From: Candidatus Omnitrophota bacterium | GTDB lineage: Bacteria > Omnitrophota > Gorgyraeia > Tantalellales > Tantalellaceae | Direction: 5' to 3' | Length of the DNA stretch: 64,000 bases | Assembly (NCBI GenBank): GCA_016783605.1 | Contig: JADHWG010000002.1 | Coordinates: 107-64,106, forward strand | Shown here: piece by piece, positions 1-64,000 of the stretch | How positions within the stretch are numbered: position 1 is the first letter of the stretch | Layout of the letters: each line of letters opens with the position of its first letter | Program-made: the position numbers and the translations under genes | The notes under the pieces: model-generated | What the model was told of the DNA's origin: nothing | The model's database searches: none | The model's input: only the letters and a program-made list of their open reading frames with translations

Positions 1-173
1 TTTTTAATTAGTGAAAGTGGAACGAAATGGGACCATGTTTGTAAATATTCATCCGTTAAAGTATCTATTAGCATTGCTTTATCTCTCTTTGATGTAGATT
101 TTTTTATCTTTATCATGCCGGCTAGTTTAGAAGTAATAGGGGGCATATCTGTTGCGCCATTTTTATCATACAT
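1..173 (-). CDS. Partial ORF running off the window edge, possibly the HepT-like partner of the MNT gene at 166-474
   Basis: ATG at 173-171 overlaps the upstream MNT stop codon by 8 nt (ATGTATGA), the same arrangement as the MNT/HepT pair at 60558-61387. It stays open for at least 57 codons to position 1. No motif is visible in the part present. Confidence 0.25.
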   Translation of the reverse strand, partial: MYDKNGATDMPPITSKLAGMIKIKKSTSKRDKAMLIDTLTDEYLQTWSHFVPLSLIK

Positions 174-474
174 AAACAGCCTCCTTGTCAATCCGCTTTT
201 TCAGAAAGGGATTCATTTTTTTTCTATAACTGACAATGTCGACTGTTGAATGAAAGTTTTCCTCTAAATCTTGTTTTATGCCGATGATGTCAAATAAATC
301 CTGTTTTGTTAGGCTGACAACAATATCGATATCGTTTTTGCCGTTGGTCGTATTTTTTGCAACCGAACCAAAAATGCCAATACGTTTTATGTGGTATTTG
401 TTCCGGTTCTCTTCTTTGAATTTTTTTAATCGTTTGATAATTATTTCCCGATTCACAGAGCACTCCTTTTCCAA
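166..474 (-). CDS. mnt: MNT-type nucleotidyltransferase (type II/VII TA antitoxin family)
   Basis: Track ORF of 102 aa. It carries the GIFGSVAKNT...NDIDIVVSL motif (GS-X9-13-DxD minimal nucleotidyltransferase signature). Confidence 0.7.
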   Translation of the reverse strand: MEKECSVNREIIIKRLKKFKEENRNKYHIKRIGIFGSVAKNTTNGKNDIDIVVSLTKQDLFDIIGIKQDLEENFHSTVDIVSYRKKMNPFLKKRIDKEAVYV

Positions 475-547
475 TTAAACATTTCGTATTGGTAGCAGTA
501 TAGCATATTAAAACGCCTTTTAAAAGGCGGCTTAAACTGTCTCCAAA

Positions 548-720
548 TCAACCTCGTGGGTCTGTCGCAAAACACCTTTTTCTGTCATCCTCGCGAATGC
601 GGGGATCTGTAACATAGTGTATTTCATAGGCTTATAGATCCCCGCATTCGCGAGGATGACATTTTGGGGGTATTTTGCGATAGCTCCCTCGTAGGTTGTG
701 AAACAACCTACGAGGTTGGT
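548..720. repeat. Palindromic element family P2, copy 1. The core is an inverted pair tgtcatcctcgcgaatgcggggatct (583-608) and agatccccgcattcgcgaggatgaca (636-661).
   Basis: Seen in sequence. The flanking imperfect inverted repeats gtctgtcgcaaaacacc and ggtattttgcgatagc, plus outer CCTCGTAGG/CCTACGAGG hairpins, make the whole 170-nt unit a nested palindrome. Track ORF 532-735(-) is a translation artefact of this element. Confidence 0.85.
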
Positions 721-804
721 TTCGGGGGCAGTCAAAAGAAATTCTTGACCTTATGGGTGGTTTTGCTGATAATGTGTGTTGTTTAAAACAGACAGGTGGA
801 TTTT

Positions 805-1422
805 ATGGGCAAGATCAAGGCGATATTTTTTGATTTGGGGAATGTTATTGTTAGGGTGAAACCGGAAGTTTTGGTTGAAGGATTCCAGAAGTGCGGAAGA
901 GTTGTGCCCGAGAGGGTTATTGATTATTTTATGGATTCGGATAACGTCAATAGGTATATGGAAGGGGAGATCTCTTCGTCGCAATTTTATTCCAAAACCC
1001 GCCGGTTTTTTAGGCTGGATATCAAATATCGTGAATTTTATGATTTATGGAACAAAGTTCTCGCGCCATATCCTGAAATGGAAGAGATCATCCGAGATCT
1101 CAAGAAAGATTATCCGGATATCAAGATGATACTTGTTTCCAACACCAACGAGGTTCATTATGACTTTGTGAGGGAAAAGTATAAGATACTGGATCTATTG
1201 GACGGGCATATTACCTCGCATGAAGAAGGTGTGCAGAAACCCGACCCCGAAATATTTGTCCGCGCGCTAAAACTCGCCGGCACGCTCCCGAAAGAGACCT
1301 TTTACACCGATGATCGCGAAGATCTAATAGATGCCGCCAGAGCAATGGGGATCCGAGCGTTTCAATTCCAAGATCACCACAAATTTCGAGCCCAATTAGC
1401 CAAATTCAATATAGAAATCTAA
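805..1422 (+). CDS. HAD-superfamily hydrolase (subfamily IA-like)
   Basis: Track ORF 796-1422. An ATG at 805 with an upstream AGGTGGA is the preferred start. The AIFFDLGNVIV N-terminal motif I (DxG) and the later SNTNE and K...D motifs are typical of HAD phosphatases. Confidence 0.8.
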   Translation: MGKIKAIFFDLGNVIVRVKPEVLVEGFQKCGRVVPERVIDYFMDSDNVNRYMEGEISSSQFYSKTRRFFRLDIKYREFYDLWNKVLAPYPEMEEIIRDLKKDYPDIKMILVSNTNEVHYDFVREKYKILDLLDGHITSHEEGVQKPDPEIFVRALKLAGTLPKETFYTDDREDLIDAARAMGIRAFQFQDHHKFRAQLAKFNIEI

Positions 1423-1430
1423 TTTACTCC

Positions 1431-1520
1431 AAATTCGTAAGGGCACGGCATGCCGTGCCCTTATGCGATCGGTGATTTGTGTGACATAAAGGGCACGGCA
1501 TGCCGTGCCCCTACGAAGTT
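1431..1520. repeat. Compound palindrome of about 90 nt containing two perfect 20-nt palindromes GGGCACGGCATGCCGTGCCC (1441-1460 and 1491-1510)
   Basis: Seen in sequence. The outer arms cgtaagggcacggcatgccgtgcccttatg and cataaagggcacggcatgccgtgcccctacg are reverse complements. The same 20-mer recurs at 43042-43061. The related GGGCACATGCAATGTGCCC recurs at 12678, 38573, 38644 and 42928. Confidence 0.85.
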
Positions 1521-1574
1521 GGAGTGTTGTGGAAGCTGTCACGTTAAGCTTCAAAAAAGGTAGAAAGTATTGAA

Positions 1575-1603
1575 TTGACTGCTTTCCCCATTAGTGATAG
1601 AAT
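1575..1603 (+). promoter_or_regulatory. Sigma70-like promoter (TTGACT-17-TAGAAT) about 140 nt upstream of giant gene 1
   Basis: Read directly: ttgact gctttccccattagtga tagaat. It has the same architecture as the promoters at 34351 and 43530. Confidence 0.5.
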
Positions 1604-1745
1604 AAGTCTTCGTTATGTTAGCCGTTTAAAAATGTAAATACTCCACCACCAACCTACGAGGTTGGTGGTGGGGGTTGGGTTGTTCGTAGGGGCGGGCCTT
1701 GTGTCCGCACGTTAATAATTATAATTTTTTTAGGAGGGAATTGAT

Positions 1746-4700
1746 ATGGGTAATTTTCGAGGGAAATTTTATGTGAAAGCTATCGCGGCGGTTGTCGCGG
1801 CGATCTTTTTGCATCAGCAAATCGCGTGGGCTCAAGGAGGGGCGGCTCCGGCGGCTATGCCTCCGGCGGCGCGCGTGAGTGAAAATGTTGGTGCCGGTCA
1901 AGTGGGGACCGATGTGTGTGACATTGATCTTCCTTACAATCTCGCGCATAGGGATGAAGTTTATACCGGCGCGCGCGAGGAAAAAATAATTCATCTTCAG
2001 GACGCGCATGCTTCGCTCAGCGCGCAGTATTCGCTGGTGAATCTTTTAGACGTTTTAGCGAAAAATTATGACCTTGAATTTATCGCGCTTGAGGGGACTG
2101 AGGGGGTTATTGACACGTCTCTATTAAAAAGTTTTCCGGATAAAGATATTAGAGAAAAAACCGCTGACCTTCTTATGCGGGAAGGGCGGATGAGCGCGGG
2201 TGAGTTTTTTCAAATAACTCGTGACGAAAAAAATATAATGCTCTGTGGAGTCGAGGATAACGAGCTGTATAAAGAGAATCTTGATGGGTTTTGCCAAGTG
2301 ATCGAACAGAGAGAGCCTCTGGTTAAAATGGTGAAGGCGTTTAGAGGGCAAATAGACGCGCTTGAAGAAAAAGTGTATTCGGACGAACTTAGAACGTTCA
2401 TATATAGAGGAAGGGCGCATAAAAACGGGACATTAAACTTTTCCGATTATTGGCGAGAAATGAGCCCGTTTCTTGAGAAATTCGGTATTGAAACCGGCAC
2501 TTTACGTGATATGCCTCTTCTTACCCAATCAATTGAGCTCGAAAGAAAAATAGATTTTGAAAAAGCGAATACCGAAAGAGGCGACCTCATAAGTGACTTA
2601 ACGGGCCGCCTTGAAAAAGACGAATTAAAAGCGCTAGTTCTGGAATCGGTTAATTTTAAGGAACAAAAAGTTTCACCCGCGAATTTTCATAAATATCTTG
2701 AAGAGCTTGCCAGAGAAAACAATATATCCCTCTCAGCGTACAAAAATTTCAGCATGTTCACCGAATACATATCGCTTTACGAATCCGTAGACATATTTAA
2801 TCTCTACAGTGAAGTGGAATCTCTCGAGAAAACTATTCGAGGAAAACTGTACAGAAATGAAGATGAACGCGAGCTGAATAAAATATCCGTTATGACGGAA
2901 CTTCTCCGTGGGCTATACAGCATAGAACTTTCATCGCGCGATTTCGGGTTTTTCGAAGAAACCCGCGAAAAATACGACGCGAAAAAGTTTGCCGCGTTTA
3001 TAAAAGACAAATGCGCTAAGCATAAGGTAACGATTGAAAAAGGATACGATCTTGCCGAGATGCTCGGGGGAATAAACTCCGCCGCCAACTTTTATGAAAC
3101 CGCCGCGAAGCGCGATCGGCTCATGATCCAAAATACGCTGAAACGCATGAAAAGTGAGAAAAAACGTGTCGCGGCGCTTATTACGGGAGGTTATCACACA
3201 AAAGGTCTCACCGAAATAATGAAAGAAAACAAACTTTCATACCTTATCATATCTCCGAAATTTGAAAAAGACGAAGAAAGGCCCTATGTCGCCGTTCTTA
3301 CCGGCAAAAAGAAACCTTACGAGGAGCTTCTAGAATCCGGAAAATACCAGATAATGGCGGCGGCGTGGAACAATCCTAATGACACCCCGGAAAGTCAGAT
3401 TTCAAAAACTGAGGAAATAGTGGCTTTAACCCGGGCAATAAACGATATGACTCAGGAAGACTGGGAAAATAACGGCGAGGAATGGAAAGGTTCGTTTTGT
3501 CCCGGTTCTTCTGTTGAAATTTTTAATGAGGATAAATTTAAAGAACTAATCGAGACTGTGGAAGGAAGAGAAATAGATGGCGCTGTTGTTACGGGATATA
3601 AGGGCGGTGAGCCGCGCGTCGCGCTAAAGCTTAATGAAAAATCCGAGATTCAACGAGTAGAAATTACCGAAAAACACAAGAGAATCTGGGAAAAACGTAC
3701 TGGTAATATTATGCTACATGTGAACCAAGTTTTTTCGATGACAAAATTAAAAACAGAGAGTGACATAGCGGAGTCAGTGGGCAATAAAATCGATAATCCG
3801 ACAATAGATACAGAATGGCAAAAGAGGAATATGATCATACATCCGGCTTTGGTGATTTCGGAAGAAAATATAAACAATACCATCGATCGGATGAGACCCA
3901 CTGTCATAGGGGTGGGACAAGATGAAAATGCGGAACAGAAAAGAATAACCGAAGAAATAAAAAGAGTGCTCAAAATAAAAGGAATTAATGAGGCAGAATT
4001 AAAAGATAAAATCGTTAAGAAATTTATAAACGCGGCTATGGAAGAGCTTAAGAGAAGGAATGAATCTAATCAAACGCCGAACCAAGATGAGCCTTTTGTT
4101 TTGACGTTAGAGAAGATAGAGAAGATTTGCCAAAGTTTAAGGGATGAAGCAGATAGTAGCTCAGTTGGACAGAATCCAGATGACCTGCGTAAGAAAGTAG
4201 AAAGAGCATTTATGGAAATGGGAGCTACGGAAGCATTTCTTAAAAGCGGCGCTGTCGAGAAACAGATACAACTATTAATGAAGATGATCGAGAAAAAAGA
4301 CGAGAAGAGTAACCCTAACGAGGCGAATTCGATATTTGCAAAGCTTGTTTCCAAAGATGAGGCATATTGGAACAATGTCGAAGAAGATATAAAGGGATAT
4401 CAAAAAGAATATAACACTACATATGTGAAAACTTCAAAACCATCAATATTTGAGCAATCTGAATTGGAGCAAACTGAAATAGATTTGGTTCGGGTAGTAA
4501 AAAAAGAAGAGAAGCTTGGGCTTGTTGATAATTCCTTGGTAGATTTTTTTAAAAAACTAAAAGATATGGAATCGGATAACGTATCTACTGAAGCACCGGA
4601 TCAAGTTAAGACGCCGCCTGCCGAGTTTGAAATTAAAGATCATGAAATAGGCTCCCGCGCGTATCCAAAATCAACCAAATTTGTAACAAATGAACCCACC

Positions 4701-7700
4701 CAGACTCAAGAAGATCCGATTGAATCCAAAGACATAAAAAAATCGTTCATGGAAAAAATCGAAGCTCAACTTGTGAGAATGACTTTTACGGCAACGATAT
4801 TTACCGCGCTCATGTTGATAATACTGCGGGGTGTAACACATAATCGAGCCAAAAAGGAAGAAGAGTACGCACCTCTAGTGGTACAAAAAAAAGAATCTGA
4901 CGAAAAATCGGTGGATGAGGCTGACGCTGTGACGGTTAAAAAAGACAACTTTATAAAATCAATTCCGGGAAAAATCGTAAAGTTTATAAAAGACAAAGCC
5001 AATTTGGTTATAAGGCATAAAAATCTGATCATAATGATGTTTGTATCTATCGGTTCGATCGCGGCGATTGCAAACGCGGAGTCTTTTGGATTTGTTCAAA
5101 CGATAGAAAGAGTGTCATCAACACCTCTATTCGCGACGTCAACATTTGGGATGGTAGAACTCATGATGGTGGTGGGGGCCGTAGCTCTCACTGTCTGGGT
5201 GTTTTTGAGTTTGGGCAAAGGAGAAATAGGCGCGGAAAGAAGATTACCTATTATTGAGATACTTCGCAAAGAAACCTGCAAGCTAGATATTATTGTTGCG
5301 GGAGTTTTCGCGTATCAGACCATTATTCAATATATGGCGGACGGTGCTTTTACGAAAGGCGTGTTCCTTTTTGCGATAGCAACTGCCGCTCTTATTTTTT
5401 CCGTATGGACATTCATAAAAGATGGACTGCTTGTAAAAACGGCGGGTGTGGAAAATAGAGAAACAAAGATGATAGAAGGAGATTTGAAATCTGGTGCTGT
5501 TGTAATGACAGTTACAAAAAAAGTTGAGGATGTTCCAGTTGCGGAAGTAACGAGTCGAAAAAAATTACTTTTTGTGCAAAGCAAAAATTGGTTAAAAAGC
5601 AAATTTGCGTTAGCTAAAAAATATAAAGACCTGATATCAGCTCTGTTCGTTTCTTCAATAATAGGCTTAGTGTCAATATCGCAGGCATATGACGGGAGTA
5701 TTGGGTTGAGTCCTTCTTCGATTATGGCGATGGCGGTGTTGTCCGGTTGTACAATAGGTGCGCTGGTATTTTTAATAAGAAGCTTAGATAAAACAAAAAA
5801 AATTAGTGATAAAAAAAACGCTTCTGTAGAAATTCCAAAGATAAGAAATTTCAAAGAATTAAAAGGATACGCGGGAATAAGCATTGTAACTTCGGCGATG
5901 ACGCTTTTAATTGGATATTTTCACAAACCGCTTTGGCAGATATGCTTGGATCTTCCAATGAAACATGAAATATTAGGTTCAATAACGGTTGGAGCGGGAC
6001 TTTTAACAAGCGCGGTCGTGGCGGGAATCGCGATATGGTTTACGTGGATTACACTAGACGCCGCAATACCCATGGGGCTTAAAAAAGCCGGTTCTTTTGT
6101 TAAGGGCATATTCCGTTTTGTAAAGACGTATTTTAGCGTGTTTATTGGGACAGTGTTTGCCGGGACATTGTGGTCGACGGTTGCGCGGGCGGTAAACAAT
6201 TCTGCGAATGTCGTAAGTATATTTGATGTGACCCAAGGAACAAAATTTAGTGTGATTATTCGATCGATACCGCGTAACGTGATCGTGCCGTTCGCTATTG
6301 TGATGATGACGGTTATTACGGCTGTATGGATATTTTCTGCGATTGTAAAGGCGGTTCGTTTGTATAGAGCACAGGAGAGAGGAAAAGTATCCGAAGAAGA
6401 AGTAGGAGAAATTAAGAAAAAACAGAACCGTTTTAATATTCAGGTATTTTCCAATATGGCGTTAATTCTTATCAGTTTTTTTGCGGCAAATAATGTGTCT
6501 TTGACCATGGAATACGCGCTTGTAATTATCCCTTTTGCTATTTTGGGACTATGCGTATATTCAATATATTCCGCGATACATTTTGTGTGCAAGCTTGTGC
6601 AGGATTACAGGAAACCATTAACGGAGCAGAAAAAATCGGAGCGGAAAAACAAAAAGCGGAGCTCAAAAGGAGAGGTTAAAATTTCTCTTCTTACGGGTAT
6701 GGTTTTTATGTTTATCGTGCTTGCTATAGGATGCATAACGCCGAAGGTTAATACAAAATCGGTTTTGGATAAAAGTGTGGCAAAAACGAAGATGGCGGAG
6801 ACGGTTGGGACGCAGAAAATGGATGATTCTAAAAAAATGGTGCCGCGAACAGAAACTGAACCGAAAAAGAAAGAAATTAAGATATGCGGGAATACACCGA
6901 ACGTGCATGACGCGGCGTGTGATGTCATAATACTCAACCCGAGTTATGGCGCGGTACAGGATGAGTGGCCGGATGAGATTTATTTTGATTATTGGGGAGA
7001 CATTACGGGGTATGAGGTTGAAATTATTTTTACGGAACTAGGAAAAAGAGAAAACACAAGAATTGAAATTTTCTTAAAAAACAAGAAATACATCAATATG
7101 AGTTCGGGTGCGGTAACGCCGGATAAAGATGGCGTAGTCAGGTGGAACCCGGCGGCTGTTGAGGGATGGCTTTTCAGAAAGTCAATGGCAAAGGCAAAAG
7201 CGAAATTTATAAAAAATAACGCGGCAATAAGTATTAAATTTCGAGGTATGGACGCGGAAGAGGGGGAAGATCATATAGAAGAAATCCGGTTTGTCAGGAA
7301 AGAAGTTAATAAGTCAAAAGGTGTATCTCGTTCGAAATTATTCACATGGGCGCCGATAATCGCGCTGACTTCATTTATTACGGGGTCGGGGATATTTAAC
7401 ACGGCGCTTGCGGGGGCGGCGGGGCTTGGCTGGATGAATGAGATTGAGGCTATTGCCGTGTCATCTCCATGGGGTGGATTGAGTCTAATGTGTTTATTGT
7501 TTGGGGCTATGTTAGCCGGCGCGGGGGCAATAGCATATATTTTTACCAATCTCTTGAACCTCTTTTCTTCGGAAATGGAAGGAAAAACTCTGCTTAAGGT
7601 GAGTCTGATCTGGATGGTATCAACCGGAGCAATCTTAGGATTATTGGCGAAAATCGGATCGATCGCAATCTGGGTAAACCGGTTTTTTGTTGGTGATATG

Positions 7701-10700
7701 CTTATGTCCTCCGGACTTACGACTATCGGAATGTCGACACTTTTAATCGCGCTCTTTGGGACGGCAATGATATCCGCAGGGTTGGTAATGAAAGGGACGC
7801 ATGATGTGTACTTTCAAAATAAAAAACGTGCTGAGGTGATATTTTCAAGCTTGGGCAGTGCGGCGGGGAGCGGGGTGTTGTATGTTCTGGCGCGCAATTG
7901 GCGGTTAATCGGTAATGCTTTGGAGGTGCTTGTGGTCGGAGGCCCGGCTAATATCGTTTTCGCCGTGGTTATCACGGTTGGCGGTTCCATAGGCACTGTA
8001 CTGTTTGCCGTTGCGACACTTGTGGCTATATCAAAAACGTGGTTTAAACTTGGGGAATTATCTGCCGAGAGAAAGCGTTCGGGTACGGCGCTTTTTACCG
8101 TTATAATGCTCATATTCGGTATTATGTTTTGTTGGGTTCCGGGAGTTGGGGCTAGTGGCGAAAAACCGGAAGATTTACCGGCGGTGAAATATACGGAGCC
8201 GAGAACTCCGGGGAATTATGTAGAACCGCGAGTGCCGGGGATCTATGTAGAACCGCGAACGCCGGGGACTTTTTCCGCGGCGCCGGATTCGGTAACTCCG
8301 AGAACAGATGTCGGGACGGATGAAGAAATTATACCTTTAACGGGGTGGTATCCGGAAACTTACGACGACAGTCAGGGGATTGTTGACGTTTATTGCGGCG
8401 AAGACGGAATATTGAAAATAGTCGCCGATATGAGAGGGCAGGATGATTATAGGCGTCAAGGTGAGGTTTACCGTAATCTTGATGAAGCAACAGATTTTAC
8501 CGGTAAAAAAGAAAGTTTTAAGGTTCGTGTGCCTGAAAAATACGCTTTGAATCAGGAGAATGGTGTCGTGCCGTATATGATGGATGTGAACGGGAATAAG
8601 CAATACGCGGATAGGGTGAAAATTACGCGAGCCGGGGAATGGGTAACTGTCGAGATGGTTCCTATGCCGTATGGGCGCACGCGGTTGAAAGGAAATGCGG
8701 GGAGATTCAAGTGGACGGATCCCGGGTTTGATCCTTCTCTTGGGATAACAAGGGTGGGTATAAAGTTTGTTATTGATGAGAAAAGTACGGATACGTTTAT
8801 TTCGGAGAATCCGGATGGGACTGTCAAAGACGGTTATATTGAAGTTGCGGATATCAGGATCGTGCCGATGGAAGGTGTTGTTCATGAGGCCGAATGGCAG
8901 AATGTTTATAGAGACGAGCCGATTGTTGTTCCGGCAGTAGACGCGGGGACGTTTGTCGCAAATTCAGGGGTGTCTCTTTATCTAAAGACGTATGAACGGG
9001 CAATAGGGACACCTGACGGTGTAACTGCGCATTATGAAGAAACTTTGAATGAATTCAAAAAATTAGCATCACGGGGAGTTAAAAAGGCGAGAATACTTCT
9101 GTGTATAGGATCAAAAAATACAAGCGGGATAGAATTTGATGATAACGATATGCCGATTGGGTTTAAAGATTTTGAAGGAGAGGACCTTAGCGGAGAAGAA
9201 CTTGCGATACTTGATTTTGCAAATCTGATAAGAATCGGTACGGAGACGGATATAGAAATGGCATTAGTTTTGCACAATAAAGATATTACGGAAGCACATC
9301 CCGGTGTTTTTGGCGATGAGGAGAAACGGGCGGCGTTAGTTGCTCTTGACAAGATCCTGCTTGATGGAGCGAAAGAAATGTTGGAGGAAGATGTTTGGGA
9401 ATATTTTGAATATGGGGAAGCACTGAATGAACCGGATGACGCAGGAACACATTCCTGGTATACCCAGGAATTCGTAAAGGCAGAGAATAAAATGATTAGG
9501 GACGATATCGGAAAACCCGTGACTCTCGGTCCGGCAAAAAGAGAACATATAGGTAACTGGCTCCTTTCGGATTCGGAGATGCTTAAACCAGGAGATATGT
9601 TCCAGATTCACGTATATAACGATAATCTTGATGAACTTCTCGCGGAGCTCAGGAGAAACATAGGTGAATTTGAGTGGCCGGAAGGTGTAACGATTTGTTT
9701 TGGTGAAGCGCAGGGGAATATCGGATCAGATTCAGTTATATCTGAAGCGTTTCCTGCCGCGCATAGATCCGGTGCGAAAAGAATATATTTTTGGCGTGAC
9801 AACCGGCTCTCTCCGAAATATACGGTGGATGAGGATGAATATCAAAGTACCGCACAATACATGATGAGCGCGGATTATGATACTGATGTGCCGGATGAAG
9901 TGGATGATACCGAACTACCTATAGCTCGTGCCGCTGTTAGCGATCAGACAGTAGATGAAGGTGTAGAGATAATCTTTAACGCCGGCGAGTCAACTGATGA
10001 AGGTGGAGAAATAGAAACTTTCAGTTGGGATTTTGACGATTATGATGGCATACAGGAAGACGCGGGTACGGTAACGGCAACACACACCTACGATGAACCA
10101 GGAGTTTACTTGGTAACTTTAACCGTAACTGATACCGCGGGAAATTCCGGAACGGATACCTTAACGATAACAGTGAATGAAGCTGTCGTGGATGACGATA
10201 CGGATGTAACGAATGAGACGGACGTGGATGTGACAGATGAGACGGACGAAGGTGTGACGGATGAGACGGACGGGGATGTGACAGACAAAGCTGACGATAC
10301 GGATACAAATAAAGACGACGTTGATAAACCCGGAAGTACGCTTGATACTTCTGACGGAGGGTGTTATATCGGTACAGCGTGGTTTAATGATAAATCTGAT
10401 AAATCGAAAGATATGAAACGTGAAAACACCCCGGGCGCGGAAGTGCTTGCGCGTGAAGGCGTGGGAAATACGCTTTTTGATAAGGTGATAAATTGGTGGG
10501 AGGGTTTAAAAACTTCGGTTAAAAAGCATTTTAACTTGGTTGTTATGATAATGTTTGGAGGAGCGCTTTTCTCGACTATCGCGCGTGCGGGAGAGCCGGG
10601 TGCTTTTGGGGAGGTGACAAAACAGCTTTTCGCGGTGTCGACGTTCGGGAAAGTGGAACTTGCGGTGGCGTCTCTTTCCGCCGCTGTCGCGATTGTAACT

Positions 10701-12503
10701 ATGATTTTAGCTTTTTGCAGAATAAATACGATAGAAGATGTATCTTTTCAGGAAAAGCCTGTCGTCAAAAAAATACGGATGGTAAATAACGTACTTTTGG
10801 GTGTTAACATTGGTATGGGTATAATGAAGGCGGCGAGGGGCGGCGGTTTTACCGCCGGAGTATCTCTTTTTTGTATATCAACGCTTTTGCTTGTGATTTC
10901 ACTTTTGATGTTGAAAGAGAAATTTGTGGACGCGCCTTTGGCTGGCAAACTCAACAAGGCTCAAGCTCGACGTTGGAATGCTATCGAATACTCCCGCGTA
11001 AAAACACCGATCAAAGTTCAATTTTGGAAGGTTTTTGAGGGAGCGAAAAAATGGATTCGTTCCGTTAAAAAGCGTTTTGACGTGTTTATTATGACATTAT
11101 TTGGAGTTGTGTTGAGTGCGGCTATTGCCAGTGCTAAATCTGGAGAAACTTTTGCTGAAGCATGGACATTCGCGGAAATAATAGTAGGAATTATTGGAGG
11201 ATTCGCTATAGCGGGAACGTTTCTTATATTGTTGGCTGTAAATTACATTATTAGACGCAACTATGAGGAAAGAGTAAAAGAAACTGAATTTAAAGTTGCG
11301 CTTGGATTGTCGGAGAAAATGTATGCGGACATCGTTAGAAATGGTCATAAGAATTTATTGAAAGAAATAACAAGCGATGTTGAAATAATACATCTTGAAG
11401 AAAGCGTTAGCCGGGAAGTCATGCAGGAAGAATTTAATGAAAAGACGAGGGGTCGAAGAGTTGTAGGTGCGATCGTGGATCCGACCGTGCTTGAAGTAAT
11501 TAACGGCATTGATGGAAACGACAATTCGCATAGCAGAAATCTTGATAAAAGTATGCGAATAATAGAAGATTTCATCAAAACCGCGAAAAAAGAGATCACG
11601 CCCCTTATGGCGCCGAAAGCCGGGTTTTTTAAACTGAAAGGGCTCACACAAAAGGCGATCAAGGAAGATTTTGATAAATTAGAAAAATTAACTAAAAAGA
11701 AAACAAAAGAGTGGGATGGCAAAATACAAGTGTTAGTCAGAACTTTGCCAGCGGAGAGTCTCCAGCTTGTGGATAAAGGTGCGTATCATGTTCCGGTGAA
11801 TAAGTGGCATAGAGCGGTTGTTGGGGAAAATAGAGTGAGTATAGACGCGAAACGTTTAGCTAAGGGAGGAGGAGGTCTAATTGTAGGTTCTAATCGCAAA
11901 TACATAAGTGTGTCAGCGTATGATCTCGCGGATTTGAGGTTTATCGCGAACGCGATCAAAGATTTAGGTGTTGATAAAGAAAAAGCGTCTCAGTTTATTC
12001 ACGTGAGACTGCGCAACAATAACGTGCGGACACGGGAAGATCTGCAAAAGTATATGGAAAAAACCGGACTAAGCGGATATCTTTATCCGAAAAATGTGGA
12101 TATTGTTTCCGAGCAGGAAGAAAAAGATATGACGCTTGAGAAAATTCTTTTTAAGGTGAAACATATGTTCTCCGGAGCGATGATTTCTGTTAGCAATGAT
12201 CAAATTTTTGTCGGCAATACGAGAGACTTGAATCTTTCTTCTGCGGATAAAATTACGCTAAGCCGCGAAAAAGCGCCAAAATTCGTTCAGATGAGAGGAG
12301 AGGGAATTGTCTCTCAGCTTCTTCTCGCTCTGGTTGAGTTTAGCGCCCGGGAAAAAATACCGGCGAGTTTGGGAAAAATAACGCTTGATCCGAATAAAAC
12401 GGGGCTTAAGATATACATATATGTTCCGAAAATAAAAAAAGCGGATTATGACGCGATACTTGACGTTATAAAGAATTATGAGAAGATGATGATGAGTGTT
12501 TAA
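1746..12503 (+). CDS. Giant multi-domain membrane protein, 3585 aa (paralog 1): N-terminal anchor, conserved N-module, two multi-TM clusters, CBM-like beta-sandwich, GH-A-like TIM barrel, PKD domain, acidic T/D-rich repeats, conserved C-module
   Basis: Single uninterrupted track ORF with an AGGAGGG RBS 7 nt upstream. The N-terminus MGNFRGKFYVKAIAAVVAAIFLHQQIAWAQGG is a hydrophobic anchor. Hydrophobic helices are clustered at about nt 4740-8170 and 10510-11270. The PKD signature WDFDDYDG...HTYDEPGVYLVTLTVTDTAGN lies at about 9990-10150. NEP and GE motifs lie in a barrel-like segment at about 8930-9810. The N- and C-terminal 500 and 430 aa are homologous to the ORF at 43636-59250. Confidence 0.85.
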   Translation: MGNFRGKFYVKAIAAVVAAIFLHQQIAWAQGGAAPAAMPPAARVSENVGAGQVGTDVCDIDLPYNLAHRDEVYTGAREEKIIHLQDAHASLSAQYSLVNLLDVLAKNYDLEFIALEGTEGVIDTSLLKSFPDKDIREKTADLLMREGRMSAGEFFQITRDEKNIMLCGVEDNELYKENLDGFCQVIEQREPLVKMVKAFRGQIDALEEKVYSDELRTFIYRGRAHKNGTLNFSDYWREMSPFLEKFGIETGTLRDMPLLTQSIELERKIDFEKANTERGDLISDLTGRLEKDELKALVLESVNFKEQKVSPANFHKYLEELARENNISLSAYKNFSMFTEYISLYESVDIFNLYSEVESLEKTIRGKLYRNEDERELNKISVMTELLRGLYSIELSSRDFGFFEETREKYDAKKFAAFIKDKCAKHKVTIEKGYDLAEMLGGINSAANFYETAAKRDRLMIQNTLKRMKSEKKRVAALITGGYHTKGLTEIMKENKLSYLIISPKFEKDEERPYVAVLTGKKKPYEELLESGKYQIMAAAWNNPNDTPESQISKTEEIVALTRAINDMTQEDWENNGEEWKGSFCPGSSVEIFNEDKFKELIETVEGREIDGAVVTGYKGGEPRVALKLNEKSEIQRVEITEKHKRIWEKRTGNIMLHVNQVFSMTKLKTESDIAESVGNKIDNPTIDTEWQKRNMIIHPALVISEENINNTIDRMRPTVIGVGQDENAEQKRITEEIKRVLKIKGINEAELKDKIVKKFINAAMEELKRRNESNQTPNQDEPFVLTLEKIEKICQSLRDEADSSSVGQNPDDLRKKVERAFMEMGATEAFLKSGAVEKQIQLLMKMIEKKDEKSNPNEANSIFAKLVSKDEAYWNNVEEDIKGYQKEYNTTYVKTSKPSIFEQSELEQTEIDLVRVVKKEEKLGLVDNSLVDFFKKLKDMESDNVSTEAPDQVKTPPAEFEIKDHEIGSRAYPKSTKFVTNEPTQTQEDPIESKDIKKSFMEKIEAQLVRMTFTATIFTALMLIILRGVTHNRAKKEEEYAPLVVQKKESDEKSVDEADAVTVKKDNFIKSIPGKIVKFIKDKANLVIRHKNLIIMMFVSIGSIAAIANAESFGFVQTIERVSSTPLFATSTFGMVELMMVVGAVALTVWVFLSLGKGEIGAERRLPIIEILRKETCKLDIIVAGVFAYQTIIQYMADGAFTKGVFLFAIATAALIFSVWTFIKDGLLVKTAGVENRETKMIEGDLKSGAVVMTVTKKVEDVPVAEVTSRKKLLFVQSKNWLKSKFALAKKYKDLISALFVSSIIGLVSISQAYDGSIGLSPSSIMAMAVLSGCTIGALVFLIRSLDKTKKISDKKNASVEIPKIRNFKELKGYAGISIVTSAMTLLIGYFHKPLWQICLDLPMKHEILGSITVGAGLLTSAVVAGIAIWFTWITLDAAIPMGLKKAGSFVKGIFRFVKTYFSVFIGTVFAGTLWSTVARAVNNSANVVSIFDVTQGTKFSVIIRSIPRNVIVPFAIVMMTVITAVWIFSAIVKAVRLYRAQERGKVSEEEVGEIKKKQNRFNIQVFSNMALILISFFAANNVSLTMEYALVIIPFAILGLCVYSIYSAIHFVCKLVQDYRKPLTEQKKSERKNKKRSSKGEVKISLLTGMVFMFIVLAIGCITPKVNTKSVLDKSVAKTKMAETVGTQKMDDSKKMVPRTETEPKKKEIKICGNTPNVHDAACDVIILNPSYGAVQDEWPDEIYFDYWGDITGYEVEIIFTELGKRENTRIEIFLKNKKYINMSSGAVTPDKDGVVRWNPAAVEGWLFRKSMAKAKAKFIKNNAAISIKFRGMDAEEGEDHIEEIRFVRKEVNKSKGVSRSKLFTWAPIIALTSFITGSGIFNTALAGAAGLGWMNEIEAIAVSSPWGGLSLMCLLFGAMLAGAGAIAYIFTNLLNLFSSEMEGKTLLKVSLIWMVSTGAILGLLAKIGSIAIWVNRFFVGDMLMSSGLTTIGMSTLLIALFGTAMISAGLVMKGTHDVYFQNKKRAEVIFSSLGSAAGSGVLYVLARNWRLIGNALEVLVVGGPANIVFAVVITVGGSIGTVLFAVATLVAISKTWFKLGELSAERKRSGTALFTVIMLIFGIMFCWVPGVGASGEKPEDLPAVKYTEPRTPGNYVEPRVPGIYVEPRTPGTFSAAPDSVTPRTDVGTDEEIIPLTGWYPETYDDSQGIVDVYCGEDGILKIVADMRGQDDYRRQGEVYRNLDEATDFTGKKESFKVRVPEKYALNQENGVVPYMMDVNGNKQYADRVKITRAGEWVTVEMVPMPYGRTRLKGNAGRFKWTDPGFDPSLGITRVGIKFVIDEKSTDTFISENPDGTVKDGYIEVADIRIVPMEGVVHEAEWQNVYRDEPIVVPAVDAGTFVANSGVSLYLKTYERAIGTPDGVTAHYEETLNEFKKLASRGVKKARILLCIGSKNTSGIEFDDNDMPIGFKDFEGEDLSGEELAILDFANLIRIGTETDIEMALVLHNKDITEAHPGVFGDEEKRAALVALDKILLDGAKEMLEEDVWEYFEYGEALNEPDDAGTHSWYTQEFVKAENKMIRDDIGKPVTLGPAKREHIGNWLLSDSEMLKPGDMFQIHVYNDNLDELLAELRRNIGEFEWPEGVTICFGEAQGNIGSDSVISEAFPAAHRSGAKRIYFWRDNRLSPKYTVDEDEYQSTAQYMMSADYDTDVPDEVDDTELPIARAAVSDQTVDEGVEIIFNAGESTDEGGEIETFSWDFDDYDGIQEDAGTVTATHTYDEPGVYLVTLTVTDTAGNSGTDTLTITVNEAVVDDDTDVTNETDVDVTDETDEGVTDETDGDVTDKADDTDTNKDDVDKPGSTLDTSDGGCYIGTAWFNDKSDKSKDMKRENTPGAEVLAREGVGNTLFDKVINWWEGLKTSVKKHFNLVVMIMFGGALFSTIARAGEPGAFGEVTKQLFAVSTFGKVELAVASLSAAVAIVTMILAFCRINTIEDVSFQEKPVVKKIRMVNNVLLGVNIGMGIMKAARGGGFTAGVSLFCISTLLLVISLLMLKEKFVDAPLAGKLNKAQARRWNAIEYSRVKTPIKVQFWKVFEGAKKWIRSVKKRFDVFIMTLFGVVLSAAIASAKSGETFAEAWTFAEIIVGIIGGFAIAGTFLILLAVNYIIRRNYEERVKETEFKVALGLSEKMYADIVRNGHKNLLKEITSDVEIIHLEESVSREVMQEEFNEKTRGRRVVGAIVDPTVLEVINGIDGNDNSHSRNLDKSMRIIEDFIKTAKKEITPLMAPKAGFFKLKGLTQKAIKEDFDKLEKLTKKKTKEWDGKIQVLVRTLPAESLQLVDKGAYHVPVNKWHRAVVGENRVSIDAKRLAKGGGGLIVGSNRKYISVSAYDLADLRFIANAIKDLGVDKEKASQFIHVRLRNNNVRTREDLQKYMEKTGLSGYLYPKNVDIVSEQEEKDMTLEKILFKVKHMFSGAMISVSNDQIFVGNTRDLNLSSADKITLSREKAPKFVQMRGEGIVSQLLLALVEFSAREKIPASLGKITLDPNKTGLKIYIYVPKIKKADYDAILDVIKNYEKMMMSV
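8195..8275 (+). repeat. Three tandem 27-nt coding repeats (EPRxPGxYV) inside giant gene 1
   Basis: Seen in sequence: gtagaaccgcgagtgccggggatctat and gtagaaccgcgaacgccggggact, following ccgagaactccggggaattat. Confidence 0.7.
10190..10330 (+). repeat. Tandem degenerate 27-nt coding repeats (VTDETDxxx) giving an acidic T/D-rich linker after the PKD domain
   Basis: Seen in sequence: gtgacagatgagacggacgaaggt, gtgacggatgagacggacggggat, gtgacagacaaagctgacgat. Confidence 0.7.
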
Positions 12504-12590
12504 TCGTTGGTTCGTTGATCGTTGTTTCGTTGTCTCGTTGATAGTTGTCTCGTTGATTGTTGATCGTTGATGAGTGTTTAATGTTTGGGT
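12503..12590. repeat. TCGTTG-type microsatellite directly after the giant-gene stop, followed by a duplicated copy of the gene's last 20 nt
   Basis: Seen: tcgttggttcgttgatcgttgtttcgttgtctcgttgatagttgtctcgttgattgttgatcgttg, then gatgagtgtttaatg, which repeats gatgagtgtttaatc at 12487-12501. Confidence 0.8.
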
Positions 12591-12753
12591 GTTGACCATC
12601 AACCTCGTAGGTGTGATAATTCATACCAATTAATTGTACATTTGTAGTTATGAAATGTATGTTTCTATGGGAATATGGGGGCACATGCAATGTGCCCGCG
12701 TATCCTTGACAAGGTTCATCATATATGATACACTTTATTCAGAGGTGAAAACT

Positions 12754-12984
12754 ATGCCTACAAAAAAACCACGAATAAATGTAGTGCTTGAACCAAGATT
12801 GTACAAAATCTTGGTAAGAGTGGCACATGGAGAAGGGATTTCTGTATCTTTGGCGGCAAGAGATTTGATAAAGGATGCTGTTGAACTTTACGAAGATAGG
12901 TACTGGGCAAAAGTCGCTGAGGAAAGAGAGAAAACTTTTTCTGACAAGAAGGCTTTAACCCATAAGGAAGTTTGGGATCAGTGA
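12754..12984 (+). CDS. Ribbon-helix-helix (CopG/RelB-like) antitoxin
   Basis: ATG at 12754 inside track ORF 12634-12984, giving 76 aa. MPTKKPRINVVLEPRLYKILVRVAHGEGISVSLAARDLIKDAV is a typical RHH antitoxin N-terminus. Its stop overlaps the start of the downstream RelE-like gene. Confidence 0.7.
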   Translation: MPTKKPRINVVLEPRLYKILVRVAHGEGISVSLAARDLIKDAVELYEDRYWAKVAEEREKTFSDKKALTHKEVWDQ

Positions 12985-13286
12985 AATACACTGTATTTTA
13001 TCACCAGGATGTAAAACAGAAAGATCTTTCGTCTATCCCGGAAAATTTAAAGCAAAGAATTCGTAGGGCTATAGAAGAAAAATTAATGTTGGATCCTGAA
13101 AACTACGGTACTCCTCTAAGGAAAGGTTTACATGGGTACCGAAAATTGCGAGTAGGAGATTATCGGGTTATTTACAGCATTCGGAAAAGTAGTGCTAAGA
13201 TTAAAATTTTCAAAATTGGACACAGAAAAGAAGTATATAAGAATGCGCATACACGTGTAAAAGAAGTGTCTTACCTAACAAAATGA
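12981..13286 (+). CDS. relE: RelE/ParE-family toxin
   Basis: Track ORF 12972-13286. GTG 12981 overlaps the antitoxin stop as gTGA; TTG 12972 is an alternative start. LRKGLHGYRKLRVGDYRVIYSIRKSSAKIKIFKIGHRKEVY matches the conserved RelE/ParE core (RVGDYRVIY...I..IGHRK). Confidence 0.75.
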   Translation: MKYTVFYHQDVKQKDLSSIPENLKQRIRRAIEEKLMLDPENYGTPLRKGLHGYRKLRVGDYRVIYSIRKSSAKIKIFKIGHRKEVYKNAHTRVKEVSYLTK

Positions 13287-13298
13287 AACTTCATCTCC

Positions 13299-13490
13299 AA
13301 AAATCCCACCTCGTAGGTGGAAAAATTTCACCTACGAGGTGGGATTTTTGGCGCAAGAAGGGACTGTCGCAAAATACCCCAAAATGTCATCCTCGCGAAA
13401 GCGGGGATCTATAAGTCTAAGAAACACTATATGTTACAGATCCCCGCGTTCGCGAGGATGACAGAAAAAGGTATTTTGCGACAGACCCAA
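13299..13490. repeat. Palindromic element family P2, copy 2 (core arms 13385-13410 and 13438-13463), preceded by a CCTCGTAGG hairpin at 13299-13348
   Basis: Seen: ggactgtcgcaaaatacccc...tgtcatcctcgcgaaagcggggatct...agatccccgcgttcgcgaggatgaca...ggtattttgcgacagaccc. Track ORF 13317-13526 is an artefact. Confidence 0.85.
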
Positions 13491-13552
13491 GAAGAGAAAA
13501 ATTCCGTAGTATTTTTTTTTAAGTGAGAGGAATATGCTATAATTAACAAATT

Positions 13553-14443
13553 ATGAAAAAATTTGGATTTGTATCTATATCAGGGCGGCCCAATGTGGGG
13601 AAATCGACCATATTGAACGGGCTTTTGGAGGAAAAAGTCGCGATCGTGAGCCCAAGACCGGAGACGACGCGCGACAATATACGCGGGATTCTTACGCGTA
13701 AGGATTGTCAGTGTGTGTTTATTGATACTCCGGGGATCCATCGGCCGCACGACCTTTTGGGAAAAATAATGCTTTCCCGCGCTCAATCTTCACTTATGGA
13801 GACGGATATTGTGCTTTTTGTTACCGAAAAGCATCAAGCTTTCGGAAAGGAAGACCAGCATATACGCGGGCGTTTGTCCTCCCCTGAAAGCGGGAAAAAG
13901 GTTATTTTGGTGATCAACAAAGTGGATAGGGTGAAGAATAAAAAGCTTCTCCTTCCGCTTATGCAAAAGGCGCGTGATTTTTATCCTTTTGACGCGGTCG
14001 TGCCTATTTGCGCGCTTAAAGGCGAAGATCTGCAAACGCTTCTTAAGGTGATAGAGACGTATCTTCCCGAGGGGCCTTTTCATTATGAGGATGAAGATCT
14101 GACCGATAAAAGTATGGAGTTTATGATACGCGAAATTATTAGAGAAAAAATATTGGGCGGGACATACGAAGAAATCCCGCATTCAATAGCGGTTATGGTC
14201 GATGAGATCAAGGAAGAAAAAGGGAAGATAAATGTTTATGCCACGATCTTTGTGGAAAGAACATCGCAAAAATCGATCATTATAGGATCCGGCGGCGCGA
14301 TGATCAAAAAGATCAAAACCGCCGCGCGCAAAGATATAAAAAAACTTTTTTCGAAAAAAGTGACTCTCAATTTATGGGTGAAAGTTTCTGATAAATGGAA
14401 AAGAAATCCCGCGGCGCTTAGAGAATTGGGATATGTTGATTAA
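13553..14443 (+). CDS. era: GTPase Era
   Basis: 296 aa. It has the G1 motif GRPNVGKST, the G3 DTPG and NKVD motifs, and a C-terminal KH-domain region (NLWVKVSDKWKRNP). Confidence 0.95.
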   Translation: MKKFGFVSISGRPNVGKSTILNGLLEEKVAIVSPRPETTRDNIRGILTRKDCQCVFIDTPGIHRPHDLLGKIMLSRAQSSLMETDIVLFVTEKHQAFGKEDQHIRGRLSSPESGKKVILVINKVDRVKNKKLLLPLMQKARDFYPFDAVVPICALKGEDLQTLLKVIETYLPEGPFHYEDEDLTDKSMEFMIREIIREKILGGTYEEIPHSIAVMVDEIKEEKGKINVYATIFVERTSQKSIIIGSGGAMIKKIKTAARKDIKKLFSKKVTLNLWVKVSDKWKRNPAALRELGYVD

Positions 14444-14497
14444 TGGTCGCTGTTTCACCAGAGTAGGTGGAAAAGAGCTCCACCTACTCTGGTGAAA

Positions 14498-14606
14498 CAG
14501 CTTTAGTTGCATGTTACAGGTTGCACGTCACACGCTTTCCCGCCGAAAGCGGGTTCGTCTTCGGCGGGAAAGCTGTAACCTGTAGCTTGTAGCGTGTAAC
14601 AGCTAA
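14498..14606. repeat. Palindromic element family P3, copy 1. The core is CCGCCGAAAGCGGG-N-CTTCGGCGG with short direct-repeat arms (gttaca/aacctgta).
   Basis: Seen in sequence. Track ORF 14503-14685(-) is an artefact of the element. Confidence 0.85.
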
Positions 14607-14790
14607 CATAACCGCTGTTCCACCTCGTAGGTGGAACAGAGCTCCACCTACGAGGTGAAACAGCTGACATAACCGATTGTTCCATTGTTCCACCTACGAG
14701 GTGGAAAAGATGTTGGAAATTTGGGTTTTAAACGTATAATAAGAGTGGGAATTGGGCGTGAGAGTGGAATAATAAACAAGTTGGTAGATC

Positions 14791-16158
14791 ATGAAACATT
14801 GGGAAGAAAAAAATAGGGAAATTCAGGTTTTCGAGGAAAGGGTCGCTCGGGTTAAGGATCTTTTGGAGAAGGGGCTGGATAAGGAGTTGGCGTTATTTTT
14901 GGCAAAAATAGAGCCTGAAGACGTTGCTGAAATATTTGCTGATTTTTCCGTTGAGGAGAAGCTTAGGATATTTAATTCTCTCAGTTCCGAAAGCGCCGCG
15001 GTTGTGCTTGATGATACGGATCCTCAAACTCGATTGCAGCTGCTTCAAAAAATAGACGCTAATAAATTAGCAAAAGTTTTGGAAGAGATGCCTGTGGACG
15101 AGGCGGCTGATGTTGTCGAGGAAGTCCCGGTTGAAAACAGAGTTGATATACTTGACTTGATGGAAGAAAAGGATGCTGAAGAAGTTGAAGAAATTCTTAG
15201 CTATCCTCCGGAAAGCGCCGCGCGTGTTATGAATCCCGAATTTATTTTCGTCAAAGAAAATAATGATGTGGAAGATGCTATAAAACATATACGAGAGCAG
15301 GAAGTGGATGAGGATATATTCTACGTATATGTGGTGGATGAGAAACAGAAACTTCGCGGCGTAGTGCCTATCCGTAAGTTTCTTACGTCTCCTGAGGGGA
15401 CTGTGATCAAAGATATTATGGAAAGGGACCCGCACTCCATTCCCGCTCGTGAAGATCAGGAAAAAGCGGCTCTCATCATGAAAAAATATGACTTATTTTC
15501 TTTACCGGTAGTGGACGATAGCGGAAGTTTGGTTGGCAGGATAACTGCCGACGACATTATTGATGTTATGGACGAGGAGCATGCCGAAGACATTAGCAGA
15601 ATGACGGGTACGATAGAGGAAGAGCAAGGTACGGAAACAACTTTGCAGGCGGCTCAGAACCGGCTTCCGTGGCTTATAGCGTGTATGCTCGGGAGCATTG
15701 TTACGGGGCTTGTGATACAGTTTTATGAAGTCACGCTTGCCGAAACTATCGCGCTGGTTTCTTTTATTCCGGTTATTACGGCCACCGGCGGGAACAGCGG
15801 AGTGCAAGCTTCGACTGTTGTTGTTCGAGGAATAGCGTTGGGGCATATGTCTTATCTGCATGTTGCCAGTGAAGTGTGGCGGCAGTTTAAGATCGCTTTG
15901 GGGTTGGGAATTGTTTGCGGCGGTGTTCTTACGGGTCTGGCGAATATATGGATGAAAAACAGCAAGGTCGGCATTATTGTCGGGCTTTCCATTTTTGTGG
16001 TTGTGGTATGGTCGAACTTTGTTGGTGTGGTGACTCCTATGATATTCAAAAGGTTGCGTATAGATCCGGCCATAGCGTCGGGACCGTTCATAACCACTTT
16101 GAATGATGTGATTGGAGTTGCCATTTATCTCGGAATCGCGACGTTGTTTTTGGCATGA
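14791..16158 (+). CDS. mgtE: Magnesium transporter MgtE
   Basis: 455 aa. It has an acidic N-domain, tandem CBS domains and a C-terminal 5-TM region with GGNSGVQASTVVVRG, a match to the MgtE pore motif. Confidence 0.9.
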   Translation: MKHWEEKNREIQVFEERVARVKDLLEKGLDKELALFLAKIEPEDVAEIFADFSVEEKLRIFNSLSSESAAVVLDDTDPQTRLQLLQKIDANKLAKVLEEMPVDEAADVVEEVPVENRVDILDLMEEKDAEEVEEILSYPPESAARVMNPEFIFVKENNDVEDAIKHIREQEVDEDIFYVYVVDEKQKLRGVVPIRKFLTSPEGTVIKDIMERDPHSIPAREDQEKAALIMKKYDLFSLPVVDDSGSLVGRITADDIIDVMDEEHAEDISRMTGTIEEEQGTETTLQAAQNRLPWLIACMLGSIVTGLVIQFYEVTLAETIALVSFIPVITATGGNSGVQASTVVVRGIALGHMSYLHVASEVWRQFKIALGLGIVCGGVLTGLANIWMKNSKVGIIVGLSIFVVVVWSNFVGVVTPMIFKRLRIDPAIASGPFITTLNDVIGVAIYLGIATLFLA

Positions 16159-16160
16159 TA

Positions 16161-16266
16161 CAGCTTTAGTTGCATGTTACAGGTTGCACGTTACACGTTT
16201 TCCCGCCGAAGGCGGGTCCGCCTTCGGCGGAAAACCTGAAACCTGAAACCTGTAACGTGGAACAGC
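16161..16266. repeat. Palindromic element family P3, copy 2. It is a direct-orientation copy of the element at 14498-14606, so the two copies bracket mgtE.
   Basis: Seen: cagctttagttgcatgttacaggttgcacgttacacgttttcccgccgaaggcgggtccgccttcggcggaaaacctgaaacctgaaacctgtaacgtggaacagc. The first 60 nt are nearly identical to 14498-14557. Confidence 0.85.
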
Positions 16267-16340
16267 TTGAATGGTTAATTGAAAGCGTTGGAATTTTGTG
16301 ATATACTCGGGGTTCCGGGGCGCGCGGAGTTAAAGCGGAG

Positions 16341-16547
16341 GTGAAAATGGGAAAGATATTGAGTCTTATGGTTGGAACGATAGTTGTGATAGGAGGGGTT
16401 ATACTGCTTATTAACTGGTGGGGTGACCTTATTTATCTTTTGAAGGGATGTATTCCGATCTTGCTCATAATCGGCGGCGGGATCTCGATTTTGGCCGGGA
16501 TAAGTGAGATTAAAGATACAAAAAAAATAAAGCCGGCATCCAAATAA
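16341..16547 (+). CDS. Small hydrophobic membrane protein (two predicted TM helices), function unknown
   Basis: 68-aa track ORF. A GGAGGTG RBS lies 6 nt upstream of the ATG. A terminator-like hairpin follows at about 16563-16642. Confidence 0.45.
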   Translation: MKMGKILSLMVGTIVVIGGVILLINWWGDLIYLLKGCIPILLIIGGGISILAGISEIKDTKKIKPASK

Positions 16548-16643
16548 AAAAAACGCCGCCAGTGTATAATGTATGGAAAGGGGCAAGGGAGAAAAGTCGT
16601 TATTTGGATCTTTGGGCGTAATTTTCTTCTTTGCCCTTTTGTT

Positions 16644-16686
16644 TATTCGCGAGGATGACAGAAAAAGGTGTTTTGCGACAGACCCT
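16644..16686. repeat. Truncated (right-half) copy of palindromic element family P2
   Basis: Seen: ttattcgcgaggatgacagaaaaaggtgttttgcgacagaccc, immediately upstream of the ORF at 16701. Confidence 0.7.
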
Positions 16687-16700
16687 AAGAAGGTTTTATT

Positions 16701-17255
16701 ATGATATATTTTTGCGGGATAATATTAGTTATCGGTCTCTTTTTTCAAGGATGTTCAACCAACACGGCTCAAGAGGAAAAAAAGATCTTGGCGCATGACG
16801 CTTCTTTTCAGAAACTTTTGAATAAGCGCGATTCTCTTCAAAATGAAGCGAATCAGAAGGCTGAACTTTTTCGTAAAAAGGGGAAAGATATAGATAATAA
16901 GATCAAAATTATGCAAAAAGAAAAAGTGCGGCTGAAGAAAGAATATTTGTCGGTGGAAGAGAAGATCATGAGGCAGCTTCAACCGGAAAAGAGAGCCTTG
17001 CAAAAAACTCTTAGGGAACTAACCTATCAATACAAACAAAAGGCGGATGCCGTTCGGAGTATTGACGGAGATATTAACGAGATCAACACGCTGATAAAAA
17101 AGAAAGAGAGTTTGTCTTTGACGCAGGAAGAGATGCGGATCTGGAATGAACGATTGGCCGCTCTCATAGAAAAAAAAGAAACGGTAATTACGGAAAAAAA
17201 CAAGGTAAAGAAGGAAATAGAAATAACGAAGTTAAAGATCAAGGTTTTTAGGTAG
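16701..17255 (+). CDS. Putative coiled-coil lipoprotein
   Basis: 184-aa track ORF. The N-terminus MIYFCGIILVIGLFFQGCSTN is a signal peptide with a lipobox-like FFQGC. The remainder is K/E-rich heptad-like sequence. Confidence 0.5.
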   Translation: MIYFCGIILVIGLFFQGCSTNTAQEEKKILAHDASFQKLLNKRDSLQNEANQKAELFRKKGKDIDNKIKIMQKEKVRLKKEYLSVEEKIMRQLQPEKRALQKTLRELTYQYKQKADAVRSIDGDINEINTLIKKKESLSLTQEEMRIWNERLAALIEKKETVITEKNKVKKEIEITKLKIKVFR

Positions 17256-17257
17256 GG

Positions 17258-17290
17258 GCGCGGTTTCCGCGCCCTTTATCATTTTTATAC
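17258..17290 (+). terminator. Rho-independent terminator-like hairpin (gggcgcggtttccgcgccc followed by tttatcattttt)
   Basis: Seen in sequence directly after the stop of the 16701-17255 ORF. Confidence 0.55.
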
Positions 17291-17339
17291 CATCAGGGCG
17301 GGGAGACCCCGCGCCCCTACGAATATTAAGGAGAAAAAG

Positions 17340-18890
17340 GTGCAGATTAAAAGAGCGTTGATAAGTGTCTCGGATAAGACCGGTTTGGAGAAACTTGTAA
17401 AAACTTTGGATCGGTTCGGAGTGGAGATCATGTCTACCGGCGGAACAGCCAAGGTGATCGCTTCTTTCGGCGTCAAGGTTAGGGAGGTGACGGATTATAC
17501 CGTGTTTCCCGAGATGCTCGAAGGAAGGGTGAAGACGCTTCATCCGAAAGTGCACGCGGCTCTATTGGCATTACGGGAAAACTCGCGGCATATGAGAGAA
17601 TTGGACGAAAATGAAGTTCTTCCGATAGATATGGTTGTTGTGAATTTGTATCCTTTCGAAAAAGTGTCGCGTGAGGAAGACTCCTTGCTCGAGGAAGCGC
17701 TCCGAAATATCGATATCGGCGGTCCGGCAATACTCAGAAGCGGCGCGAAAAATTTTAAGTCTGTTGCCGTTATAAGTTCGATCTCGCAATATAAAACGAT
17801 AGGAGAGCTTCTTGAAAAGAATAATTGCAGACTGAAAGAAGATGTTTTAAAAACATTAGCCTCCGCCGCGTTCGATCGGATCTCGATCTATGACGCGGCT
17901 ATCGGCGAGTTTTTGTCGAGGGAAAGTTCGGAGAAAAGTGAATTTCCGCCGGTTTTGAGGATAAAGGCGCGCAAAGTAAAGAGTTTGAGATATGGTGAAA
18001 ATCCGCACCAGGCGGCGGCATTTTATAGCGATTCTTCGAGTGAGAACGACGCGCCGATAGAACAGATGCAAGGCAAGGAACTTTCTTTCAATAACATAAT
18101 GGACGTCGATTCAGCTTATAACATCGTCAGTGACCTTACAAAGTCCGCCGCGTGTATCGTTAAACATAATAATCCGTGCGGCGCGGCCCAGGCCGACAGT
18201 TTGACCGCGGCTTATTTGGATGCTCTGGCGTGTGACCGAATGAGCGCGTTTGGGGGGATAATTGCTTTTAACAGGTCGCTTGACAAACAAACGGCTGAGG
18301 TTATATTGAACGAATCTATTTTTATTGAATGCATAGCGGCGCCGGGATATGAAGAAGGCGCGGTGGAGGTGTTTAGATCCAAAAAGAATGTCCGAGTTTT
18401 AAAAATGCCCCGGATAGGGGCCGCGCGGAGTGAAGAAATTGATCTAAAAAAAGTTCGCGGCGGATTTCTTGTTCAAAAGGCTGACATGAAACGGACCAGC
18501 CTCAAGGAAATAAAAGTTGTTACAAAAAAGAAAGTTCCGAAAGAATTATTGGAAGCTTTACTTTTTAGTTGGCGAATCGTGAAACATGTAAAAAGTAACG
18601 CGATCGTGCTCGCGGCGGGAACAAAAACCGTAGGTATCGGCGCGGGACAGATGTCACGAGTGGATTCGGTTCGGATCGCGATAGAAAAATCCGGAGGGAA
18701 AGCCGCCGGTGCCGTTCTTGCCAGTGACGCGTTCTTTCCGCAAGCGGATTCGATCGAACTGGCGCATGAGGCCGGTATTTCCGCTATCATTCAACCCGGC
18801 GGTTCCATACGGGATAAGGAAGTGATCGAAGCGGCGGATCGAAGCGGTATTCCCATGGTTTTTACGGGTGTGAGACATTTTAAACATTAG
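17340..18890 (+). CDS. purH: Bifunctional AICAR formyltransferase / IMP cyclohydrolase PurH
   Basis: 516 aa with a GTG start 8 nt after AAGGAG. It has the PurH N-terminus KRALISVSDKTGL (MGS-like domain) and C-terminal AICARFT motifs. Confidence 0.95.
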   Translation: MQIKRALISVSDKTGLEKLVKTLDRFGVEIMSTGGTAKVIASFGVKVREVTDYTVFPEMLEGRVKTLHPKVHAALLALRENSRHMRELDENEVLPIDMVVVNLYPFEKVSREEDSLLEEALRNIDIGGPAILRSGAKNFKSVAVISSISQYKTIGELLEKNNCRLKEDVLKTLASAAFDRISIYDAAIGEFLSRESSEKSEFPPVLRIKARKVKSLRYGENPHQAAAFYSDSSSENDAPIEQMQGKELSFNNIMDVDSAYNIVSDLTKSAACIVKHNNPCGAAQADSLTAAYLDALACDRMSAFGGIIAFNRSLDKQTAEVILNESIFIECIAAPGYEEGAVEVFRSKKNVRVLKMPRIGAARSEEIDLKKVRGGFLVQKADMKRTSLKEIKVVTKKKVPKELLEALLFSWRIVKHVKSNAIVLAAGTKTVGIGAGQMSRVDSVRIAIEKSGGKAAGAVLASDAFFPQADSIELAHEAGISAIIQPGGSIRDKEVIEAADRSGIPMVFTGVRHFKH

Positions 18891-18936
18891 GACGTTTTGA
18901 GTCGGGTCAAATACAACAATCGTATATTGCCCCCGT

Positions 18937-19001
18937 CAAACAACCTCGTAGGTTGAACCTCGTAGGTTGAACCTACGAGGTTCAACCTACGAGGTTGTTT
19001 G
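18937..19001. repeat. Nested double hairpin of the CCTCGTAGG/CCTACGAGG motif family (P1)
   Basis: Seen: caaacaacctcgtaggttgaacctcgtaggttgaacctacgaggttcaacctacgaggttgtttg. The same 9-mer palindrome pair closes hairpins at about 1646, 13299, 14452, 14617, 34268, 35970, 36003, 38561, 39995, 40146, 43382, 60493 and 61968. Confidence 0.85.
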
Positions 19002-19045
19002 GCGGGTTGCTCTCCGATTCCATCTTTTTTAAAATCTGCAATAAC

Positions 19046-20416
19046 ATGATAAGATCTTATAAAGAAACACTTAAGGAGCTTGACTCGTTTACGAACTATG
19101 AGAATATCGGGTTTGGCGATATTAGAGAAGAATTTAATCTTGATAAATTGCGTCAAGTTCTGAAAAAGATCGGTAATCCCGAGCGGAATTACCGTGTTAT
19201 CCATATCGCGGGGACAAAAGGGAAAGGTTCTATTTGTTGTTTTGTCTCTTCCGTTTTAAGAGAAGCCGGGATGAGTACCGGGCTTTTTCTTTCACCGCAC
19301 ATAATCACGCCAAGAGAACGAATTCAAGTAAACGGCGAAATTATCAGCGAAAATGAGTTCGCCGAAATTTTTAATTATTTGATGGAGTATCTTGATCAGC
19401 CGGCAAATGAGAAATATACGTTTTTTGAAATGTATACGATGGTCGCGTTTGAATATTTCAGCCGTAAAAAAGTAGATTTTGCGGTTATTGAAGTTGGTAT
19501 GGGTGGACGGCTTGACGCGACTAACGTGGCGCGCGGAGAATTTTGCGGAATAAGTCCGATAAGTTATGATCATACTCAGGTTTTGGGAAACTCTATTCGC
19601 GCGATCGCCGAGGAAAAATCGGCGATCATTAAACCGGGCGCGTATTGTGTGAGTTCTCCTCAGCGGCCGGACGCGGAGCGTGTTATAAAAAAAAGGTGTT
19701 TGGAAAATAACGCCGAATTGGTTTTAGCCGGTAGAGATCTAAAATATGAGGTCGATAGTGTATCCGAAGGAGGGAGTTTTTTTGATTTCGGCGGTGTCTA
19801 TGAAAGTTATAAAAATGTCAAAACGTCTCTTGCGGGAATTTTTCAAGTTGATAATGCCGTAACGGCTTTAGGAATATGTGAAAAAGTGTTGTCCGGCATG
19901 CCCGGGCTGGGGAATATTTTAAAACGAGGTATAAAAAACGCGTATATTCCCGGCAGGATGGAAGTTTTGTGTAAAAAACCGTATTTTGTGGCGGATGGGG
20001 CGCAAAACGCGGATAGTGCCGCCAATTTAAAAAAATCTGTTGAACAGATCTTTAAATATGATAAGTTGATACTCCTATTGGGGATGAGTCGAGACAAGGA
20101 TATTGAGGGTGTTTGCCGGCTTTTGGGACCATTTGCCGAAAAAATAGTGTTAACGCGCGCTTTGAGCGCGCGAGCGGCGGACCCCGGCGTGATAAGAGGC
20201 CATATCGAAAATAAACAGGTTAAAGTTACCGCCAATGTGACAGACGGTGTGAAAGAGGCGTTTAATCTCGCCGGCAAAAATGATATGATACTTGCAGCCG
20301 GTTCTTTTTTTGTTGTCGCCCAGGCGCGATGTATTGTGAAGGGGAGTTTTGCATATAGTTTGGGGCTGTCGCAAAATACCCACCCATGTCATCCTCGCGA
20401 ACGCGGGGATCTATAA
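19046..20416 (+). CDS. folC: Folylpolyglutamate synthase / dihydrofolate synthase FolC
   Basis: Track ORF 18995-20416. Internal ATG 19046 is preferred because the upstream TTG lies inside a repeat hairpin. It has the Mur-ligase P-loop HIAGTKGKGS. The last 12 codons and the stop are supplied by the P2 repeat element at 20366-20465. Confidence 0.85.
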   Translation: MIRSYKETLKELDSFTNYENIGFGDIREEFNLDKLRQVLKKIGNPERNYRVIHIAGTKGKGSICCFVSSVLREAGMSTGLFLSPHIITPRERIQVNGEIISENEFAEIFNYLMEYLDQPANEKYTFFEMYTMVAFEYFSRKKVDFAVIEVGMGGRLDATNVARGEFCGISPISYDHTQVLGNSIRAIAEEKSAIIKPGAYCVSSPQRPDAERVIKKRCLENNAELVLAGRDLKYEVDSVSEGGSFFDFGGVYESYKNVKTSLAGIFQVDNAVTALGICEKVLSGMPGLGNILKRGIKNAYIPGRMEVLCKKPYFVADGAQNADSAANLKKSVEQIFKYDKLILLLGMSRDKDIEGVCRLLGPFAEKIVLTRALSARAADPGVIRGHIENKQVKVTANVTDGVKEAFNLAGKNDMILAAGSFFVVAQARCIVKGSFAYSLGLSQNTHPCHPRERGDL

Positions 20417-20465
20417 GCCTAAGAAACACAATATGTTATAGATCCCCGCGTTCGCGAGGATGACA
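20366..20465. repeat. Palindromic element family P2, copy 3 (core arms 20387-20412 and 20440-20465)
   Basis: Seen: gctgtcgcaaaatacccaccc atgtcatcctcgcgaacgcggggatct ... agatccccgcgttcgcgaggatgaca. Confidence 0.85.
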
Positions 20466-20492
20466 GAAAGTGGAATGGAGTTTTCGCTATAT

Positions 20493-20563
20493 ATCACAGG
20501 TTACAGGTTTTAGAATTTTGTGTGTTTAGCGTGCAACCTGCAACTTGTAACTTGTAACCTGAT
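20493..20563. repeat. P3-family arm repeats without the central core (caggttacaggtt ... aacctgcaacttgtaacttgtaacctg)
   Basis: Seen in sequence. The arms resemble the P3 copies at 14498 and 40031. Confidence 0.6.
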
Positions 20564-20592
20564 CTGGTGCAATGAAAATGGTGGGTGTTGTT

Positions 20593-21975
20593 ATGAATAA
20601 TGATACTATAGCGGCGATATCTACCCCGGAGGGTGCCGGAGGCATAAGCATAGTACGCTTAAGCGGGAAAGACGCGCTGAAGATCGCGGACAGGGTTTTT
20701 TCGTCTTCCGGCGGGAAAGCGCCATCGACATATAAGAGCCATACGGTACGGCACGGCTATGTAAACGCGCCGGATACGAAAGAGGCGATCGACGAAGTTA
20801 TTTTAACCGTTATGCTCTCTCCCAAAACTTACACGCGTGAAGATATCGTTGAAATTAATTGTCACGGTGGAATGGTATTTTCTAAAAAAGTGCTTGAAGT
20901 GTGTCTTGTGGAAGGCGCGCGGCTTGCCGCGCCGGGAGAATTTACGAGGAGAGCTTTTCTGAACGGAAGAATAGATCTGTCTCAGGCAGAAGCGGTGATG
21001 GATGCAATAAAGTCGGAAACGGATCTGGCCGGTAAAGTTGCCGCCAGGCATCTTACCGGTGAATTTTCAAAGAGCCTGCGGAATTTTAGAGACGCGATAA
21101 TCGAGATATTATCGATGGTGGAGCTTGCCATAGATTTTTCGGAAGAAGATGTGGCTTTTGCGCGCAAAGAGGAAATAGCGAAACGTCTTAGTGAGGTGAG
21201 AGATTCGATCTTGAACTTGATTCGGACGGCGGACGCGGGGATGATCCTTTCTTCGGGCGCCAGTATTGTTATCTCAGGCAGACCGAATGTCGGTAAGTCC
21301 AGTTTAATGAACGCTCTTTTACGAAAAAACCGTGTTATTGTCGCGCCGACTTCCGGAACTACCAGAGACATTATCGAAGAGAGCGCGAATATCGGCGGAG
21401 TAAAGGTTTCGTTGGCGGATACCGCCGGAATAATAGATACGGAAGACAAAATAGAAAAAGAAGGTGTAAAAAGGTCTTTTGAAAAATTGGAACTTTCCGA
21501 TATCGTGATATTCATGATGGACTATAGCCGGAAGTTATCTCCGAGAGACGAGAAAATATATAGGAAGATCAAACACAAAAATGTGATAATTGTGGTCAAT
21601 AAAACGGATCTTGCTAAGAAGCTGGATATGGGTGAAACTGAAAGAATGTTCGCGCCGGAAAAAGTTTTAAAGCTGTCCATTTTAAAGAAAAAAGGGTTTA
21701 ATGCTGTGGAAAACGCGATCAAGCAAAAGCTGTTCGGCGGAAAAATAAAATTTCCCGAAGAATGCGTGGTGACGAATCTTCGGCACAAAAAAATATTGGA
21801 GAAAACGCTGAAAGCGGTAGAACGCGCGAGGAAAGTAACGAACGGTGAATACAACGAAGAACTTCTCGCGAGCGATTTGAACGAAGCTGTCTACGAGTTA
21901 GGTTTGATCACGGGAGAAACCGCGACAAGCGAAGTGCTAGACAAAATTTTCTCCCGGTTTTGTATTGGTAAGTGA
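20593..21975 (+). CDS. mnmE: tRNA modification GTPase MnmE (TrmE)
   Basis: Track ORF 20572-21975. ATG 20593 is preferred (MNNDTIAAISTP). It has the GRPNVGKSS G1 motif, DTAG and NKTD motifs, and the canonical C-terminal FCIGK. Confidence 0.9.
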   Translation: MNNDTIAAISTPEGAGGISIVRLSGKDALKIADRVFSSSGGKAPSTYKSHTVRHGYVNAPDTKEAIDEVILTVMLSPKTYTREDIVEINCHGGMVFSKKVLEVCLVEGARLAAPGEFTRRAFLNGRIDLSQAEAVMDAIKSETDLAGKVAARHLTGEFSKSLRNFRDAIIEILSMVELAIDFSEEDVAFARKEEIAKRLSEVRDSILNLIRTADAGMILSSGASIVISGRPNVGKSSLMNALLRKNRVIVAPTSGTTRDIIEESANIGGVKVSLADTAGIIDTEDKIEKEGVKRSFEKLELSDIVIFMMDYSRKLSPRDEKIYRKIKHKNVIIVVNKTDLAKKLDMGETERMFAPEKVLKLSILKKKGFNAVENAIKQKLFGGKIKFPEECVVTNLRHKKILEKTLKAVERARKVTNGEYNEELLASDLNEAVYELGLITGETATSEVLDKIFSRFCIGK

Positions 21976-22029
21976 ATGAGACTTGCCTTTTGGGTGGCGC
22001 AAAGCGCCCCCCAAAAGGCTTAGCCGAAT

Positions 22030-22400
22030 TCATCCCCGCGAAAGCGGGGATCCAGTACTGAGCAACCTCGCAGTGTAAGTTTAATTCCACCCACGAGGTT
22101 ATAACGATTGTGACCTGTTTTTGTTAGTTGGTTTTCGCTATTTTTATATTATAGATTCCCGCCTTCGCGAGAATGACAATATGATGCGCGGGAATGACAC
22201 TCCACCTCATTGTCATCCCCGCGCAAGCGGGGATCTAGAACCGAGCAACCTCGCAGTTTGATTTTACTCCACCCCACGAGGTTGAAATGATAGTGTTACG
22301 TTTTTGTTAGTTGGTTTTTGTTATTTTCATATTATAGATTCCCGCGTGCGCGGGAATGACAATAATGGTGTGCGGGAATTACAATTCACACCGTGGAAAT
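22030..22400. repeat. Two tandem copies of a 180-nt unit (22030-22209 and 22210-22390), each with a ccccgcg-aaa-gcgggg stem-loop and a cccgcNNNgcggg palindrome
   Basis: Seen in sequence. tcatccccgcgaaagcggggatccagtactgagcaacctcgcagtgtaagtttaattccacccacgaggtt...attcccgccttcgcgagaatgacaat is repeated with about 85% identity. Confidence 0.85.
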
Positions 22401-22489
22401 GGTGAATGATCTTTTAGTGTAGGGACGGATCCGCGTGTGGGTTTGTGAACGCTTGAGATATTAAAAATAGAGGAAGAGGAGGATACAAA

Positions 22490-23053
22490 ATGGATAAGAA
22501 AAAAATAGAAAAAGCCGTAAAGGATATATTGGAAGCGGTTGGAGATAATCCTGAAAGAGAAGGGCTTAAAAACACACCTAAGCGAGTTGCCCAAATGTAT
22601 GAAGAGATATTTGGGGGAATGGACAGGAATCCCGACGATGATCTTGAGGTGTTTTTTGAGAAAGAGCATGATGAAATAATTTTGCTCAAGGGAATCCCTT
22701 TATATTCCATTTGCGAACATCATATGGTTCCGTTTGTAGGTAAAGCGCATGTCGCGTATATTCCCGGCGATAACAAGATCACGGGTTTGAGTAAAATTGC
22801 CAGGGTTGTCGATACATTGTCCAGAAGACTTCAGGTGCAGGAACGGCTTACGACTGAAATAGCGGAAGTTCTTATGCGTAAGCTGACCCCTCGCGGAGTG
22901 CTTGTGGTGGTTGAAGCGGAGCATCTTTGTATGAGTATGAGGGGCGTGAAAAAACCCGGAATCATGACTATGACAAGTGCGGTAAGGGGCGTGTTCCGAA
23001 CAAGTCAAAAGACCCGTTCAGAGGCGTTGTCTCTTATCAGACACCGCGGATAG
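22490..23053 (+). CDS. folE: GTP cyclohydrolase I FolE
   Basis: 187 aa with a GAGGAAGAGGAGG RBS. It has the conserved [10 protein letters not shown] and [14 protein letters not shown] motifs. Confidence 0.95.
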
Positions 23054-23055
23054 TT

Positions 23056-23084
23056 CCCCAAAACAACCTAGGGTTGTTTTGGGG
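23056..23084 (+). terminator. Terminator-like hairpin ccccaaaacaaccctagggttgttttgggg after folE
   Basis: Seen in sequence: a 12-bp stem with a T-rich 3' side, 3 nt after the folE stop. Confidence 0.5.
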
Positions 23085-23232
23085 CGTATATCGTATGTCG
23101 CATATCGTATATCGAAGAACAGTATGTCGTATGTCGCATATGGTATGTCGTGAAGAACTTTTTCCGCCGAAGGCGGACCCGCCTCCGGCGGGGATTTTCT
23201 TGCGATATACGATATGCGACATACGACATACG
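23085..23232. repeat. Palindromic element family P3, copy 3 (tatgtcg-type arms, core ccgccgaaggcggacccgcctccggcgg)
   Basis: Seen in sequence. Its reverse complement recurs at 24808-24950. Track ORFs 22927-23247, 23037-23240 and 23068-23268 are artefacts. Confidence 0.85.
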
Positions 23233-23351
23233 AAAATCAACCTGTAAGGTTGATTTTTTGGGGTGCATATAATATAATTATACGCAATATCGGTGTCGGG
23301 TCGTAGCCGAAAAGAGTTGTTAAAAACCAGAGGATATTAAAAGGGATTAAT

Positions 23352-23813
23352 ATGGCTAAATATGGGGTTTTATGGCAATTGGTGCATAACAAGGTTGTCG
23401 TGGCTACTTTTATGGGGTGGTTTACGGCTCAGATAATCAAGGTTATTAGCGGAGTGGTAAGAGAGAGGCGGTTTAATTTTAAATGGTTTGTCGGAACCGG
23501 AGGCATGCCGAGTTCTCATGCCGCGGGTGTGGCGGCGCTAACGACAAGTGTTGGTATGTACGAAGGTGTGAGTACGGCGCTTTTCGGAGTGACGCTTCTT
23601 TTTTGTGTTATCGTGATATGTGACGCGCAGGGAGTCCGGCGCGCGTCCGGGAAACAGGCCGAGATCTTAAATACGATAATGGACGACATATATTGGAAAA
23701 AAAAGATACAGGAAGAAAAACTTAAGGAACTTTTAGGGCATACTCCTATCCAAGTGTGGGCGGGAATATTGATAGGGATCGGTGTTGCCGGTGGACTGTA
23801 TTTCATAAAATAG
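23352..23813 (+). CDS. DUF212 / divergent PAP2-like membrane protein (YuiD family)
   Basis: 153 aa. GGMPSSHAAGVAALTTSVG and CDAQGVRR are characteristic of the acid-phosphatase/vanadium-haloperoxidase-related DUF212 family. It has several TM helices. Confidence 0.7.
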   Translation: MAKYGVLWQLVHNKVVVATFMGWFTAQIIKVISGVVRERRFNFKWFVGTGGMPSSHAAGVAALTTSVGMYEGVSTALFGVTLLFCVIVICDAQGVRRASGKQAEILNTIMDDIYWKKKIQEEKLKELLGHTPIQVWAGILIGIGVAGGLYFIK

Positions 23814-23882
23814 GGCACGTAAGTCTCCCGATTTTTTTTGTTCAAGGGGAGAAGCCATCGAATACTGAAAAGGACAAATTTT

Positions 23883-24806
23883 GTGAAGAAAATAATTTGG
23901 GTAGGGATAGTTATTACGGTGTTTATTATTACCGGAGTGTCGTTTATCGTTATGAAGCGTGTTGATTCCGGAGGGGAGTGTTTTATCAGCCAGGACAAGG
24001 CCGCGCTCATATATCAGAGGGCGGAGGAGTTTATTGAAAACGAAGAATATATCGAGGCGGAAAACGCTTTGTTTACGATCGCTACCGAATATCCGGACTC
24101 TTTTTACGCGGGTAAATCTCTCAGGAAAGTTGCCGAATTTTATATTGAAAACAACGACTATAAATCCGCGCGGGACATATACAAACGTCTTCTTCTCGAT
24201 TTTCCCGGATTTCAAGCCGCGGCCGAGATCCGTTCCGACATCGAAAAGTTGAATATGAGAATTATGTTTTCGCCTACGATAGCGGAAAACAGTGTCGAAT
24301 ATGAAATTCAATCCGGAGACACTCTTTACAGTATCTCAAAAAAATTTAATACCACGGTTGAACTTTTAAAAAAGGCGAATGAGCTTCAAGGCAATTTAAT
24401 ACGTCCCGGTCAACATATCAAGATAATCTTATTGGAATTTTCAATTTTTGTGGATAAATCATCAAACACTCTCACCCTTAACGGTGACGAAGATATTATC
24501 AAGACATATAGCGTTTCAACCGGAAAAGATAACAGTACCCCTGTGGGTACGTTTGAAATTGAAGAAAAAATGGTAAAACCCCTTTGGTACAAAGTTGGCT
24601 CGGTCGTATCGGCCGATAGCGAAGAATATGAGCTCGGAACAAGATGGATGGGACTTTCTGTTGAGGGATATGGAATACATGGAACTTCGGATGAAAACAG
24701 TATTGGAAAACAGGTTACGCAAGGTTGTGTTCGAATGTACAACGATGATATTATTGAACTCTATACGGTTATCCCGAGCGGAACAAAAGTGGTTATAGTA
24801 GATTAA
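23883..24806 (+). CDS. LysM-domain L,D-transpeptidase (YkuD family)
   Basis: Track ORF 23838-24806. GTG 23883 with an AAAGGA RBS is preferred. It has an N-terminal TM anchor, a TPR-like segment and a LysM domain (YEIQSGDTLYSISKKFNTTVELLKKANEL). The YkuD catalytic motif is HGTSDENSIGKQVTQGCVRM. Confidence 0.8.
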   Translation: MKKIIWVGIVITVFIITGVSFIVMKRVDSGGECFISQDKAALIYQRAEEFIENEEYIEAENALFTIATEYPDSFYAGKSLRKVAEFYIENNDYKSARDIYKRLLLDFPGFQAAAEIRSDIEKLNMRIMFSPTIAENSVEYEIQSGDTLYSISKKFNTTVELLKKANELQGNLIRPGQHIKIILLEFSIFVDKSSNTLTLNGDEDIIKTYSVSTGKDNSTPVGTFEIEEKMVKPLWYKVGSVVSADSEEYELGTRWMGLSVEGYGIHGTSDENSIGKQVTQGCVRMYNDDIIELYTVIPSGTKVVIVD

Positions 24807-24807
24807 T

Positions 24808-24950
24808 CGCATGTCGTATGTCGCATATCGTATATCGCAAGAAAATCCCCGCCGGAGGCGGGTCCGCCTTCGGCGGAAAAAGTTCTTCACGACATACCAT
24901 ATACGACATACTGTTCTTCGATATACGATATGCGACATACGACATACGAT
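24808..24950. repeat. Palindromic element family P3, copy 4. It is the reverse complement of copy 3, so the pair flanks the DUF212/L,D-transpeptidase cassette as inverted repeats.
   Basis: Seen: cgcatgtcgtatgtcgcatatcgtatatcgcaagaaaatccccgccggaggcgggtccgccttcggcggaaaaagttcttcacgacataccatatacgacatactgttcttcgatatacgatatgcgacatacgacatacgat equals the reverse complement of 23085-23232 with a few mismatches. Confidence 0.85.
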
Positions 24951-24971
24951 AAAAAAGGTGAGACAAAAAAT

Positions 24972-25934
24972 ATGGCGATAATGCTTGAATTTGAAAAACC
25001 CATAGTGGAACTGGAAAACAAGATCGAAGAGCTTAAAAAGTTTACAAAAGATGAGCAGATCGATTTTTCCAAAGAGATAGAGCGTTTAACGGCGCGGCTT
25101 GAAACGCTTCGAAAGGAAATTTTCAGCAACCTTACGTCTTGGCAAAAAGTTCAGATCGCGCGTCATCCCGATCGTCCTTACACGATGGATTATATCAACA
25201 TGATCACGGAAGATTTTATTGAAATACACGGCGATCGGCATTTCGCCGATGACAGGGCGCTTGTGGGCGGTCTGGTCAAACTTGCCGGACAAAAAATGGT
25301 GGTTTTGGGACATCAAAAAGGCCGGGATATGGCTGAAAATATGGAAAAGAATTTTGGATGCGCTCATCCCGAAGGATATCGTAAAGCCATGCGTATTATG
25401 AGGATGGCGGAAAAATATAATTTGCCCATAATTACGTTCATTGACACTCCCGGGGCGTATCCCGGAATAGGAGCTGAAGAACGCGGGCAGGCGGAAGCGA
25501 TCGCTCATAACCTTAGAGAAATGTTTGCCCTTAAGGTGCCGATCATTGTGTTTGTGATAGGGGAAGGTGGGTCCGGCGGGGCTTTAGGCATAGGGATAGG
25601 CGATAGGATATTTGTTTTGGAAAACGCGTATTATTCGGTGATTTCGCCTGAAGGATGTGCCGCGATTCTTTGGAGAGAGAGAGCAAAAGCTCCTTCCGCG
25701 GCGGAAGCGTTAAAACTTACGGCGCCGGAACTTTTGAAACTAGGAATAATTGATGGAATAATTCCGGAACCTTTGGGCGCGGCGCACAGGGAGCCTCAAA
25801 AAACGGCTGAAGAAATAAAGCGCGCGGCGATAAAGAGTCTTAATGAACTTTTTGCTCTTTCTCCGGAAGAGCTTTTGTCAAAACGGTATGAAAAATATAG
25901 AAATATCGGTGTTTACAACGAAGGACACGTATAA
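24972..25934 (+). CDS. accA: Acetyl-CoA carboxylase carboxyltransferase subunit alpha AccA
   Basis: Track ORF 24930-25934. ATG 24972 with an AAGGTGAG RBS is preferred because the 5' part of the track ORF lies in a repeat. It has the [24 protein letters not shown]-terminus, and [10 protein letters not shown] and GEGGSGGAL motifs. Confidence 0.95.
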
Positions 25935-25935
25935 A

Positions 25936-26343
25936 ATGGTAAAAAACGTAATTCCGACCAATAGCCGTCTCTTGAAAAAAATAAGCAAAAAACTGATCAA
26001 GCTTTTAAAAAAAGCGGAAATTGATGAAGAAATTATTTTTGATATTCACGTGAGTTTGGAAGAGGCTCTTCGAAACGCGATGATGCACGGGAATAAATTG
26101 GATATCAGAAAAAAAATTATGGTCGAGGCGGAACTCGAGCCGAGCATTATGAAAATAGCCGTAGAAGACGAAGGAGGAGGGTTTAATCCGTCAAAACTTC
26201 CCGATCCGACGCATAGCGAAAATCTTCTTAAAGAAAACGGAAGAGGCATATATTTGATGAGGCATCTTATGGATGAAGTGAAGTTTGAAAATTCGGGCCG
26301 CAGAGTTACAATGACAAAGTATCTCGGCACAAAACAATTATAG
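25936..26343 (+). CDS. Anti-sigma regulatory factor-type Ser/Thr kinase (RsbW/SpoIIAB-like GHKL ATPase)
   Basis: ATG 25936 lies 1 nt after the accA stop. The track ORF 25843-26343 extends artefactually upstream. GHKL motifs are EEALRNAMMHGN (N box), EDEGGGF (G1) and ENGRGIYLMRHL (G2). Confidence 0.8.
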   Translation: MVKNVIPTNSRLLKKISKKLIKLLKKAEIDEEIIFDIHVSLEEALRNAMMHGNKLDIRKKIMVEAELEPSIMKIAVEDEGGGFNPSKLPDPTHSENLLKENGRGIYLMRHLMDEVKFENSGRRVTMTKYLGTKQL

Positions 26344-26355
26344 ATAAGGGGCGGT

Positions 26356-26691
26356 ATGGAAATTAGCGTGGAGGAAAAAAAAGGGATATCGATCTTTAGG
26401 ATGACCGGAGACATCGACATCAATACCGCTCCGGAGTTGAAAACTTCTTTTGATGAGATGGCAAAGCGCTCGGGAATAAAGGTGATACTGAATTTAAAAA
26501 AAGTTGATTACGTGGATAGTTCCGGACTTGCCACGATGGTTGAAATTTTGAAAAAACTGCGCGATAATAACGGAAGTCTTAAAGTGACAAATCTTTCCGC
26601 GAAAGTTAAAGGGCTTTTTGAAATTACAAAGTTAACACAGCTTTTTGATATATTTAATGAAGAAGATGAAGCAGTTAATTCGTTTGGATAA
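26356..26691 (+). CDS. STAS-domain protein (anti-sigma-factor antagonist / MlaB-like) with a phosphorylatable DSSG motif
   Basis: 111 aa. FRMTGDIDINTAPELKTSFDEM...VDYVDSSGLATMVEIL has the SpoIIAA/RsbV fold signature, including the conserved phospho-Ser context D-S-S-G. Confidence 0.85.
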   Translation: MEISVEEKKGISIFRMTGDIDINTAPELKTSFDEMAKRSGIKVILNLKKVDYVDSSGLATMVEILKKLRDNNGSLKVTNLSAKVKGLFEITKLTQLFDIFNEEDEAVNSFG

Positions 26692-26750
26692 GGCGACAAT
26701 TGTTAGACTTTTAAGGAAAAATAAAAGAAAAACAAAAAAAGTTGTGACAA

Positions 26751-27548
26751 ATGACAAATCCGATAGTTGCTATTGGAAAAACTACCATCAATTTTTTTCA
26801 AAATGCTTCCAGTGTATTGTCTCTTTTGGCAACCACGATCTGGTGGTCGGTGTTTGGGCTCTTTAATCGCAAAGCATCAGGCAGCCAGAGTATTTTAAAC
26901 CAAATGGTGTTTGCCGGGGTACAATCTCTCCTTATAGTGTTTTTTATTTCCTTGTTTACAGGTGTTGTGATTGCCATGCAAAGCGCGTATCAGCTTAGAA
27001 CGCTTGGCGCGGTCATATACGTCGCGCCTATGGTTAGCATAAGTATGGTGAGGGAACTCGGTCCGGTTTTTACGGCGCTTATCGTGACCGGAAGAGTCGG
27101 CTCGGCAATAACCGCGGAACTGGGAACGATGAAAGTTTCCGAACAGATCGAGGCCTTGGAAACTATGGCGCTTAGTCCTGTTCGGTTTCTTATTGTGCCG
27201 CGGTTTTTGGCGCTTCTTGTTATGCTTCCGTGTCTTACGGTGATCAGTGATTTTGTGGGGATGTTGGGCGGACTTATCGTTGGAGTGTTTAATCTCGGGC
27301 TTGATCCTTACAGGTATGTGACTTTTTCCTTCAATTTTTTAACATGGAAAGATGTGTGGACGGGACTGGTGAAAAGTGTGGCTTTCGCGACGATCATTTC
27401 CATTATCGCTTGTTACGTTGGGCTTAAAACGCAAGGCGGTGCCGAAGGCGTCGGAAAGGCCACAACTTTGAGTGTTGTTGTCAGTTTTATTTTGATAGTG
27501 GTCTTCGATTGTATTTTGACCGGGCTATTTTATTTTTCCAACATGTGA
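26751..27548 (+). CDS. mlaE: ABC transporter permease MlaE
   Basis: 265-aa multi-TM protein with an MlaE-like conserved region (RELGPVFTALIVTGRVGSAITAELGTMKVSEQIEALETMA). Confidence 0.85.
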   Translation: MTNPIVAIGKTTINFFQNASSVLSLLATTIWWSVFGLFNRKASGSQSILNQMVFAGVQSLLIVFFISLFTGVVIAMQSAYQLRTLGAVIYVAPMVSISMVRELGPVFTALIVTGRVGSAITAELGTMKVSEQIEALETMALSPVRFLIVPRFLALLVMLPCLTVISDFVGMLGGLIVGVFNLGLDPYRYVTFSFNFLTWKDVWTGLVKSVAFATIISIIACYVGLKTQGGAEGVGKATTLSVVVSFILIVVFDCILTGLFYFSNM

Positions 27549-27614
27549 GGGGTCGGGGAGTTTTTTTTCGACCCCTCATCCTGAGCCAAGCGAAGGATCT
27601 CTCTTGTAGGTTGG
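27547..27614. repeat. Palindromic element family P4, left-type half copy (gaggggtcgggg...gacccctc hairpin followed by atcctgagccaagcgaaggatctct)
   Basis: Seen in sequence. It begins inside the mlaE stop codon (atgTGAggggtc). Confidence 0.8.
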
Positions 27615-27647
27615 AAAGTTCTTTTTACAAACGCGAATGGAAAGAGT

Positions 27648-28445
27648 ATGCGGGAAAAAGAAGTCGTAATTAGAATCGAAAATCTTGTTAAACGATTTCA
27701 GGGGCGGCCTGTTCTGGACGGTGTGAATCTCGAGATCCATAGGGGAGAGACGTTCGTTGTTATCGGCTCGACCGGATGCGGCAAGAGCACGCTTTTACGG
27801 AACATGATAGGCAGTCTTAAACCCGATTCCGGTAAAGTTTTTCTGCTCGGAAACGATATTACGGATCTTCATGAAGATGAACTTGACGATGTTAGGATGA
27901 AGATCGGTATGTCTTTTCAGTCTTCGGCGTTATTTGACTCGATGACCGTCGCGGAAAACGTATCGCTTGGTTTAATTGAACATACGCGTCTTCAGAAAAG
28001 TGTTATCGACATCATCGTAAAAATGAAACTTGAACTTGTCGGACTTCGCGGATTTGAAGACCTTATGCCAAGTGAACTTTCCGGCGGGATGCGCAAGCGT
28101 GTCGGTTTGGCTCGGGCAATTGCCATGGATCCGGAGATAGTTTTTTATGATGAGCCGACTTCCGGGCTTGATCCTATAACTCAAGGCGTGATAGACAAAC
28201 TCATAATAGATCTTTCAAAAAAACTTTCGATCACAAGCGTAGTTGTCACTCATGACATGAAAAGCGCCATGGCGATCGCGGATAAGATTGCCATGCTTTA
28301 TGACGGAAAAATTCTTGAGGTTGGCACCGGTTGTCAGATACAAAAATCCAAGAGCGAAATTGTTCAACAGTTTATAACGGGCTGTCACGACGGACCGATA
28401 CACTTTTTTAAACAAAAAGAAGATTATTTGGATCATTTGGTTTAA
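27648..28445 (+). CDS. mlaF: ABC transporter ATP-binding protein MlaF
   Basis: 265 aa. It has Walker A GSTGCGKST, the signature LSGGMRKRVGLARA and Walker B IVFYDEPTSGLD. Confidence 0.9.
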   Translation: MREKEVVIRIENLVKRFQGRPVLDGVNLEIHRGETFVVIGSTGCGKSTLLRNMIGSLKPDSGKVFLLGNDITDLHEDELDDVRMKIGMSFQSSALFDSMTVAENVSLGLIEHTRLQKSVIDIIVKMKLELVGLRGFEDLMPSELSGGMRKRVGLARAIAMDPEIVFYDEPTSGLDPITQGVIDKLIIDLSKKLSITSVVVTHDMKSAMAIADKIAMLYDGKILEVGTGCQIQKSKSEIVQQFITGCHDGPIHFFKQKEDYLDHLV

Positions 28446-28446
28446 T

Positions 28447-28516
28447 GAGGGGTCGGGGTGTTTTTCGACCCCTCATCCTGAAGCCCAAAGGGCTGAAGGA
28501 TCTCTATAGATCCTTT
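28447..28516. repeat. Palindromic element family P4, right-type copy (gaggggtcggggtgtttttcgacccctcatcctgaagcccaaagggctgaaggatctct)
   Basis: Seen in sequence directly after the mlaF stop. It matches the right arm of the intragenic element at 44407-44545. Confidence 0.8.
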
Positions 28517-28571
28517 TTGAAAATTAATCTGTCCTCTACAATTGAAACCAAAGTCTCATCAAGGAGAAAAC

Positions 28572-29165
28572 ATGAAATTTTCTAAGGAGATAAAAGCCGG
28601 AATAGTTGTAGTTGTCGCGGTCGCGGGATGTGTGGTGTTTTATGCCAAAACCACGAATATTCGCACCAGGACGTATGAACTGAAAACTTCTTTTACATAC
28701 GCCGGCAATTTGAAAGATAATGCCATCGTAAAACTTTCCGGAATAAATGTCGGGAGATTGAAACAGACGAGTTTTGTGTATGACCCCAAGACGAAAGTGG
28801 AATGTATTCTTGAACTTGACGACAAAGCCAAAATACGGAAAGACTCGATTGCCTATATCGGTTCGTCCGGACTTGTCGGAGACGTGCATATCGGAATTAC
28901 GGGAGGCGAGTCCAAAGAGTTTCTGAAAAATCATGATGTTGTGGATAGTGAAGATCCCGTCGAAACGCGTCTTTTAATGAAAAAAGCCGATTCCATCGCG
29001 AGTAATCTTGACAAAATACTTTTGGAAGTGAAAAATATCATCACCGATAATGAGCAAGGAATAAACGACATAGTGAAGAATATTGAATCGACTACCGAAA
29101 ATTTTAAAGAATTCAGCGAAGACCTTAAAAAGCACCCATGGAAATTGTTGTTTAAAGGAGATTGA
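28572..29165 (+). CDS. mlaD: MCE-domain substrate-binding protein MlaD
   Basis: Track ORF 28542-29165. ATG 28572, 6 nt after AAGGAG, is preferred. It has an N-terminal TM anchor followed by an MCE domain (VKLSGINVGRLKQ..). Confidence 0.75.
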   Translation: MKFSKEIKAGIVVVVAVAGCVVFYAKTTNIRTRTYELKTSFTYAGNLKDNAIVKLSGINVGRLKQTSFVYDPKTKVECILELDDKAKIRKDSIAYIGSSGLVGDVHIGITGGESKEFLKNHDVVDSEDPVETRLLMKKADSIASNLDKILLEVKNIITDNEQGINDIVKNIESTTENFKEFSEDLKKHPWKLLFKGD

Positions 29166-29179
29166 CGGCGCGAGTAATT

Positions 29180-31093
29180 ATGAGAAAATTTAATAAAGAA
29201 AAAGCCGGTTACATAGCGGTGATCGTGTTTATCGCGATATTGCTTCTTTCGATCTCATACTTAAGAATATTCGATGATTTTGAATACAGCACACTTGACT
29301 TCAGGTTCAAATCCCGCGTTTCCCAAAGGGTAGATAAAGATATCGTGATCGTTCGTATTGACGATGACTCCATAAAAAAATTGGGAGGGTGGCCTTTCCT
29401 TAGGAATTATCACGCTCTTTTAGTGAAGGTTCTGGCGGCCAATGGAGCTAAAACGGTTGTTTTTGATGTGTTTTTCAGTGAAGATAAGCCCGGGGATAAC
29501 GAGTTCGCCAAAGCGATCAAAAACGCGGGAATAGTTTATTTGCCGTACATCTTCGATCTGGAGAAAAAAGTGACCGGAGTCAAAGGCATGCGTGTTGTTG
29601 GTTTTGTCGCTCCGCTTGTTGACATTTTAAAAAAGGTCGCCAAAGGAACCGGGTTCATAAATATAGAACCTGATGTTGACGGAAAAATTCGACGAATTAC
29701 TCCATTCATCTCATACGAAGATAACCTGTATCCCAATCTGACGGTGCTCGCGGCAATCAACGATTTGGGATATCGATTCGATGAAGCAACCATTATTCCC
29801 GGCAAAAGGATCATTCTGGATAAAGAAAAGTTCATCCCACTGGACGAGAACTCGTCGATTATGGTTAATTATCCCGCGAAATGGGGAAAAGGATTCAGGC
29901 ATTATTCCTATGTTGAAGTTTTGGAGTCTTATCTATCGGAAGTTACCGGGCGTACCGCGCAAATAGATTTAAGCGAGTTTAAGGGGAAGGTATGTTTTGT
30001 GGGGCTTGCGGCTTCGACCGCTCGCGATACTAATCCATCTCCGCTGGAAACTTTTTATCCGGGAGTCGGAGTTAATGCCAGTGTGTATAACAGTATTGTT
30101 CAGAGTAGGTTTATTCAGCGTTTGAATAAATGGTGGAATCTTCTGATACTCTTGGCAATGTGGTGTGCTGTAGCATATATCGCGGGAAAAGTTCGTAAGA
30201 GATTCGGTCTTATTTCCATTCTTCTGGTGATGGTGGTATACGCGGGGCTCGCAATGATCTTTTTCTGGCCGTTCGGGATTTGGATAGACGTTTTTTATCC
30301 TCTTGTAAGTCTGATCACAGTTTACGTGATCTTTATGTTTAGGAAATATGTTACGGAAATCAGAAAAAGAGAAACTATTGAAAAAGAACTTAATATTGCG
30401 AAAGACATTCAGCGAAGTTTTCTGCCCGTAGAAATTCCTTCACTTCCGGGGATGGATATAGCCGCGGAAATGCTAACGGCTCACCAGGTCGGCGGAGATC
30501 TTTACGATATGGTGCGTTTCGGAAAAGATAAGATCGGGGTAATGATCGGAGACGTGTCCGGGAAAGGTGTTCCGGCGGCGCTTTATATGGCGAGGGTTGT
30601 AAGCATATTTAAAACTTTCGCACGTGAAGTTTCTCCCGGAGAAGTGCTAAAAAATATTAATGATCATCTTGTCGATGAATCCGGCAATAATCTTTTTGTG
30701 ACACTAACCTATATGATATTTGACGCGAAGAAAAAGACCGTGAAATACGCTATAGGCGGGCATCCGCCCGCTATTATGATGGATCCCGCCGGCGAGATAA
30801 AGCTTCTTCAAACCGACGAAGGTATGCCTTTGGGGCTTGTTCAGGGAAATTTCACCGAGAACGAAACTTCTTACAAGCCGGGAAGCGTTTTTGTTTTATA
30901 TACCGATGGTGTGACCGAAGCTATGGATGTTAAGGAAGAGATGTTTGGACAGGAAAAACTCAAAGAACTTGTAAAAGCTCATAAGGGATGTTCTTCCAAG
31001 GAAATAATTTCACTATTGCAAAAAGCTATCTCTGATTATGCCGGAGGAGCTTTTCAGCACGATGATATTACGATCGTCACAATTCGCGTGTAA
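29180..31093 (+). CDS. CHASE2 extracytoplasmic sensor fused to a PP2C/SpoIIE-type Ser/Thr phosphatase (RsbU-like)
   Basis: Track ORF 29162-31093; ATG 29180 is preferred. It has an N-terminal TM helix, a CHASE2-like periplasmic region of about 300 aa, 3 TM helices, then PP2C motifs (GGDLYDM, IGDVSGKGVPAALYMA, YTDGVTEA, HDDITIV). Confidence 0.85.
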   Translation: MRKFNKEKAGYIAVIVFIAILLLSISYLRIFDDFEYSTLDFRFKSRVSQRVDKDIVIVRIDDDSIKKLGGWPFLRNYHALLVKVLAANGAKTVVFDVFFSEDKPGDNEFAKAIKNAGIVYLPYIFDLEKKVTGVKGMRVVGFVAPLVDILKKVAKGTGFINIEPDVDGKIRRITPFISYEDNLYPNLTVLAAINDLGYRFDEATIIPGKRIILDKEKFIPLDENSSIMVNYPAKWGKGFRHYSYVEVLESYLSEVTGRTAQIDLSEFKGKVCFVGLAASTARDTNPSPLETFYPGVGVNASVYNSIVQSRFIQRLNKWWNLLILLAMWCAVAYIAGKVRKRFGLISILLVMVVYAGLAMIFFWPFGIWIDVFYPLVSLITVYVIFMFRKYVTEIRKRETIEKELNIAKDIQRSFLPVEIPSLPGMDIAAEMLTAHQVGGDLYDMVRFGKDKIGVMIGDVSGKGVPAALYMARVVSIFKTFAREVSPGEVLKNINDHLVDESGNNLFVTLTYMIFDAKKKTVKYAIGGHPPAIMMDPAGEIKLLQTDEGMPLGLVQGNFTENETSYKPGSVFVLYTDGVTEAMDVKEEMFGQEKLKELVKAHKGCSSKEIISLLQKAISDYAGGAFQHDDITIVTIRV

Positions 31094-31123
31094 AAAAATG
31101 ACACTTAACAACGAAAGAACAAC

Positions 31124-32752
31124 ATGGATTTAAAATTAAAAAAATTAAAAAATTTTACACCAAGAAAAGGTCCTCTCCTGCTTATCATAATGGATGGAGT
31201 GGGGTTGGGCCGCCCGGATGAATCGAACGCGGTGTTTTTGGCGAATACGCCTTGTTTGGATAAATTGTTTAAAAGCCCTCTTTTTACAAAACTCACCGCG
31301 CATGGAACCAGTGTCGGGCTCCCGTCCGATGAGGATATGGGAAACAGTGAAGTAGGGCATAACGCGCTTGGAGCCGGAAGAGTTTTCGCTCAAGGAGCGA
31401 AAAGAGTGGAAGACGCTATTGAAGACGGAAGCGTATTTAAGCGAAAAGAATGGAAAAAACTCGCCGAAGGAGTGAAAAAAAACGGCGGTGCGTTTCATTT
31501 TATCGGTCTTTTATCCGACGGGAACGTTCATTCACATATTGATCAACTGCTCGCGATGATAGATCAACTTGCCAAAGAAAACGTTCAGCGCGCGCGTGTT
31601 CACGCGCTTCTTGACGGGCGTGACGTCGGTGAAAAATCCGCTTTAAGTTACATCGAAAAAACGGAAAAAGTGTTAGCTCGAATTCGCCAAGAAAAGGGAT
31701 ATGATTATAGAATTGCTTCCGGCGGCGGCAGAATGGTTACGACGATGGACAGATATAATGCCGATTGGAGTGTTGTGAAAAACGGGTGGGACACGCATGT
31801 TTTGGGACTTGGTCGGCAGTTTTCTTCCGCGAAAGAGGCGGTAGAAACTTATTATAAAGAAGATCCGAACATTACCGATCAATATTTACCGTCTTTTGTG
31901 ATAGCGGAAAATTCAAAACCTGTCGGATGTATAAAAGACGGTGATTCGGTTGTGTGTTTTAATTTTAGAGGCGACCGCGCGATAGAAATTTCGCGAGCGT
32001 TCGAAGAAAAAGATTTTAAAGAGTTCGATCGCGTAAGATTCCCGAACGTTTTGTATGCCGGAATGATGGAATATGACGGCGACTTGCATATCCCGAAACA
32101 TTTTCTTGTGAACCCGCCGAAGATCGACAGAACCGTAAGTGAATATTTATGCGCGGCAGGAGTGAAAATGTTCGCGATTTCCGAAACTCAAAAGTTCGGA
32201 CATGTAACATACTTTTGGAACGGGAATAAATCAGGATATATCTCGCGCGACTTGGAAGAATATGTTGAGATCCCGTCCGACAAAGTGCGGTTTGATAAAA
32301 CCCCGGCGATGAAGGCTCCGGAGATCACAAAAAAAACCATTGAACTTTTAAAAAGCGGTAAATTTGTTTTCGGCAGACTTAATTTCCCAAACGGTGACAT
32401 GGTAGGGCATACCGCCGAGCCGAAAGCCATAATAAGCGCGATGGAAGCGGTTGATTCCTCTGTTCAGAAACTTTTGGAAGTTATTAAAGAACTTGGAGGG
32501 ATCGCGTTAATTACCGCCGATCACGGCAATTCCGAAGAAATGTTCACAATTACCGGCGGCAAAAAATTCCCGAAAACGTCACACACTCTAAACCCCGTCC
32601 CATTCGTTATCTACGACCCCGCTTACGCCGGAGAATATAAAATGAGAAACCTCTCCAAACAAGGCCTCTCAAACGTAGCCGGCACCATCCTGAACCTCTT
32701 AGGCTACGAAAACGTAAAAGACTACGACCCGTCACTGATAGAGTTCAAATAA
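31124..32752 (+). CDS. gpmI: 2,3-bisphosphoglycerate-independent phosphoglycerate mutase
   Basis: 542 aa. LIIMDGVGLG and DGRD motifs mark the metalloenzyme iPGM/AlkP-core family. Confidence 0.9.
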   Translation: MDLKLKKLKNFTPRKGPLLLIIMDGVGLGRPDESNAVFLANTPCLDKLFKSPLFTKLTAHGTSVGLPSDEDMGNSEVGHNALGAGRVFAQGAKRVEDAIEDGSVFKRKEWKKLAEGVKKNGGAFHFIGLLSDGNVHSHIDQLLAMIDQLAKENVQRARVHALLDGRDVGEKSALSYIEKTEKVLARIRQEKGYDYRIASGGGRMVTTMDRYNADWSVVKNGWDTHVLGLGRQFSSAKEAVETYYKEDPNITDQYLPSFVIAENSKPVGCIKDGDSVVCFNFRGDRAIEISRAFEEKDFKEFDRVRFPNVLYAGMMEYDGDLHIPKHFLVNPPKIDRTVSEYLCAAGVKMFAISETQKFGHVTYFWNGNKSGYISRDLEEYVEIPSDKVRFDKTPAMKAPEITKKTIELLKSGKFVFGRLNFPNGDMVGHTAEPKAIISAMEAVDSSVQKLLEVIKELGGIALITADHGNSEEMFTITGGKKFPKTSHTLNPVPFVIYDPAYAGEYKMRNLSKQGLSNVAGTILNLLGYENVKDYDPSLIEFK

Positions 32753-32778
32753 AGACAGCAGCAACGACTCCCTATCTG

Positions 32779-32875
32779 TTTTGAATAAAACTTGACACGT
32801 GGTATCAAATGCGGTACCATATGTTAGAAATCAAAACTTGCATAAAGGTTCCATATATGGTACCTTTGTAGGGGG
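32779..32875 (+). promoter_or_regulatory. hicAB promoter (TTGACA-17-TACCAT) whose -10 overlaps the left arm of a palindrome ggtaccatat...atatggtacc (32813-32822 and 32855-32864), a putative HicB operator
   Basis: Seen in sequence. The right arm ends 17 nt before the hicA start. Confidence 0.45.
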
Positions 32876-32881
32876 AGAGAG

Positions 32882-33145
32882 ATGTCCAGAGTAGAGAAAT
32901 TATACAACAAAGCTAAAGAGTCTCCCAATAATTTGTCTTTTTCGGACTTGTGTCTATTGTTGGAAAAAGTAGGGTTTGAGTTTAAAAGGCAGAAGGGTTC
33001 CCATAGGACTTTTAAGCACCCTCAGATTAAAAACATAGACAGTATACAAGAAATACAAAATGTTAAGGGAAAAGCGAAAGCATATCAGGTCAGGCAAGTT
33101 CTTGACAAAATAGATAGACACAATCTATATCGGGGGAGGGAATAA
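32882..33145 (+). CDS. hicA: HicA-family mRNA interferase toxin
   Basis: 87 aa. LSFSDLCLLLEKVGFEFKRQKGSHRTFKHP matches the HicA/YcfA dsRBD-like toxin signature, including the catalytic GSH. Confidence 0.8.
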   Translation: MSRVEKLYNKAKESPNNLSFSDLCLLLEKVGFEFKRQKGSHRTFKHPQIKNIDSIQEIQNVKGKAKAYQVRQVLDKIDRHNLYRGRE

Positions 33146-33147
33146 AA

Positions 33148-33645
33148 ATGGTTAAATATTCCGTAAGTATAACTTGGAGCGAAGAGGATGAGGGATTTAT
33201 TGCGATAGTTCCTGAGCTTAACGGCTTATCTGCTTTTGGTAAAACGTACAAAGAAGCTTCTGAAGAAATTGAAGTTGCTATTGAGAATTTTTTAAAAACA
33301 CTGAAGGATGAAAAAATTCCTATTCCAAAGCCTAAAAAACTTGAAGAATATAGCGGTCAAACAAGACTTAGGATGCCGAAAAAATTACATAGAATTTTGA
33401 CTAGTGACGCGTCAAATGAAGGAGTGTCTCTAAACGCGTATATGGTTTTTCTTCTGACGATGCATGCAAATGTTCATCGCCAGATAAAAGATTCATTGTG
33501 GCTTGACAAAATATTCCCCGATTTTACTAGCGAAAGCAGTGAGTCATTTCAAGAAGAATTTGGTGATTCTCAGGCAACGCCAGTTAGCGATGATCAAGAA
33601 AATTATGTTGATATGATGAAACCAAAGGAGAAAGTGACATGGTAA
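33148..33645 (+). CDS. hicB: HicB-family antitoxin (RNase H-like fold plus C-terminal RHH/HTH region)
   Basis: 165 aa starting 3 nt after hicA. YSVSITWSEEDEGFIAIVPELNGLSAFGKTYKEASEEIEVAIENFL is a typical HicB N-domain. Confidence 0.8.
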   Translation: MVKYSVSITWSEEDEGFIAIVPELNGLSAFGKTYKEASEEIEVAIENFLKTLKDEKIPIPKPKKLEEYSGQTRLRMPKKLHRILTSDASNEGVSLNAYMVFLLTMHANVHRQIKDSLWLDKIFPDFTSESSESFQEEFGDSQATPVSDDQENYVDMMKPKEKVTW

Positions 33646-34040
33646 AAAATATAAGGAATATTTTGTGTTTAAGTATCATAACTTCAAAAGAAACAAATAC
33701 GGTTAGCTACATAAACAGTATAGAAGAGCTTGGCGTGCCAAAACTTCCAATGAATCTACCTTCATTTCAATTAGGAACTTTATGGCAAAAGAGTAAGGCT
33801 GGAGATGTCGCCCTAAAAATGCGAATCAAATTAAAAAATCCTTCAGGAAAAATCGAACAAACATTTGATATCCCTGAAATTAATATAAAAACCAAACGGT
33901 ACAGGTATAATCTGAGTTTTGGGGGATTACTGGTAAAAGAAGAAGGAACGTATGTTTTTATTGTTGAATTTTTAGGAAAAAATAAGTGGGAAATTGCTTC
34001 AGAAGTTCCGTTGGAAATACGAATTTTAAAAAACAAATAA
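33639..34040 (+). CDS. Hypothetical protein (133 aa) translationally coupled to hicB
   Basis: Its ATG overlaps the hicB stop by 7 nt. It has no recognisable motif and is predicted beta-rich. Confidence 0.4.
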   Translation: MVKNIRNILCLSIITSKETNTVSYINSIEELGVPKLPMNLPSFQLGTLWQKSKAGDVALKMRIKLKNPSGKIEQTFDIPEINIKTKRYRYNLSFGGLLVKEEGTYVFIVEFLGKNKWEIASEVPLEIRILKNK

Positions 34041-34166
34041 CATGTCTATTGCATATTAAGCACTTTGTACTAACAATAACTTTCTATTTTGCTATTTTTG
34101 TACAAGTCCTTCGGCGCGTTCACTTCGTTCACTTGCTCAGGATCAAAATTCGACTTTGTCGAATTT

Positions 34167-34242
34167 TGGTGGAGCTGAGGGGGCTCGAACCCCTGACCTC
34201 ATGCATGCCATGCACGCGCTCTCCCAGCTGAGCTACAGCCCC
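34167..34242 (-). tRNA. tRNA-Ala (anticodon GGC) with encoded CCA
   Basis: The reverse complement folds as ggggctg-ta-gctcagctgggagagc-g-cgtgc-atGGCat-gcatg-aggtc-aggggttcgagcccct-cagctcc-a-cca. It has the G3:U70 alanine identity pair, U33 and A37. Confidence 0.9.
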
Positions 34243-34310
34243 ACATAATAATGTATTCCGTTCCACCCAAAAACACCAACCTCGTAGGTTGGTGTTTTTG
34301 GGTGGATTTC

Positions 34311-34339
34311 AATATAGCATCGAGTTTGAGCACTGTCAA
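34311..34339 (-). promoter_or_regulatory. Consensus sigma70 promoter (TTGACA-17-TATATT) for tRNA-Ala, divergent from the tRNA-Leu promoter
   Basis: The reverse complement reads ttgaca gtgctcaaactcgatgc tatatt. A 40-nt P1-type hairpin (ccacccaaaaacaccaacctacgaggttggtgtttttgggtgg) lies between the -10 and the mature tRNA 5' end. Confidence 0.55.
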
Positions 34340-34350
34340 CAGTTTTTGGC

Positions 34351-34379
34351 TTGACTAATTGGGCGAGTAATATTAGAAT
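34351..34379 (+). promoter_or_regulatory. Sigma70 promoter (TTGACT-17-TAGAAT) 17 nt upstream of tRNA-Leu
   Basis: Seen: ttgact aattgggcgagtaatat tagaat. Confidence 0.6.
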
Positions 34380-34396
34380 TACTTTCGTTTAAATAA

Positions 34397-34485
34397 GCCG
34401 GAGTGGCGAAACTGGCAGACGCGCTGGATTCAAAATCCAGTGGGACTTAACTCCCGTGTGGGTCCGACTCCCACCTCCGGCACCA
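34397..34485 (+). tRNA. tRNA-Leu (anticodon CAA), type II with long variable arm and encoded CCA
   Basis: Acceptor gccggag pairs with ctccggc. The anticodon stem ctgga/tccag has loop ttCAAaa. The long variable arm is tgggacttaactcccgtg and the T stem is gtggg/cccac. Confidence 0.85.
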
Positions 34486-34681
34486 TTTTAATGAATAGGG
34501 GTAACTATTCCTATTTATTGAGTTTTTTCACTTTTTTTATTGACAAACCACCTTATTGAAAATATACTTTTTAAAGCTGTGGCGTGTTGCCGGGCACCTT
34601 GTAATATCTTTATTCCAACAAGGGGGGGTTTTCACTCTGTTTTTTATAAACCCTCTGAATTAAAAAAATGGAGTTAACAAA

Positions 34682-35110
34682 ATGATAGAAGCAAGAAAAG
34701 AGTCTTTCGGTCCGCATTTGATGCTGGATCTGAATCATTGTAATAAGGACAAACTTAAAGATTACAACTTGATATTTGATGTTTTGTATGACCTTCCGGA
34801 AAAAATAGGTATGACCAAGATCACTCAGCCCTATGTTTTTCCTTATTCCGGTTTGGTTCCGGAAGATAAAGGTATAACCGGAACCGTGATCATTGCCGAG
34901 AGTCATATCTCGATACATTCCTTTCAGGAAAAAGATTTTTGTTTTGTGGATGTGTTTTCTTGTAAAGATTTTGATGTCGAATTCGCGGCGGATTATCTGA
35001 TCAATGCTTTTGAGTCTAAAAAGTATGAGAAGCACATTATAGGTAGAGGTAAAGATTTTGTGAGGTATAGTTCACGGGAAAAAATGGCAGAGCAGTTGAC
35101 GGGAATTTGA
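34682..35110 (+). CDS. speH: S-adenosylmethionine decarboxylase proenzyme (small, pyruvoyl-dependent class 1)
   Basis: 142 aa. GPHLMLDLNHCN...VIIAESHISIHSF includes the ES/HS self-cleavage site motif of bacterial/archaeal AdoMetDC. Confidence 0.85.
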   Translation: MIEARKESFGPHLMLDLNHCNKDKLKDYNLIFDVLYDLPEKIGMTKITQPYVFPYSGLVPEDKGITGTVIIAESHISIHSFQEKDFCFVDVFSCKDFDVEFAADYLINAFESKKYEKHIIGRGKDFVRYSSREKMAEQLTGI

Positions 35111-35116
35111 ATATAA

Positions 35117-35986
35117 ATGAAAAATGGTAATTTTGCGGGGGTGGGCGAATCTTTTGCAGATAAGGATAGTTCTGAAATTGTAGTTCTTCCAATTCCGTAC
35201 GATAAAACGAGTACATGGATAAAAGGGGCCGATAAGGGCCCCTTTGCTCTTATAGAGGCCTCTATAGCGCTCGAATGGTATGATATTGAAACCGACTTCG
35301 AAGTTTATAAAAAAGGAATTCATACTGCCAAAGCTTTGACTTTGGATGTGGAACCGAAGGTAATGGTCGCTAAAGTAAGAGCGAAAGTGGAAGAATTTTT
35401 GGAAACCGGTAAATTTGTGGTTACTCTTGGCGGAGAGCATTCGGTGAGTATCGGTGCGGCTATGGCGCATAGCGAAAAGTTTAAAGATCTTTGTGTTTTA
35501 CAATTGGACGCGCATTCGGATTTGAGGGAAGTTTATGACGGGAGCCGGTATAATCACGCGTGCGTTGCCGCGAGGATAAAAGAAACATCTTCAGTAGTTC
35601 AGGCGGGCATAAGGAGTATGTCGATCGAAGAGAAGGGTAAACTTCCGGCGGAGAACGTGTTTTTTGCCAAAGATATAACTTCCCAAACGAAAAGTACGGA
35701 AAAAATAATCAGCCGTTTAAACGATAATGTTTATGTTACAATAGATCTGGACGTTTTTGACCCCGGTTGTATGTCTTCAACGGGGACTCCGGAGCCGGGC
35801 GGACTCCTGTGGTATGATGTTATGGAAATCTTAAGAAGAGTTTCTGAAAAACGTAATGTTGTGGGGTTTGATGTAGTTGAACTATGTCCCAACCAGGCGA
35901 ATAAAACCCCTGATTTCCTGGCGGCCAAGTTGGTTTATAAATTTTTAAGTTACATTTTTGTTCCAACCTCCAATTGCACCTCGTAG
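35117..35986 (+). CDS. speB: Agmatinase / arginase-family ureohydrolase
   Basis: 289 aa. Mn-binding motifs are GGEHS, LQLDAHSDL and DLDVFDP, with a SSTGTPEPGGL loop. The position after speH suggests a polyamine pathway. Confidence 0.8.
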   Translation: MKNGNFAGVGESFADKDSSEIVVLPIPYDKTSTWIKGADKGPFALIEASIALEWYDIETDFEVYKKGIHTAKALTLDVEPKVMVAKVRAKVEEFLETGKFVVTLGGEHSVSIGAAMAHSEKFKDLCVLQLDAHSDLREVYDGSRYNHACVAARIKETSSVVQAGIRSMSIEEKGKLPAENVFFAKDITSQTKSTEKIISRLNDNVYVTIDLDVFDPGCMSSTGTPEPGGLLWYDVMEILRRVSEKRNVVGFDVVELCPNQANKTPDFLAAKLVYKFLSYIFVPTSNCTS

Positions 35987-36094
35987 GTGCAATTGAAGAT
36001 ACCACCAACCTCATAGGTTGGTAGTAACCTACGAGGTTGGTGGTGGGTTAAAGGGTGCTTATAGATAGAGGACACGTAAGAAAATGAGGACGAA

Positions 36095-38572
36095 ATGGAA
36101 TCGTATAAGTTCGATAAAATAGAGAAAAAATGGCAAAAGAAATGGCGTGAGAGCGGGCTTTTTAAGGTGGATGTTAAAAATTCGGCGAACAAATATTATT
36201 GCCTTATGATGTTTCCGTATCCGTCGGCGGCTCTTCATGTCGGGCATGGACGTAACTATATTATCGGGGATGTTGTTGCCAGATACAAAATGATGAAGGG
36301 CTCTAATGTGTTGACCCCTATGGGATGGGATGCTTTCGGGCTTCCCGCGGAAAACGCCGCGCTTAAGAACGGGATCCATCCGAAAGAGTCCACTTTGAAT
36401 AATATTGCCACAATGAAGCGGCAAATGAGTTCGTGGGGCGTCGAATATGACTGGGATAAAGAAGTTGCTTCATGTAATCTCGATTACTATAAATGGACAC
36501 AGTGGATGTTTCTTAAGCTTTTTGAGAAGGGTCTTGCGTATAGAAAGAAAGCGTTTGTTAACTGGTGTCCGTCTTGCAATACCGTGCTTGCCAACGAACA
36601 GGTTACAGATGGTGCTTGCGAGAGATGTGAATCTGAGGTAGAACAGAAAAAGCTCGAACAATGGTTCTTTAAGATCACCGATTATGCCGAAAGGCTTCTT
36701 AATGATCTTGACAAATTAAACGAATGGCCCGAAAAAGTGAAGACGATGCAGAGCAACTGGATCGGGCGTTCAAGTGGTGTGAATATAGATTTTCCGATTG
36801 AGGGGACCGATAAAAAACTTACGTGTTTCACGACAAGAGTGGATACGATCTACGGGTGCTCATATATGGTTCTTTCCGCGGAACATCCGATGATTGATGA
36901 GATCATAGAGAACAGTCCGGAAAAAGAGAGAATTAAAAAATTTGTAAATAAGATTCGAATGGAATCAAAAATAGAACGGCTTGAAACTTCCGTAGAGAAA
37001 AAAGGAATATTTACCGGGCGATATGTGACCAACTTGATAACCGGAGAGAAAATCCCGCTGTGGATAGCCGATTATGTTCTTATGGAATACGGTACGGGCG
37101 CGGTTATGGCGGTTCCCGCGCATGACGAGCGCGATTTTGAATTTGCTAAAAAATACAAACTTCCCATTAAAGTTGTTATAGATAACCCGAATAAACATCT
37201 TATTCAAGAGAAGATGACCGAGGCATATGAAGATGAAGGTGTTTTGGTGAATTCAGATCAGTTTAACGGATTGAAAAATACCGAAGCTATGGAAAGAATT
37301 GCCGACTACATGGAAAAAGAAAATATCGGCCGTCGTACTATTCATTACAGGTTACGAGACTGGCTTATATCGCGTCAGAGATATTGGGGCGCGCCGATAC
37401 CGATCATACATTGCCAAAAGTGCGGAGCCGTTCCGGTACCCGAAAAAGATCTTCCGGTCGTTTTGCCTTCAGATGTTGAGTTTCGTCCCACGGGAGAGTC
37501 TCCCCTTAAGAACGCGGAAAGTTTTGTTATGACAAAGTGTCCCGTTTGCGCCGGGTCCGCCAAACGAGAGATAGACACTATGGATACTTTTGTCGATTCA
37601 AGTTGGTATTTTTTGAGGTTTATTTCGCCAAAACAAGACGACGCTCCTTTTAACAAAAAAGACGTTGATAGTTGGCTGCCGGTAGATCAATATATCGGCG
37701 GTGTCGAACACGCGATACTGCATCTTTTGTATTCGCGGTTCATTACGAAAGTTTTGTTCGATTCCAAACTGGTCGGATTTGACGAACCGTTTAAACGTCT
37801 TTTTACTCAAGGAATGATAGTCAAGAATGGCGCGAAAATGTCAAAATCCAAAGGCAATACCATCAGTCCCGACGCGCTAATAAAAAAATACGGAGCGGAC
37901 ACCGTTCGCTTATACACTCTTTTTATCGGACCTCCCGAAAAAGACGCGGAATGGTCGGATAGGGGAGTTCAAGGGGCGTACCGTTTTCTTAAAAGAGTGT
38001 GGACTCTTTTGGATATCCTGAGTAAAGCGCCTTCATCGGTAAAAGAGAAAGGTGCGGAACTTGAAACTTTACGAAAAATGCATCAGACCATTAAAAAAGT
38101 TACCGAAGACATTGACGGAAATTTTCATTTTAATACGGCGATCAGCGCGGTTATGGAATTGGTCAATTTGATATACAAAGTTTTGAGTGAGAAAGGCGCG
38201 GATTCTTATTCGAAGGGAACCCTACGGGAAGTGTTGAACAATGTGTGCCTTCTTCTCGGGCCTTTTGTGCCTCATATTGCCGAAGAAATTCGCCAAAGTT
38301 TGGGAGAAAAAGAAAGTATTTTTAGATCCAAATGGCCGGAATTTAGAGAAGATATGCAACGCGCGGATACGGTCGTTTTGCCGGTTCAGATAAACGGAAA
38401 GCTCAAGGGACGGGTAGAGGTAAAGTGTGGCTTGTCGCCGGAAGAAATTAAAAAAAGAGTTTTGAACGACGACAAGGTTAAAAGCTATCTCGTGAATAAA
38501 GAAATACGCAAATGGATAATCATTGCGAATAAACTGATAAATATCGTTATTCCCACGCAAACAACCTCGTAG
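36095..38572 (+). CDS. leuS: Leucyl-tRNA synthetase
   Basis: 825 aa. It has the HVGH (HIGH) motif, the KMSKS motif (AKMSKSKGN) and a CP1 editing domain. Confidence 0.95.
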
Positions 38573-38677
38573 GGGCACATTGCATGTGCCCGTAATTGAT
38601 TTTTATGAGTTACGATGCGTTTTTTACCATTCCGATTTCGTTCGGGCACATGCAATGTGCCCCTACGAGGTTGTTAA
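38561..38677. repeat. Compound hairpin with outer P1 arms (aacaacctcgtagg ... cctacgaggttgtt) enclosing two GGGCACATGCAATGTGCCC-type palindromes (38573-38591 and 38644-38663)
   Basis: Seen in sequence immediately after the leuS stop. Confidence 0.85.
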
Positions 38678-38695
38678 AAAGAACAGAGGTGTTAG

Positions 38696-39478
38696 ATGAC
38701 CAGATATTTTGTGAAGATGTTTGTGGCGGTTTTTTTCTGCAGTATCTTGTCTAACAGTACCGCTTTTTCTGAAGACGCATCTCTTTCACGTTCAGAGAAC
38801 TATACCCCGCGAATGCCGATAAAGATCCTAAAGAAAATAACTTTACCGAAAGGATATCATGAAGGGATCACTTTACATGAAAACCGTGTTTGGGTGAGTA
38901 ACGGAAAAGGAAAAAATACGTGGGTAATTGATCCGGAAACCGGGGAAGTGGAGTCCGAAATAAAGTCTGCCGGCAGGTTTACCGAAGCTATCGCACTGGC
39001 GCCGGACGGACTTTTTTGGATCACGGATTGGGACGATAAAAAAATATATCGAGCGAATTTTAAAAATGATGAATGGGAAATAGTGTCACAGATTCCAATT
39101 CAAGACGCAAGACCGACCGGAATTGTGCGTGCGAATGGAGAGATGTATGTAATAACCTGGGAGAGAGGGCTCGGAACCAAATATTACATCTCAAAATTCG
39201 ATAAAGAAGGAAATATTTCCGAACGCGTGCGGATAAAAAGAATACACGAGCCGGCGCATATTGCGTCTGACGGTAAATATTTTTGGATCACCAGCTGGTA
39301 TAGCGGGATCGTTTATAAGATCAATCTCGATTCACGTGAAGTGGAAGGTTCTTTTAAGTCTCCGGCGGCGTCGCCCACGGGGATAGCGTCCGACGGTAAA
39401 TATTTATGGATCACCGGAACAAGCGCGGATTTATATAAAGTGGACATTAGCGGCGGGGAAAGCGCGACGCAGAAATAG
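38696..39478 (+). CDS. Secreted glutaminyl-peptide cyclotransferase-like beta-propeller protein
   Basis: 260 aa. The N-terminal signal peptide is MTRYFVKMFVAVFFCSILSNSTAFS. ITLPKGYHEGITLHENRVWVSNGKGKNTWVIDPETGEV and repeated W(I/V)T(D/S)W blades resemble plant/bacterial-type glutamine cyclotransferases. Confidence 0.55.
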   Translation: MTRYFVKMFVAVFFCSILSNSTAFSEDASLSRSENYTPRMPIKILKKITLPKGYHEGITLHENRVWVSNGKGKNTWVIDPETGEVESEIKSAGRFTEAIALAPDGLFWITDWDDKKIYRANFKNDEWEIVSQIPIQDARPTGIVRANGEMYVITWERGLGTKYYISKFDKEGNISERVRIKRIHEPAHIASDGKYFWITSWYSGIVYKINLDSREVEGSFKSPAASPTGIASDGKYLWITGTSADLYKVDISGGESATQK

Positions 39479-39603
39479 ATTGAAAGAAAAGACTATCGGG
39501 GGGAGCAAAATGGAAACTCCCCCTTTGTTTTGCCCTTTCATTTGAAGAATGGTTAAGGATTGATTGACGAAAAATAAAATAGACTTATTCAAGCTTAGGA
39601 AAG

Positions 39604-39987
39604 GTGTCAAAAAGTATGCAAGTGAATAGCTATGAAAAGATAGTGATCATTATCCTGATGATGACGCTACTTGCGGGGTCAATAATTTTGCTGATAAAGG
39701 ACCGTACGCCTTGTAAAGAGATTGTTGTTGTGAAAGGCGCCGTTAAAAAAAGGTTAACGCTCAGCGATGTAGAAAAGCTTCATATGGAAGGGCGGAAAAT
39801 AAATATTAATAAGGCTTCGGCAAGTGAACTTGTTTGCATTCCGTTGGTGGGGAAAGTTCTTGCTTCCAGAATTATAGAACACAGAGATCTCCGAGGCGGC
39901 TTTTACGATAAAAAAGAACTTTTAGGAATAAGCGGTATCGGTGAGAAAAAATTAAAGAAAATCGAAGGATACATAAGCATAAATTAA
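39604..39987 (+). CDS. comEA: ComEA-like helix-hairpin-helix DNA-binding competence protein
   Basis: 127 aa with a TM anchor, then INKASASELVCIPLVGKVLASRIIEHRDLRGGFYDKKELLGISGIGEKKLKKI (tandem HhH). Confidence 0.8.
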   Translation: MSKSMQVNSYEKIVIIILMMTLLAGSIILLIKDRTPCKEIVVVKGAVKKRLTLSDVEKLHMEGRKININKASASELVCIPLVGKVLASRIIEHRDLRGGFYDKKELLGISGIGEKKLKKIEGYISIN

Positions 39988-40030
39988 AGGTTGGAAAACC
40001 GCTGTTCCACCTACGAGGTGGAATAGCTTG

Positions 40031-40140
40031 AAGTTTCATGTTTCATGTTACACGTCGCACGTTTTCCCGCCGGAGGCGGGTTCCTCCTTCGGCGGAAACG
40101 CTGTAACCTGTGACCTGTGACTTGTGACTTGTACCTTGAA
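40031..40140. repeat. Palindromic element family P3, copy 5 (core ccgccggaggcgggttcctccttcggcgg, arms catgtttcatgttaca / ctgtaacctgtgacctgtgacttgtgacttgta)
   Basis: Seen in sequence between comEA and comEC, flanked on both sides by ctgttccacctacgaggtggaat hairpins. Confidence 0.85.
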
Positions 40141-40210
40141 GACCGCTGTTCCACCTACGAGGTGGAATGATGGTTTTGGTGTGGGGTGATTGGGGAAAGT
40201 GGGGGTGGGA

Positions 40211-42640
40211 ATGAGGCGTCCTCTTGCGGGGCCGGTGGCGGTTTTTGTTAGCGGGATCTTAGCCGCTGGAATTATTTCTAAAGCGCACGCGTGGGAATTT
40301 ATTGTTGCGATTGGGATCTTGTTATTTTGCGCGATATTTTTTTCAGCGGTTTTTTTAAAAAAGAATAAGATCTTTTTTATTTTGGTGTATGTTTTCTTTT
40401 TTCTTCTAGGGATCTTTAGTGTTTTACGGATATTTCCGGAGAAAGATGATATTGGTGAATTTGTTTCCGTTTTACCGGCGCGGGCTGTGATCTTTGGAAC
40501 GGTTTCAGGCATATGCGAAGACAAAAACGTCGCGTACGACCGATATTCTGTTTTTTCGCTAAAGGTAAAAAAACTTCTTAAGTGTACCGGAGAACATGAT
40601 GTGAGCGGGTTCGTGCGGGTTAGGATGTTTGATCCCGTGAGGAAAGTTTATCCCGGGGAAAGTCTCGCGATAGGAGGCGAAATATTCGCGCCCGAAGAAG
40701 TGAAAAATCGCGGAGTGTTTGATTATAAAAAACATTTGGGGCGTCGTCGAATAGGCGCTCTTATGTCAAACTCGCCAAGAGATGTTTTTCTGAAAACATA
40801 CGCGAAAAAAACAGGTATGTTTTTGTTTCATAAACGATTGATGGATGTAAGGCTTTCCGCCGTAGAAATTTTTGAAAAGCGTTTAATAAATCCAGCTAGC
40901 GCGATCGTTAAATCCGCAATATTGGGCGCGCGCGGGGATCTGACTAAAAAAGTTCGGGATGTTTTTTTAAAAACCGGAACAATGCATATTTTGGCCGTGA
41001 GCGGTCTTCACGTTGGGATCATTGCGGTGATTTTAGCCATGATTTTGCGAATAACCCGGTGTCCCAAAAAAATAACGTTTTTTTTAACGATTTGCGCAAT
41101 ATGCGTTTTTGCCGTGTTTACCGGAGCTCGACCGTCGACACTCCGCGCGGTCATAATGGCTTCATTTATTCTAATAAATCTTGCGATCGGGAAAAATTCG
41201 GATATTGTGAACGGTTTGATACTTTCGGCGTTCGTGATACTTTTTTTTCGTCCAGAAGAGATCTATAATTTGGGATTCGTTTTATCCTACTTGTCCATTT
41301 TTAGCATTGTTTATGTTATGCCGCTCGTTAAAGCATTTTTTGAAAATGAGCCGAGAGTGCCGGATGAAGGTAAAATTGGTTTTATAAAAAGATATTTTCT
41401 AATATCGTTAGCGACATCTTTTTCCGTTTGGATCGGTCTGATGCCGATAATTTCCTTAAATTTCGGAATGATAACGCCAACGGTAGTTATATCAAATTTA
41501 ATCGCGGTGCCGATACTTTTTGTGGTTATTATATTGGGAGCGTGTATTATCGCGGCGGAAGTTTTCGTCGTCTTTATCCCGGTTGGTATCCTTATCTCGC
41601 AGATCACCAACGGAGTGATCCGTTTTTTTATAAAAATAATGACGATGATTTCAGAGATGCCGTTGGCTTTCGTTAAAGTTGGTCCGCCAAGCGGTGTTTT
41701 GATAGGCGCGTTTTACGCGGGGCTGATATTTACGATAATTTTTTTCAATCGGAAGAAACGAAAAATAATATTCATTATTTTTCTGCTTTTCACCGTGAAT
41801 TTATTTATTTGGCAGGAAATATTGAACGCAACGGGTGCGGGTGCGTTTAAATGCACGTTTTTTAGCGTGGGAAAAGCGGACGCGGCATTATTTGAATTTC
41901 CAAACTCCGGGGTCATGATGATCGACGGCGGCCGCGGCGGAAGTATAACCGGATTGGATGCCGGAGCCAATATAGTGGCGCCATATTTGCGCGGAAAAGG
42001 TAAGAGAAAGATAGATTGTGTTTTAGTTTCTCACGCGCATGAGGACCACGTCGGCGGCCTCTCATTTTTAGTGGAAAATTTTGAGACGGGATGTGTTATT
42101 ATGAGCGAATTTTTGCTAAAAGATGACATTAAACATGGGTATTACAAACGGTTTTTACGAATTGTGGAAGAAAAGGGGATAAGGAAGATGTCGATACAAA
42201 GCGGTGACGTGATAAAAGGTTTTTCTGATGCGGGAATCGAAGTATTGAATCCTTCCGAAGATCATATTGATCTGAATGACAGATCTATTGTTCTAAATGT
42301 AAAAACAAAAAACGGAAACAGTATTTTATTTTGCGCGGATATCAGTACAAAAATTACAAATGAAATATTGGCGAATTATCCGGAGCTAAAAGCGGACATA
42401 ATAAAATTTCCGCATCACGGAAGCGGATTTGGTAATATTGCGGATATGGAAAAATTTTTGGATTCGATAGGCCCTAAAGCGGTTATTATCACCAACAAAA
42501 CTTGCGGGGTAAATAAAGAGCTGATGGAAATTCTAAAGCAAAAACAAATAGAGTTATATATCACCGGTGATTCGGGAGCGGTTACTGTAGTGGAAAATGG
42601 TGCTGACTTTAAAATCCGCACTTTTTGCGAGTTGGAGTAA
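40211..42640 (+). CDS. comEC: DNA internalisation competence protein ComEC/Rec2 (DUF4131 + competence channel + metallo-beta-lactamase domain)
   Basis: Track ORF 40190-42640; ATG 40211 is preferred. It is multi-TM, has the channel motif ILAVSGLHVGI and the C-terminal MBL motif HAHEDHVGG. Confidence 0.9.
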   Translation: MRRPLAGPVAVFVSGILAAGIISKAHAWEFIVAIGILLFCAIFFSAVFLKKNKIFFILVYVFFFLLGIFSVLRIFPEKDDIGEFVSVLPARAVIFGTVSGICEDKNVAYDRYSVFSLKVKKLLKCTGEHDVSGFVRVRMFDPVRKVYPGESLAIGGEIFAPEEVKNRGVFDYKKHLGRRRIGALMSNSPRDVFLKTYAKKTGMFLFHKRLMDVRLSAVEIFEKRLINPASAIVKSAILGARGDLTKKVRDVFLKTGTMHILAVSGLHVGIIAVILAMILRITRCPKKITFFLTICAICVFAVFTGARPSTLRAVIMASFILINLAIGKNSDIVNGLILSAFVILFFRPEEIYNLGFVLSYLSIFSIVYVMPLVKAFFENEPRVPDEGKIGFIKRYFLISLATSFSVWIGLMPIISLNFGMITPTVVISNLIAVPILFVVIILGACIIAAEVFVVFIPVGILISQITNGVIRFFIKIMTMISEMPLAFVKVGPPSGVLIGAFYAGLIFTIIFFNRKKRKIIFIIFLLFTVNLFIWQEILNATGAGAFKCTFFSVGKADAALFEFPNSGVMMIDGGRGGSITGLDAGANIVAPYLRGKGKRKIDCVLVSHAHEDHVGGLSFLVENFETGCVIMSEFLLKDDIKHGYYKRFLRIVEEKGIRKMSIQSGDVIKGFSDAGIEVLNPSEDHIDLNDRSIVLNVKTKNGNSILFCADISTKITNEILANYPELKADIIKFPHHGSGFGNIADMEKFLDSIGPKAVIITNKTCGVNKELMEILKQKQIELYITGDSGAVTVVENGADFKIRTFCELE

Positions 42641-42707
42641 TGAATAAAATAGTAAAGGAGACAGCAAAAATGAAAGAAAAACATAAAAAGAGAAAAAAGA
42701 GGATATT

Positions 42708-42872
42708 ATGAAAAAACAGAATAAGAATAAAAAAATAACCGCTGAAGAATTCGATAAAAAGTTTGATGTGGGAGAAGATATGTGGGATTTTTTGGATGTC
42801 TCTAAGGCGAAAGTTCATCGAAAAATTCGCAGAGTAAATATCGATTTTCCTGAAAAACTGGAACATGCGTAG
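42708..42872 (+). CDS. Orphan BrnA/CopG-like antitoxin-family small protein (54 aa)
   Basis: This ORF is below the track cutoff and was read manually: MKKQNKNKKITAEEFDKKFDVGEDMWDFLDVSKAKVHRKIRRVNIDFPEKLEHA. It resembles BrnA-type antitoxins (EFDKKFD...D.SKAK...VN.D.P). No BrnT-like partner is adjacent. Confidence 0.45.
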   Translation: MKKQNKNKKITAEEFDKKFDVGEDMWDFLDVSKAKVHRKIRRVNIDFPEKLEHA

Positions 42873-43008
42873 TCTCTCCGAGATGATGTGGTAATACCAA
42901 TCATATTAATTGATTACACATCCTATTCGGGCACATGCAATGTGCCCCTACAATTTGTTTTGTGCCGCCAACAGAATTGATTGTTTCACGCAAACAACCT
43001 TCGTAAGT

Positions 43009-43239
43009 GTATATTGTCACAATTCAGTTTGAAATACGTAGGGGCACGGCATGCCGTGCCCTTATTATAAAATCAATAGTTGATTTTGAATGCAGTAGGA
43101 CGCTGTCGAAAAACACACTTTTCTGTCATCCTCGCGCTTGTCCGGCAAAGCCGGACAAGCGCGAGGATGAAATTTTGGGAATATTTTGCGACAACACCAA
43201 TGGGGAGTGTATATCGTTACCTGAATTGTGACAATATAC
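43009..43239. mobile_element. MITE-like nonautonomous element bounded by perfect 19-bp terminal inverted repeats (gtatattgtcacaattcag / ctgaattgtgacaatatac). It encloses a GGGCACGGCATGCCGTGCCC palindrome and a P2-family variant.
   Basis: Seen in sequence. The interior carries cgctgtcgaaaaacacacttttctgtcatcctcgcgcttgtccggcaaagccggacaagcgcgaggatgaaattttgggaatattttgcgacaacacc (P2 flanks with a different loop). Track ORFs 43007-43231 and 43080-43364 are artefacts. No transposase is present. Confidence 0.45.
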
Positions 43240-43529
43240 AAGGGGCGAACCCATGTGTCCGCCCGCCTTGCTATCCCGGTCTTGCCTGTCCTGCCTGTCT
43301 CGAGCGAAGTCGAGAGGAGCCTGTCGAAGAGGGGGTGGCAGGATCTCTGCTCCTTTTTAGATAATTATTTTTTGTAATATAACCTACGAGGTTGGTGAAG
43401 GTGAATAGAGCGTTTTACGTATTTTTTCTTCAGCGTAAGTCGTATCTTGTTTAAATTTAAGGAGTTAGAGGCATAGAAAAAGGAAAATTCCCCACATTCA
43501 ACGTTAAGCCAAAAAATAGCAAGATGCGA

Positions 43530-43558
43530 TTGACATTTTTCTTTTATTATGCTATAGT
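43530..43558 (+). promoter_or_regulatory. Sigma70 promoter (TTGACA-17-TATAGT) about 80 nt upstream of giant gene 2
   Basis: Seen: ttgaca tttttcttttattatgc tatagt. Confidence 0.5.
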
Positions 43559-43635
43559 ACGGGATGCTGTTAATTAACGAAAAAGGCTGTTGGCGTTTCA
43601 TAGATAATTTTATTATAACTGGCGGGATGTAACTT

Positions 43636-46600
43636 ATGGGGAAAGAAAAAAGTTTATACATATTTACTGATGTTCGGCTCAAGAAAAGGCGAATCATTCG
43701 GGTTATTGCTTTTTTGGTAGCCTCGCTTTATCTGTTTCAGCAGATCGCGTGGGCACAAGGGGGAGCGCCTCGAGCGTCTTCGATCTCAAGACCTGTTTCC
43801 GGAACGGAAGGTGTTTCCCGCGGGGAATTGCCGAAAGTTCCTTATAAATTCGGAAAGACGCATGAATTTTCGGTGAATACGAACGAGACCGGTGAAATTA
43901 TATATCACATTCAGGATTCCCACGCTTCGCTCGGCGCGCAGTATTCGATCGTTGAGCTTCTTGATTCTCTCGCGACTGATTATAACGTGAATCTTATTGC
44001 TCTTGAAGGCGCCGAAGGATATATCGATACTTCCGTTCTCCAATCGTTTCCCGATAAAGAAATTAGGCGAGACGCGGCAGACCGCCTCATGAAAAAGGGA
44101 CTTATGGGCGCGGCTGAATTTTTTACCGTAACGCGGGATGAAAAAGAGATCGATCTTTATGGAATAGAAGACGAAGAGTTATACAGGAAAAACGTTAACG
44201 AATTCCGCGAAGTTGTTGAAGAGCGTTCCGTAAAAATCGCGAATATCGACGCGTTTCTCACGCAACTAAAACTTCTGGAAAAAGAAATTTGTTCGGAACG
44301 CCTTTTGCGTTTAAACCGCTATTCTTTTCTGCATAGAAATTGCGAATTAAGTTTTTCAAATTACCGGAAGGAGCTTTTGGAGTTTACGGATCGCTTTAAA
44401 ATAGATGAGGGGTCGGGGAATTTTTCTCCGAACCCTCATCCTGAGCAAGGCGAAGGATCTCTGGTTAATTTTTCAAAAGGGTCTATAGAGATCCTTCAGC
44501 CCTTTGGACTTCAGGATGAGGAGTCGGGAAACTCCCCGACCCCTCAAATAGATACCGGTAAATATTCGGAACTCGCAAAACTTACTGAAGCGATCAGCCT
44601 TGAAAAAAGTATAGATTTTCAAAAGGCCAATACCGAGCGGCGCGCGCTTATTGACAAACTAAGCGAGCTTTTAGATAAAGCGGCGCTTAAAGAACTTGTT
44701 ATTAAGTCCGTTGATTTTCAGCAAAACATGATATCCCCGTCGGAGTTTCATGAATATCTTGTGGGGATGTCTAAAAGCCGCAAAATCCCGCCGGAAACCT
44801 ATCCCAATCTCAATATGTTCGCGCGTTATATTTCCGTTTATGAAAAGGTTAATCTGTTTTATCTCACAAAAGAATGCGAATTTTTGGAAAAGGAGATCCG
44901 AGAGAAGCTTTATCGGAACGAAGACGAAAGAAAGCTTGTTGAAATTACGCAAATGACGCGTATGCTCCGGCGTTTATATAGCATGGAACTTACCCCCGGC
45001 GATCACAGTTTTATAAAAACGGAACGCGCGAGGCGATCCGCGGAAGAGTTTACTTTGTTTATAAAAGAGGCGTGCAAAAAATACGGCGTTATCTTTGAAG
45101 AAGGATACGATATCCCGGAAATGTTTGCCGGCATAGAACCGGCTATGACGTTTTATGAAACGGCAGAGAAGAGAAACCAGCATATACTCAAGAATACCGT
45201 TACGCGGATGAAGAAAAGCGGCGCGCGCGCCGCCGCGCTTGTCACGGGCGGATATCATACGGAAGGCCTTACAAAAATAATGAAAGAGAAAAAACTTTCA
45301 TACCTTGTCATCGCCCCCAAATTTGAAAGCGGCGAAGAACGTCCGTATATCGCGGTCTTGACCGGCAAGAAGAAACCTTACCAGAAACTTCTAAAAACCG
45401 GAAAATATCAGCTTGCGATGGAACCCTTCTTTTATCGATCGAATATGGAAGAGATGAAAGAAGACCTTTTTTACGCGCTTGGTCGAGTGGTGCTGAAAGG
45501 CGAGGATCTAAAAAAAGTTAAAGACGCGCTATACAACAATCACAAAATAGAATATGAAAAAAGAATTTCTCAAAAAGAAAAAGAAACAAAGTTTGACGTG
45601 ATCACGCCAACTGAACTCAAAGCCTTTTTGGACAATATACACGTTATAAGAAGCGGCACGAGCGCTGTTATCGGAGACAAAACGGATAAAAATTCAATTA
45701 TTGTACTCGCGCGAAAAAATAGTGTTTACAATTTCAAAACGGCGACGCCCTCGCAAAAGAGAAAGTTACTGAACCGCATCTCCGAAGGCAAAATGCCGGA
45801 AGAAATGGAGGGAATAGGAACTAATATAACCGATTTTGTTCATGACCGAAGCCAAATTCTAACAAAACTCGATAAGTCCACTCCCGCGATTGTTCAGAAG
45901 ATACTGGCAAACCTTACCGAAGGAAAAATAGACGAAAATGAGATTAAGGAACAAGCAGTAATCCTTTTAAAACGTAAAGGAATGCCTTCCGATTGGCAAA
46001 GCGATATCGGTCTCAAAAAGAGGGTAAACAGGGTGATAGCTTTGGTGCGCCAGGGTTTTGCCGCAAAAAAGACTGAAAAAGAAAAGAAAAAGTTCGGCGA
46101 GTGGAAAAAAGCTATAGATGTTGAAAAATATTGGGAAAATTTAAAAAACGTTCTTGGTGAAGTACCGGAAGAGGTGTTGGTTAACGGGATCGATTTTGAA
46201 TTCGCGAATTTTGTTGATCATATGTGGAGCTTTATCCAACAAATAATTGACAGTGAAAAATTTAAACGCGAAATAATTCAATGCTATAACCAAAAAAATG
46301 CTGACGCTGACAAAAACTACCAAGATATAATACAAAGACTGAAATCTCTCCGTTCGCAAATATTTTCTAATCAAACTTTTAATATATTGGGTGATGATGT
46401 TTCTCCAGAAATCCGCAAACACTGGAATTACATATTAAGCGAATATGTCGGGTGCCGGTGGTTTTCGGATATTACCGAAAAGCATGCCGAAATTTTCGAG
46501 GATACTCTCCACGAAAAAATTACATCTCAAAACAAATCGGAAATTGAGAAATATACGAAGCATTTTAGAAAAAACTTGCCCTTCAAAAGTAAAAAGAAGG

Positions 46601-49600
46601 TCCCCCTTCGCATCTTCATGAAATATCTGTATATCAAAATTTTAGAAGCCACAAAGTACTGGGAAAACGAAGTAGATGTTTATATAGAGTCAAAAGAGGA
46701 AACCTGTAATAACGGTGTAAAATATTTTATAAACAACATTGATATGAAAAATCTGGAAAAAGATCGTGTGAAAAAGGGAGAGAAAGACATTTGTGTCGTA
46801 TTAAAAGAAATGATGGATATACTTCTCGTGGGGAATTTGTATAGTGATTTTGCCAATCCAACGAAAGAAAAAAAGCGCGAAAAATATCCGGTTGATGATT
46901 CAGCAGAAACCTTAGATCATTTTTTCAAACTGAGAGAACAAACAAGGCGTGGAAAAGATACGGAACTGCACGTGCTTCACGATAATGTGGGGCTTGAACT
47001 GGTATCAATCTTTCATCTTATAGATTTTTGTATAAAAAATGAAATTGTGAAAAAAGTGGTGCTTCATACAAAAAATTATCCATATGCTATTTCAGATGTT
47101 GTGGGAGAAAAAGATATAAGGATGCAAATTAACGCGCTTCAAAACGCGTCAGAACTTTCAGATATAGCATTTGAGAAAACCGGAAATATTAAATATATGG
47201 AACAACTTTCAGACGATATTACTGGGCATCTAAAAAATCAAAATATTGTAATTGCTAAACCTCATTGGTTTCCGACACTCGGTCAAAACTTTCTGGACAT
47301 TCCTGAAGACTATTATAACGAACTTAAAAAAGCAGATCTTATTTTGGCAATGGGCGATGGCTGGTATAGCAAACTCTTTCTTACCCGCAACTGGAAGTAT
47401 ACAGCAGACGCAAAAGAAATCTTAAGCTATATGCCCGCTCCTACCGTCATCTTTCGTATAGGCAAAAACCCCATAATCGCGGGATTAACAGCCAAAATGG
47501 CCGAATATCTAAAAAAGATCGGCAAATGGTGGAAACCGCCAAGATTCGGCATGATACATTTCGCGCGAGGAGGGAAATACGCGCGTAAAAAAGCTTATAA
47601 CGAATACGAAACACATGAGGAGGCCATTGACGAACAGCTTGAGATCGCTTATGCCGAAGGCAGATTTAAGGCGGTAAGCGACGAAATCGTAGCGCCCGTC
47701 GCAGAATTTTTCAAAACGTCAGGTTATGAAAAAATATCGAAGAAACTAACTAAAGATCCAAACACAGCTACGCGCCAGATAGCGATTAACGAGGTTACCG
47801 GCATAGAGGATTTTAGGGGACACGCGAGTTGGCGGGGTATACACATAAGCGCGGAACTTGATGATGAAGAAAAACAAAAAGTGCTCGTTCACGAGGTCGG
47901 TGCATATTATCGACTTACGCATGGACTTAACCTGGATTTAGAAGCGTTATATTTGGACTATCTTAAGAAGAAAGAAATAGACAAAAAAACCGCACGCGAA
48001 AAATTTAAAAAACTGAAAGAGATGAAAGAGCTTCCTGAAGGTTTTTCGCCTGAGAGGGATTATTCTGGTGAGCCTCTTCGCGTTATTGAGGGTAACGCGA
48101 AAAAAGCAACTTTCTTTCATATTATTGGGCGAAAAATAAAGAGAATTGTTTTTCGTGTTATCGGACGGAAAGAAAAGACGTGTTCACTTTACGTTATTGA
48201 AGGGAAGGCAAAAATGGAAAGAGATCCCGGATATTTTCCTTCGGAAAATTCCGGGATGACAAGTGTTGAGTTGTCGAGAAATTCCAGGATGACAAAAGAG
48301 CGAACTTCACAAAATTCCGGCCAACGCGCTGTCATCCCGGTCGAAGAGCCGGGATCTATTTTTAGAAACTATAAAAAATTATTTAAACTCCTTTCGATTT
48401 TTACTTTTATATTAGGATTGATTATCGTACCTGCGATAAAATTGACTCATTTTATGACGCCATCTAAGAACGCGCCGCCTTTTGAATACAGAATTAAAGA
48501 ATCTGTAAAACCTGTAACAGATTTTCTTGTAAAAGGGCTCAGCGCGCACGGGCCCACGGATATCATAAAAATTGAACCGCAAGGGACTTTTTCCATTGAA
48601 CACGGCGTTGAAATAACAGCGTATAACGCACTTTATGATGTGCCGTCAAATGCGTTTGTTTCGGATTATTACCTTATGTTTGTCTTTAAAGAGGGGGTTT
48701 CTCCGGGAACGCGTCTGCAAATTTTTCTTAAGAATCGAGAATGGAAGAACCTATACGCATATCCGGGTTCGCCTACCGGAGGCAAAGTTATATTTCGTCC
48801 GGGAATAGATCCCTGCAACGTATGTCAATTTAAACCGGAAGAGACGCCATATGGTGATATCTCCGCTATCGGAGTTAAGGTTTGGGACGGCTCATCGGGT
48901 AACGCGCTTAGCAACTTAAAAAAAGTTTATGTAGTCAAAAATGGTATTAAACCGGAAGATGTGCTTAGGGAGAAAAAAACGCCTCTATCACAAGAGAAAA
49001 AAGAATCTCAAAAAACACCGGTGCCGCAATTTGTAAAAACACCGCAAGAAAAACTGCCCGCACCACCGGTGGCGATACCGCAGGAGAAATCGAAGAAACA
49101 AAAATCATCTGATCCTGACGCGATAGTGGTTCCTTTAGACATTCCGGGCACATGGTACGGTCAGAAATGGCCTGACAGCCAGGCGATATCCAATGTGCGT
49201 TATGACCCAAAAAGAAAAGCTTTGGTAGGAGATTTTAATATCATACAGGGCCATCCGAATCTGGATAGAGGGGAAGTAATAGTTGATGTGCTTGACCTCG
49301 GGATATCCCCTTTCAATTTTGATAAATGGGAACTTACAGCTGATGTTAAAGTTGACGTAAAAGAAGGCAGTTTCGGACATACGCCGAATAATGCTGATGG
49401 CGTGGGATTTTTTGTAAAAACCGGACCCGCGCAAGGCTGGAAGAATGCCTATGAATGGGAAAATCATCCGGAAAACGAGGTCGGCGATTGGAAAACAATA
49501 TCGTTTAGCCGCGGAGAATTTAATAAGATAGACAGAGTTGATCCTCAGGACGGGTTCCCTCTAAAAGATCCGATAATCAGGATGTTTGGGATTAAACTGG

Positions 49601-52600
49601 GAGCGGGAAAAGATCATACAGGATCTAAATTTACAAAAGCGAAGGGCAAAATTTTAGTTCGAAACGTGCGTATCACGCCTCGAAGAGAAAAATATGCTCC
49701 GCCCGATTTCTGGCCAAAGGCGCCGAGCGCGCGCAAAAAAGTTTCGGGTGAAATAAAAATCCCTATTACAACAAACTGGCCGGTTAGGGAAGACGCGGGA
49801 AACTGGGCGGTTAAAGCGACGCACGTCAAGGGCGGTATTCTTGCTCTTACCGTGAAACTTCGCGGAGGGGACCCTGAAGGAAACCATAATAAAGGCGAAA
49901 CCTATCTTCCTCTATATGATAAGCGAGGCAAACGTGTCGTTCCTGTCCCGGGATTGCCTGAGGAAGGATATTTTGATGCTCGAGGCAAAGTTATTAAATC
50001 CATGGTTTGGGTTCCAAAAAGCTATGCCGAGGGCAAAAAGATCCCAAGTGCCATACAAACCGGAGCACACGATAAGCATTATAACTACCAGAACAACGCG
50101 TGGAATCCGTCACTTATAACTAAAAACCTCACTGGAAAATGGCATGAATTAAAATTTTATCCTATGGATCCGGCAGAAAACGAACCCGGATACACTGATG
50201 ATGATTTTTTGGTCGTTGCTTTTGGCGAACTTTTATTTAAAACAGGCCTTCCCGGCGCCACTTCACCTGATTACAAATGGGACGGACATATTTACTTTAC
50301 GGATATCCGCATTGAGACTGATGACCGTGTGTTCCCTGAACCCGTGCCGCCATTAATAAAAACGAAAATGTACGCTGAAAATCCAAAAGATAAACCGCCT
50401 GTTCCCATAGAGCTCTTTGAAATGCTTTCCGGCGCCGGCGGTTACGGTATTTTTGACTTTGATCATATTCCGGAGGGGCGAGCCGCGCTGGAGGAAAAAA
50501 TCAAAAAAATGCCTCCAAATGCCCGCGTTTGGCGCCATATGGCGCTTTTCGGAAGTCTTTCGCCGAACGGACCCATTTTGTTCGATGAGAATGATAATTT
50601 TATTGATTTTGGTTTCATTGATCCTGTAACAGGAAAAACGGTGATCATAGGCGTAGAAGGCATGAAAAAATGTGTAGACGAGAGACTTTCTATACTAAAG
50701 CAATATGGCAAAGTAGAGATTACGTCTCTTGTAGCGCATGATGCCGCGGACGGAAAAAAGAAAAAAGAAAACCGTATAGAAGGAGATCGGCCGAATCTTT
50801 TTACGGACTCAAAAAAATTCAAAAGATTTTTACAGGGCATTAAACCCATATTAGAACATATTCGTGACAAATGGAGGGCTCCGGTGCCGGATTCGGCAGG
50901 GCTTGATCTCATACAGCACAATTTTAATAATCCTAAAACTGTTGTCGCTATGTTGGAACTCTTTAACGAGCCGCTCAATATGGATACCGCGCAGGTTCCT
51001 GTGCCGTGTATTCAGAGGAGAATTCACGAATTATTTGAACTCGTCTATGAAATTGATCCTACATGGCTTCTTTCAACCGGAATGAGAGATTACGAGTCCT
51101 GGAAATATTTCGCGCACTTTGTGCTTCCCGAATATTATGACGGCATTAAAAATGTAAAAAATCCATTTTATAAAAATGTTGTACCGCAGTCTCACTGGTA
51201 CGGTGATAAAGAGAGTGTAACACCTCTTGCAACCAACGTGGGAAAATTCTTTATGCCGGAACACGTACTTTTCTGGCTAAAAGGAGAACTTGACCCGCGT
51301 ACGCCTGAAGAATATAAAGCCGCGATAGGCATAGTTGAGGTTATGCGGCAAGTTTATGTTTCAGCCTATGGCGGCGGTCTATTCTGGGTTGACGACGAAT
51401 TTTTGCCGAATTGGAAAGATTACCAGAAATTTTTTAAGGACAACACCGCGCAAGTTCCTTTTACTCCGCCCACCCCCGCTAAACCCGTACAGGTTGTAAT
51501 AACACAGGAAGTGCTCAAAACACTTCCTAACACGATAAAGGCAATCAAAGAGGGGAGTTTAACTTATCGGGACGTGACTATTTTCGCCCAAAGCGAATAC
51601 CCGATCACATTCAAAATGCTGACAGAAAAAGATGTAAATATCAAACTGACAAGAATCGGTCTTAGAACCGACATAATAGAAGCTCTTACGGGACTCGCGG
51701 AGTCGGTAATTCTGAGGGGCTATCCTCTAAATTATGAAACCATCTCCCGCGCGTTTAAAGAAATAATCACGCTCCATGCCGCGAAAGAACTAATGCCGCA
51801 TGCTAAGATGCTTCAGGAGAATGGCATAGCGGTTACGCATAAAAATCTAAGCCGTGTGCTTAAAAAAACATCCCCCTCTCTTATCCCGAAATGCGCTGAA
51901 AAAGCACCCCCCTCTGTCATCCCGGAATTTGCCGAAGGCGAATATCCGGGATCTTGTACCCACAAAAAACTAATCATGTCTTTAGCGGCCATGTTAACCA
52001 TGGCTCCGGTTGTTGCTAGTGCCAATTGGGGAAATATTGTGATGGAATCAGGCATATTTACGACCGTTATGAATTTTTGTTTTTTTGCTGTGCCTATTTT
52101 AGTTTTTTCCGCGGTTATGGTCGGCATATGTTTGACCGCGCAGAAGGTTTTAATTGATCCTTTGGCGAATGTTTTAGATCCCGGCTCTTCCCCCGCATCA
52201 AGTGCGGGGTTCGGCCGGGATGACAAAAAAGAGGAAGGCTCCGACTGGAATAACACATCTGGACACTTCACAAAAAAGGTAAAAATCGCGGGCAGGGCGC
52301 TTCCGGGGGTAGTTGTGGTTTTATTGTTAATCGCTGTCGGCGTAATTTACTGGATGCAAAAAACTACTCCGCCGGAATTTGTTCCTGAAAAACCGGTTTA
52401 TGAAGATGTTATTGATACAAAAGAAGAGAAACTGGAGATAGAGGAGCCGCGTCAGAAGAAATTTTCTAAAAAGCTGAAAGCAAACTCGCCTCGAGATGGA
52501 CCTGAAGACGCTGAAAAGCGTGAAAGGGAAGATACTTTAGAAAAAGAGCGCGCGGAGTTTGATAAAATATTTGGTATGTCTAAAGTGATTACTCATGCTG

Positions 52601-55600
52601 ATGGCTCGTATAAAATTGCGTATTATCCACCGGGTGCGGTTGTTTCTTCTGAAATATATTTTTATTCTGCAGACAAAACGCTCAATAAGATCAGCTATTT
52701 CGATCCCAATACAGGTATTCCTTCTTGCGACGCCTATCTGGACCCCAACGGTACGGAAATTAGCAGAGACTATTTTGATCCGAATATTCAGGATTTAACC
52801 AAAACAGTTTATCTAAGCCCCGACGGGAAAGAAACTTTTATCGTACGCAATCGTTATTCATCGCATTTATCTCAAATGGATCCGAATGGGGGCACAACGG
52901 AATATTATTTTGGCAGGAAGAGTAGTTTTTTCCCGAGTTCATTTGATATCTATGACACTTCAGGAGACAGGGCAACTCTTTTGATGCTTGATACGAATAG
53001 CTGGAGTTTGAAAGAACGAACTGATAGGGGGACGACAGAAGATGGTATTTCATATGAAACTATTACGGATTTACAAACTAATACGACAGCTTATCGCGAA
53101 TACTGGTCCGGGACGCTTATACAAATGTACTGGGAATCTCGGGATAGCGAAGGAAATGTTGGTGGACGGATATTTTACGATAAAAAAGGCATGTCGGTAG
53201 AGACACGAGACGCGAAAGATCGTGTAACGTTGTTAAAAAAAGAGGATCGGATTACCGAGACCAAATATTATCCCGGTAAACATGTGAATCAAATGGAGAG
53301 TGCTCACACAGAATATCTTGTTCCGAGAAACGGGATTTGTTCTGAAGCCATTTGGATGAATAGAGACGGTTCAAAAGATGCTCAGCAGTTTGATTATGAA
53401 GACAAAACATCGATGTGGAGAGAATTTAATAAAGATGATTCGTATGAAGAGACATATTTTGATGAAGAAGGGAAACAGTCAGAAGTTATCTATTATGACT
53501 CAAACAACAATGTTATCCAGCCGGCGGAGGAAGATGAAGAAGGCATAGAAATGGGTAGAGACGTCAGCCACCTAAAGAGAAATGTCACTCATTTAACGAC
53601 TCTCAGCCTAATCGCGTTTGCCGCCAGAGAATTAATCTTACCGGCTGTGTCTGAAGCTTACGGTGGAGGTTTTATAACCCGCGCGGTGATGACTGGTTTT
53701 GAAAATCCGGTTATTTCGGTTTTGATTCTTATGGCTCTTATCGGACTTGAGTTTTTTGTATACAAACTAAGGGTAAAAGCACTTAGTAAAAGAGCAGGAG
53801 ATTTTTACGCGCGCTCACGTGCTCGGACAGAATGGCTGATCGCGGCAGTTTTAACCATTTTTGTTTTTGGAACGGTTTTTCTTGTAAAAAATATTAAGCA
53901 CAAAGAACCGGCGCAAAACGTACAAAAAACTGAAGATATTCAAATTAAAAAGTCGGAAGAAGAAATTTCCGTTGATGTTAACGCGATCATTCGTCGTGTG
54001 AAAAAAAGAAGATACGGAACATATGGAAGACCGGAACCTTCTTCGCTTAAAAACATTCAATTGCCTGAAGCGATGCGGGAATTTGAGGGCTTGAGATTTC
54101 TTTATGAAAGTTCGGATGGCAAAACAGAGTTTTATGAGTCTCCGTATGAAAAGTTTGAGAAAATTAGTTTTCGATATAATCCAAACGATACTCTTATGCA
54201 GATTTCGGGTTTTGACGCGGAAGGAAACGATTATACAATTTATCGATCTTGGCCGAGGGGAAATAGTACTATTTACTCGCACACAGATGATTTGAAAAAA
54301 GATATGATCTTTAACTATGATTCGAATGGGAAATTAACTGATCAGACTAAGTATAATGATGACGGAGAATGTGATTGGAGAGACAATCAGGAAAACGGCA
54401 TATGGTACCACCATACATATGAGTATGGCCCGGACGGTTGGCTTAAAAAAGAAACTAAATTGGATGCTTTCGGGATCACCCCGCTAAAGGAGTGGGAGTA
54501 TGAGCCTGGAACTTATCTTCTGTTGCGGGAGACCAATTCCGATAAATCTTTTATAGAATATGACTACTCATATGACGACCCTGACGATCCGGAGGGATAT
54601 GAATGGAAGCAATTCGGGTGGCATTACGATCCCAATGGAGGGCTTGTTAAGACAGTCGAATATGATAGAGAGGGGAATATTGTTGATATTATCGATCCTG
54701 ACGGTAATCCCGCGCAAATGGTGGTGAACCCGACGGATGGTTCGTATTATTTTTATGCTATGGAGTATGGTGATAGAGCAGAATACCATTATTCTTCAAA
54801 GAATGAGTTTTTTAAAGAAGTAAGATATGATGGATCCCGAATATCGCGAATTATTGAACGCGTGTCTCCTAACGAAAAAAAGGATACACATATTTGGAAA
54901 GATAACACGTATAGCACCTATTATTCGGAAATCAATGAAGACGGGGATTTTATAAAAACCAATCGTGTGGAATATTTTAATTCCGAAGGATGGTCTATAA
55001 AAAAATATAACTACGAAACTAAAGAATGTAGTAAATTTGAATATCCGCCAAACGAAGCATATTTTATTGAGAAGTGCTATAGAGGCGAGAATTTCGAAAC
55101 ATTTATTGAAATTGTTCGTCATCCGTATCCCCAGAGTAAAAAATCAAGCGCTTATGACTCGAGCACAATGAATTTTTTAGCAAAAAAGGTTTTCTCGCCA
55201 ACCGGAGCAGGTTCCGCCGCGGCAGGGGCAATTTTGCTTTTTCCCGCCATCGCGAATGCTATAGGCAAAGTTTCGGGTTCGGCCGGTGTTCTGCCTGTAT
55301 CGACGGTTTTATTGCGTTTTTTAAGCCATCCCTTGAGTGCTGGAATTTTTGGGGCTGTGTTTGGAGTTATTGCATATCTGGCAATTGATTGGACTGCCGA
55401 GAAAATTCAAGAAGCGTCTGCGTCTTCAATAGGTTTTCCGGGAGAGATAAAGCTTACACGGTCAAGTTTTGTTAAGGGAGCTATTGGCGGTGTTCTTTTG
55501 TTTTTATGGTGGTTGTCTAATCCTTTTAGAGCATTTGGTTCAGATAAATCTGATCCATTTTTGAAAATATTTAAGTTGAATTCAGACGAAAAGGAGATAA

Positions 55601-58600
55601 AAGAATTTGATGTACAAAAGTATTCGGGAGCTTTTATTTATAGCGCAATGGTATTTTCTGAAAAAGGAGAGCTGATTGGAAAATTTCCTACTTTTCTCAT
55701 TAATAGAATTTTGGATAAGGAGACACATAATATCGTGGGATATTCATATATAGGGAAAGCAGGTATTTTCAATAAAGCAGGGCGTAAAATTGGAGCCATT
55801 ACACCGGACAGGGATATACAAAATATAGAAGGAAAAATTATCGGAAAAGTTGATGATTATCATAAAGGAGATTTGAAAAATAAAAGGGGAAAGATTGTTG
55901 CCATTCGCAGGGAGAGCGGCTGTGTCATGCTGGATATAAATGGGACGAATTACTTATTAAAACACGAAGATTTCTATTCTGAAAGAAAAGAAATGGTTAG
56001 CAAGTTTTTTAAGAATCTTTCGGTTGACGCGCAAAAAAAGATAATATCCGTTCTTGAATTATCAAAAGGGAGAGAACTTTCTTTGTTTATCAGAGATGTT
56101 GTTCTTACTTTAAGGGAATGGCATCTGCGAGAACATAATCCTATGGGGATAGGTGAACTGAGACAACTTATCAAAGCAGATGAACGGTCCAGTGCGATAT
56201 TAGTAAAATTCGTTTTATCCAATGAACTTTTCAGGGATCTGTTTGATGTAAGTTTTAATGAGCTTGTCAGTCGCGCACAAAAAACTAACAAATCATTCGC
56301 AGAATTTTTGCGAGTAGATGCTGGATTAAAAGATAATGATGTAGTTAAATTTTCGGGGATTTTAGCTTTATTCGGCGGATTAGAAAAGGCTGTTAAAGTT
56401 TATCCAAAATATCTTACGGGTGTAGTGCCTAAACTCTTTGAATCAGTAAAACAGTTAAAGAGAGAAGCATATTTTACAGAAAGGTTATATGAAAAAGTTC
56501 TGGCAGATAAATTTTTACATAAGACGGATTTTGAAAATGCACTTATAAACCTATATAAGTCTTTAGACCCCAAAAGTGTTAAAAGAGATCTGATCGAAAT
56601 AACTTCCAGCCTTTTAGGAGATAACCTTAGCGCGAACACAAAAAAAGAATTAAATTTAAAATCAATCGACACTTCTGCATATAAAAAGGTGCCATTGGAT
56701 AGTGTTGTTCACAATGATACCCTGGTTGTTAAAAACTATTTTTATGACAAAAGATGGTATGACTATTTGCTAAAAGTTTTGCCTGCCTTTGGATATCCTG
56801 AAGGAGGAATAAAAATAGAAAATAACGCGTTTCTTGCAACTCAAAGAATTAACGGAATTATGGTTAAGTTTATAGGAATCTTAAATTCCACAGAAGAAGA
56901 AAAGGGCGACCCGTTTTCTGAGTTAAAAGCTGGTATTCTTGTTCACAGAGGACATCAGGGAAAAGAAACACGAACGACCTTCAACGGCAGAGAAGCGCAA
57001 GTACCGTTACTTTTGCCGTTAGGTTGTCGGAGCGCGGGAGACGCGGATTGGCTTATCGCAGGGAAATATCCTGAAGCCGTAATGTGGGGAACCGGTGGAA
57101 CCGGGGAGGGTCTCAAAAACACGCCGTTTGTATTTCATCTGGTAAAAGCCATATGTAAAAAGGAATATACTACGTGGAAACAAGCTTATTCATATTTGGA
57201 ACAAAGACTTGGTAAAGGTGTTGCGAGAAACTATATGAGACCTGACAGTCTTACATTTATTCTTATCAAGGAGCTTAAAAAACGATACCCCGATGCTGTA
57301 AAAAATTATAATTTCCAGCTCTCAGAAACAACCCCCGCTCGCGCCGGACCTCGTCAATACGGCGATATCTTCGCGCCCAACATTACAAGAAGAGAAATGT
57401 TGCGCGGTAGTTTCCGCCTGCCGATAATCGGCATAATTCTTTCCGGCATTAGAAACAGGGATAAATCGACCGAGGATTCCCCGAGAAAAAACGATGAAAA
57501 AGAAAAAAGGAATGTTGAGAATAAAACGGAGCCTTTCGGGAAGAGACCGTTAAATATCAACCCAACGTTTATTGCACTGTTATTATTCGGTTTGTCAGTC
57601 TGGCTTTTGGGAGCGGAACGAAATCTTAGCAATATTAGTTGGCTGGCTATGGGTGCGCTATGCGGATGTCTTATTCTTTTTTTGGGAAAGCTCTATTCAG
57701 AAAAAGTGACTGCAGGGATAATAGTCTTTTTAAAAAATAACGGAGTATCAGTACCGACCATCTATAAATTGTGGAAGGTATCGAAGAATACACTACCTTT
57801 CGTGATGGCAATTATGTTTGTTATGACAGGCTGGTTTATGTGCAAAAAAATGTCTCCCGAGTATGCCAGTATGCGTATAGTAAGCGCCGTTGCTTTAAGC
57901 ATATTAAGCGGGTGTTTTTTGTTGGAAAAACAAACGGAAGAAGCTATGTTGCGACGAATGGACAAAATAGTAGTGGCAGGTCTCAATTTAATGATAAGAG
58001 TGTTCAGTTTGGTGATAATAGAGGGGTATAATTCAGCGGTGACAATTATTAATTCACTCAATGAAAAAATAATGGAGTTTAGAAATGGTGTTCGTAAAAA
58101 TGATAAATCCGATTTTACGATTACGCTTGGCGTTTCGTCTGAGATCTATAAGAAACTTATCTCGAAAGACGCTATTTCCGAATTGTACAAAAGGGGAATT
58201 AATCGCGTGGTAAGCTTAGACAAATTCGGTGCGAGAGAAGAGATGATGCGTGAGCTTAGTGAGAAAACAAAAGGTGAAAAGGTTATCTGTCTGCTTTTGG
58301 ATGAAACCACGTTCGGGCAGTTGGATCTAAAAGATTCGCAGGGTAATATGAAAATGAAAAAATTTATGAACACGGTTGATCTATTTGTCGAAAGGGCTCA
58401 AAAAGATATTTTTCCCTTGATGCATCCGGAACTTACGCGAATCAATGCCGAAACAGTAAAAAAGATCAATGACGCCGCTAAACTTAGGGGTTTTCTTGAC
58501 ATGCACGCGAGAACTTTGCGGGAAGTGGAATCTCTTGAACTTGTGGACAAAAGTATTTATGACGAACGGTTGGCAGATCTTCAATCCGTGCTTTTTTCGA

Positions 58601-59250
58601 AAGTAAAAATGTCAAATAAAGCGAAACTGTTTGTGGAAAATATAGCTATAGGGAGGTGCAGTAAGAGGGAAACTAAATATATCAGCGTGTCCGCCGCGAC
58701 TGCCGCGGATATGAGGTTTATTGCCGGCGCTTTGGATAAAATGGGGCTTGACAAACAAAAGGCTTCGAAGTTCATACAGGTTCGTGTTTGTAACAAAAAT
58801 GTGACCGGTAAAAATCTGGATAAATATTTGAAAAGGACAGGACTCGGCGCGTATTTGGCGAGAGAAAACGTCAAAGTGGTTTCATCCGCGAATGAACTCG
58901 AACTCGAGAAGACGATGGATGTAGTAAAACAGACGTTTGGCAATGAGATTAATCCGGGACACGTATTTATCGGAGATTCGAGAGACATAGTGCAAGCGGA
59001 TAGAGATTCCTTGAAGCAAAAGAACGCGCCCGTATATGTTCAGATGCGCCGAGAAGGCACCGCGTCACAGCTTCTGCGCGCTATGATAGAACTTGCCGCT
59101 ACGGGGGAGAAGAGAAAGATAAAGATAAAAGGTCTTGGAATTATATTGCGGAAGGACGGATATTATGTCTTTCTGCCGGATATTAAACCGGTAATTAATC
59201 TATTGCGGGAAGAGATCGAAAACTATGAAACAATTTGTTCGATGGTGTAA
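43636..59250 (+). CDS. Giant multi-domain membrane protein, 5204 aa (paralog 2): N-terminal anchor, conserved N-module interrupted by an in-frame palindromic element, lectin/CBM-like beta-sandwich, possible glycosidase-like region, extended YD/MORN-like repeat region, scattered multi-TM segments, conserved C-module
   Basis: Single uninterrupted track ORF. The N-terminus LFQQIAWAQGG, the IYHIQDSHASLGAQYSIVELLDSLATDYNVNLIALEGAEG region and ALVTGGYHTEGLTKIMKEKKLSYLVIAPKF are homologous to the ORF at 1746. The C-terminal about 430 aa (KYISVSAATAADMRFIAGALDKMGLDKQKASKFIQVRV ... VYVQMRREGTASQLL) are homologous to the C-terminus of the ORF at 1746. YD-like repeats (FNYDSNGKLTDQTKYNDDGE, VEYDREGNIVDIIDPDGN) lie at about nt 52560-55140. 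Confidence 0.85.
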   Translation: MGKEKSLYIFTDVRLKKRRIIRVIAFLVASLYLFQQIAWAQGGAPRASSISRPVSGTEGVSRGELPKVPYKFGKTHEFSVNTNETGEIIYHIQDSHASLGAQYSIVELLDSLATDYNVNLIALEGAEGYIDTSVLQSFPDKEIRRDAADRLMKKGLMGAAEFFTVTRDEKEIDLYGIEDEELYRKNVNEFREVVEERSVKIANIDAFLTQLKLLEKEICSERLLRLNRYSFLHRNCELSFSNYRKELLEFTDRFKIDEGSGNFSPNPHPEQGEGSLVNFSKGSIEILQPFGLQDEESGNSPTPQIDTGKYSELAKLTEAISLEKSIDFQKANTERRALIDKLSELLDKAALKELVIKSVDFQQNMISPSEFHEYLVGMSKSRKIPPETYPNLNMFARYISVYEKVNLFYLTKECEFLEKEIREKLYRNEDERKLVEITQMTRMLRRLYSMELTPGDHSFIKTERARRSAEEFTLFIKEACKKYGVIFEEGYDIPEMFAGIEPAMTFYETAEKRNQHILKNTVTRMKKSGARAAALVTGGYHTEGLTKIMKEKKLSYLVIAPKFESGEERPYIAVLTGKKKPYQKLLKTGKYQLAMEPFFYRSNMEEMKEDLFYALGRVVLKGEDLKKVKDALYNNHKIEYEKRISQKEKETKFDVITPTELKAFLDNIHVIRSGTSAVIGDKTDKNSIIVLARKNSVYNFKTATPSQKRKLLNRISEGKMPEEMEGIGTNITDFVHDRSQILTKLDKSTPAIVQKILANLTEGKIDENEIKEQAVILLKRKGMPSDWQSDIGLKKRVNRVIALVRQGFAAKKTEKEKKKFGEWKKAIDVEKYWENLKNVLGEVPEEVLVNGIDFEFANFVDHMWSFIQQIIDSEKFKREIIQCYNQKNADADKNYQDIIQRLKSLRSQIFSNQTFNILGDDVSPEIRKHWNYILSEYVGCRWFSDITEKHAEIFEDTLHEKITSQNKSEIEKYTKHFRKNLPFKSKKKVPLRIFMKYLYIKILEATKYWENEVDVYIESKEETCNNGVKYFINNIDMKNLEKDRVKKGEKDICVVLKEMMDILLVGNLYSDFANPTKEKKREKYPVDDSAETLDHFFKLREQTRRGKDTELHVLHDNVGLELVSIFHLIDFCIKNEIVKKVVLHTKNYPYAISDVVGEKDIRMQINALQNASELSDIAFEKTGNIKYMEQLSDDITGHLKNQNIVIAKPHWFPTLGQNFLDIPEDYYNELKKADLILAMGDGWYSKLFLTRNWKYTADAKEILSYMPAPTVIFRIGKNPIIAGLTAKMAEYLKKIGKWWKPPRFGMIHFARGGKYARKKAYNEYETHEEAIDEQLEIAYAEGRFKAVSDEIVAPVAEFFKTSGYEKISKKLTKDPNTATRQIAINEVTGIEDFRGHASWRGIHISAELDDEEKQKVLVHEVGAYYRLTHGLNLDLEALYLDYLKKKEIDKKTAREKFKKLKEMKELPEGFSPERDYSGEPLRVIEGNAKKATFFHIIGRKIKRIVFRVIGRKEKTCSLYVIEGKAKMERDPGYFPSENSGMTSVELSRNSRMTKERTSQNSGQRAVIPVEEPGSIFRNYKKLFKLLSIFTFILGLIIVPAIKLTHFMTPSKNAPPFEYRIKESVKPVTDFLVKGLSAHGPTDIIKIEPQGTFSIEHGVEITAYNALYDVPSNAFVSDYYLMFVFKEGVSPGTRLQIFLKNREWKNLYAYPGSPTGGKVIFRPGIDPCNVCQFKPEETPYGDISAIGVKVWDGSSGNALSNLKKVYVVKNGIKPEDVLREKKTPLSQEKKESQKTPVPQFVKTPQEKLPAPPVAIPQEKSKKQKSSDPDAIVVPLDIPGTWYGQKWPDSQAISNVRYDPKRKALVGDFNIIQGHPNLDRGEVIVDVLDLGISPFNFDKWELTADVKVDVKEGSFGHTPNNADGVGFFVKTGPAQGWKNAYEWENHPENEVGDWKTISFSRGEFNKIDRVDPQDGFPLKDPIIRMFGIKLGAGKDHTGSKFTKAKGKILVRNVRITPRREKYAPPDFWPKAPSARKKVSGEIKIPITTNWPVREDAGNWAVKATHVKGGILALTVKLRGGDPEGNHNKGETYLPLYDKRGKRVVPVPGLPEEGYFDARGKVIKSMVWVPKSYAEGKKIPSAIQTGAHDKHYNYQNNAWNPSLITKNLTGKWHELKFYPMDPAENEPGYTDDDFLVVAFGELLFKTGLPGATSPDYKWDGHIYFTDIRIETDDRVFPEPVPPLIKTKMYAENPKDKPPVPIELFEMLSGAGGYGIFDFDHIPEGRAALEEKIKKMPPNARVWRHMALFGSLSPNGPILFDENDNFIDFGFIDPVTGKTVIIGVEGMKKCVDERLSILKQYGKVEITSLVAHDAADGKKKKENRIEGDRPNLFTDSKKFKRFLQGIKPILEHIRDKWRAPVPDSAGLDLIQHNFNNPKTVVAMLELFNEPLNMDTAQVPVPCIQRRIHELFELVYEIDPTWLLSTGMRDYESWKYFAHFVLPEYYDGIKNVKNPFYKNVVPQSHWYGDKESVTPLATNVGKFFMPEHVLFWLKGELDPRTPEEYKAAIGIVEVMRQVYVSAYGGGLFWVDDEFLPNWKDYQKFFKDNTAQVPFTPPTPAKPVQVVITQEVLKTLPNTIKAIKEGSLTYRDVTIFAQSEYPITFKMLTEKDVNIKLTRIGLRTDIIEALTGLAESVILRGYPLNYETISRAFKEIITLHAAKELMPHAKMLQENGIAVTHKNLSRVLKKTSPSLIPKCAEKAPPSVIPEFAEGEYPGSCTHKKLIMSLAAMLTMAPVVASANWGNIVMESGIFTTVMNFCFFAVPILVFSAVMVGICLTAQKVLIDPLANVLDPGSSPASSAGFGRDDKKEEGSDWNNTSGHFTKKVKIAGRALPGVVVVLLLIAVGVIYWMQKTTPPEFVPEKPVYEDVIDTKEEKLEIEEPRQKKFSKKLKANSPRDGPEDAEKREREDTLEKERAEFDKIFGMSKVITHADGSYKIAYYPPGAVVSSEIYFYSADKTLNKISYFDPNTGIPSCDAYLDPNGTEISRDYFDPNIQDLTKTVYLSPDGKETFIVRNRYSSHLSQMDPNGGTTEYYFGRKSSFFPSSFDIYDTSGDRATLLMLDTNSWSLKERTDRGTTEDGISYETITDLQTNTTAYREYWSGTLIQMYWESRDSEGNVGGRIFYDKKGMSVETRDAKDRVTLLKKEDRITETKYYPGKHVNQMESAHTEYLVPRNGICSEAIWMNRDGSKDAQQFDYEDKTSMWREFNKDDSYEETYFDEEGKQSEVIYYDSNNNVIQPAEEDEEGIEMGRDVSHLKRNVTHLTTLSLIAFAARELILPAVSEAYGGGFITRAVMTGFENPVISVLILMALIGLEFFVYKLRVKALSKRAGDFYARSRARTEWLIAAVLTIFVFGTVFLVKNIKHKEPAQNVQKTEDIQIKKSEEEISVDVNAIIRRVKKRRYGTYGRPEPSSLKNIQLPEAMREFEGLRFLYESSDGKTEFYESPYEKFEKISFRYNPNDTLMQISGFDAEGNDYTIYRSWPRGNSTIYSHTDDLKKDMIFNYDSNGKLTDQTKYNDDGECDWRDNQENGIWYHHTYEYGPDGWLKKETKLDAFGITPLKEWEYEPGTYLLLRETNSDKSFIEYDYSYDDPDDPEGYEWKQFGWHYDPNGGLVKTVEYDREGNIVDIIDPDGNPAQMVVNPTDGSYYFYAMEYGDRAEYHYSSKNEFFKEVRYDGSRISRIIERVSPNEKKDTHIWKDNTYSTYYSEINEDGDFIKTNRVEYFNSEGWSIKKYNYETKECSKFEYPPNEAYFIEKCYRGENFETFIEIVRHPYPQSKKSSAYDSSTMNFLAKKVFSPTGAGSAAAGAILLFPAIANAIGKVSGSAGVLPVSTVLLRFLSHPLSAGIFGAVFGVIAYLAIDWTAEKIQEASASSIGFPGEIKLTRSSFVKGAIGGVLLFLWWLSNPFRAFGSDKSDPFLKIFKLNSDEKEIKEFDVQKYSGAFIYSAMVFSEKGELIGKFPTFLINRILDKETHNIVGYSYIGKAGIFNKAGRKIGAITPDRDIQNIEGKIIGKVDDYHKGDLKNKRGKIVAIRRESGCVMLDINGTNYLLKHEDFYSERKEMVSKFFKNLSVDAQKKIISVLELSKGRELSLFIRDVVLTLREWHLREHNPMGIGELRQLIKADERSSAILVKFVLSNELFRDLFDVSFNELVSRAQKTNKSFAEFLRVDAGLKDNDVVKFSGILALFGGLEKAVKVYPKYLTGVVPKLFESVKQLKREAYFTERLYEKVLADKFLHKTDFENALINLYKSLDPKSVKRDLIEITSSLLGDNLSANTKKELNLKSIDTSAYKKVPLDSVVHNDTLVVKNYFYDKRWYDYLLKVLPAFGYPEGGIKIENNAFLATQRINGIMVKFIGILNSTEEEKGDPFSELKAGILVHRGHQGKETRTTFNGREAQVPLLLPLGCRSAGDADWLIAGKYPEAVMWGTGGTGEGLKNTPFVFHLVKAICKKEYTTWKQAYSYLEQRLGKGVARNYMRPDSLTFILIKELKKRYPDAVKNYNFQLSETTPARAGPRQYGDIFAPNITRREMLRGSFRLPIIGIILSGIRNRDKSTEDSPRKNDEKEKRNVENKTEPFGKRPLNINPTFIALLLFGLSVWLLGAERNLSNISWLAMGALCGCLILFLGKLYSEKVTAGIIVFLKNNGVSVPTIYKLWKVSKNTLPFVMAIMFVMTGWFMCKKMSPEYASMRIVSAVALSILSGCFLLEKQTEEAMLRRMDKIVVAGLNLMIRVFSLVIIEGYNSAVTIINSLNEKIMEFRNGVRKNDKSDFTITLGVSSEIYKKLISKDAISELYKRGINRVVSLDKFGAREEMMRELSEKTKGEKVICLLLDETTFGQLDLKDSQGNMKMKKFMNTVDLFVERAQKDIFPLMHPELTRINAETVKKINDAAKLRGFLDMHARTLREVESLELVDKSIYDERLADLQSVLFSKVKMSNKAKLFVENIAIGRCSKRETKYISVSAATAADMRFIAGALDKMGLDKQKASKFIQVRVCNKNVTGKNLDKYLKRTGLGAYLARENVKVVSSANELELEKTMDVVKQTFGNEINPGHVFIGDSRDIVQADRDSLKQKNAPVYVQMRREGTASQLLRAMIELAATGEKRKIKIKGLGIILRKDGYYVFLPDIKPVINLLREEIENYETICSMV
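44407..44545 (+). repeat. Complete P4-family palindromic element (139 nt) inserted in frame within giant gene 2
   Basis: Seen: gaggggtcggggaatttttctccgaaccctcatcctgagcaaggcgaaggatctct ... agagatccttcagccctttggacttcaggatgaggagtcgggaaactccccgacccctc. The arms match the intergenic half-copies at 27547 and 28447. It is translated as EGSGNFSPNPHPEQGEGSLVNFSKGSIEILQPFGLQDEESGNSPTPQ and coincides with an indel of about 46 aa relative to paralog 1. Confidence 0.8.
48233..48357 (+). repeat. Imperfect palindromic segment inside giant gene 2 that resembles the intergenic P2 family (gatcccgg...ccgggatgacaag ... ctgtcatcccgg...ccgggatc)
   Basis: Seen in sequence. Related short segments occur at 51893-51960 (tgtcatcccggaatttgccgaaggcgaatatccgggatc) and at 52190-52230. 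Confidence 0.5.
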
Positions 59251-59471
59251 TAGGTTGGATAGAACTCTGGTCTTTTGAGGTGGGAATTAGCAGGGGTAAA
59301 TATAGTCGACAAACAAAGAATTTGCTTTTAGCGCCAATATATGATATATTTTTTGCGAACCATAACAAAAGGTTCGCAAAGGAAAGATGATATAACCCGT
59401 TGCGATATGGGGAGTTATCCAAATAAAGCATCAAAGCATGGTTCGAAAAATGGCGTTTAAATGGAGAGAAT

Positions 59472-60506
59472 ATGAATATTATGGAATTGAGGAAAGAGAT
59501 CGAAAAAATTAGAAAAAATAGGGCAGATTTCATTAATGTTTCAAATTTGGAATGGTATTCCCTTTTTAAAGATGAAATTCGAAATTCTATAGCAATAGAG
59601 GGAGTTTTCGCGAATAGAAACGATCTTTTAGATGTTCTGGAAAGGAACAAAAGAACTGATAGTGAAAAAACCGCTTCAATTTTAGGTTATTTTGAATCTG
59701 CAAGTTCAATGTATGAGTATGCGCACAATCAACATAAAGAAAAAGAGTTTGTTTTAAAAGTGTCGGATGTAAAACAAATCCATACACTTCTCATGAGGTA
59801 TGAAAAAGACATGGGGATATATCTTGGTGATCTGGGAGAATACAGAAAAACCAACGTGGAAGTTGCAAGCGCTACTTTTAAGCCTATAGACGTTTATTAT
59901 GTGGCCACAGCAATGAATCTTCTCGTAAAGTGGGTAAATTCTAAAATTGCCGACAAAGAATTTGATCCGGTGACCTTAGTAACCATTTCACATATCTGGT
60001 TTGAAACCGTTCACCCTTTTAGGGACGGGAACGGAAGAGTAGGGCGAATATTGTTGTCGTATCTTTTAGTTGGCGCGGGCTTTGTAAATATCGCAATTAA
60101 AGGTGTAGCAAAAAGTGATAGGGAGATATATTATAATGCTCTTGAAGCATGTGACGATTGTTTTGAGCGTATGCATCGAGATTTAGAGAAAAAAAAGAAA
60201 ATCGTTACAAAAGACGTTGACAGATACATGAAAGATGTTGATTTCGATCCGCTATCAAAAATCATTGTTAAACGTTTGGAAGACAGTGTAAAGCGGTTAC
60301 GGACTATATCGAAAGATAAGTTGAAAGGTGATGCTGTTCTTTCTTTGCGTGAGTTAGCGGAAACATACAACTATTCGCAGAACTATTTGAGGAATTTGAT
60401 AAATAGAGGGCAACTAAAGGCACACAAAGAGGGTAAGTTATGGTATGTACGAGTCCGGGATATGCAAAAATACATGGAATCAATTGCAAAAAAATCAACC
60501 TTGTAG
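59472..60506 (+). CDS. fic: Fic-family protein (Fido domain AMPylase/Doc-like) with C-terminal HTH
   Basis: 344 aa. It has the canonical Fic motif HPFRDGNGRVGR and a C-terminal excisionase/MerR-like HTH (LRELAETYNYSQNYLRNLINRGQLKAHKEGKLWYV). Confidence 0.85.
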   Translation: MNIMELRKEIEKIRKNRADFINVSNLEWYSLFKDEIRNSIAIEGVFANRNDLLDVLERNKRTDSEKTASILGYFESASSMYEYAHNQHKEKEFVLKVSDVKQIHTLLMRYEKDMGIYLGDLGEYRKTNVEVASATFKPIDVYYVATAMNLLVKWVNSKIADKEFDPVTLVTISHIWFETVHPFRDGNGRVGRILLSYLLVGAGFVNIAIKGVAKSDREIYYNALEACDDCFERMHRDLEKKKKIVTKDVDRYMKDVDFDPLSKIIVKRLEDSVKRLRTISKDKLKGDAVLSLRELAETYNYSQNYLRNLINRGQLKAHKEGKLWYVRVRDMQKYMESIAKKSTL

Positions 60507-60557
60507 GTGGAATGACACTTGGTGGAATCTGCGGGTTCCAAGAAGATTCTAAGGTTT

Positions 60558-60983
60558 TTACTGCTTCTTAAGGTATTTTACAACATATTTTTGGAAATCG
60601 CGGAAATCCTTAAGGTTATTAAGATGTTCGTAAATGAGCTGAGGATCAACTTTAAGATATTCGTGGGCAAGGATGTTACGCAAACCTGCCATAGGTTCAA
60701 TCTTTTTGGCGAAATTTTTTGGAATTATTTTATTGGAGGAAATAATTTGTAGTGCATCTTTATTATCCCTGGGTCTGGACCAGTCGTTATCCACAATTAT
60801 ATGGTGACAAATATCCAGAATGCATTGAATGGCAACCTCAAGACATCGTTCGGCAAGTTTGAATATTTTGGGGTCAGAGCAAAATTTCTTCTGAGAAACA
60901 GCTTTTAATTCATCAAGAAGGAGAATGTTTTCACGCATTTCGCTTAATCTTTCATTAACGGTTTCCGGATTTACCATAATCAA
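60558..60983 (-). CDS. hepT: HepT (DUF86) RNase toxin
   Basis: 141 aa. It has the R-x4-HxY motif as RNILAHEY and overlaps the upstream MNT gene by 4 nt. Confidence 0.8.
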   Translation of the reverse strand: MIMVNPETVNERLSEMRENILLLDELKAVSQKKFCSDPKIFKLAERCLEVAIQCILDICHHIIVDNDWSRPRDNKDALQIISSNKIIPKNFAKKIEPMAGLRNILAHEYLKVDPQLIYEHLNNLKDFRDFQKYVVKYLKKQ

Positions 60984-61387
60984 ACTCCTTGTAAAATTTT
61001 TTTATGCAGAGCTTCGTCGTATAGTTTGCGAATAGGTGCTTCGTCTATGTACCTTTTTATGGTGGAAACCTCAAAGCGTATTCTGTCCATTTCGTTTTTA
61101 CAGTATAGAAGAAAGTTATGTGCCGTGATTTCATATTTAAGTAACAGAGGCGCGTAATGCAGGCTTACTATGTCAACCTTGGATGGAAAGAATTTACTTA
61201 AATCCGAGGAAAGACGCGCAATTTCTTTAAGCGCAAGCGGGTCGCAGGGTTCTTTTTTGAACAAAACGGCAATATCAAAATCACTTTGTTCAGAAGCGTT
61301 GCCTTTAACCCGTGAGCCGAAGAGGTAGGCAAGTTTTACTTTATGTTTGTGAAACACATTTTTATCTATTTTTGGTGAAAAATTCAT
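60980..61387 (-). CDS. mnt: MNT-family nucleotidyltransferase antitoxin
   Basis: 135 aa. YLFGSRVKGNASEQSDFDIAVLF is the GS-x-DxD nucleotidyltransferase motif. Confidence 0.8.
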   Translation of the reverse strand: MNFSPKIDKNVFHKHKVKLAYLFGSRVKGNASEQSDFDIAVLFKKEPCDPLALKEIARLSSDLSKFFPSKVDIVSLHYAPLLLKYEITAHNFLLYCKNEMDRIRFEVSTIKRYIDEAPIRKLYDEALHKKILQGV

Positions 61388-61410
61388 AAAATTACCTCAC
61401 CCGAATAATA

Positions 61411-61554
61411 TCATAAACATAGACGAATATCAAAGTTTTCTGTAATATGCAGGAAATTCTCATCGTATTGGAATATATACCCGCCATCAGTTTCTTCCAA
61501 AATTCCTGCCAGTTCATTTTTATAATAAACTTTTGCTTTCCTGTGGTCATTCAT
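61411..61554 (-). pseudogene. 47-aa remnant matching the N-terminal subdomain of HipA-family kinases (HipS-like). The kinase core is absent.
   Basis: Read manually from the minus strand: MNDHRKAKVYYKNELAGILEETDGGYIFQYDENFLHITENFDIRLCL. The V-Y-x-N-x-L-x-G-x-L-x4-G-x-Y-x-F-x-Y-D pattern is the HipA N-terminal domain signature. It lies 30 nt downstream of the HipB-like HTH gene. Confidence 0.4.
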
Positions 61555-61583
61555 GAAAATTTTTCCTGAAATTTTTATGTTAT

Positions 61584-61793
61584 TTACATTTTGCCGCGAT
61601 TCTTTTTTTCTATTGACAGATAGTATCCTAAAAATTCTAAAACTTTGTTCACTTTGTCCACTCGCACAGTAGTTTTGCCTTGTTCAAGTTCTCGAAGGAA
61701 TCTTAATCCAACACCGGATCTCTTGGCAAATTCAACTTGGGTTAATTTTGTTTTCTTACGCAATTGTTTAATTTGTTTGTTTAAATTTTTCAT
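61584..61793 (-). CDS. XRE-family helix-turn-helix regulator (HipB-like antitoxin)
   Basis: 69 aa. KLTQVEFAKRSGVGLRFLRELEQGKTTVRVDKVNKVLEFLG is an HTH_XRE domain. Confidence 0.75.
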   Translation of the reverse strand: MKNLNKQIKQLRKKTKLTQVEFAKRSGVGLRFLRELEQGKTTVRVDKVNKVLEFLGYYLSIEKKNRGKM

Positions 61794-62203
61794 AATATTT
61801 CCATAATGCTATACAAAAGTATACCACTCAGCGGGTATAAATTCAACATATGTCTTGATATTTTATACCCTTGAAGGTGCAAAATGGAATAATATGCCCC
61901 CTTAAGGGTATAAGAACGCAAAGAAACATCGAAGTTATACCTCATCGGGTGTAAAAAACTCCCCTCACTTCCACCTCGTAGGTGGAGGTGAGGGGAAGCG
62001 AAATTGGGGATTTTGTGAAAACAAAAAACAACCGCGAATGAGCTTATCCATAGAGATAAAAGCCAAGGTGTTAAGATATAAAATAGCTTATTTTAATGGT
62101 TTTAATGGTATCGTTTTTATGATAGAATAAATACGATTAAAGCGATGTAACTTTTTTGTAATATAACGATAAGGTGGGAGAATAAAGATTAAAGGAGTGT
62201 GAA

Positions 62204-64000
62204 ATGACACTGTTCTCGAAAATTAAAATTAGTGTGTTAGCGTTAGTTTTGTTTTCTGTTTGCACCGTAGTGCGCGCGGATGATGGTGATATTTTTGTTG
62301 AATATCCAAGCGAAAACTTGATGCGAAAAATTCAGACTAATGGTTTTATCTATGAGTATTTCGACGAAGCCGAATATAGCAACGAATGGAGTACATGGGG
62401 CAGATCCATTTTAGCATACGAAGAAATTGACGGCGAGTGGCAATATAAGACGTGGGATTGGGAAACATTTGCTGGAGACGGACAGGTTTTCTTAACGGAG
62501 TACGTCGGAGATTATGTGTTAGAAGCCAATACAAGCGCGGCTTTAAGCGGGGTATCAACGTCCGAAAGAAGAATCAGTTACTTATACGACCACAAAGATA
62601 ATTGGGGAGTGGATACCGCAGACAACGGCTGGATCGAAAGAGAAAAAACTATTTATGATACCGACGGTGAAAAGGTTCTTGAAAAATATTTGCGAAATGC
62701 TAACGACCTTTTGGTGAAGGATATCCACACGGATACGAATGTCTATTACGTTTATGAGTATCATGATGTCGCCGGCATGGAAGAAGTTATTCACTACAAA
62801 AAGAAGTATGTTTATGACGAAGCGGATGAGGCGGATATTTTATCCGGAAACGCGGGAATTTTTGTGGATTCACTTGAGTATATCGACACTGATTATACGG
62901 TAAGGTGGGGAGCGAACGGGAAGATAACCACACTGCATGTTGATGGAGATAATTCTTACAATAACACTTATTTGGATCCGTCTGACGGAATATTTCACAT
63001 ATACAATTGGAATGATTCGTGGGAACTTATTAGTGTACGTAAAGAGCATCCGGACGGGACGGTTGAAATCTGTATTCCTGATGATCCGGAAGATACGGTT
63101 TGGCCGCTTCTTAAAAAACGTGTGCCTTCGGATGGTTTTATTAAGGGAGTTAACCTTCCGTGGATCCATTATGGATACGATATGGGGATGCGAACGGAAA
63201 CAGGGGATTATGACGGATATTCGAAAAATCTTAATGAGTTATACGGGAAAATGGATAAACATAAAGGAGATTGTGTAAGACTGTTTTTGTTCGCGGATCT
63301 TAGAGTCGGTGTGGATTTTGACGCGAGTGGTAATCCCGTAAAATTTACGGACAGAGTATATGAAGACATGAACGCGCTTTTAGATTGCGCCAGCGCTTTA
63401 GGGATAAAGCTTATTCCTGTTTTGTTTGACTATATGATAGCTGATGGAGTATCAGGTCCGGGATTTGGAGAACATCCGGATGTAATAACCGATCCCGCGA
63501 AAAGAGGTCTTCTTGTCAACTTATTCAAAGAGTTTATTCAGGAATTCGGAGATCATGAGTCAATTTACGCGTGGGACATAATGAATGAACCGGAATGTTC
63601 GAATATCAACATAGCGGATCTTCAGAATTTTGTGACGGCGTTTACGACAATGATACACACGGAAACTTCAAAAGCGAAAGTTACAGTTGGGAGTTTAGAC
63701 AAAGAAAGCATGCAGGATCATTGGATTGATGTTGGACTCGACATTTATCAGTTTCACTATTACGACAAAATGGGGAGCCCTGAAGAATATTTAACTTCGA
63801 TCCAAGATCTTGGTAAGCCCGTGATCGCGGGTGAAATCGGCGCGACAAACGTCGCGGACAAACTAAGTGTTTTAAGGCAAAACGGATACGATGGAGGACT
63901 TTTTTGGCAAGATGAACAAGCTGGAGATGAGTTTACAATAAGCGAAGAGGAATACGAAGTGATAGATAACTGGTTCTATGGAACAACGTACACGTATTAT
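62204..64000 (+). CDS. Secreted protein with N-terminal YD-like repeats and a C-terminal clan GH-A (GH5-like) glycoside hydrolase domain; partial, runs off the window
   Basis: The frame was read manually and has no stop for 599 codons. A GGAG RBS precedes the ATG. The signal peptide is MTLFSKIKISVLALVLFSVCTVVRA. The acid/base motif WDIMNEPE is at about 63570-63593 and the nucleophile motif VIAGEIG at about 63820-63840, typical of a (beta/alpha)8 GH5/GH26-type barrel. Confidence 0.8.
   Translation, partial: MTLFSKIKISVLALVLFSVCTVVRADDGDIFVEYPSENLMRKIQTNGFIYEYFDEAEYSNEWSTWGRSILAYEEIDGEWQYKTWDWETFAGDGQVFLTEYVGDYVLEANTSAALSGVSTSERRISYLYDHKDNWGVDTADNGWIEREKTIYDTDGEKVLEKYLRNANDLLVKDIHTDTNVYYVYEYHDVAGMEEVIHYKKKYVYDEADEADILSGNAGIFVDSLEYIDTDYTVRWGANGKITTLHVDGDNSYNNTYLDPSDGIFHIYNWNDSWELISVRKEHPDGTVEICIPDDPEDTVWPLLKKRVPSDGFIKGVNLPWIHYGYDMGMRTETGDYDGYSKNLNELYGKMDKHKGDCVRLFLFADLRVGVDFDASGNPVKFTDRVYEDMNALLDCASALGIKLIPVLFDYMIADGVSGPGFGEHPDVITDPAKRGLLVNLFKEFIQEFGDHESIYAWDIMNEPECSNINIADLQNFVTAFTTMIHTETSKAKVTVGSLDKESMQDHWIDVGLDIYQFHYYDKMGSPEEYLTSIQDLGKPVIAGEIGATNVADKLSVLRQNGYDGGLFWQDEQAGDEFTISEEEYEVIDNWFYGTTYTYY

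Follow-up and report, generated by a model that had tools for sequence, protein, structure and literature searches.

P2, a lineage-specific palindromic repeat of a Candidatus Omnitrophota bacterium, carries a convergent pair of NTS/SRM-type hairpins and is probably a nonautonomous DNA element

Introduction

REPINs and BIMEs are inverted doublets of short hairpins, each an imperfect palindrome, with one long hairpin as an alternative fold; REP hairpins carry a GTAG flank, and the RAYT is an HUH Y1 transposase whose gene is flanked by REPs. In the IS200/IS605 family, subterminal hairpins are recognized in ssDNA and cleavage occurs at a set distance outside the hairpin; the two hairpins share a strand, and insertion leaves no target duplication. 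Hairpins of another type, the NTS/SRM motif, are the ssDNA recognition site of the GIY-YIG nuclease SsnA and include the Neisseria dRS3 (Chenal et al., 2025, Nat Commun, PMC11893778). In that report, experiments showed binding and cleavage of the motif in ssDNA but in neither RNA nor double-stranded DNA; the cut site lay a few nucleotides 5′ of the NTS; the residues critical for Neisseria meningitidis SsnA were the GTC that precedes the palindrome on its 5′ side and the C that follows it immediately on the 3′ side; and small single-domain GIY-YIG nucleases, the Ssn family (cd10448), cut such hairpins in ssDNA in other bacteria (PMC11893778). In Neisseria, the demonstrated role of SsnA is the restriction of transforming ssDNA. 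The NIMEs, described as Neisseria-specific, are dRS3-RS-dRS3 units in which inverted 20-bp hairpin repeats surround RS spacers of 19–214 bp, often in arrays; the NIME/dRS3 arrays have been proposed to promote recombination, and they are attachment sites for an IS110-type phage integrase (PMC1797815). Here, we compare with these systems a repeat family, P2, found in a 64,000-nt stretch of Candidatus Omnitrophota DNA (the window).

Structure and Inventory of the P2 Family

An earlier note on this DNA had described a palindromic family with shared arms, and the shared sequences are indeed present and non-random, with all copies and the variant far above chance. In the 64-kb window, GTCATCCTCGCGA has 12 matches at ≤2 mismatches (1.10 expected; 0 of 100 shuffles reached 12), and TATTTTGCGACAGACCC has seven at ≤3 mismatches (0.17 expected). 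P2 is a long imperfect palindrome of ∼130 bases, intergenic and scattered, with an 18-nt outer inverted repeat (GGGnCTGTCGCAAAAyAC and its complement), a linker of 7–8 nt, and a 23-nt center that lies between two hairpins of 28 nt in inverted orientation (TGTCATCCTCGCGAAnGCGGGGATCTrT); its 30-nt inner arms are 97–100% complementary. The window holds three full copies, one half copy, and one variant in which the center is replaced, as follows:

558..688, minus strand: P2 copy A, full, in reverse orientation relative to B and C; outer repeats 558–575 and 671–688; SRM hairpins 583–610 (+) and 634–661 (−); between an NTase gene (166–474, −) and a HAD gene (805–1422, +)
13360..13488, plus strand: P2 copy B, full; SRM hairpins 13385–13412 (+) and 13436–13463 (−); between parE and era; DNA fold −51.2 kcal/mol, z −15.1
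16645..16685, plus strand: P2 half copy D, the right arm from the right-SRM tetraloop to the outer repeat; between a MamI-like gene (16347–16547) and a lipoprotein gene (16701)
20362..20490, plus strand: P2 copy C, left outer repeat intact and right one degenerate; SRM hairpins 20387–20414 (+) and 20438–20465 (−); 30-nt arms 100% complementary
43103..43198, minus strand: P2 variant E, with outer repeats, linkers, and GTCATCCTCGCG stems kept

Outside the window, one more hairpin pair lies just upstream, and one P2 copy, in another flank context, was found in another metagenome (L135). Regular expressions and blastn recovered every copy in the sequence examined. The copies lie where the earlier note had placed them, but its boundaries need trimming: 548–720 and 13299–13490 contain P2 but take in neighboring palindromes of another family (CAACCTCGTAGGTTG, CCACCTCGTAGGTGG); 20366–20465 is the inner part of copy C, whose degenerate right outer repeat extends to ∼20490; and 43009–43239 is, as described, a TIR-bounded element holding a loop variant, but the P2 variant itself occupies only 43103–43198 within it. 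In variant E the center is replaced by CTTGTCCGGCAAAGCCGGACAAG, giving one perfect 19-bp hairpin, and the 3′ halves of the SRMs are lost.

Copy A is the reverse complement of copy B (92% over 116 nt), 13360–13474 of copy B is 90% identical to 20362–20476 of copy C, and half copy D is 100% complementary to 558–598 of copy A over 41 nt. Because the same two non-identical arms, linkers, and center are kept at 90–92% identity between copies, whole-element copying is indicated. The copies differ from one another by 8–10%, the strain-level flanks by ∼0.2%, and the most conserved part of the element is the hairpin, not the ends. P2 has no coding capacity, its sites are unrelated to one another, and it occurs in both orientations relative to transcription; the sole overlap with a gene is that of copy C with the last 55 nt of folC.

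Relationship of the P2 Core to NTS/SRM Hairpins

The SRM search pattern HGTCWYN(0-2)YYVSBRHN(0-5)WNVSBRGN(0-2)RNCYNB, taken from the SsnA report (PMC11893778), matched the window nine times, against 0.12 expected from first-order Markov simulations (maximum 2). The nine matches are all six arms of P2 copies A, B, and C plus three hairpins at 22.1–22.4 kb. The P2 arm, TGTCAT-CCTCGC-GAAn-GCGGGG-ATC, keeps the SsnA-critical GTC on the 5′ side and C on the 3′ side. Judged by its sequence, then, the P2 core hairpin is an NTS/SRM motif, related to the Neisseria dRS3 and not particular to this genome; on the same comparison, only the flanks and the center of P2 are lineage-specific. Thus, the core that the earlier note had written as gtcatcctcgcga-N-gcggggatc is conserved as claimed, but is the NTS/SRM hairpin, present in most bacterial phyla, instead of a signature of this genome.

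The likeness extends to the 5′ GTCAT, the 8-bp GC-rich stem, the GNNN loop, and the 3′ C, and to the multi-copy, intergenic occurrence of a motif that is spread over phyla and in other genomes adjoins or brackets small GIY-YIG genes; the accessible text of the SsnA report does not name Omnitrophota, the host phylum of P2 (PMC11893778). P2 differs in the fixed T.G of its stem (CCTCGCG/GCGGGG) and in that its hairpins form a fixed inverted pair within a 130-bp element with outer repeats, a conserved center, and flanking duplications.

Other hairpin-based repeats were also considered. P2 resembles REPINs in being an inverted hairpin doublet that may also form a single long hairpin and that is nonautonomous, presumably served in trans by a nuclease gene of single copy with the same hairpins at its flanks, and acting at the level of ssDNA, although only the layout is seen here. 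The flank is GTCAT instead of GTAG, the enzyme family would be GIY-YIG instead of HUH Y1, and no RAYT gene was seen. Thus, the doublet layout suggested REP/RAYT identity, but the GTCAT flank and the lack of a Y1 transposase led us to reject it; neither the window ORFs that were scanned nor the precomputed Pfam tables for the syntenic contigs contain a Y1_Tnp match. Unlike IS200/IS605 hairpins, those of P2 lie on opposite strands, and duplications are seen. A CRISPR array was excluded, since P2 hairpins are inverted pairs at scattered loci and not spaced direct repeats; we take the resemblance of the P2 stem to type I-E CRISPR repeats to be superficial only.

SRM Hairpins and GIY-YIG Genes in Other Genomes

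The exact 24-mer GTCATCCTCGCGAANGCGGGGATC was found in at least 120 genome stretches, where by our own estimate ∼0.02 would be expected by chance, and in at least 120 IMG/VR contigs. The hosts include Patescibacteria, Pseudomonadota, Chlorobi, Bacteroidota, Hydrogenedentota, Abditibacteriia, Endomicrobium, Babeliales, Anaerolineae, and Spirochaetota. Among the matches listed, the 24-mer usually has an inverted partner 10–50 nt away, and adjacent SRM pairs are convergent, like those of P2, in 35 of 43 cases, with a median gap of 21 nt.

Across 39 distinct SRMs, 98% of stem cells are paired, five of the eight pairs show compensatory changes, and G2, T3, C4, A5, and C25 are invariant; the SRM hairpin is under structural selection. 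Such covariation by itself cannot separate ssDNA from RNA. At stem pair 9/20 of the same set, T.G occurs eight times and C.A never, though the search pattern permits both, which points to folding on the GTCAT-sense strand.

GIY-YIG genes were sought by regular expression, by phmmer with YhbQ followed by a locally built GIY-YIG HMM, and by Pfam on unassigned ORFs. Single-domain GIY-YIG ORFs (Pfam PF01541, 85–112 aa) adjoin SRMs in three other genomes (L008, L115, and L069). In L069 the gene (4431–4685) is bracketed by SRM(+) 4364–4388 and SRM(−) 4714–4738, oriented just as the gene-less pairs are. In the 64-kb window none of these approaches, the local HMM (E ≤ 1) included, turned up a GIY-YIG gene, and the 9 kb upstream and the syntenic loci of relatives likewise had none.

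Insertion Marks and Comparison With Relatives

Copy A splits a CAACCTCGTAGGTTG palindrome, with TCGT on both sides (554–557 and 689–692; 4 bp). When P2 and one TCGT are removed at this site, a perfect hairpin with a 15-bp stem results, and the family to which it belongs is uninterrupted at other places in the window. AAGAA stands on either side of copy B (5 bp); a duplication is unreadable at copy C, and none is present in L135. The readable lengths are 4 and 5 bp. In the L135 metagenome copy B is also present with a different right flank: the window and L135 agree at ∼99.8% as far as the precise right end of copy B, past which they are unrelated.

Relatives that share this gene order (MnmE 75 and 62% identical) have no SRM or P2 in 12–21 kb, and their folC-mnmE gaps are 10–19 nt; a relative at 84% MnmE identity has hairpins at another site only. 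The spacers of the closest relatives (MnmE 84% identical) are unalignable with the window and so provide no precise empty site. Among the sequences compared, matches outside this species are confined to the 24–30 nt core of P2. A metagenome scan with a P2-specific pattern returned seven loci, of which only L135 is a true P2 and one other, L134, is a plausible relative; the other loci are about as many as chance predicts. Look-ups of FolE, iPGM, MNT, HAD, and MgtE returned the same strain only, from several samples, with no presence/absence variants, and an exact look-up of Era returned no match, the called start codon probably being different. Three contigs (L122, L146, and L147) begin inside these repeats, as expected of a multi-copy element. 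P2 is restricted to the lineage of this Omnitrophota species and bears marks of insertion.

The outer inverted repeats are a MITE trait and the kind of terminal feature that the earlier note had proposed to look for as a pointer to DNA transposition. Like MITEs such as the Correia elements of Neisseria, P2 is short (∼130 bp) and intergenic, ends in inverted repeats, has brief flanking duplications, gives spurious ORFs, and alters gene ends. P2 could be an ordinary MITE, mobilized by a DDE-type transposase that would use the 18-nt outer repeats and a 4–5 bp staggered cut, with the SRM pair either a passenger within it or the place where an older MITE had been built in. The outer repeat is conserved in A, B, D, E, and the left side of C, the 4- and 5-bp duplications are present, and variant E keeps its outer repeats while having lost the 3′ halves of the SRMs. 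The outer repeat also lies 7–8 nt outside each hairpin, beyond the SsnA cut site, which fits an ordinary TIR-dependent transposase better. The element in L134, from another metagenome, has the same outer repeat and a different inner hairpin class, but by our own estimate ∼3–4 chance matches are expected for the pattern that yielded it. Against a MITE of this kind, conservation in P2 peaks in the internal hairpin pair and not at the ends, and convergent hairpin pairs are common to unrelated bacteria of many phyla with unrelated flanks, making the pair the common denominator. No transposase gene or longer element with these ends occurs in the window, L145, or the relatives, and no autonomous IS with P2 ends was found in the sequences compared; we know of no parent IS with such ends. 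On balance, we regard this origin as rather unlikely.

Tandem Units and Comparison With NIMEs

The three SRM matches outside P2 belong to a pair of units in the mnmE-folE gap, which measures 515 nt here against 11–90 nt in two relatives (L130 and L131):

22028..22383, plus strand: two tandem units, 22030–22181 and 22213–22364, 84% alike; hairpins 22028–22053 (TTCAT variant), 22151–22178 (−), 22211–22238 (+), and 22334–22361 (−)

Each unit has the form SRM(+), a spacer of ∼98 nt, and SRM(−), resembling NIME units. Like NIMEs, these units and P2 consist of inverted hairpins around AT-richer spacers, single or tandem, in intergenic DNA, the spacer being 23 nt in P2 and ∼98 nt at 22028–22383. The hairpin at 22334–22361, and only that one, fits the dRS3 ATTCCC-N8-GGGAAT exactly. 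The P2 arms read ATCCTC-N8-GGGGAT and therefore fail the exact 20-bp dRS3 consensus (ATTCCCNNNNNNNNGGGAAT). P2 further departs from NIMEs in that its spacer is one conserved 23-nt sequence instead of many RS families, and the window contains no long arrays.

The likeness to NIMEs raises the alternative that P2 is a static, immobile site for recombination or protein binding, spread by recombination and gene conversion. The tandem dRS3-RS-dRS3-like units are in keeping with it, as are the ComEA and ComEC genes of the window (39604–42640; Pfam HHH_3 for ComEA), which indicate that machinery for ssDNA uptake is present. The end of L135 identity exactly at the right end of copy B would also suit such a site, but that junction could instead be an assembly join of two P2 copies. 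Recombination leaves unexplained the interruption of a palindrome, with target duplication, by copy A, and no transposase, integrase, or recombinase gene was found in the window. A static site is, in our estimation, quite improbable.

Secondary Structure and Comparison With RNA Families

The P2 copies fold at −46 to −51 kcal/mol (z −13 to −15), and all lie in or beside transcribed intergenic regions, with nearly all genes on the plus strand; the stems of the small hairpins covary. These properties would suit an element that acts as RNA, whether as a 3′-end stabilizer, a terminator, or a small RNA from the long hairpin. However, only tRNAs reach the Rfam gathering score in the window, P2 has no family match, and at E ≤ 1 the matches are all below threshold, mostly miRNA-precursor hairpins and a few weak others, none above noise. 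The terminator scan misses P2, and no T-run follows the element. In the long stem, 2 of 49 predicted pairs are changed on both sides, one of them counted informative, among three sequences that vary little. The occurrence of copies in both orientations relative to transcription also speaks against function as RNA, as does the finding, in the SsnA report, that SsnA leaves the RNA form of the motif unbound (PMC11893778), and the related hairpins in frame in a giant ORF argue against a dedicated RNA gene. P2 is probably not a new RNA, and action as RNA in any of the three forms is highly improbable; the suggestion of a structured RNA family in the earlier note is thus not supported, the conserved core being a motif for which binding and cleavage have been demonstrated in ssDNA.

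Proposed Origin of P2

The other half of that suggestion, a nonautonomous element, agrees with what was found: near-identical copies stand at unrelated sites, with no coding capacity or nearby transposase or nuclease gene, relatives lack them at the syntenic loci, and one copy splits a repeat with a 4-bp duplication. We consider it fairly probable that P2 is a lineage-specific, non-coding, nonautonomous DNA element of the MITE/REPIN-like kind, whose core is an inverted, Ssn-type NTS/SRM pair with GTCAT facing outward. In such an element, whenever replication, repair, or DNA uptake lays a strand bare, an arm that reads GTCAT on it would fold as an 8-bp hairpin, and an Ssn-type nuclease encoded elsewhere in the genome would nick 5′ of each hairpin, once per strand and always on the outer side of the pair. 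The P2 pair would be a gene-less derivative of an SRM-ssn-SRM unit, much as a MITE relates to its IS or a REPIN to its RAYT, and P2 would be copied into new intergenic sites with a 4–5 bp duplication. Transposition by an Ssn nuclease has been demonstrated for no organism. Several observations count against the Ssn model: the lack of a GIY-YIG gene in the window, the 9 kb upstream, and the syntenic loci of relatives, the outer repeat conserved beyond the SsnA cut site, and the unequal length of the duplications (4 and 5 bp; none in L135). Three full copies, which differ by 8–10% against ∼0.2% in the strain-level flanks, bear out neither the high copy number claimed in the earlier note nor current activity.

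A more far-reaching possibility, which we hold to be doubtful, is that the inverted SRM pair is the replicative unit of a GIY-YIG/ssDNA mobile system, the counterpart of the REPIN, and that P2 represents the traces of its transposition. The traces would be the whole copies of fixed polarity, the 4–5 bp duplication, the insertion into the apex of another hairpin, and the absence from relatives, and the conserved outer repeat would mark the cut of the local nuclease. If true, Ssn nucleases would make up a new mechanistic class of transposases, domesticated or active, and the presence of the same hairpin in nearly every bacterial phylum and many viral contigs would be explained.

For P2 as a nonautonomous element with an SRM core, the comparison assigns a repeat that lacked annotation, from a candidate-phylum genome, to the recently characterized system of SRM hairpins and Ssn ssDNA nucleases. 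That system is also extended: the hairpins are usually convergent inverted pairs, oriented as those that bracket the nuclease gene, and lineages wrap such pairs in longer palindromic elements of their own, which leave insertion marks. P2 thus offers a concrete test case for whether Ssn nucleases mobilize their own recognition sites.

Effects on Neighboring Genes

The folC ORF (18995–20416) extends 55 nt into copy C, from which its last 18 codons and TAA stop are derived, as the earlier note had read it. Its other two statements on coding were likewise borne out: ATGACAGAAAAAGGTrTTTTGCGACAGACC translates to MTEKG[I/V]LRQT, as in the spurious ORF 16631–16798 to which half copy D gives rise, and P2 supplies the 5′ end of the ORF upstream of the lipoprotein gene. 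In annotation, ORFs of the MTEKG[IV]LRQT type and the tail of FolC should be flagged as repeat-derived. Such side effects on the host would be passive, comprising the spurious ORFs, the replaced folC stop codon, wider intergenic spacers, and the use of P2 copies as break points for recombination or assembly. The SRM system is thereby further extended to elements that can rewrite gene ends, and related hairpins sit in frame inside a giant ORF.

Copies and limits of P2

The palindromic P2 sequences described in an earlier note were borne out, with core and flank motifs both far above expectation in the window: the core 13-mer GTCATCCTCGCGA gave 12 matches at ≤2 mismatches against 1.10 expected (a number reached in 0 of 100 shuffles), and the flank 17-mer TATTTTGCGACAGACCC gave seven at ≤3 mismatches against 0.17 expected. 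By repeat detection, 554-669 (copy A) is the reverse complement of 13377-13492 (copy B) at 92% over 116 nt, 13360-13474 (copy B) matches 20362-20476 (copy C) at 90% identity, and 16645-16685 (half copy D) is 100% complementary to 558-598 in copy A; within each copy, the two 30-nt inner arms are complementary at 97-100%. Alignment with flanks placed the limits of P2 at GGGnCTGTCGCAAAATAC ... GTrTTTTGCGACAGACCC. The wider intervals of the earlier note took in adjacent palindromes of other families; its interval 43009-43239 is a TIR-bounded element that encloses the P2 variant (copy E) at 43103-43198. This element ends in TGTATATTGTCACAATTCAG / CTGAATTGTGACAATATACA and also contains a GGGGCACGGCATGCCGTGCCC palindrome; repeats are thus nested there.

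Table. P2 copies in the window (limits from alignment with flanks).
558-688, copy A, inverted relative to B and C
13360-13488, copy B
16645-16685, copy D, half copy starting exactly within the tetraloop of its own hairpin
20362 to ~20490, copy C, right end degenerate
43103-43198, copy E, variant

Architecture and folding

P2 is a long imperfect palindrome made up of an outer inverted repeat of 18 nt; a linker of 7-8 nt whose sequence depends on the side (CCCCAAAA or CCTTTTTC); an arm of 28 nt, TGTCATCCTCGCGAAnGCGGGGATCTrT; and a conserved centre, 19 nt long if counted from one 30-nt complementary arm to the other and 23 nt if counted from one 28-nt SRM match to the other. The two arms are non-identical, with a CTGTAAC end on one and CTATAAG on the other, and this polarity is the same across copies, so the copies derive from copying of the whole element. 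A single arm forms an 8-bp hairpin (ATCCTCGC/GCGGGGAT) with a GAAn loop, its stem carrying T.G on the GTCAT-reading strand and C.A on the opposite strand. The loop-closing GCGAAnGC is similar to d(GCGAAGC)-type mini-hairpins, which are unusually stable in DNA, and whole P2 as ssDNA is predicted to fold at -46 to -51 kcal/mol (z -13 to -15). Between the two natures proposed in the earlier note, a nonautonomous element or a structured RNA, the nonautonomous DNA repeat is best supported, and action as an RNA is less likely: at gathering score, Rfam returned two tRNAs alone in the window, and its matches around P2 all fell below threshold, most of them being to miRNA-precursor families. The terminator scan did not detect P2, and no T-run follows it; in the long stem, only 2 of 49 predicted pairs, one of which we count as informative, were changed on both sides among the three full copies.

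The SRM/NTS hairpin in P2 and in other genomes

When one genome per species was scanned for GTCATCCTCGCGAANGCGGGGATC, at least 120 genome stretches from many phyla matched, against ~0.02 chance matches by our own estimate; hosts among the matches listed were Patescibacteria, Pseudomonadota, Chlorobi, Bacteroidota, Hydrogenedentota, Abditibacteriia, Endomicrobium, Babeliales, Anaerolineae, Acidobacteriota, and Spirochaetota. Most of the loci listed have, 10-50 nt after the hairpin, an inverted partner of type CTGGATTCCCGCcttCGCGGGAATGAC, which we take to be the Neisseria dRS3 form. In the account of Chenal et al. (2025; PMC11893778), the 28-nt NTS is CGTCATTCCCGCGMAVGCGGGAATCYRG and includes dRS3, the Ssn-related motif (SRM) is its generalised form, and the motif is the binding and cleavage target of SsnA, a GIY-YIG protein of 94 aa with a single domain (cd10448); cleavage is confined to ssDNA and to the NTS strand, and falls a few nucleotides 5′ to the motif. 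The same account describes the GTC 5′ and C 3′ residues as critical to cleavage and binding, ssn genes as flanked by SRMs in 71% of cases, and NTS-ssnA-NTS as resembling an insertion sequence (PMC11893778). The P2 arms retain both the GTC 5′ and the C 3′ of the palindrome. The published SRM pattern matched the window nine times against 0.12 expected, six matches being arms of the three full P2 copies (A, B, and C) and the other three lying within 22151-22361.

Among the listed matches, 35 of 43 adjacent SRM pairs were convergent (GTCAT ends outward), with a median gap of 21 nt, the same layout as in P2. In 39 distinct SRMs, none picked by our own search pattern, the 8-bp stem was 98% paired, with compensatory changes at five of eight pairs; pair 9/20 was T.G eight times and C.A never, both being permitted by the pattern, which argues for folding of the GTCAT-sense strand. 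With a locally built GIY-YIG profile, small GIY-YIG ORFs were found adjoining SRMs in five loci (L008, L115, L098, L069, and L001), four of them encoding single-domain GIY-YIG proteins by Pfam. L069, from an unclassified MAG, holds a compact SRM-ssn-SRM unit (4364-4738) in which the GIY-YIG gene (4431-4685) is bracketed by SRM(+) at 43 nt and SRM(-) at 29 nt; since these are convergent, like the gene-less pairs, the short pairs appear to derive from the SRM-ssn-SRM unit but to lack its gene.

MAGs of Hydrogenedentota, Abditibacteriia, and Anaerolineae carry the SRM 24-mer inside longer repeats whose 45-nt left flanks are conserved and lineage-specific (loci L024/L039/L041; L045/L054/L055/L082; L061/L081/L099), so P2-like composite elements seem common. 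The SRM core GTCATYCYCGCGNANGCGGGRATC was also present in IMG/VR contigs of viral or proviral origin, at least 120 of them (L151-L270), some with many copies (13 in L167, for example). Divergent SRM pairs (GTCAT ends inward, 8-nt gap), without P2 outer repeats, occur in this organism (L145, 9070-9133, 63-126 nt upstream of window position 1) and in the 84% relative (L127, 4595-4658).

Insertion marks, lineage restriction and proposed mobility

Copy A is flanked by ...CAACCTCGT on the left and TCGTAGGTTG... on the right, and deletion of P2 with one TCGT yields CAACCTCGTAGGTTG-TGAAA-CAACCTACGAGGTTG, a perfect hairpin whose family has intact members at other places in the window; copy B has AAGAA at both flanks. 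As the earlier note had proposed, P2 supplies the end of folC: copy C replaces this end and contains the final 18 codons together with the stop, FolC terminating in ...ARCIVKGSFAYSLGLSQNTHPCHPRERGDL in the window versus ...ARRIVNAI in the 75% relative. The MTEKG[IV]LRQT peptides, rightly called spurious there, are the translation of ATGACAGAAAAAGGTrTTTTGCGACAGACC.

The organism is a Candidatus Omnitrophica/Omnitrophota MAG, its MnmE being 100% identical to an NCBI protein under that name. The gene order era-mgtE-mamI-x-purH-folC-mnmE-folE is kept in relatives, and neither SRM nor P2 outer repeat was found in 12-21 kb of those with 75% and 62% MnmE identity. By gene-table coordinates, the folC-mnmE spacer is 156-177 nt in the window and 10-19 nt in these two relatives, and the mnmE-folE spacer is 515 nt and 11-90 nt, respectively. 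In the 84% relative, a hairpin pair occurs at another site only, and the folC-mnmE spacer holds other palindromes. By blastn against the collected loci, P2 matches outside this species were limited to the 24-30 nt core. Between mgtE and the lipoprotein gene lies a gene of 66 aa that matches Pfam MamI weakly (16347-16547); it is conserved in the 75% and 62% relatives (L130 and L131).

Metagenomes scanned for a P2-specific pattern (~3-4 chance matches expected by our own estimate) yielded copy B again in L135 (JACKQG010273027.1). Compared with window 12972-13500, this locus is ~99.8% identical across 590 nt on the parDE side and throughout the copy. Identity stops exactly at the right end of P2, with unrelated sequence after it, and the junction reflects a structural variant or else an assembly join with another P2 copy; in L135, an HTH-type protein gene absent from the window lies past P2. 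The same scan found, in L134, the P2 outer repeat with a different inner hairpin class. Several short contigs of this organism start inside these repeats, as expected of a multi-copy element.

P2 is best supported as a nonautonomous SRM-class DNA repeat, a lineage-specific palindromic element around a convergent Ssn-type hairpin pair. It would be moved by an Ssn nuclease encoded elsewhere in this genome, not by a TIR-dependent transposase, and may still be active. The rival reading, a MITE moved by such a transposase, has its main support in the conserved outer repeat, which lies past the cut site described for Neisseria SsnA (PMC11893778) and is the main unexplained feature of P2; no GIY-YIG, Y1, DDE transposase, or recombinase genes were found in the window, the 9 kb upstream, or the relatives' syntenic loci. 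A recombination site, by analogy with NIME/dRS3, would be less likely than the nonautonomous SRM-class repeat. dRS3/NIME have been known since 2000, and the hairpin and its nuclease since 2025; additional here are an Omnitrophota host of SRM hairpins, the composite P2 architecture with fixed polarity, the insertion marks, and convergent pairs as the usual SRM arrangement across phyla.

Other repeats and genes of the window

SRM-like hairpins (TGTCATCCCGG...CCGGGATCT) lie in frame within a 5204-aa ORF, translated as ERDPGYFPSENSGMTS, AVIPVEEPGSI, SVIPEFAEGEYPGS, and LDPGSSPASSAGFGRDDK; this giant gene thus seems to tolerate repeat insertions. A further hairpin family, GAGGGGTCG..CGACCCCTCATCCTGAGC..GAAGGATCTCT, has CTCAT in place of GTCAT and tandem G.A in the stem, and several more palindromic families are present (CAACCTCGTAGGTTG and CCACCTCGTAGGTGG, GGGCACGGCATGCCGTGCCC, CCCGCCGAAGGCGGGTCCGCCTTCGGCGG).

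Table. Other hairpins and palindromes in the window.
48224-48260 (-), in-frame SRM-like hairpin
48331-48355 (+), in-frame SRM-like hairpin
51916-51952 (+), in-frame SRM-like hairpin
52178-52224 (-), in-frame SRM-like hairpin
44395-44546, CTCAT family, inverted pair in the giant ORF
27549-27602 and 28446-28510, CTCAT family, single units either side of mlaF
1645-1669, 14607-14707, 18932-19006, 34272-34296, 36001-36044, and 39994-40168, example sites of other palindromic families

Inverted repeats of 105 nt (23129-23233 / 24807-24911, 98% complementary) surround DUF212 and LysM/YkuD genes, and the segment between them could be invertible or mobile. Intergenic spacers in the window are much larger than those of relatives. 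The window also holds two giant ORFs (1746-12503, 3585 aa, with PKD domains; 43636-59250, 5204 aa, with an ARMT1-like domain) and several toxin-antitoxin pairs (ParDE, HicAB, MNT/HepT, and Fic).

Follow-up and report, generated by a model that had tools for sequence, protein, structure and literature searches.

A conserved N-terminal module with a predicted erythromycin-esterase/TIKI-like fold at the start of two giant Omnitrophota membrane proteins

Two giant membrane proteins encoded in a 64,000-nucleotide stretch of DNA from a Candidatus Omnitrophota bacterium (the window) start with the same module of about 475 residues, and this module heads thousands of Omnitrophota proteins that are otherwise unrelated to each other. 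It is probably an exported, enzyme-like head and, to judge from the predicted fold, a very divergent member of the erythromycin-esterase (Ere)/TIKI hydrolase superfamily, carrying a helical lid of 270 residues. The analysis shows the family, its invariant residues, its predicted fold and its best structural matches. We found no published description of the module in the literature searched.

Extent, leader and conservation of the shared module

The module occupies residues 62-536 of giant ORF1 and 70-593 of its paralogue ORF2, at 46% identity (BLASTP E 3e-164), and a family HMM run against the six-frame translation found exactly two copies in the window. ORF1 is identical to the database protein P0070, which is encoded on an ENA metagenome contig. 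Similarity between the paralogues by BLASTP spans approximately residues 10-536 of ORF1 and 21-593 of ORF2, with none beyond. A preliminary description had placed the module at 1929-3430 and 43846-45440; the same module is indeed present in both proteins, but these ranges overshot its C-terminal boundary by about 25-75 nt. The motifs quoted there are present and in frame in the two long plus-strand ORFs. The features are as follows, with positions numbered from the start of the window.

1746..12503, + strand: giant ORF1, 3585 aa (ORF call)
1746..1832, + strand: ORF1 leader, aa 1-29 (hydropathy and column counts)
1929..2258, + strand: ORF1 N-terminal half of the alpha/beta core, aa 62-171 (AF2 models, invariance, register with Ere)
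1986..2018, + strand: IIHLQDAHASL, ORF1 aa 81-91 (D86 and H88 in 173/173 homologues, Q85 in 152/173)
2079..2096, + strand: FIALEG, ORF1 aa 112-117 (E116 and G117 in 172/172; E116 lies 28 residues after H88)
2259..3065, + strand: all-helical insertion, the lid, ORF1 aa ~172-440 (AF2 model, pLDDT mostly >85)
3090..3137, + strand: helix FYETAAKRDRLMIQNT of ORF1 (Y450 and R456 in 167/167, N463 in 163/167)
3174..3209, + strand: ALITGGYHTKGL, ORF1 aa 477-488 (strand 4, then G481-G482-x-H484, 166/166)
3237..3353, + strand: strand 5 (SYLIISP) and invariant R512-P513-Y514, with the conserved end of the module at about aa 536 (paralogue alignment, invariance, AF2 model)
43636..59250, + strand: giant ORF2, 5204 aa, paralogue of ORF1 (ORF call)
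43843..45414, + strand: ORF2 N-module, aa ~70-593 (paralogue alignment and family HMM)

In the N-terminal half of the ORF1 core, D86-x-H88 comes after strand 1, E116-G117 closes strand 2 and G168-x-E170 closes strand 3, in register with H46, E74, G131 and D133 of Ere. The lid lies between strand 3 and the helix that bears R456, and has invariant residues of its own (E266 in 174/174, F271 and R278) within LEKxIDFxKANxER. The corresponding motifs of ORF2 are IYHIQDSHASL (aa 89-99), LIALEG (aa 120-125) and ALVTGGYHTEGL (aa 534-545), so that D94, H96, E124, R513 and H541 are the equivalents of the key ORF1 residues D86, H88, E116, R456 and H484. In both proteins the Glu comes 28 residues after the first His, and R456 and H484 of ORF1 are also separated by 28 residues. 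The two His residues are 396 residues apart in ORF1 and 445 in ORF2, the lid of which contains an additional low-complexity insertion of about 57 aa.

In the ORF1 leader, basic residues precede a hydrophobic core of 11 residues (AIAAVVAAIFL), and the HQQIAWA|QGG behind it is similar to a signal-peptidase site; column counts revealed that the pattern F..QQ..WAQGG is kept throughout the module family. We infer from this Sec-type leader that the head is exported, and its signal-peptide-like character makes a periplasmic location plausible. The bodies behind the modules are polytopic membrane proteins and not plain adhesins, contrary to the adhesin-like body envisaged in the preliminary description. 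The genes close by are housekeeping genes, and the idea of a dedicated partner gene in the neighbourhood was rejected.

When 1.84 billion cluster representatives were searched with a profile, 9,693 matched at E<=1e-3, 6,479 of them at E<=1e-30; the module is therefore real, far beyond chance. It lies within the first ~750 residues in all 150 matches listed, and these proteins range from 449 to 7,834 aa. Pairing with a giant body, which had been considered unusual, is not out of the ordinary in this lineage: the module is N-terminal in every listed homologue, and many of them run to thousands of residues. The matching genomes are Omnitrophota-type MAGs, often with several copies and up to three or more per genome. 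A stand-alone form of 518 aa was also found among housekeeping genes, with no adjacent giant gene, which indicates that the head is a self-contained unit.

Invariance was counted in 166-173 representatives with less than 50% identity to each other. D86, H88, Q94, E116, G117 and G168 in the N-terminal half, and Y450, R456, G481, G482, H484, P504 and Y514 further downstream, were 100% conserved, while position 170 was E or D in every homologue. Both His residues and the Glu that had been put forward as ligands are hence invariant. Compared with the paired GxxH motifs of TraB-family proteins, the second motif of the module is GGxH and the first is without the Gly.

Predicted fold and sequence comparisons

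The AF2 model of the full module (pLDDT 87, pTM 0.75) was compared by Foldseek with 350,542 PDB chains. Chains of EreC ranked 1 and 2 and those of Bcr135 ranked 5, 8 and 30, in support of the erythromycin-esterase-like alternative named in the preliminary description. We also modelled a lid-deleted module, an artificial construct for which the alignment had the concatenated core from the window as its first row and intact homologues below (pLDDT 82, pTM 0.79). Ranks 1-5 of this search were taken exclusively by HopBA1, Bcr135 and EreC (E 6e-3 to 5e-2, probability 0.82-1.00). The top match was HopBA1 (5t09; E 6.3e-3, probability 1.00, TM 0.44-0.46, rmsd 5.6 A over 167 columns), and E-values were 1e-2 to 5e-2 for Bcr135 and 4e-2 for EreC; TM-scores were below 0.5 for all TIKI/Ere matches. 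P-loop proteins followed after rank 5 with probabilities of at most 0.2, and we rejected a P-loop NTPase reading on the basis of this low probability and the absence of a Walker A motif. A search of the BFVD viral library returned uncharacterised proteins only.

The structures of the TIKI superfamily, which include HopBA1 and the Ere-family protein Bcr135, have an alpha/beta core with a parallel beta-sheet between helices (PMC6254334). The predicted fold of the module has an alpha/beta core of the same type, with helices on either side of a parallel beta-sheet, as well as a His after strand 1 and a Glu after strand 2 (H88 and E116, invariant in 172-173 homologues), and a conserved basic residue with a second His in the C-terminal half (R456 and H484). 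No significant sequence or profile link to any TIKI member family was found with Pfam, hhalign or PDB sequences.

Pfam and NCBIfam scans of both modules, 37 family members, 22 lid-deleted cores and the family consensus gave sub-threshold matches only. The best Pfam signal was ChaN (PF04187), with E 0.02-0.07 and 13.5-14.2 bits in only 2-3 members; these matches covered profile positions ~159-204 of 213 and fell on the Arg...His region of the module. The gathering score of this family is 27.7 bits, and membership in ChaN/Cofac_haem_bdg was not supported. Helix FYETAAKRDRLMIQNT is the region from which the sub-threshold matches to ChaN, DUF5682 and DUF5694 arise; a literature search on DUF5682 and DUF5694 found nothing. 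A genuine TraB/GumN protein cross-matched ChaN and Ere at the Arg...His region too. The comparison with Pfam and known structures, as suggested earlier, was accordingly divided: Foldseek placed TIKI/Ere proteins at the top, and no Pfam TIKI family reached threshold.

The preliminary description had likened the module to TraB/PrgY/Tiki/GumN domains, and of this the resemblance to the TIKI group stands, with Ere/TIKI as the closest predicted fold, while membership in TraB/PrgY/GumN was not upheld. PF01963, whose gathering score is 26.8 bits and whose genuine members score 150-250 bits, was absent at E<=10 from the 37 full modules, the 22 core sequences and the family consensus. Comparisons by hhalign and hmmsearch with E. 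coli YbaP orthologues and six diverse plasmid TraB/GumN proteins were not significant, hhalign probabilities against TraB/GumN alignments did not exceed 20%, and there is no G-[ST]-x-H first motif. Nor was there support for membership in the erythromycin esterase family PF05139, which gave no HMM match and whose motifs are G-E-x-x-H and A-H-N-x-H, not Q-D-x-H and G-G-x-H.

Hhalign against 125 Ere-family proteins was not significant either (P 0.01-0.06, ~15% identity, probability at most 4%). This alignment nonetheless paired H88 with H46, E116 with E74, G168 with G131 and E170 with D133, all of them Ere invariants, and the N-terminal half of the module against that of Ere gave P 0.0099, compared to 0.12-0.81 for mismatched halves. 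The EreB probe sequence matched ere(B) of plasmid NZ_CP044036.1 with 100% identity. As a control, identical profile tests between Ere and TraB/GumN, both genuine TIKI families, also failed, and the failure of these tests for the module therefore carries little weight. The profile search against PDB sequences returned no TIKI entry with either the full module or the core only; weak matches of part of the lid to troponin-C (EF-hand, E 0.0065) appeared with the full module and were put down to chance, as the lid does not have the acidic positions that bind calcium.

Relation to known systems and alternative explanations

The Ere family (PF05139: EreA/B/C/D and Bacillus cereus Bcr135/Bcr136) supplied the best structural matches of the full module; with the core, it took ranks 2-5. 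Both follow the order strand-His, helix, strand-Glu (+28), strand-Gly-x-Asp/Glu, helical domain, [RK]-D-x-x-M helix and strand-...His. They differ in the first motif (Q-D-x-H in the module, G-E-x-x-H with invariant G42, E43 and H46 in Ere), in the second (G-G-x-H with one invariant His, against A-H-N-x-H with H285, N286 and H288) and in the helical domain, which has ~270 aa in the module and ~120 aa in Ere. Unlike Ere, the module bears a secretion leader and is, as a rule, part of a fusion with a membrane protein of several thousand residues. HopBA1 (a Pseudomonas syringae type III effector, PDB 5T09) is 9% identical to the module and has no lid of such size. This small protein is delivered into host cells, and we know of no enzymatic activity assigned to it. 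Structurally, it represents a minimal TIKI/Ere-like core (PMC6254334).

The RRSP (DUF5) domain of MARTX toxins is likewise a TIKI-fold hydrolase inside a giant secreted bacterial protein. Its set of catalytic residues, acidic-x-His (E3900-x-H3902), Glu at +28, Arg, and His at +29 (PMC6254334), matches D86-x-H88, E116, R456 and H484. The His-to-Glu distance of 28 is common to the module, RRSP (H3902/E3930; PMC6254334), Bcr135 (H85/E113) and EreB (H46/E74), whereas the Arg-to-His distance is 28 in the module and 29 in RRSP (R4001/H4030; PMC6254334). RRSP is, however, an internal effector domain: a separate cysteine protease domain sets it free, and its site of action is within host cells. The module lies N-terminally, directly behind the leader in the listed homologues, and no sequence similarity between the two was detected. 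The TraB/PrgY/GumN family (PF01963, for example E. coli YbaP) has in common with the module the general pattern ...H, ...E, R-N...G-x-x-H, and the C-terminal R-N...GxxH falls into register in the non-significant alignments. The spacings of YbaP are H-E 26 and R-H 24, against 28 and 28 in the module, the glycine of the first TraB motif (G-[ST]-x-H/GxxH) is absent from that of the module, and hhalign pairs the first Glu of the module with the central L-E motif of TraB, not with the first TraB Glu. ChaN/Cofac_haem_bdg (PF04187), the only named TIKI family with recurrent sub-threshold HMM matches to the module, is a haem-binding lipoprotein and not a demonstrated hydrolase.

Not every protein with the TIKI fold is an enzyme: ChaN is a haem binder, and the C1-C2 domains of PMT have the fold without the 2His/2Glu motif and without activity (PMC6254334). 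By the same token the head could be a binding or docking module with a TIKI/Ere-like fold. It might anchor the giant protein to a partner that does not vary, such as an envelope component or a secretion or pilus apparatus, and would then be conserved on account of this interface. It would fit this explanation that ChaN is the only recurrent Pfam family annotated as Tiki, that PMT shows the fold can persist without the motif or activity (PMC6254334), that Q94, E266, R278, Y450 and R512-P513-Y514 are invariant yet lie outside the putative active site, and that the paralogues combine a constant head with bodies that have nothing in common. On the other hand, the acidic-x-His, Glu, Arg and His of active TIKI enzymes are all present and 100% conserved among homologues below 50% identity, whereas they are gone from inactive members, PMT among them (PMC6254334), and we consider a non-enzymatic head unlikely.

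It is very doubtful that the resemblance reflects convergence or chance, with an unrelated three-layer alpha/beta protein and a helical domain in which His and Glu only mimic the TIKI pattern. The missing significant match to TIKI families, the marginal Foldseek E-values with TM-scores below 0.5, and the P-loop and other Rossmann-like proteins that follow close behind in E-value in the lid-deleted search would be expected in this case. Against it, Ere occupied the top two ranks for the full model and TIKI proteins ranks 1-5 for the lid-deleted model among the 350,542 chains, with homology probabilities of 0.82-1.00 compared to at most 0.54 for all other matches; furthermore, four invariant positions are in register with Ere invariants, the His-Glu spacing of 28 residues is identical, the module has no Walker A motif, and profile tests fail between Ere and TraB/GumN too. 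The head might instead be a protease acting in cis, in line with the processing of the giant protein suggested in the preliminary description; it would cut the giant polypeptide, its own leader or the linker, and the body would be released or matured in this way. There are peptidases in the TIKI family (Wnt is trimmed by Tiki and Ras is cut by RRSP; PMC6254334), all the listed homologues have the head at the N-terminus and many of them run to thousands of residues, and West-Roberts et al. proposed self-cleavage where giant Omnitrophota proteins carry other peptidase domains (C39, S8) at the N-terminus. Nevertheless, stand-alone 518-aa copies occur without an adjacent giant gene, and there is no conserved candidate cleavage sequence behind the module, where the paralogue similarity stops at aa 536/593; we therefore regard processing in cis as quite unlikely.

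A possible role for the head

The explanation that we favour, a divergent Ere/TIKI-type hydrolase, would give each giant protein a Sec-type leader followed by an enzyme-like head of ~475 residues, built on a parallel beta-sheet with the conserved residues at the C-terminal ends of its strands. In this arrangement Asp86-x-His88 would follow strand 1, Glu116 strand 2 and Gly168-x-Glu170 strand 3, while Arg456 and Asn463 would lie on the helix before strand 4 and Gly-Gly-x-His484 behind strand 4; the 270-residue helical lid would sit at the insertion point of the smaller helical domain of Ere. By analogy with Ere and RRSP we infer that the head is catalytic: its His-Glu pair would activate water and so cleave an ester or peptide bond, while the substrate would be held by the Arg. 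The preliminary description had proposed a metalloprotease; catalysis by Ere enzymes and RRSP is reported to be metal-independent (PMC6254334).

The substrate or partner is probably constant, because the head is conserved whereas the paralogue bodies are dissimilar and giant ORFs are, according to the literature, poorly conserved. It could belong to the envelope or the secretion route of the cell itself, or be a site within the giant protein; variable prey molecules are less likely targets. It is also conceivable, although rather improbable, that an undescribed enzyme family has this head as its founding domain and defines a whole class of giant membrane proteins in Omnitrophota, the head acting on a constant self component; the giant polypeptide might then be cleaved or transferred onto the cell envelope, or its export gated. 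If this were true, one conserved catalytic "installer" would be reused for the deployment of thousands of hypervariable giant bodies.

The module constitutes a large and sharply conserved N-terminal family, with ~9,700 clusters at 50% identity and several copies per genome, and can be used as a marker for finding and classifying giant genes, even in fragmented assemblies. As a putative exported Ere/TIKI-type hydrolase it has a testable function with five named mutable residues (D86, H88, E116, R456 and H484), and the 518-aa stand-alone form or ORF1 aa ~30-540 is of an expressible size, which offers an experimental handle on giant proteins that are otherwise intractable. The superfamily, among whose members are antibiotic esterases, Wnt proteases and toxin effectors, would gain with this head a very divergent branch in which the helical lid is oversized.

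The shared head and the bodies of the two giant proteins

The two giant proteins of the window, the paralogues ORF1 and ORF2, each start with a shared N-terminal module, which we refer to as the head.

Giant ORFs (long ORFs in the window) and head motifs (from their translations)
1746-12503, + strand: giant ORF1, 3585 aa
ORF1 aa 81-91: IIHLQDAHASL
ORF1 aa 112-117: FIALEG
ORF1 aa 477-488: ALITGGYHTKGL
43636-59250, + strand: giant ORF2, 5204 aa
ORF2 aa 89-99: IYHIQDSHASL
ORF2 aa 120-125: LIALEG
ORF2 aa 534-545: ALVTGGYHTEGL

All motifs quoted in the preliminary description were present in both translations, and the recurrence of the head in the second paralogue was borne out by pairwise comparison and by a family HMM: ORF1 aa 10-536 and ORF2 aa 21-593 are 46% identical (E 3e-164), with no similarity between the two ORFs beyond aa 536/593, and the HMM found exactly two copies in the six-frame translation of the window. 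ORF1 has an identical counterpart in the databases, encoded on an ENA metagenome contig. In both leaders, a hydrophobic core of 11 residues follows basic residues and precedes a conserved ...F..QQ.xWA/QGG stretch; this arrangement resembles a Sec signal peptide with a cleavage site of the A-x-A type, so that the head is probably located outside the cytoplasm.

The bodies had been described as adhesin-like, but they do not appear to be simple adhesins. A Kyte-Doolittle scan revealed clustered transmembrane-like 19-mers, ~22 in ORF1 (clusters at aa 1009-1664, 1914-2134 and 2928-3157) and ~14 in ORF2 (aa 1585-1603, 2779-2907, 3351-3417, 3858-3913 and 4641-4796), so that both giants resemble polytopic membrane proteins more than soluble adhesins. 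Few body domains were recognisable with Pfam:

9915-10175 (ORF1 aa 2724-2810): single PKD domain PF18911, E 2e-18, the only Pfam domain of ORF1
46291-47502 (ORF2 aa ~886-1289): ARMT1-like damage-control phosphatase domain PF01937, E 8e-26

The latter, normally a cytoplasmic type of enzyme, is placed in ORF2 after the exported-looking head and ahead of the first transmembrane cluster.

Predicted structure and sequence comparisons of the head

The AlphaFold2 model of ORF1 aa 61-540 was confident (pLDDT 87, pTM 0.75) and showed, in order, a strand-helix-strand core, two short helices, a third strand, helices over ~270 residues (the lid, inserted in the alpha/beta core), a long helix with R456 and N463 (ORF1 numbering, as for all head residues), a strand ending in GGYH, a helix and a further strand. 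When the full module was compared with the PDB using Foldseek, the erythromycin esterase EreC (6xcq, 6xcs) took the top two places and Bcr135 ranks 5, 8 and 30 (E 0.15-1.6), the remainder of the list being helical-bundle proteins aligned to the lid. We also modelled a lid-deleted construct (aa 62-185 joined to aa 432-535; alignment of intact homologues; pLDDT 82, pTM 0.79), for which the best 5 of 350,542 PDB chains were all TIKI/Ere-superfamily structures.

Foldseek matches of the lid-deleted model
Rank 1: HopBA1 5t09, E 6.3e-3, prob 1.00
Rank 2: Bcr135 2rad_B, E 1.0e-2, prob 0.97
Rank 3: Bcr135 3b55, E 1.9e-2, prob 0.87
Rank 4: EreC 6xcq, E 4.3e-2, prob 0.82
Rank 5: Bcr135 2rad_A, E 5.2e-2, prob 0.84

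HopBA1 superposed with TM 0.44-0.46 and an rmsd of 5.6 A over 167 columns, and the ranks after the top five were P-loop proteins (prob <=0.2). The TIKI-superfamily structures include HopBA1, the Ere-family protein Bcr135, ChaN and PMT (PMC6254334).

None of the sequence-level tests of TIKI/TraB kinship (Pfam, PDB-sequence profiles, hhalign) was significant. PF01963 (TraB/PrgY/GumN) and PF05139 (erythromycin esterase) were absent from all Pfam scans of the head; ChaN/Cofac_haem_bdg, annotated as 'Tiki superfamily', gave a sub-threshold match (E 0.02-0.07) on the Arg...His region, and DUF5682 (PF18934) and DUF5694 (PF18950), for which a literature search gave no results, recurred below threshold on the same Arg...Gly-Gly-x-His stretch. 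Head profiles found no TIKI entries among PDB sequences. With hhalign, the head was compared with YbaP of E. coli and orthologous proteins, with six diverse plasmid-encoded TraB/GumN proteins and with 125 Ere-family proteins (the EreB probe matched ere(B) on NZ_CP044036.1 at 100% identity), reaching a probability of <=19% against TraB/GumN and <=4% against Ere. However, a genuine TraB/GumN profile likewise recovered no PDB TIKI protein, and Ere against TraB/GumN gave a probability of 0.5% in the wrong register; since both TIKI-family controls fail too, these tests are underpowered at such evolutionary distance. The non-significant head-Ere alignment paired H88/H46, E116/E74, G168/G131 and E170/D133, the Ere residues being family invariants, and the N-terminal halves matched each other with P 0.0099, versus P 0.12-0.81 for mismatched halves. 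The TIKI/erythromycin-esterase-like fold suggested in the preliminary description is favoured by the Foldseek ranks, whereas membership of TraB/PrgY/GumN itself was not upheld; judged from these searches, the head is not part of that or any other Pfam TIKI family as now defined.

Two features of the lid were noted separately. Weak matches of the family profile to the EF-hand pair of troponin C among PDB sequences (E 0.0065-0.04; ORF1 aa ~180-243, window ~2283-2474) cover the first lid helices, around 'HKNGTLNFSDYW', and are probably due to chance because the calcium-binding acidic positions are unconserved. The ORF2 lid carries a low-complexity Gly/Ser/Pro/Glu-rich insertion of ~57 residues (window 44410-44562, ORF2 aa ~255-312; GSGNFSPNPHPEQGEGS...PTPQIDTGK), found neither in ORF1 nor in the remaining aligned homologues.

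Distribution and gene neighbourhood

A word-indexed search returned 38 relatives, most of them cut off at contig ends and almost all derived from Candidatus Omnitrophota MAGs. In an exhaustive profile search against 1.84 billion cluster representatives, 9,693 matched at E<=1e-3, and 6,479 also passed E<=1e-30. The head lay within the first ~750 residues in all 150 matches listed, in proteins of 449 to 7,834 aa. A single peptide pattern confirmed 217 head loci in species-representative genomes; the 80 listed all come from MAGs that carry the labels Omnitrophota/Omnitrophica or 'uncultured Planctomycetia' or the names of Candidatus genera. More than one copy is present in several genomes, for instance three heads within 133 kb on contig PLNN01000019.1. 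In GCA_043817155.1 (JBDRHE010000007.1), a head-bearing gene begins 479 bp past the end of a giant ORF of >7,255 aa, indicating that giant genes of this kind can be tandem. A complete stand-alone head of 518 aa, 31% identical to that of ORF1, is encoded at 10001-11557 of its locus (JGI 3300037657, contig Ga0401392_0000539, 125 kb) among housekeeping genes, with a xanthine/uracil permease gene on one side and tilS/ftsH on the other, and no giant gene within 10 kb.

Housekeeping genes, all on the + strand, lie between and around the giants (among them Era, MgtE, PurH, a Mur-ligase-family protein, MnmE, FolE, L,D-transpeptidase, AccA, MlaEFD, a CHASE2-SpoIIE phosphatase, iPGM, an arginase-family protein, LeuRS and ComEC), and no candidate partner gene for the heads was evident among the window genes. 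Small toxin-antitoxin-type genes flank the giant genes:

~12754-13286: 76-aa ORF and ParE-toxin ORF, directly downstream of ORF1 (gene calls on an identical contig)
33148-33645: HicB-family antitoxin

All family-assigned ORFs of the window are on the + strand and GC skew is positive in all 2-kb bins but 50001-52000 (-0.009), which fits a single replichore with strongly co-oriented genes.

Possible role of the head

In an alignment of 175 diverse members (most pairs <50% identity), D86, H88, Q94, E116, G117, G168, E266, Y450, R456, G481, G482, H484, P504 and Y514 were 100% conserved, N463 was 98% conserved and position 170 was E or D without exception; the two His and the Glu proposed earlier as ligands are thus invariant. 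D86-x-H88, E116 (+28), R456 and H484 (+28) reproduce the pattern and spacing of the catalytic sets of RRSP (E3900, H3902, E3930, R4001, H4030) and Bcr135 (H85 and E113) (PMC6254334). By analogy, the His-Glu pair, second His and Arg would serve to cleave an ester or peptide bond by hydrolysis. Tiki depends on metal, but catalysis by Ere enzymes and RRSP is reported to be metal-independent (PMC6254334).

The reading with the best support, which we hold with some confidence, makes the head an exported and highly divergent putative hydrolase of the Ere/TIKI superfamily with an unusually large helical lid. Given the invariant residues, a non-catalytic docking module seems unlikely; a protease processing its own giant protein in cis is a poorer prospect still, and we consider convergence, in which the structural matches would not reflect kinship, the least probable of these alternatives.

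RRSP of MARTX toxins offers a precedent for a TIKI-fold hydrolase within a giant bacterial protein, although RRSP is an internal effector domain and the head is N-terminal. West-Roberts et al. stated that giant proteins of Omnitrophota mostly have no identifiable domains in their N-terminal regions, except for C39 and S8 peptidases; Seymour et al. reported giant ORFs to be poorly conserved with few annotated domains, and TIKI, TraB and esterase domains go unmentioned in a 2026 preprint covering 916 long Omnitrophota proteins. In the literature searched, the head family is undescribed so far. Since the head is constant while the paralogue bodies are dissimilar and such ORFs are poorly conserved, we speculate that its substrate or partner may be something constant.

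Follow-up and report, generated by a model that had tools for sequence, protein, structure and literature searches.

Genes and inverted elements between folE and accA

In the window (the whole 64-kb stretch of Candidatus Omnitrophota DNA analyzed here), two long palindromic elements flank the gene pair DUF212-ldt, with folE upstream and accA downstream (Table 1). Pfam analysis upheld the identities first given to the four genes, namely GTP cyclohydrolase I, a DUF212 protein, an L,D-transpeptidase, and AccA. The ldt start codon is GTG, as it is in public assemblies (gene calls in L001), and Ldt homologues carry the name L,D-transpeptidase in Candidatus Omnitrophota. The true start of accA is at position 24972 and not at the ATG at position 24930 inside the right element, as the Pfam ACCA match begins at residue 19 of the longer open reading frame (ORF), the gene is called as 320 amino acids in L001, and the start context is kept in L010, L011, and L012. 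For annotation, the repeats are thus intergenic palindromic elements, and accA begins outside the right copy.

A sigma-70-type promoter was predicted for DUF212 within the segment bounded by the two copies. Its −35 box lies within the 3′ arm of a small AACCT-type hairpin that adjoins the left copy, and a second hairpin of that type occupies the space between the folE stop codon and the same copy. L011 and L012 keep the promoter block ttgattttttggNgtgNatataatataatt, and L014 has a form of it that has diverged further (tttgatttttgtttatatatataatataatt). Further members of the small hairpin family occur elsewhere in the window, which is rich in other palindromic repeat families.

Table 1. Coordinates of genes, predicted promoter, and repeat elements in the window
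Feature	Position	Strand	Remarks
Sister element	16169..16263	.	Same core, GTTRCAN heptamer arms; downstream of mgtE
folE (GTP cyclohydrolase I)	22490..23053	+	Pfam PF01227, E = 9.6e-77; upstream flank
Small AACCT-type hairpin	23056..23084	.	ccccaaaacaacctagggttgttttgggg; between folE stop codon and left copy
Left palindromic copy	23085..23233	.	149 nt
Left copy, heptamer array 1	23085-23114		Followed by AAGAACA
Left copy, heptamer array 2	23122-23150		Followed by TGAAGAACTTTTT
Left copy, GC-rich palindromic core	23164..23191	.	28 nt, CCGCCGAAGGCGGACCCGCCTCCGGCGG; followed by GGATTTTCTTG
Left copy, complementary heptamer array	23203-23233		
Small AACCT-type hairpin	23233..23257	.	aaaatcaacct-gta-aggttgatttt; adjoins left copy
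Predicted sigma-70-type promoter of DUF212	23250..23278	+	TTGATT-17 nt-TATAAT; promoter scan, 10/12 matches
DUF212 (divergent PAP2 family)	23352..23813	+	Pfam PF02681, E = 4.5e-46; first gene between copies
ldt (TPR-LysM-YkuD L,D-transpeptidase)	23883..24806	+	Pfam YkuD and LysM; second gene between copies
Right palindromic copy	24807..24948	.	142 nt; reverse complement of left copy minus one heptamer
Right copy, 28-nt core	24849-24876		
accA (acetyl-CoA carboxylase carboxyltransferase alpha)	24972..25934	+	Downstream flank
Sister element	40031..40136	.	Core variant, GTNNCAN heptamer arms; between comEA-like and comEC genes

Global alignment of the left copy with the reverse complement of the right copy indicated that the only differences are two substitutions and the gain or loss of one heptamer (ATGTCGC, 7 nt); with this indel set aside, the two are 98% identical. 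A repeat search recovered the same relationship as inverted arms at 23129-23233 and 24807-24911 (105 nt, 98%) and at 23085-23144 and 24889-24948 (60 nt, 90%). The asymmetric extra arm, made up of AAGAACA and the second heptamer array, is also part of the match, the identity ends sharply at either boundary, and a gap of 1573 nt separates the copies. The alignment bears out the original prediction of full-length reverse complementarity that includes the asymmetric arm, and inverted repeats of about 145 bp do bound a two-gene segment of 1.57 kb, with boundaries shifted by 1 to 2 nt.

Each copy is also palindromic on its own, with arms of 30 to 35 nt that are 94 to 97% complementary, and is built as a long hairpin in which tandem CGYATRT heptamer arms enclose a 28-nt GC-rich core. 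Predicted folding energies were −82.9 kcal/mol (plus strand) and −81.3 kcal/mol (minus strand) for the left copy (z of about −10.5 to −11) and −75.3 and −83.6 kcal/mol for the right copy (z of about −11.5). A 24-nt arm motif matched the window 7 times (0.00 expected from shuffles), and the 28-nt core matched it 4 times (0.00 expected). The ldt stop codon (TAA, 24804-24806) and the conserved ribosome-binding region of accA (AAGGTGAG) exactly bracket the right copy, and the coding capacity of the copies, at 149 and 142 nt, consists of spurious overlapping ORFs only. Rfam returned two tRNAs and nothing else from the whole window at the gathering threshold, and a permissive scan of positions 22900-25100 gave one chance miRNA match (E = 0.05). 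We conclude that the palindromic elements are noncoding and do not correspond to a known RNA family.

Gene order in relatives and orientation of the flanked segment

The surrounding gene string is conserved in relatives in which the elements are partly or wholly missing. L014 (NCBI GCA_043812935.1) keeps purH-folC-mnmE-folE-DUF212-ldt-accA-...-mlaE with both repeat sites empty and an ldt-accA spacer of 38 nt, and L011 keeps DUF212-ldt-accA-...-mlaE without either repeat and with a spacer of 18 nt, such that accA follows ldt by 18 to 38 nt where the site is empty. L012/L013 keep the gene order seen in L014, from purH to mlaE, without the left copy and carry a related element at the ldt|accA site, oriented as in the window. 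In L010, the closest relative, the ldt|accA site holds a heptamer palindrome of an unrelated kind, and the gene context is the same as far as the contig extends. The left-type element is absent from the folE-DUF212 spacer of L012 and L014 and from upstream of DUF212 in L011. Ldt identity among relatives with conserved order was 62 to 81%, and all examined Ldt homologues were in the same context.

Near-identical inverted repeats on either side of DUF212 and ldt could be the ends of a composite transposon that moves the two genes, and cassette mobilization was part of the original prediction, which proposed to look for the cassette between folE and accA in relatives. The pair is kept there in L012, L013, and L014. 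Because the order folE-DUF212-ldt-accA persists in L012/L013 and L014, where one or both repeats are missing, DUF212-ldt is not a mobile cassette. The order is ancestral, and the context of the flanked genes, unlike that of the cargo of a composite transposon, is constant in L011, L012, L013, and L014. Moreover, the right copy is preceded by a stop codon and followed by the ribosome-binding site of the gene that comes next in the same string, and the screened ORFs included no transposase. We conclude that a mobile two-gene cassette has a negligible probability and that synteny effectively refutes it.

Comparison of a filled and an empty site gave a view of the insertion itself. The flanking DNA of L011 and L012 is 91 to 93% identical, yet an element of 126 to 133 nt is present in L012 only; the filled site reads TGATTAA...CGATTAA, and the empty site reads CGAATAA. 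A direct repeat of 4 to 7 nt (TTAA up to (Y)GATTAA) therefore flanks the filled site, though TTAA also extends the palindrome of the element, and thus the repeat is no proof of target duplication. No flanking direct repeat was seen at the left copy or at several other family members, and the mlaE-ABC spacer, a further region that differs in presence or absence between L011 and L012, was uninformative as to target duplications. At the ldt|accA site, the elements of L012 and of the window share 84.6% identity, and for copies from an unrelated metagenome-assembled genome (MAG) the figure is 81 to 84%. As the L012 copy is no closer than those, orthology and reinsertion at a hot spot fit alike.

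Inverted repeats around the segment could also permit it to flip passively, by RecA-type recombination or replication template switching, with the inversion detectable in some populations. One contig, L003 (ENA ERZ24794679, NODE_360121; 2457 nt), joins reverse accA to DUF212 by way of a hybrid element, which is the junction predicted for an inverted segment. The contig consists of the reverse complement of window positions 25941..24807 and of window positions 23085..24555, with a single hybrid element between them, and is 100% identical to the window outside the hybrid. As far as the heptamer indel the hybrid follows the right copy, and at the inner single-nucleotide difference it has the base of the left copy, as predicted by crossover within the repeat. 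Against inversion, the junction is a single contig with a k-mer coverage of 3.9. Over the 92 bases that contain the exchange, the copies are identical and are merged by a de Bruijn graph, and loss of junction k-mers at low coverage would yield an identical contig. Exact look-ups of the folE, Ldt, and AccA proteins, in which short contigs end in the repeats and orientation was covered for all but three longer contigs, did not recover the reciprocal junction (folE-element-reverse ldt). By contrast, the reference junctions are present in the window, in L001 (a 15-kb contig with a coverage of 7.8), and in L002, and the inverted form would part the essential accA gene from the DUF212 promoter. L003 may be a real inversion or an assembly chimera alike, and we consider passive inversion of the 1.57-kb segment unlikely, though well short of negligible.

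A programmed form of inversion, in which a site-specific recombinase flips the segment and switches expression of envelope genes, is far less probable. The locus resembles invertons such as fimS and hin in that a promoter-bearing segment is bounded by inverted repeats, and the inverted junction of L003 is in keeping with that reading. The repeats, however, are about 145 nt long, as opposed to about 10 to 40 nt in invertons, and belong to a dispersed family whose contexts are unrelated, one of them being the inside of an ilv-leu operon. The screened ORFs of the 64-kb window (all but two giant ones) yielded no recombinase or transposase domain, and the original observation that no recombinase is nearby holds for that set. 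Moreover, whole genes would flip together with their promoter, such that expression of DUF212 and ldt would not be toggled, and relatives without the repeats keep the same arrangement. Because the DUF212 promoter is inside the segment and accA follows close behind ldt in relatives, inversion would sever accA rather than operate a switch. Thus, the original prediction stands insofar as the repeats are a substrate for inversion in principle, with one contig of the inverted type, and falls insofar as it proposed phase variation, given that no recombinase was found among the screened ORFs and that the segment contains the promoter and both genes. That prediction was to fail if the gene order proved conserved in relatives without the repeats and reads supported a single orientation; conservation, one half of this condition, was found in L011 to L014, which lack one or both repeats.

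Inverted identity of 142 nt at a distance of 1.6 kb breaks or misjoins short-read assemblies: contigs L002, L004 to L006, and L008 end in or beside the repeats, and the join in L003 has the inverted orientation. Inversions that appear in Omnitrophota MAGs should consequently be checked at the read level. A scan of JGI metagenomes with the arm motif returned more than 120 contigs with (CGTATRT)n arrays, none of which came from the orthologous locus by tblastn, and the scan hence supplied no evidence on orientation. We conclude that DUF212 and ldt are not a mobile cassette and are very unlikely to be a phase-variable one.

A dispersed repeat family and its 28-nt core

To define the distribution of the element, nhmmer was run with an alignment of seven sequences. 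Full-length members scoring 84 to 116 bits were found in the window (two), L012/L013, L056, L073 (two), L027, L198, and L144, and full-length copies are thus present in at least four other genomes or metagenomes. Family members lie in unrelated gene contexts and are 73 to 86% identical in pairwise comparisons, versus 98% for the window pair. In L073, the two copies are inverted and about 1.57 kb apart inside an ilvB-ilvN-ilvC-leuA operon. The 64-kb window holds just two copies with CGYATRT arms, and their spacing of only 1.6 kb fits local copying. Two sister elements in the window share the core or a variant of it and have heptamer arms of other sequences, and all four core-bearing elements of the window are positioned just downstream of a plus-strand gene and between codirectional genes. 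As in miniature inverted-repeat elements (MITEs), small size (about 50 to 500 bp) is combined with noncoding sequence, terminal inverted repeats, and multiple dispersed copies; among the screened ORFs of the window and L001, neither a transposase nor a parent insertion sequence with ends like these was found. We conclude that the elements are copies of a dispersed, probably selfish repeat family that is MITE or REP like.

The reading that we favor, with some confidence, is that the pair represents opposite-orientation copies of one subfamily of dispersed repeats and that the inverted setting around DUF212-ldt is incidental. The subfamily, which we call CGYATRT-arm, would belong to the noncoding palindromic repeats that take up the spacers between genes in this Candidatus Omnitrophota genome, and its members would be assembled from tandem heptamer arms, a short AAGAA/TTCTT segment, and a 28-nt double-hairpin core. 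Copies would have inserted into the spacers of an ancestral, conserved gene string in the manner of MITEs or REP/BIME elements. The left copy is missing wherever the folE-DUF212 spacer of a relative is readable and is 98% identical to the right one, and therefore it may be a recent local copy of the latter. Chance would then account for how each copy is oriented, and the inverted pair would not delimit a cassette that is mobile or subject to programmed inversion. Incidentally, 142 nt of homology in inverted orientation could allow rare RecA-type inversion or template switching during replication.

An identical core is found across phyla. The core comprises two hairpins of 13 nt each, and on either strand one of the two reads c(UNCG)g; its variable positions, as read from the sequence, are the N of the c(UNCG)g tetraloops. 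Exact core matches were found in more than 107 stretches of Genome Taxonomy Database (GTDB) genomes from several phyla, with labels that include Patescibacteria/candidate phyla radiation (CPR), Omnitrophota, Planctomycetia, Elusimicrobia, and Verrucomicrobiota, among others. About half of the matches are in frame inside conserved genes, such as those for GroEL and F1-ATPase alpha, where they add the peptide SAGGGSASGG and lengthen the protein by 10 to 11 residues, often in essential genes of CPR bacteria. Viral contigs scanned for the core gave no match and no sign of a phage vector. A sequencing or linker artifact was considered, given the GGATCC within the core and the Gly/Ser linker that it encodes. 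This was rejected, as the core recurs in assemblies of many different projects and technologies, both in frame in conserved genes and at heptamer-flanked intergenic sites. Full-text literature searches for the core sequence, the peptide, and palindromic repeats of Omnitrophota or CPR returned nothing relevant, and the combination of variable heptamer arms with a cross-phylum 28-nt core appears undescribed in the literature searched.

One way in which the core could be so widely shared is if the element is a composite around a self-propagating 28-nt palindrome (36 nt with its T4/A4 flanks). On that account, for which we would give somewhat less than even chances, Omnitrophota and some other lineages would have the core centered in hairpins with locus-specific tandem-heptamer arms, and the heptamer arrays would be a by-product of insertion or replication, for example, through repeated 7-bp duplications or slippage. 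The window pair would then reflect a recent local copy event of the composite. If correct, the composite would represent an undescribed class of very small mobile DNA. The architecture, with a core tolerated in frame in essential genes, offers a handle on how very small palindromes spread in uncultivated bacteria with small genomes.

Possible hairpin functions and relation to known repeats

Whatever their origin, the copies could act in RNA. In the dispersed-repeat reading that we favor, any function would probably be that of a hairpin transcribed within or at the end of an operon and serving as an mRNA 3′-end, stability, or processing element, similar to what has been described for REP and Correia elements. 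The original prediction offered a bidirectional terminator as an alternative. In the left copy, only the plus strand has a hairpin followed by a T-tract, and in the right copy, only the minus strand does, the opposite side of the core being AAAAAG. Because the T-tract is on one strand per copy, neither copy is a bidirectional terminator.

A variant compatible with the dispersed-repeat explanation is that the hairpins were exapted and their opposite orientations selected, with the left copy as the folE terminator and the right copy as an intraoperon mRNA stabilizer or RNase III processing site. Consistent with exaptation, the terminator-like CCCGCCTCCGGCGGG plus GATTTTCTTG is on the plus strand in the left copy and on the minus strand in the right copy, the ldt|accA element of L012 is in the same nonterminating orientation, and predicted fold stability is very high on either strand. 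The tetraloop location of the variable core positions points the same way, RNase III cuts Correia hairpins (PMC10969869), and effects of REPs on mRNA are documented (PMC3733652). On the other hand, the nine full-length members divide into 4 sense and 5 antisense relative to flanking genes, a split that does not support the idea of an orientation or terminator rule, and sense copies, too, are found immediately ahead of the ribosome-binding site of a following gene (L144). At 4 T, the T-tract is short, and it is broken; relatives do without either element. Finally, a covariation test on seven family members found compensatory change at 1 of 37 pairs, most pairs being invariant, and the one clear case was in the core of L012 (CCTCC...GGAGG); the test thus says little about a function in RNA. 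We regard selected hairpin functions as rather unlikely, though well short of negligible.

Comparison with known repeats gave several likenesses without full agreement. Like the Correia elements (CREE, MITEs of Neisseria), they are small (about 100 to 200 bp) and noncoding, have long terminal inverted repeats that form long hairpins, are dispersed in intergenic regions, often between cotranscribed genes, vary in presence among close relatives with a short flanking direct repeat, and are clustered with and nested in other repeats. RNase III cleaves Correia transcripts, and inversions bounded by Correia elements have been described (PMC10969869), which lends some support to passive inversion here. 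Unlike Correia elements, the arms are tandem heptamers that vary in unit number (the 7-nt indel) and have a subfamily-specific sequence, the center is a separate 28-nt palindrome common to several phyla, neither a transposase nor a parent insertion sequence was identified, and the left copy is without target duplication.

REPs are found downstream of codirectional ORFs, in pairs of opposite orientation, as putative RNA hairpins, and occasionally inside genes (PMC3733652). The 28-nt core is likewise a GC-rich imperfect palindrome in the REP size range (20 to 40 bp), and the window elements resemble REP/BIME in being extragenic, downstream of genes, and between codirectional ORFs (4 of 4). The full element of 142 to 149 nt, however, is about five times longer than a REP by virtue of its heptamer arms, and most REP families are confined to a species or genus, in contrast to a core that is the same in different phyla. 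Neither the GTAG nor the CGTC tag of REPs (PMC3733652) was found by the core, the neighbors of which are T-runs, A-runs, or GGATTTT. Moreover, no RAYT was seen among the screened ORFs of the window.

Cyanobacteria reportedly contain STRR heptanucleotide repeats and small dispersed repeats (SDR). STRR are intergenic tandem heptamers, and SDR are hairpin repeats of 21 to 27 nt that are nested in larger repeats and shared between species. The present elements differ from both in phylum and sequence and in that the heptamer arrays are complementary arms around a small palindrome. An excess of heptameric repeats has been noted in bacteria (PMC4692102).

Finally, Rickettsia palindromic elements (RPE) reside in frame in conserved protein-coding genes and are tolerated as an extra peptide (PMC10969869). 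The likeness extends to the core only, which is also a palindromic repeat in frame in conserved genes; RPE are about 150 bp long and restricted to Rickettsia, whereas the core adds 10 to 11 residues (SAGGGSASGG) in several phyla.

Structure and predicted folding of the two copies

The sequence at 22900-25150 contains two long stretches rich in heptamers. A repeat search returned two inverted pairs: 23129-23233 and 24807-24911, complementary at 98% over 105 nt, and 23085-23144 and 24889-24948, at 90% over 60 nt. When the reverse complement of the right stretch was globally aligned to the left one, a single unbroken match resulted, in which 23085-23233 (149 nt) corresponds to 24948-24807 (142 nt). 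The two copies differ by one 7-nt indel, equal to one heptamer (ATGTCGC), and by two substitutions, and identity is lost sharply beyond both ends of the match. Both analyses thus agree to within 1 to 2 nt with the original prediction of inverted palindromic copies that include an asymmetric extra arm. A 24-nt arm motif matched seven times in the window, every time inside the two elements, against 0.00 matches expected from shuffles, and the 28-nt core matched four times, also against 0.00 expected. Each copy is an imperfect palindrome with arms of 30 to 35 nt that are 94 to 97% complementary, and the repeat search indicated that the right-hand array of the left copy is able to pair with either left-hand array. 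The predicted fold of either copy, on both strands, has a free energy of -75 to -84 kcal/mol, about 11 SD below shuffled controls.

Coordinates of the left copy, its neighboring genes, and related features
Feature	Location	Strand	Source or remark
CGYATRT heptamer array 1, left copy	23085-23114	+	
AAGAACA, left copy	between arrays 1 and 2	+	
Heptamer array 2, left copy	23122-23150	+	
TGAAGAACTTTTT, left copy	between array 2 and core	+	
Core CCGCCGAAGGCGGACCCGCCTCCGGCGG, left copy	23164-23191	+	
GGATTTTCTTG, left copy	between core and complementary array	+	
Complementary heptamer array, left copy	23203-23233	+	
mnmE	20572-21975	+	Pfam, gene calls of L001 (public contig of the locus)
folE	22490-23053	+	Pfam, L001 gene calls
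DUF212 gene	23352-23813	+	Pfam, L001 gene calls
ldt (TPR-LysM-YkuD L,D-transpeptidase)	23883-24806	+	Pfam, L001 gene calls
accA	start 24972 (likely)	+	Pfam, L001 gene calls
Same-core element, GTTRCAN heptamer arms	16169-16263		after mgtE
Same-core element, GTNNCAN heptamer arms	40031-40136		between comEA-like and comEC genes
Full-length family members	window (2 copies)		profile search
Full-length family members	L012/L013 (contigs of relatives)		profile search
Full-length family members	L027, L056, L073 (2 copies)		profile search; three contigs, MAG labelled Planctomycetia
Full-length family members	L144, L198		profile search; two contigs, one JGI metagenome
Further palindromic families	583-661, 13360-13488, 20387-20465, 1426-1525, 38560-38675, 18932-19006, 14449-14714		
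Toxin-antitoxin-type genes	12972-13286, 33148-34040 region, 59472-61387		

The right copy fills exactly the gap from the ldt stop codon to the accA ribosome-binding region. The accA start in the table is the likely one because a longer ORF, from 24930, starts within the right element. The ATG of that mechanically called ORF lies inside the element (24930-24971), and accA of the relative L012 was called 44 codons too long (364 amino acids), through its own element; repeats at the ldt/accA site mislead start-codon calling. Between the left copy and DUF212, a promoter scan predicted a sigma-70-type promoter, TTGATT-17-TATAAT, at 23250-23278, which is conserved in relatives.

A terminator-like pattern, CCCGCCTCCGGCGGG plus GATTTTCTTG, was flagged by a terminator scan; it lies on the plus strand for the left copy and the minus strand for the right. 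The alternative that each copy acts as a bidirectional terminator was not borne out, as the pattern occupies only one strand in each copy. Orientation as a function, such that the left copy ends the folE transcript and the right copy lets ldt run into accA, was likewise not supported: relative to their flanking genes, four of nine family members are in sense and five in antisense orientation. One sense copy lies directly before a downstream ribosome-binding site. We infer, reasonably, that the elements may act as transcribed hairpins that protect mRNA 3' ends or serve in processing by RNase III, roles already on record for REP and Correia elements (PMC3733652, PMC10969869). The elements had no match in Rfam, and covariation among family members was almost nil.

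Repeats in the spacers of a conserved gene order

Homologues of the transpeptidase are named Candidatus Omnitrophota. Gene order was compared on contigs that encode homologues at 90%, 81%, 79%, and 62% identity. The string purH-folC-mnmE-folE-DUF212-ldt-accA-HATPase-STAS-mlaE is present in L012/L013 and in L014, and L011 has the part of it that runs from DUF212 to mlaE. Both elements are missing from L014, in which the folE-DUF212 and ldt-accA spacers measure 142 nt and 38 nt. In L011, the ldt-accA spacer is 18 nt and no such element occurs upstream of DUF212. The folE-DUF212 spacer of L012/L013 also lacks the element, and their ldt/accA site carries a related element in the same orientation. 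In the closest relative, L010 (Ldt 90% identical), the ldt/accA spacer holds an unrelated palindrome of about 230 nt (L010:1480-1710), made of GGNNCAN/CCCTGAA-CCTTGAT heptamers without the GC core. This one spacer is thus found in three different states among the relatives.

Because the string is kept in relatives that lack one or both elements, sequence comparison indicates that DUF212 and ldt belong to an old, stable gene order and that the repeats entered its spacers later. Two observations had been named as contradicting the original prediction, a single orientation in deep read data and conserved order in relatives without the repeats; the second was made here, and mobilization of the two genes as a cassette was not borne out.

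The flanking genes of L011 and L012 are 91 to 93% identical, yet L012 has 126 to 133 additional bases. At the filled site, in L012, the sequence is ...gatagtTGATTAA[element]CGATTAAaagagg...; at the empty one, in L011, it is ...gatagtCGAATAAaagggg..., such that a direct repeat of 4 to 7 nt around the element is present in single copy in the empty site. The direct repeat looks like a target-site duplication, a reading that is consistent rather than proven because TTAA also extends the inverted repeat of the element itself. No flanking direct repeat was found at the left copy.

A profile built from seven copies retrieved full-length members that scored 84 to 116 bits. Identity among family members is 73 to 86%, compared to 98% between the two copies of the window. 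On L073, two elements of the same subfamily (L073:3472-3592 and L073:5140-5265) lie inverted about 1.57 kb apart around ilvN-ilvC, within an ilvB-ilvN-ilvC-leuA operon, and therefore such pairs arise without a special cassette. A third heptamer element on that contig, at L073:1819-1915, has different arms. Only two copies with CGYATRT arms occur in the 64 kb, nearly identical and 1.6 kb apart, and the left copy is absent from relatives with a readable folE-DUF212 spacer, which suggests that the left copy was made recently and locally from the right element.

Orientation of the DUF212-ldt segment

The exact DUF212 protein was found in four places in public assemblies. One contig, L001 (15 kb, coverage 7.8), is colinear with the window, and L002, which begins 66 nt past the left copy, is colinear from 23299 onward; L004, L005, L006, and L008 stop inside the repeats. 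Another contig, L003 (ERZ24794679, 2,457 nt), is the reverse complement of window positions 25941 to 24807 fused via one element to 23085 to 24555, which matches the junction expected if the segment were inverted. In a three-way alignment, the L003 element is of the right type until the heptamer indel and of the left type at the inner substitution, and the exchange falls within 92 identical bases. L003 could reflect either a genuine crossover or a collapsed de Bruijn node, with junction k-mers lost at about 4-fold coverage. Of the two junctions of the proposed inversion, one was seen, in this contig with a coverage of 3.9, and the reciprocal junction was not found among public-assembly contigs whose orientation could be read.

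In agreement with the original prediction that no recombinase is nearby, none was found among the screened ORFs of the window, a set that excluded two giant plus-strand ORFs at 1746-12503 (3,585 amino acids) and 43636-59250 (5,204 amino acids). An inverted state would point the DUF212 promoter away from accA, and accA, which in relatives lies only 18 to 38 nt beyond ldt, is probably cotranscribed with it there. We regard a real, detectable inversion of the segment as rather unlikely and a programmed switch as highly improbable. Viewed as an invertible or a mobile cassette, the arrangement is unremarkable, and we consider this reading refuted for the most part.

The 28-nt core and other repeats

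In a scan of one genome per GTDB species, the core pattern CCGCCGRAGGCGGRYCCGCCTYCGGCGG matched at least 107 stretches, compared to approximately 1e-4 expected by chance by our own arithmetic. Among the matches listed, the core-bearing genomes include Saccharibacteria, Kaiserbacteria, Doudnabacteria and other Patescibacteria, Omnitrophota, Planctomycetia, Elusimicrobia, Verrucomicrobiota, Dehalococcoidia, and others, where host labels outside Patescibacteria and Omnitrophota rest on MAG binning. No viral contig matched. Flanks with a 7-nt period occurred at 10 of the 107 listed sites, compared to 0.3% of random 45-mers, and the flanking heptamers varied from site to site among those matches. 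Moreover, 56 of 109 listed core instances lie within long open reading frames, nearly always in the frame that encodes (F)SAGGGSASGG(K), in conserved genes such as those for GroEL, F1-ATPase alpha, RluD-like, and P-type ATPase proteins, among others (e.g., L052:3200, L088:6950, L108:2023, and L113:547). In the inspected alignments of one GroEL and one F1-ATPase alpha subunit with their best-matching solved structures, the core stretch is an insertion of 10 to 11 residues. In our reading of the pattern, the two variable core positions occupy the N in c(UNCG)g tetraloops. Apparently orthologous in-frame cores (L108 and L113; L039, L051, and L095) share an identical 28-mer despite strongly diverged flanking DNA; conservation, gene conversion, and repeated insertion are each possible explanations. 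We conclude that the core, a tiny palindrome, bears the hallmarks of an element that is mobile or actively homogenized.

The elements most resemble Correia-type bacterial MITEs and REP/BIME elements, with which they share small size, lack of coding capacity, hairpin formation, intergenic location, dispersal, and polymorphic presence. They have the size, inverted ends, and dispersal of MITEs, and no parent transposase was found among the screened ORFs of the window. However, they carry neither form of the REP tag (GTAG or CGTC) and so depart from REP elements in that respect. The arms, as heptamer arrays, are reminiscent of cyanobacterial STRR repeats; the core is reminiscent of small dispersed repeats and, where it lies inside genes, of Rickettsia RPEs. 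A literature search found no paper in which the core sequence is printed, and this repeat architecture, with its cross-phylum core, is apparently undescribed and of moderate interest.

Several other palindromic families occur in the window, at least three of them intergenic: TGTCATCCTCGCGAANGCGGGGATCT; GGGCACATTGCATGTGCCC/AAGGGCACGGCATGCCGTGCCCTT; and AACCTCGTAGGTT/CCACCTACGAGGTGG. The 515-nt mnmE-folE spacer contains a tandemly duplicated 183-nt composite of small palindromes (22030-22383), among them TCATCCCCGCGAAAGCGGGGAT, CCACCCACGAGGTT, and TTCCCGC..GCGGGAATGACA. Two heptamer/octamer arrays lack the GC core: about nine repeats of (A/T)TCGTTG at 12503-12569, directly after the stop of the 3,585-amino-acid ORF, and a small ACAGGTT/AACCTGC palindrome at 20490-20561, upstream of mnmE. 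Nested hairpin repeats largely make up the intergenic space of this genome. Arrays of (CGTATRT)n were also widespread in environmental DNA, with at least 120 JGI metagenome contigs (e.g., L135, L138, L147, L154, L156, and L169), often directly 3' of tRNA genes or joined with other heptamer arrays (e.g., GCCAGAA/TCAGGAG). The toxin-antitoxin-type genes encode ParE, HicA/HicB (L001 gene calls), Fic with HTH, and a HepT/nucleotidyltransferase pair on the minus strand. Finally, GC skew is positive in all 2-kb bins of the window but one and genes are nearly all on the plus strand, consistent with the leading strand of one replichore.
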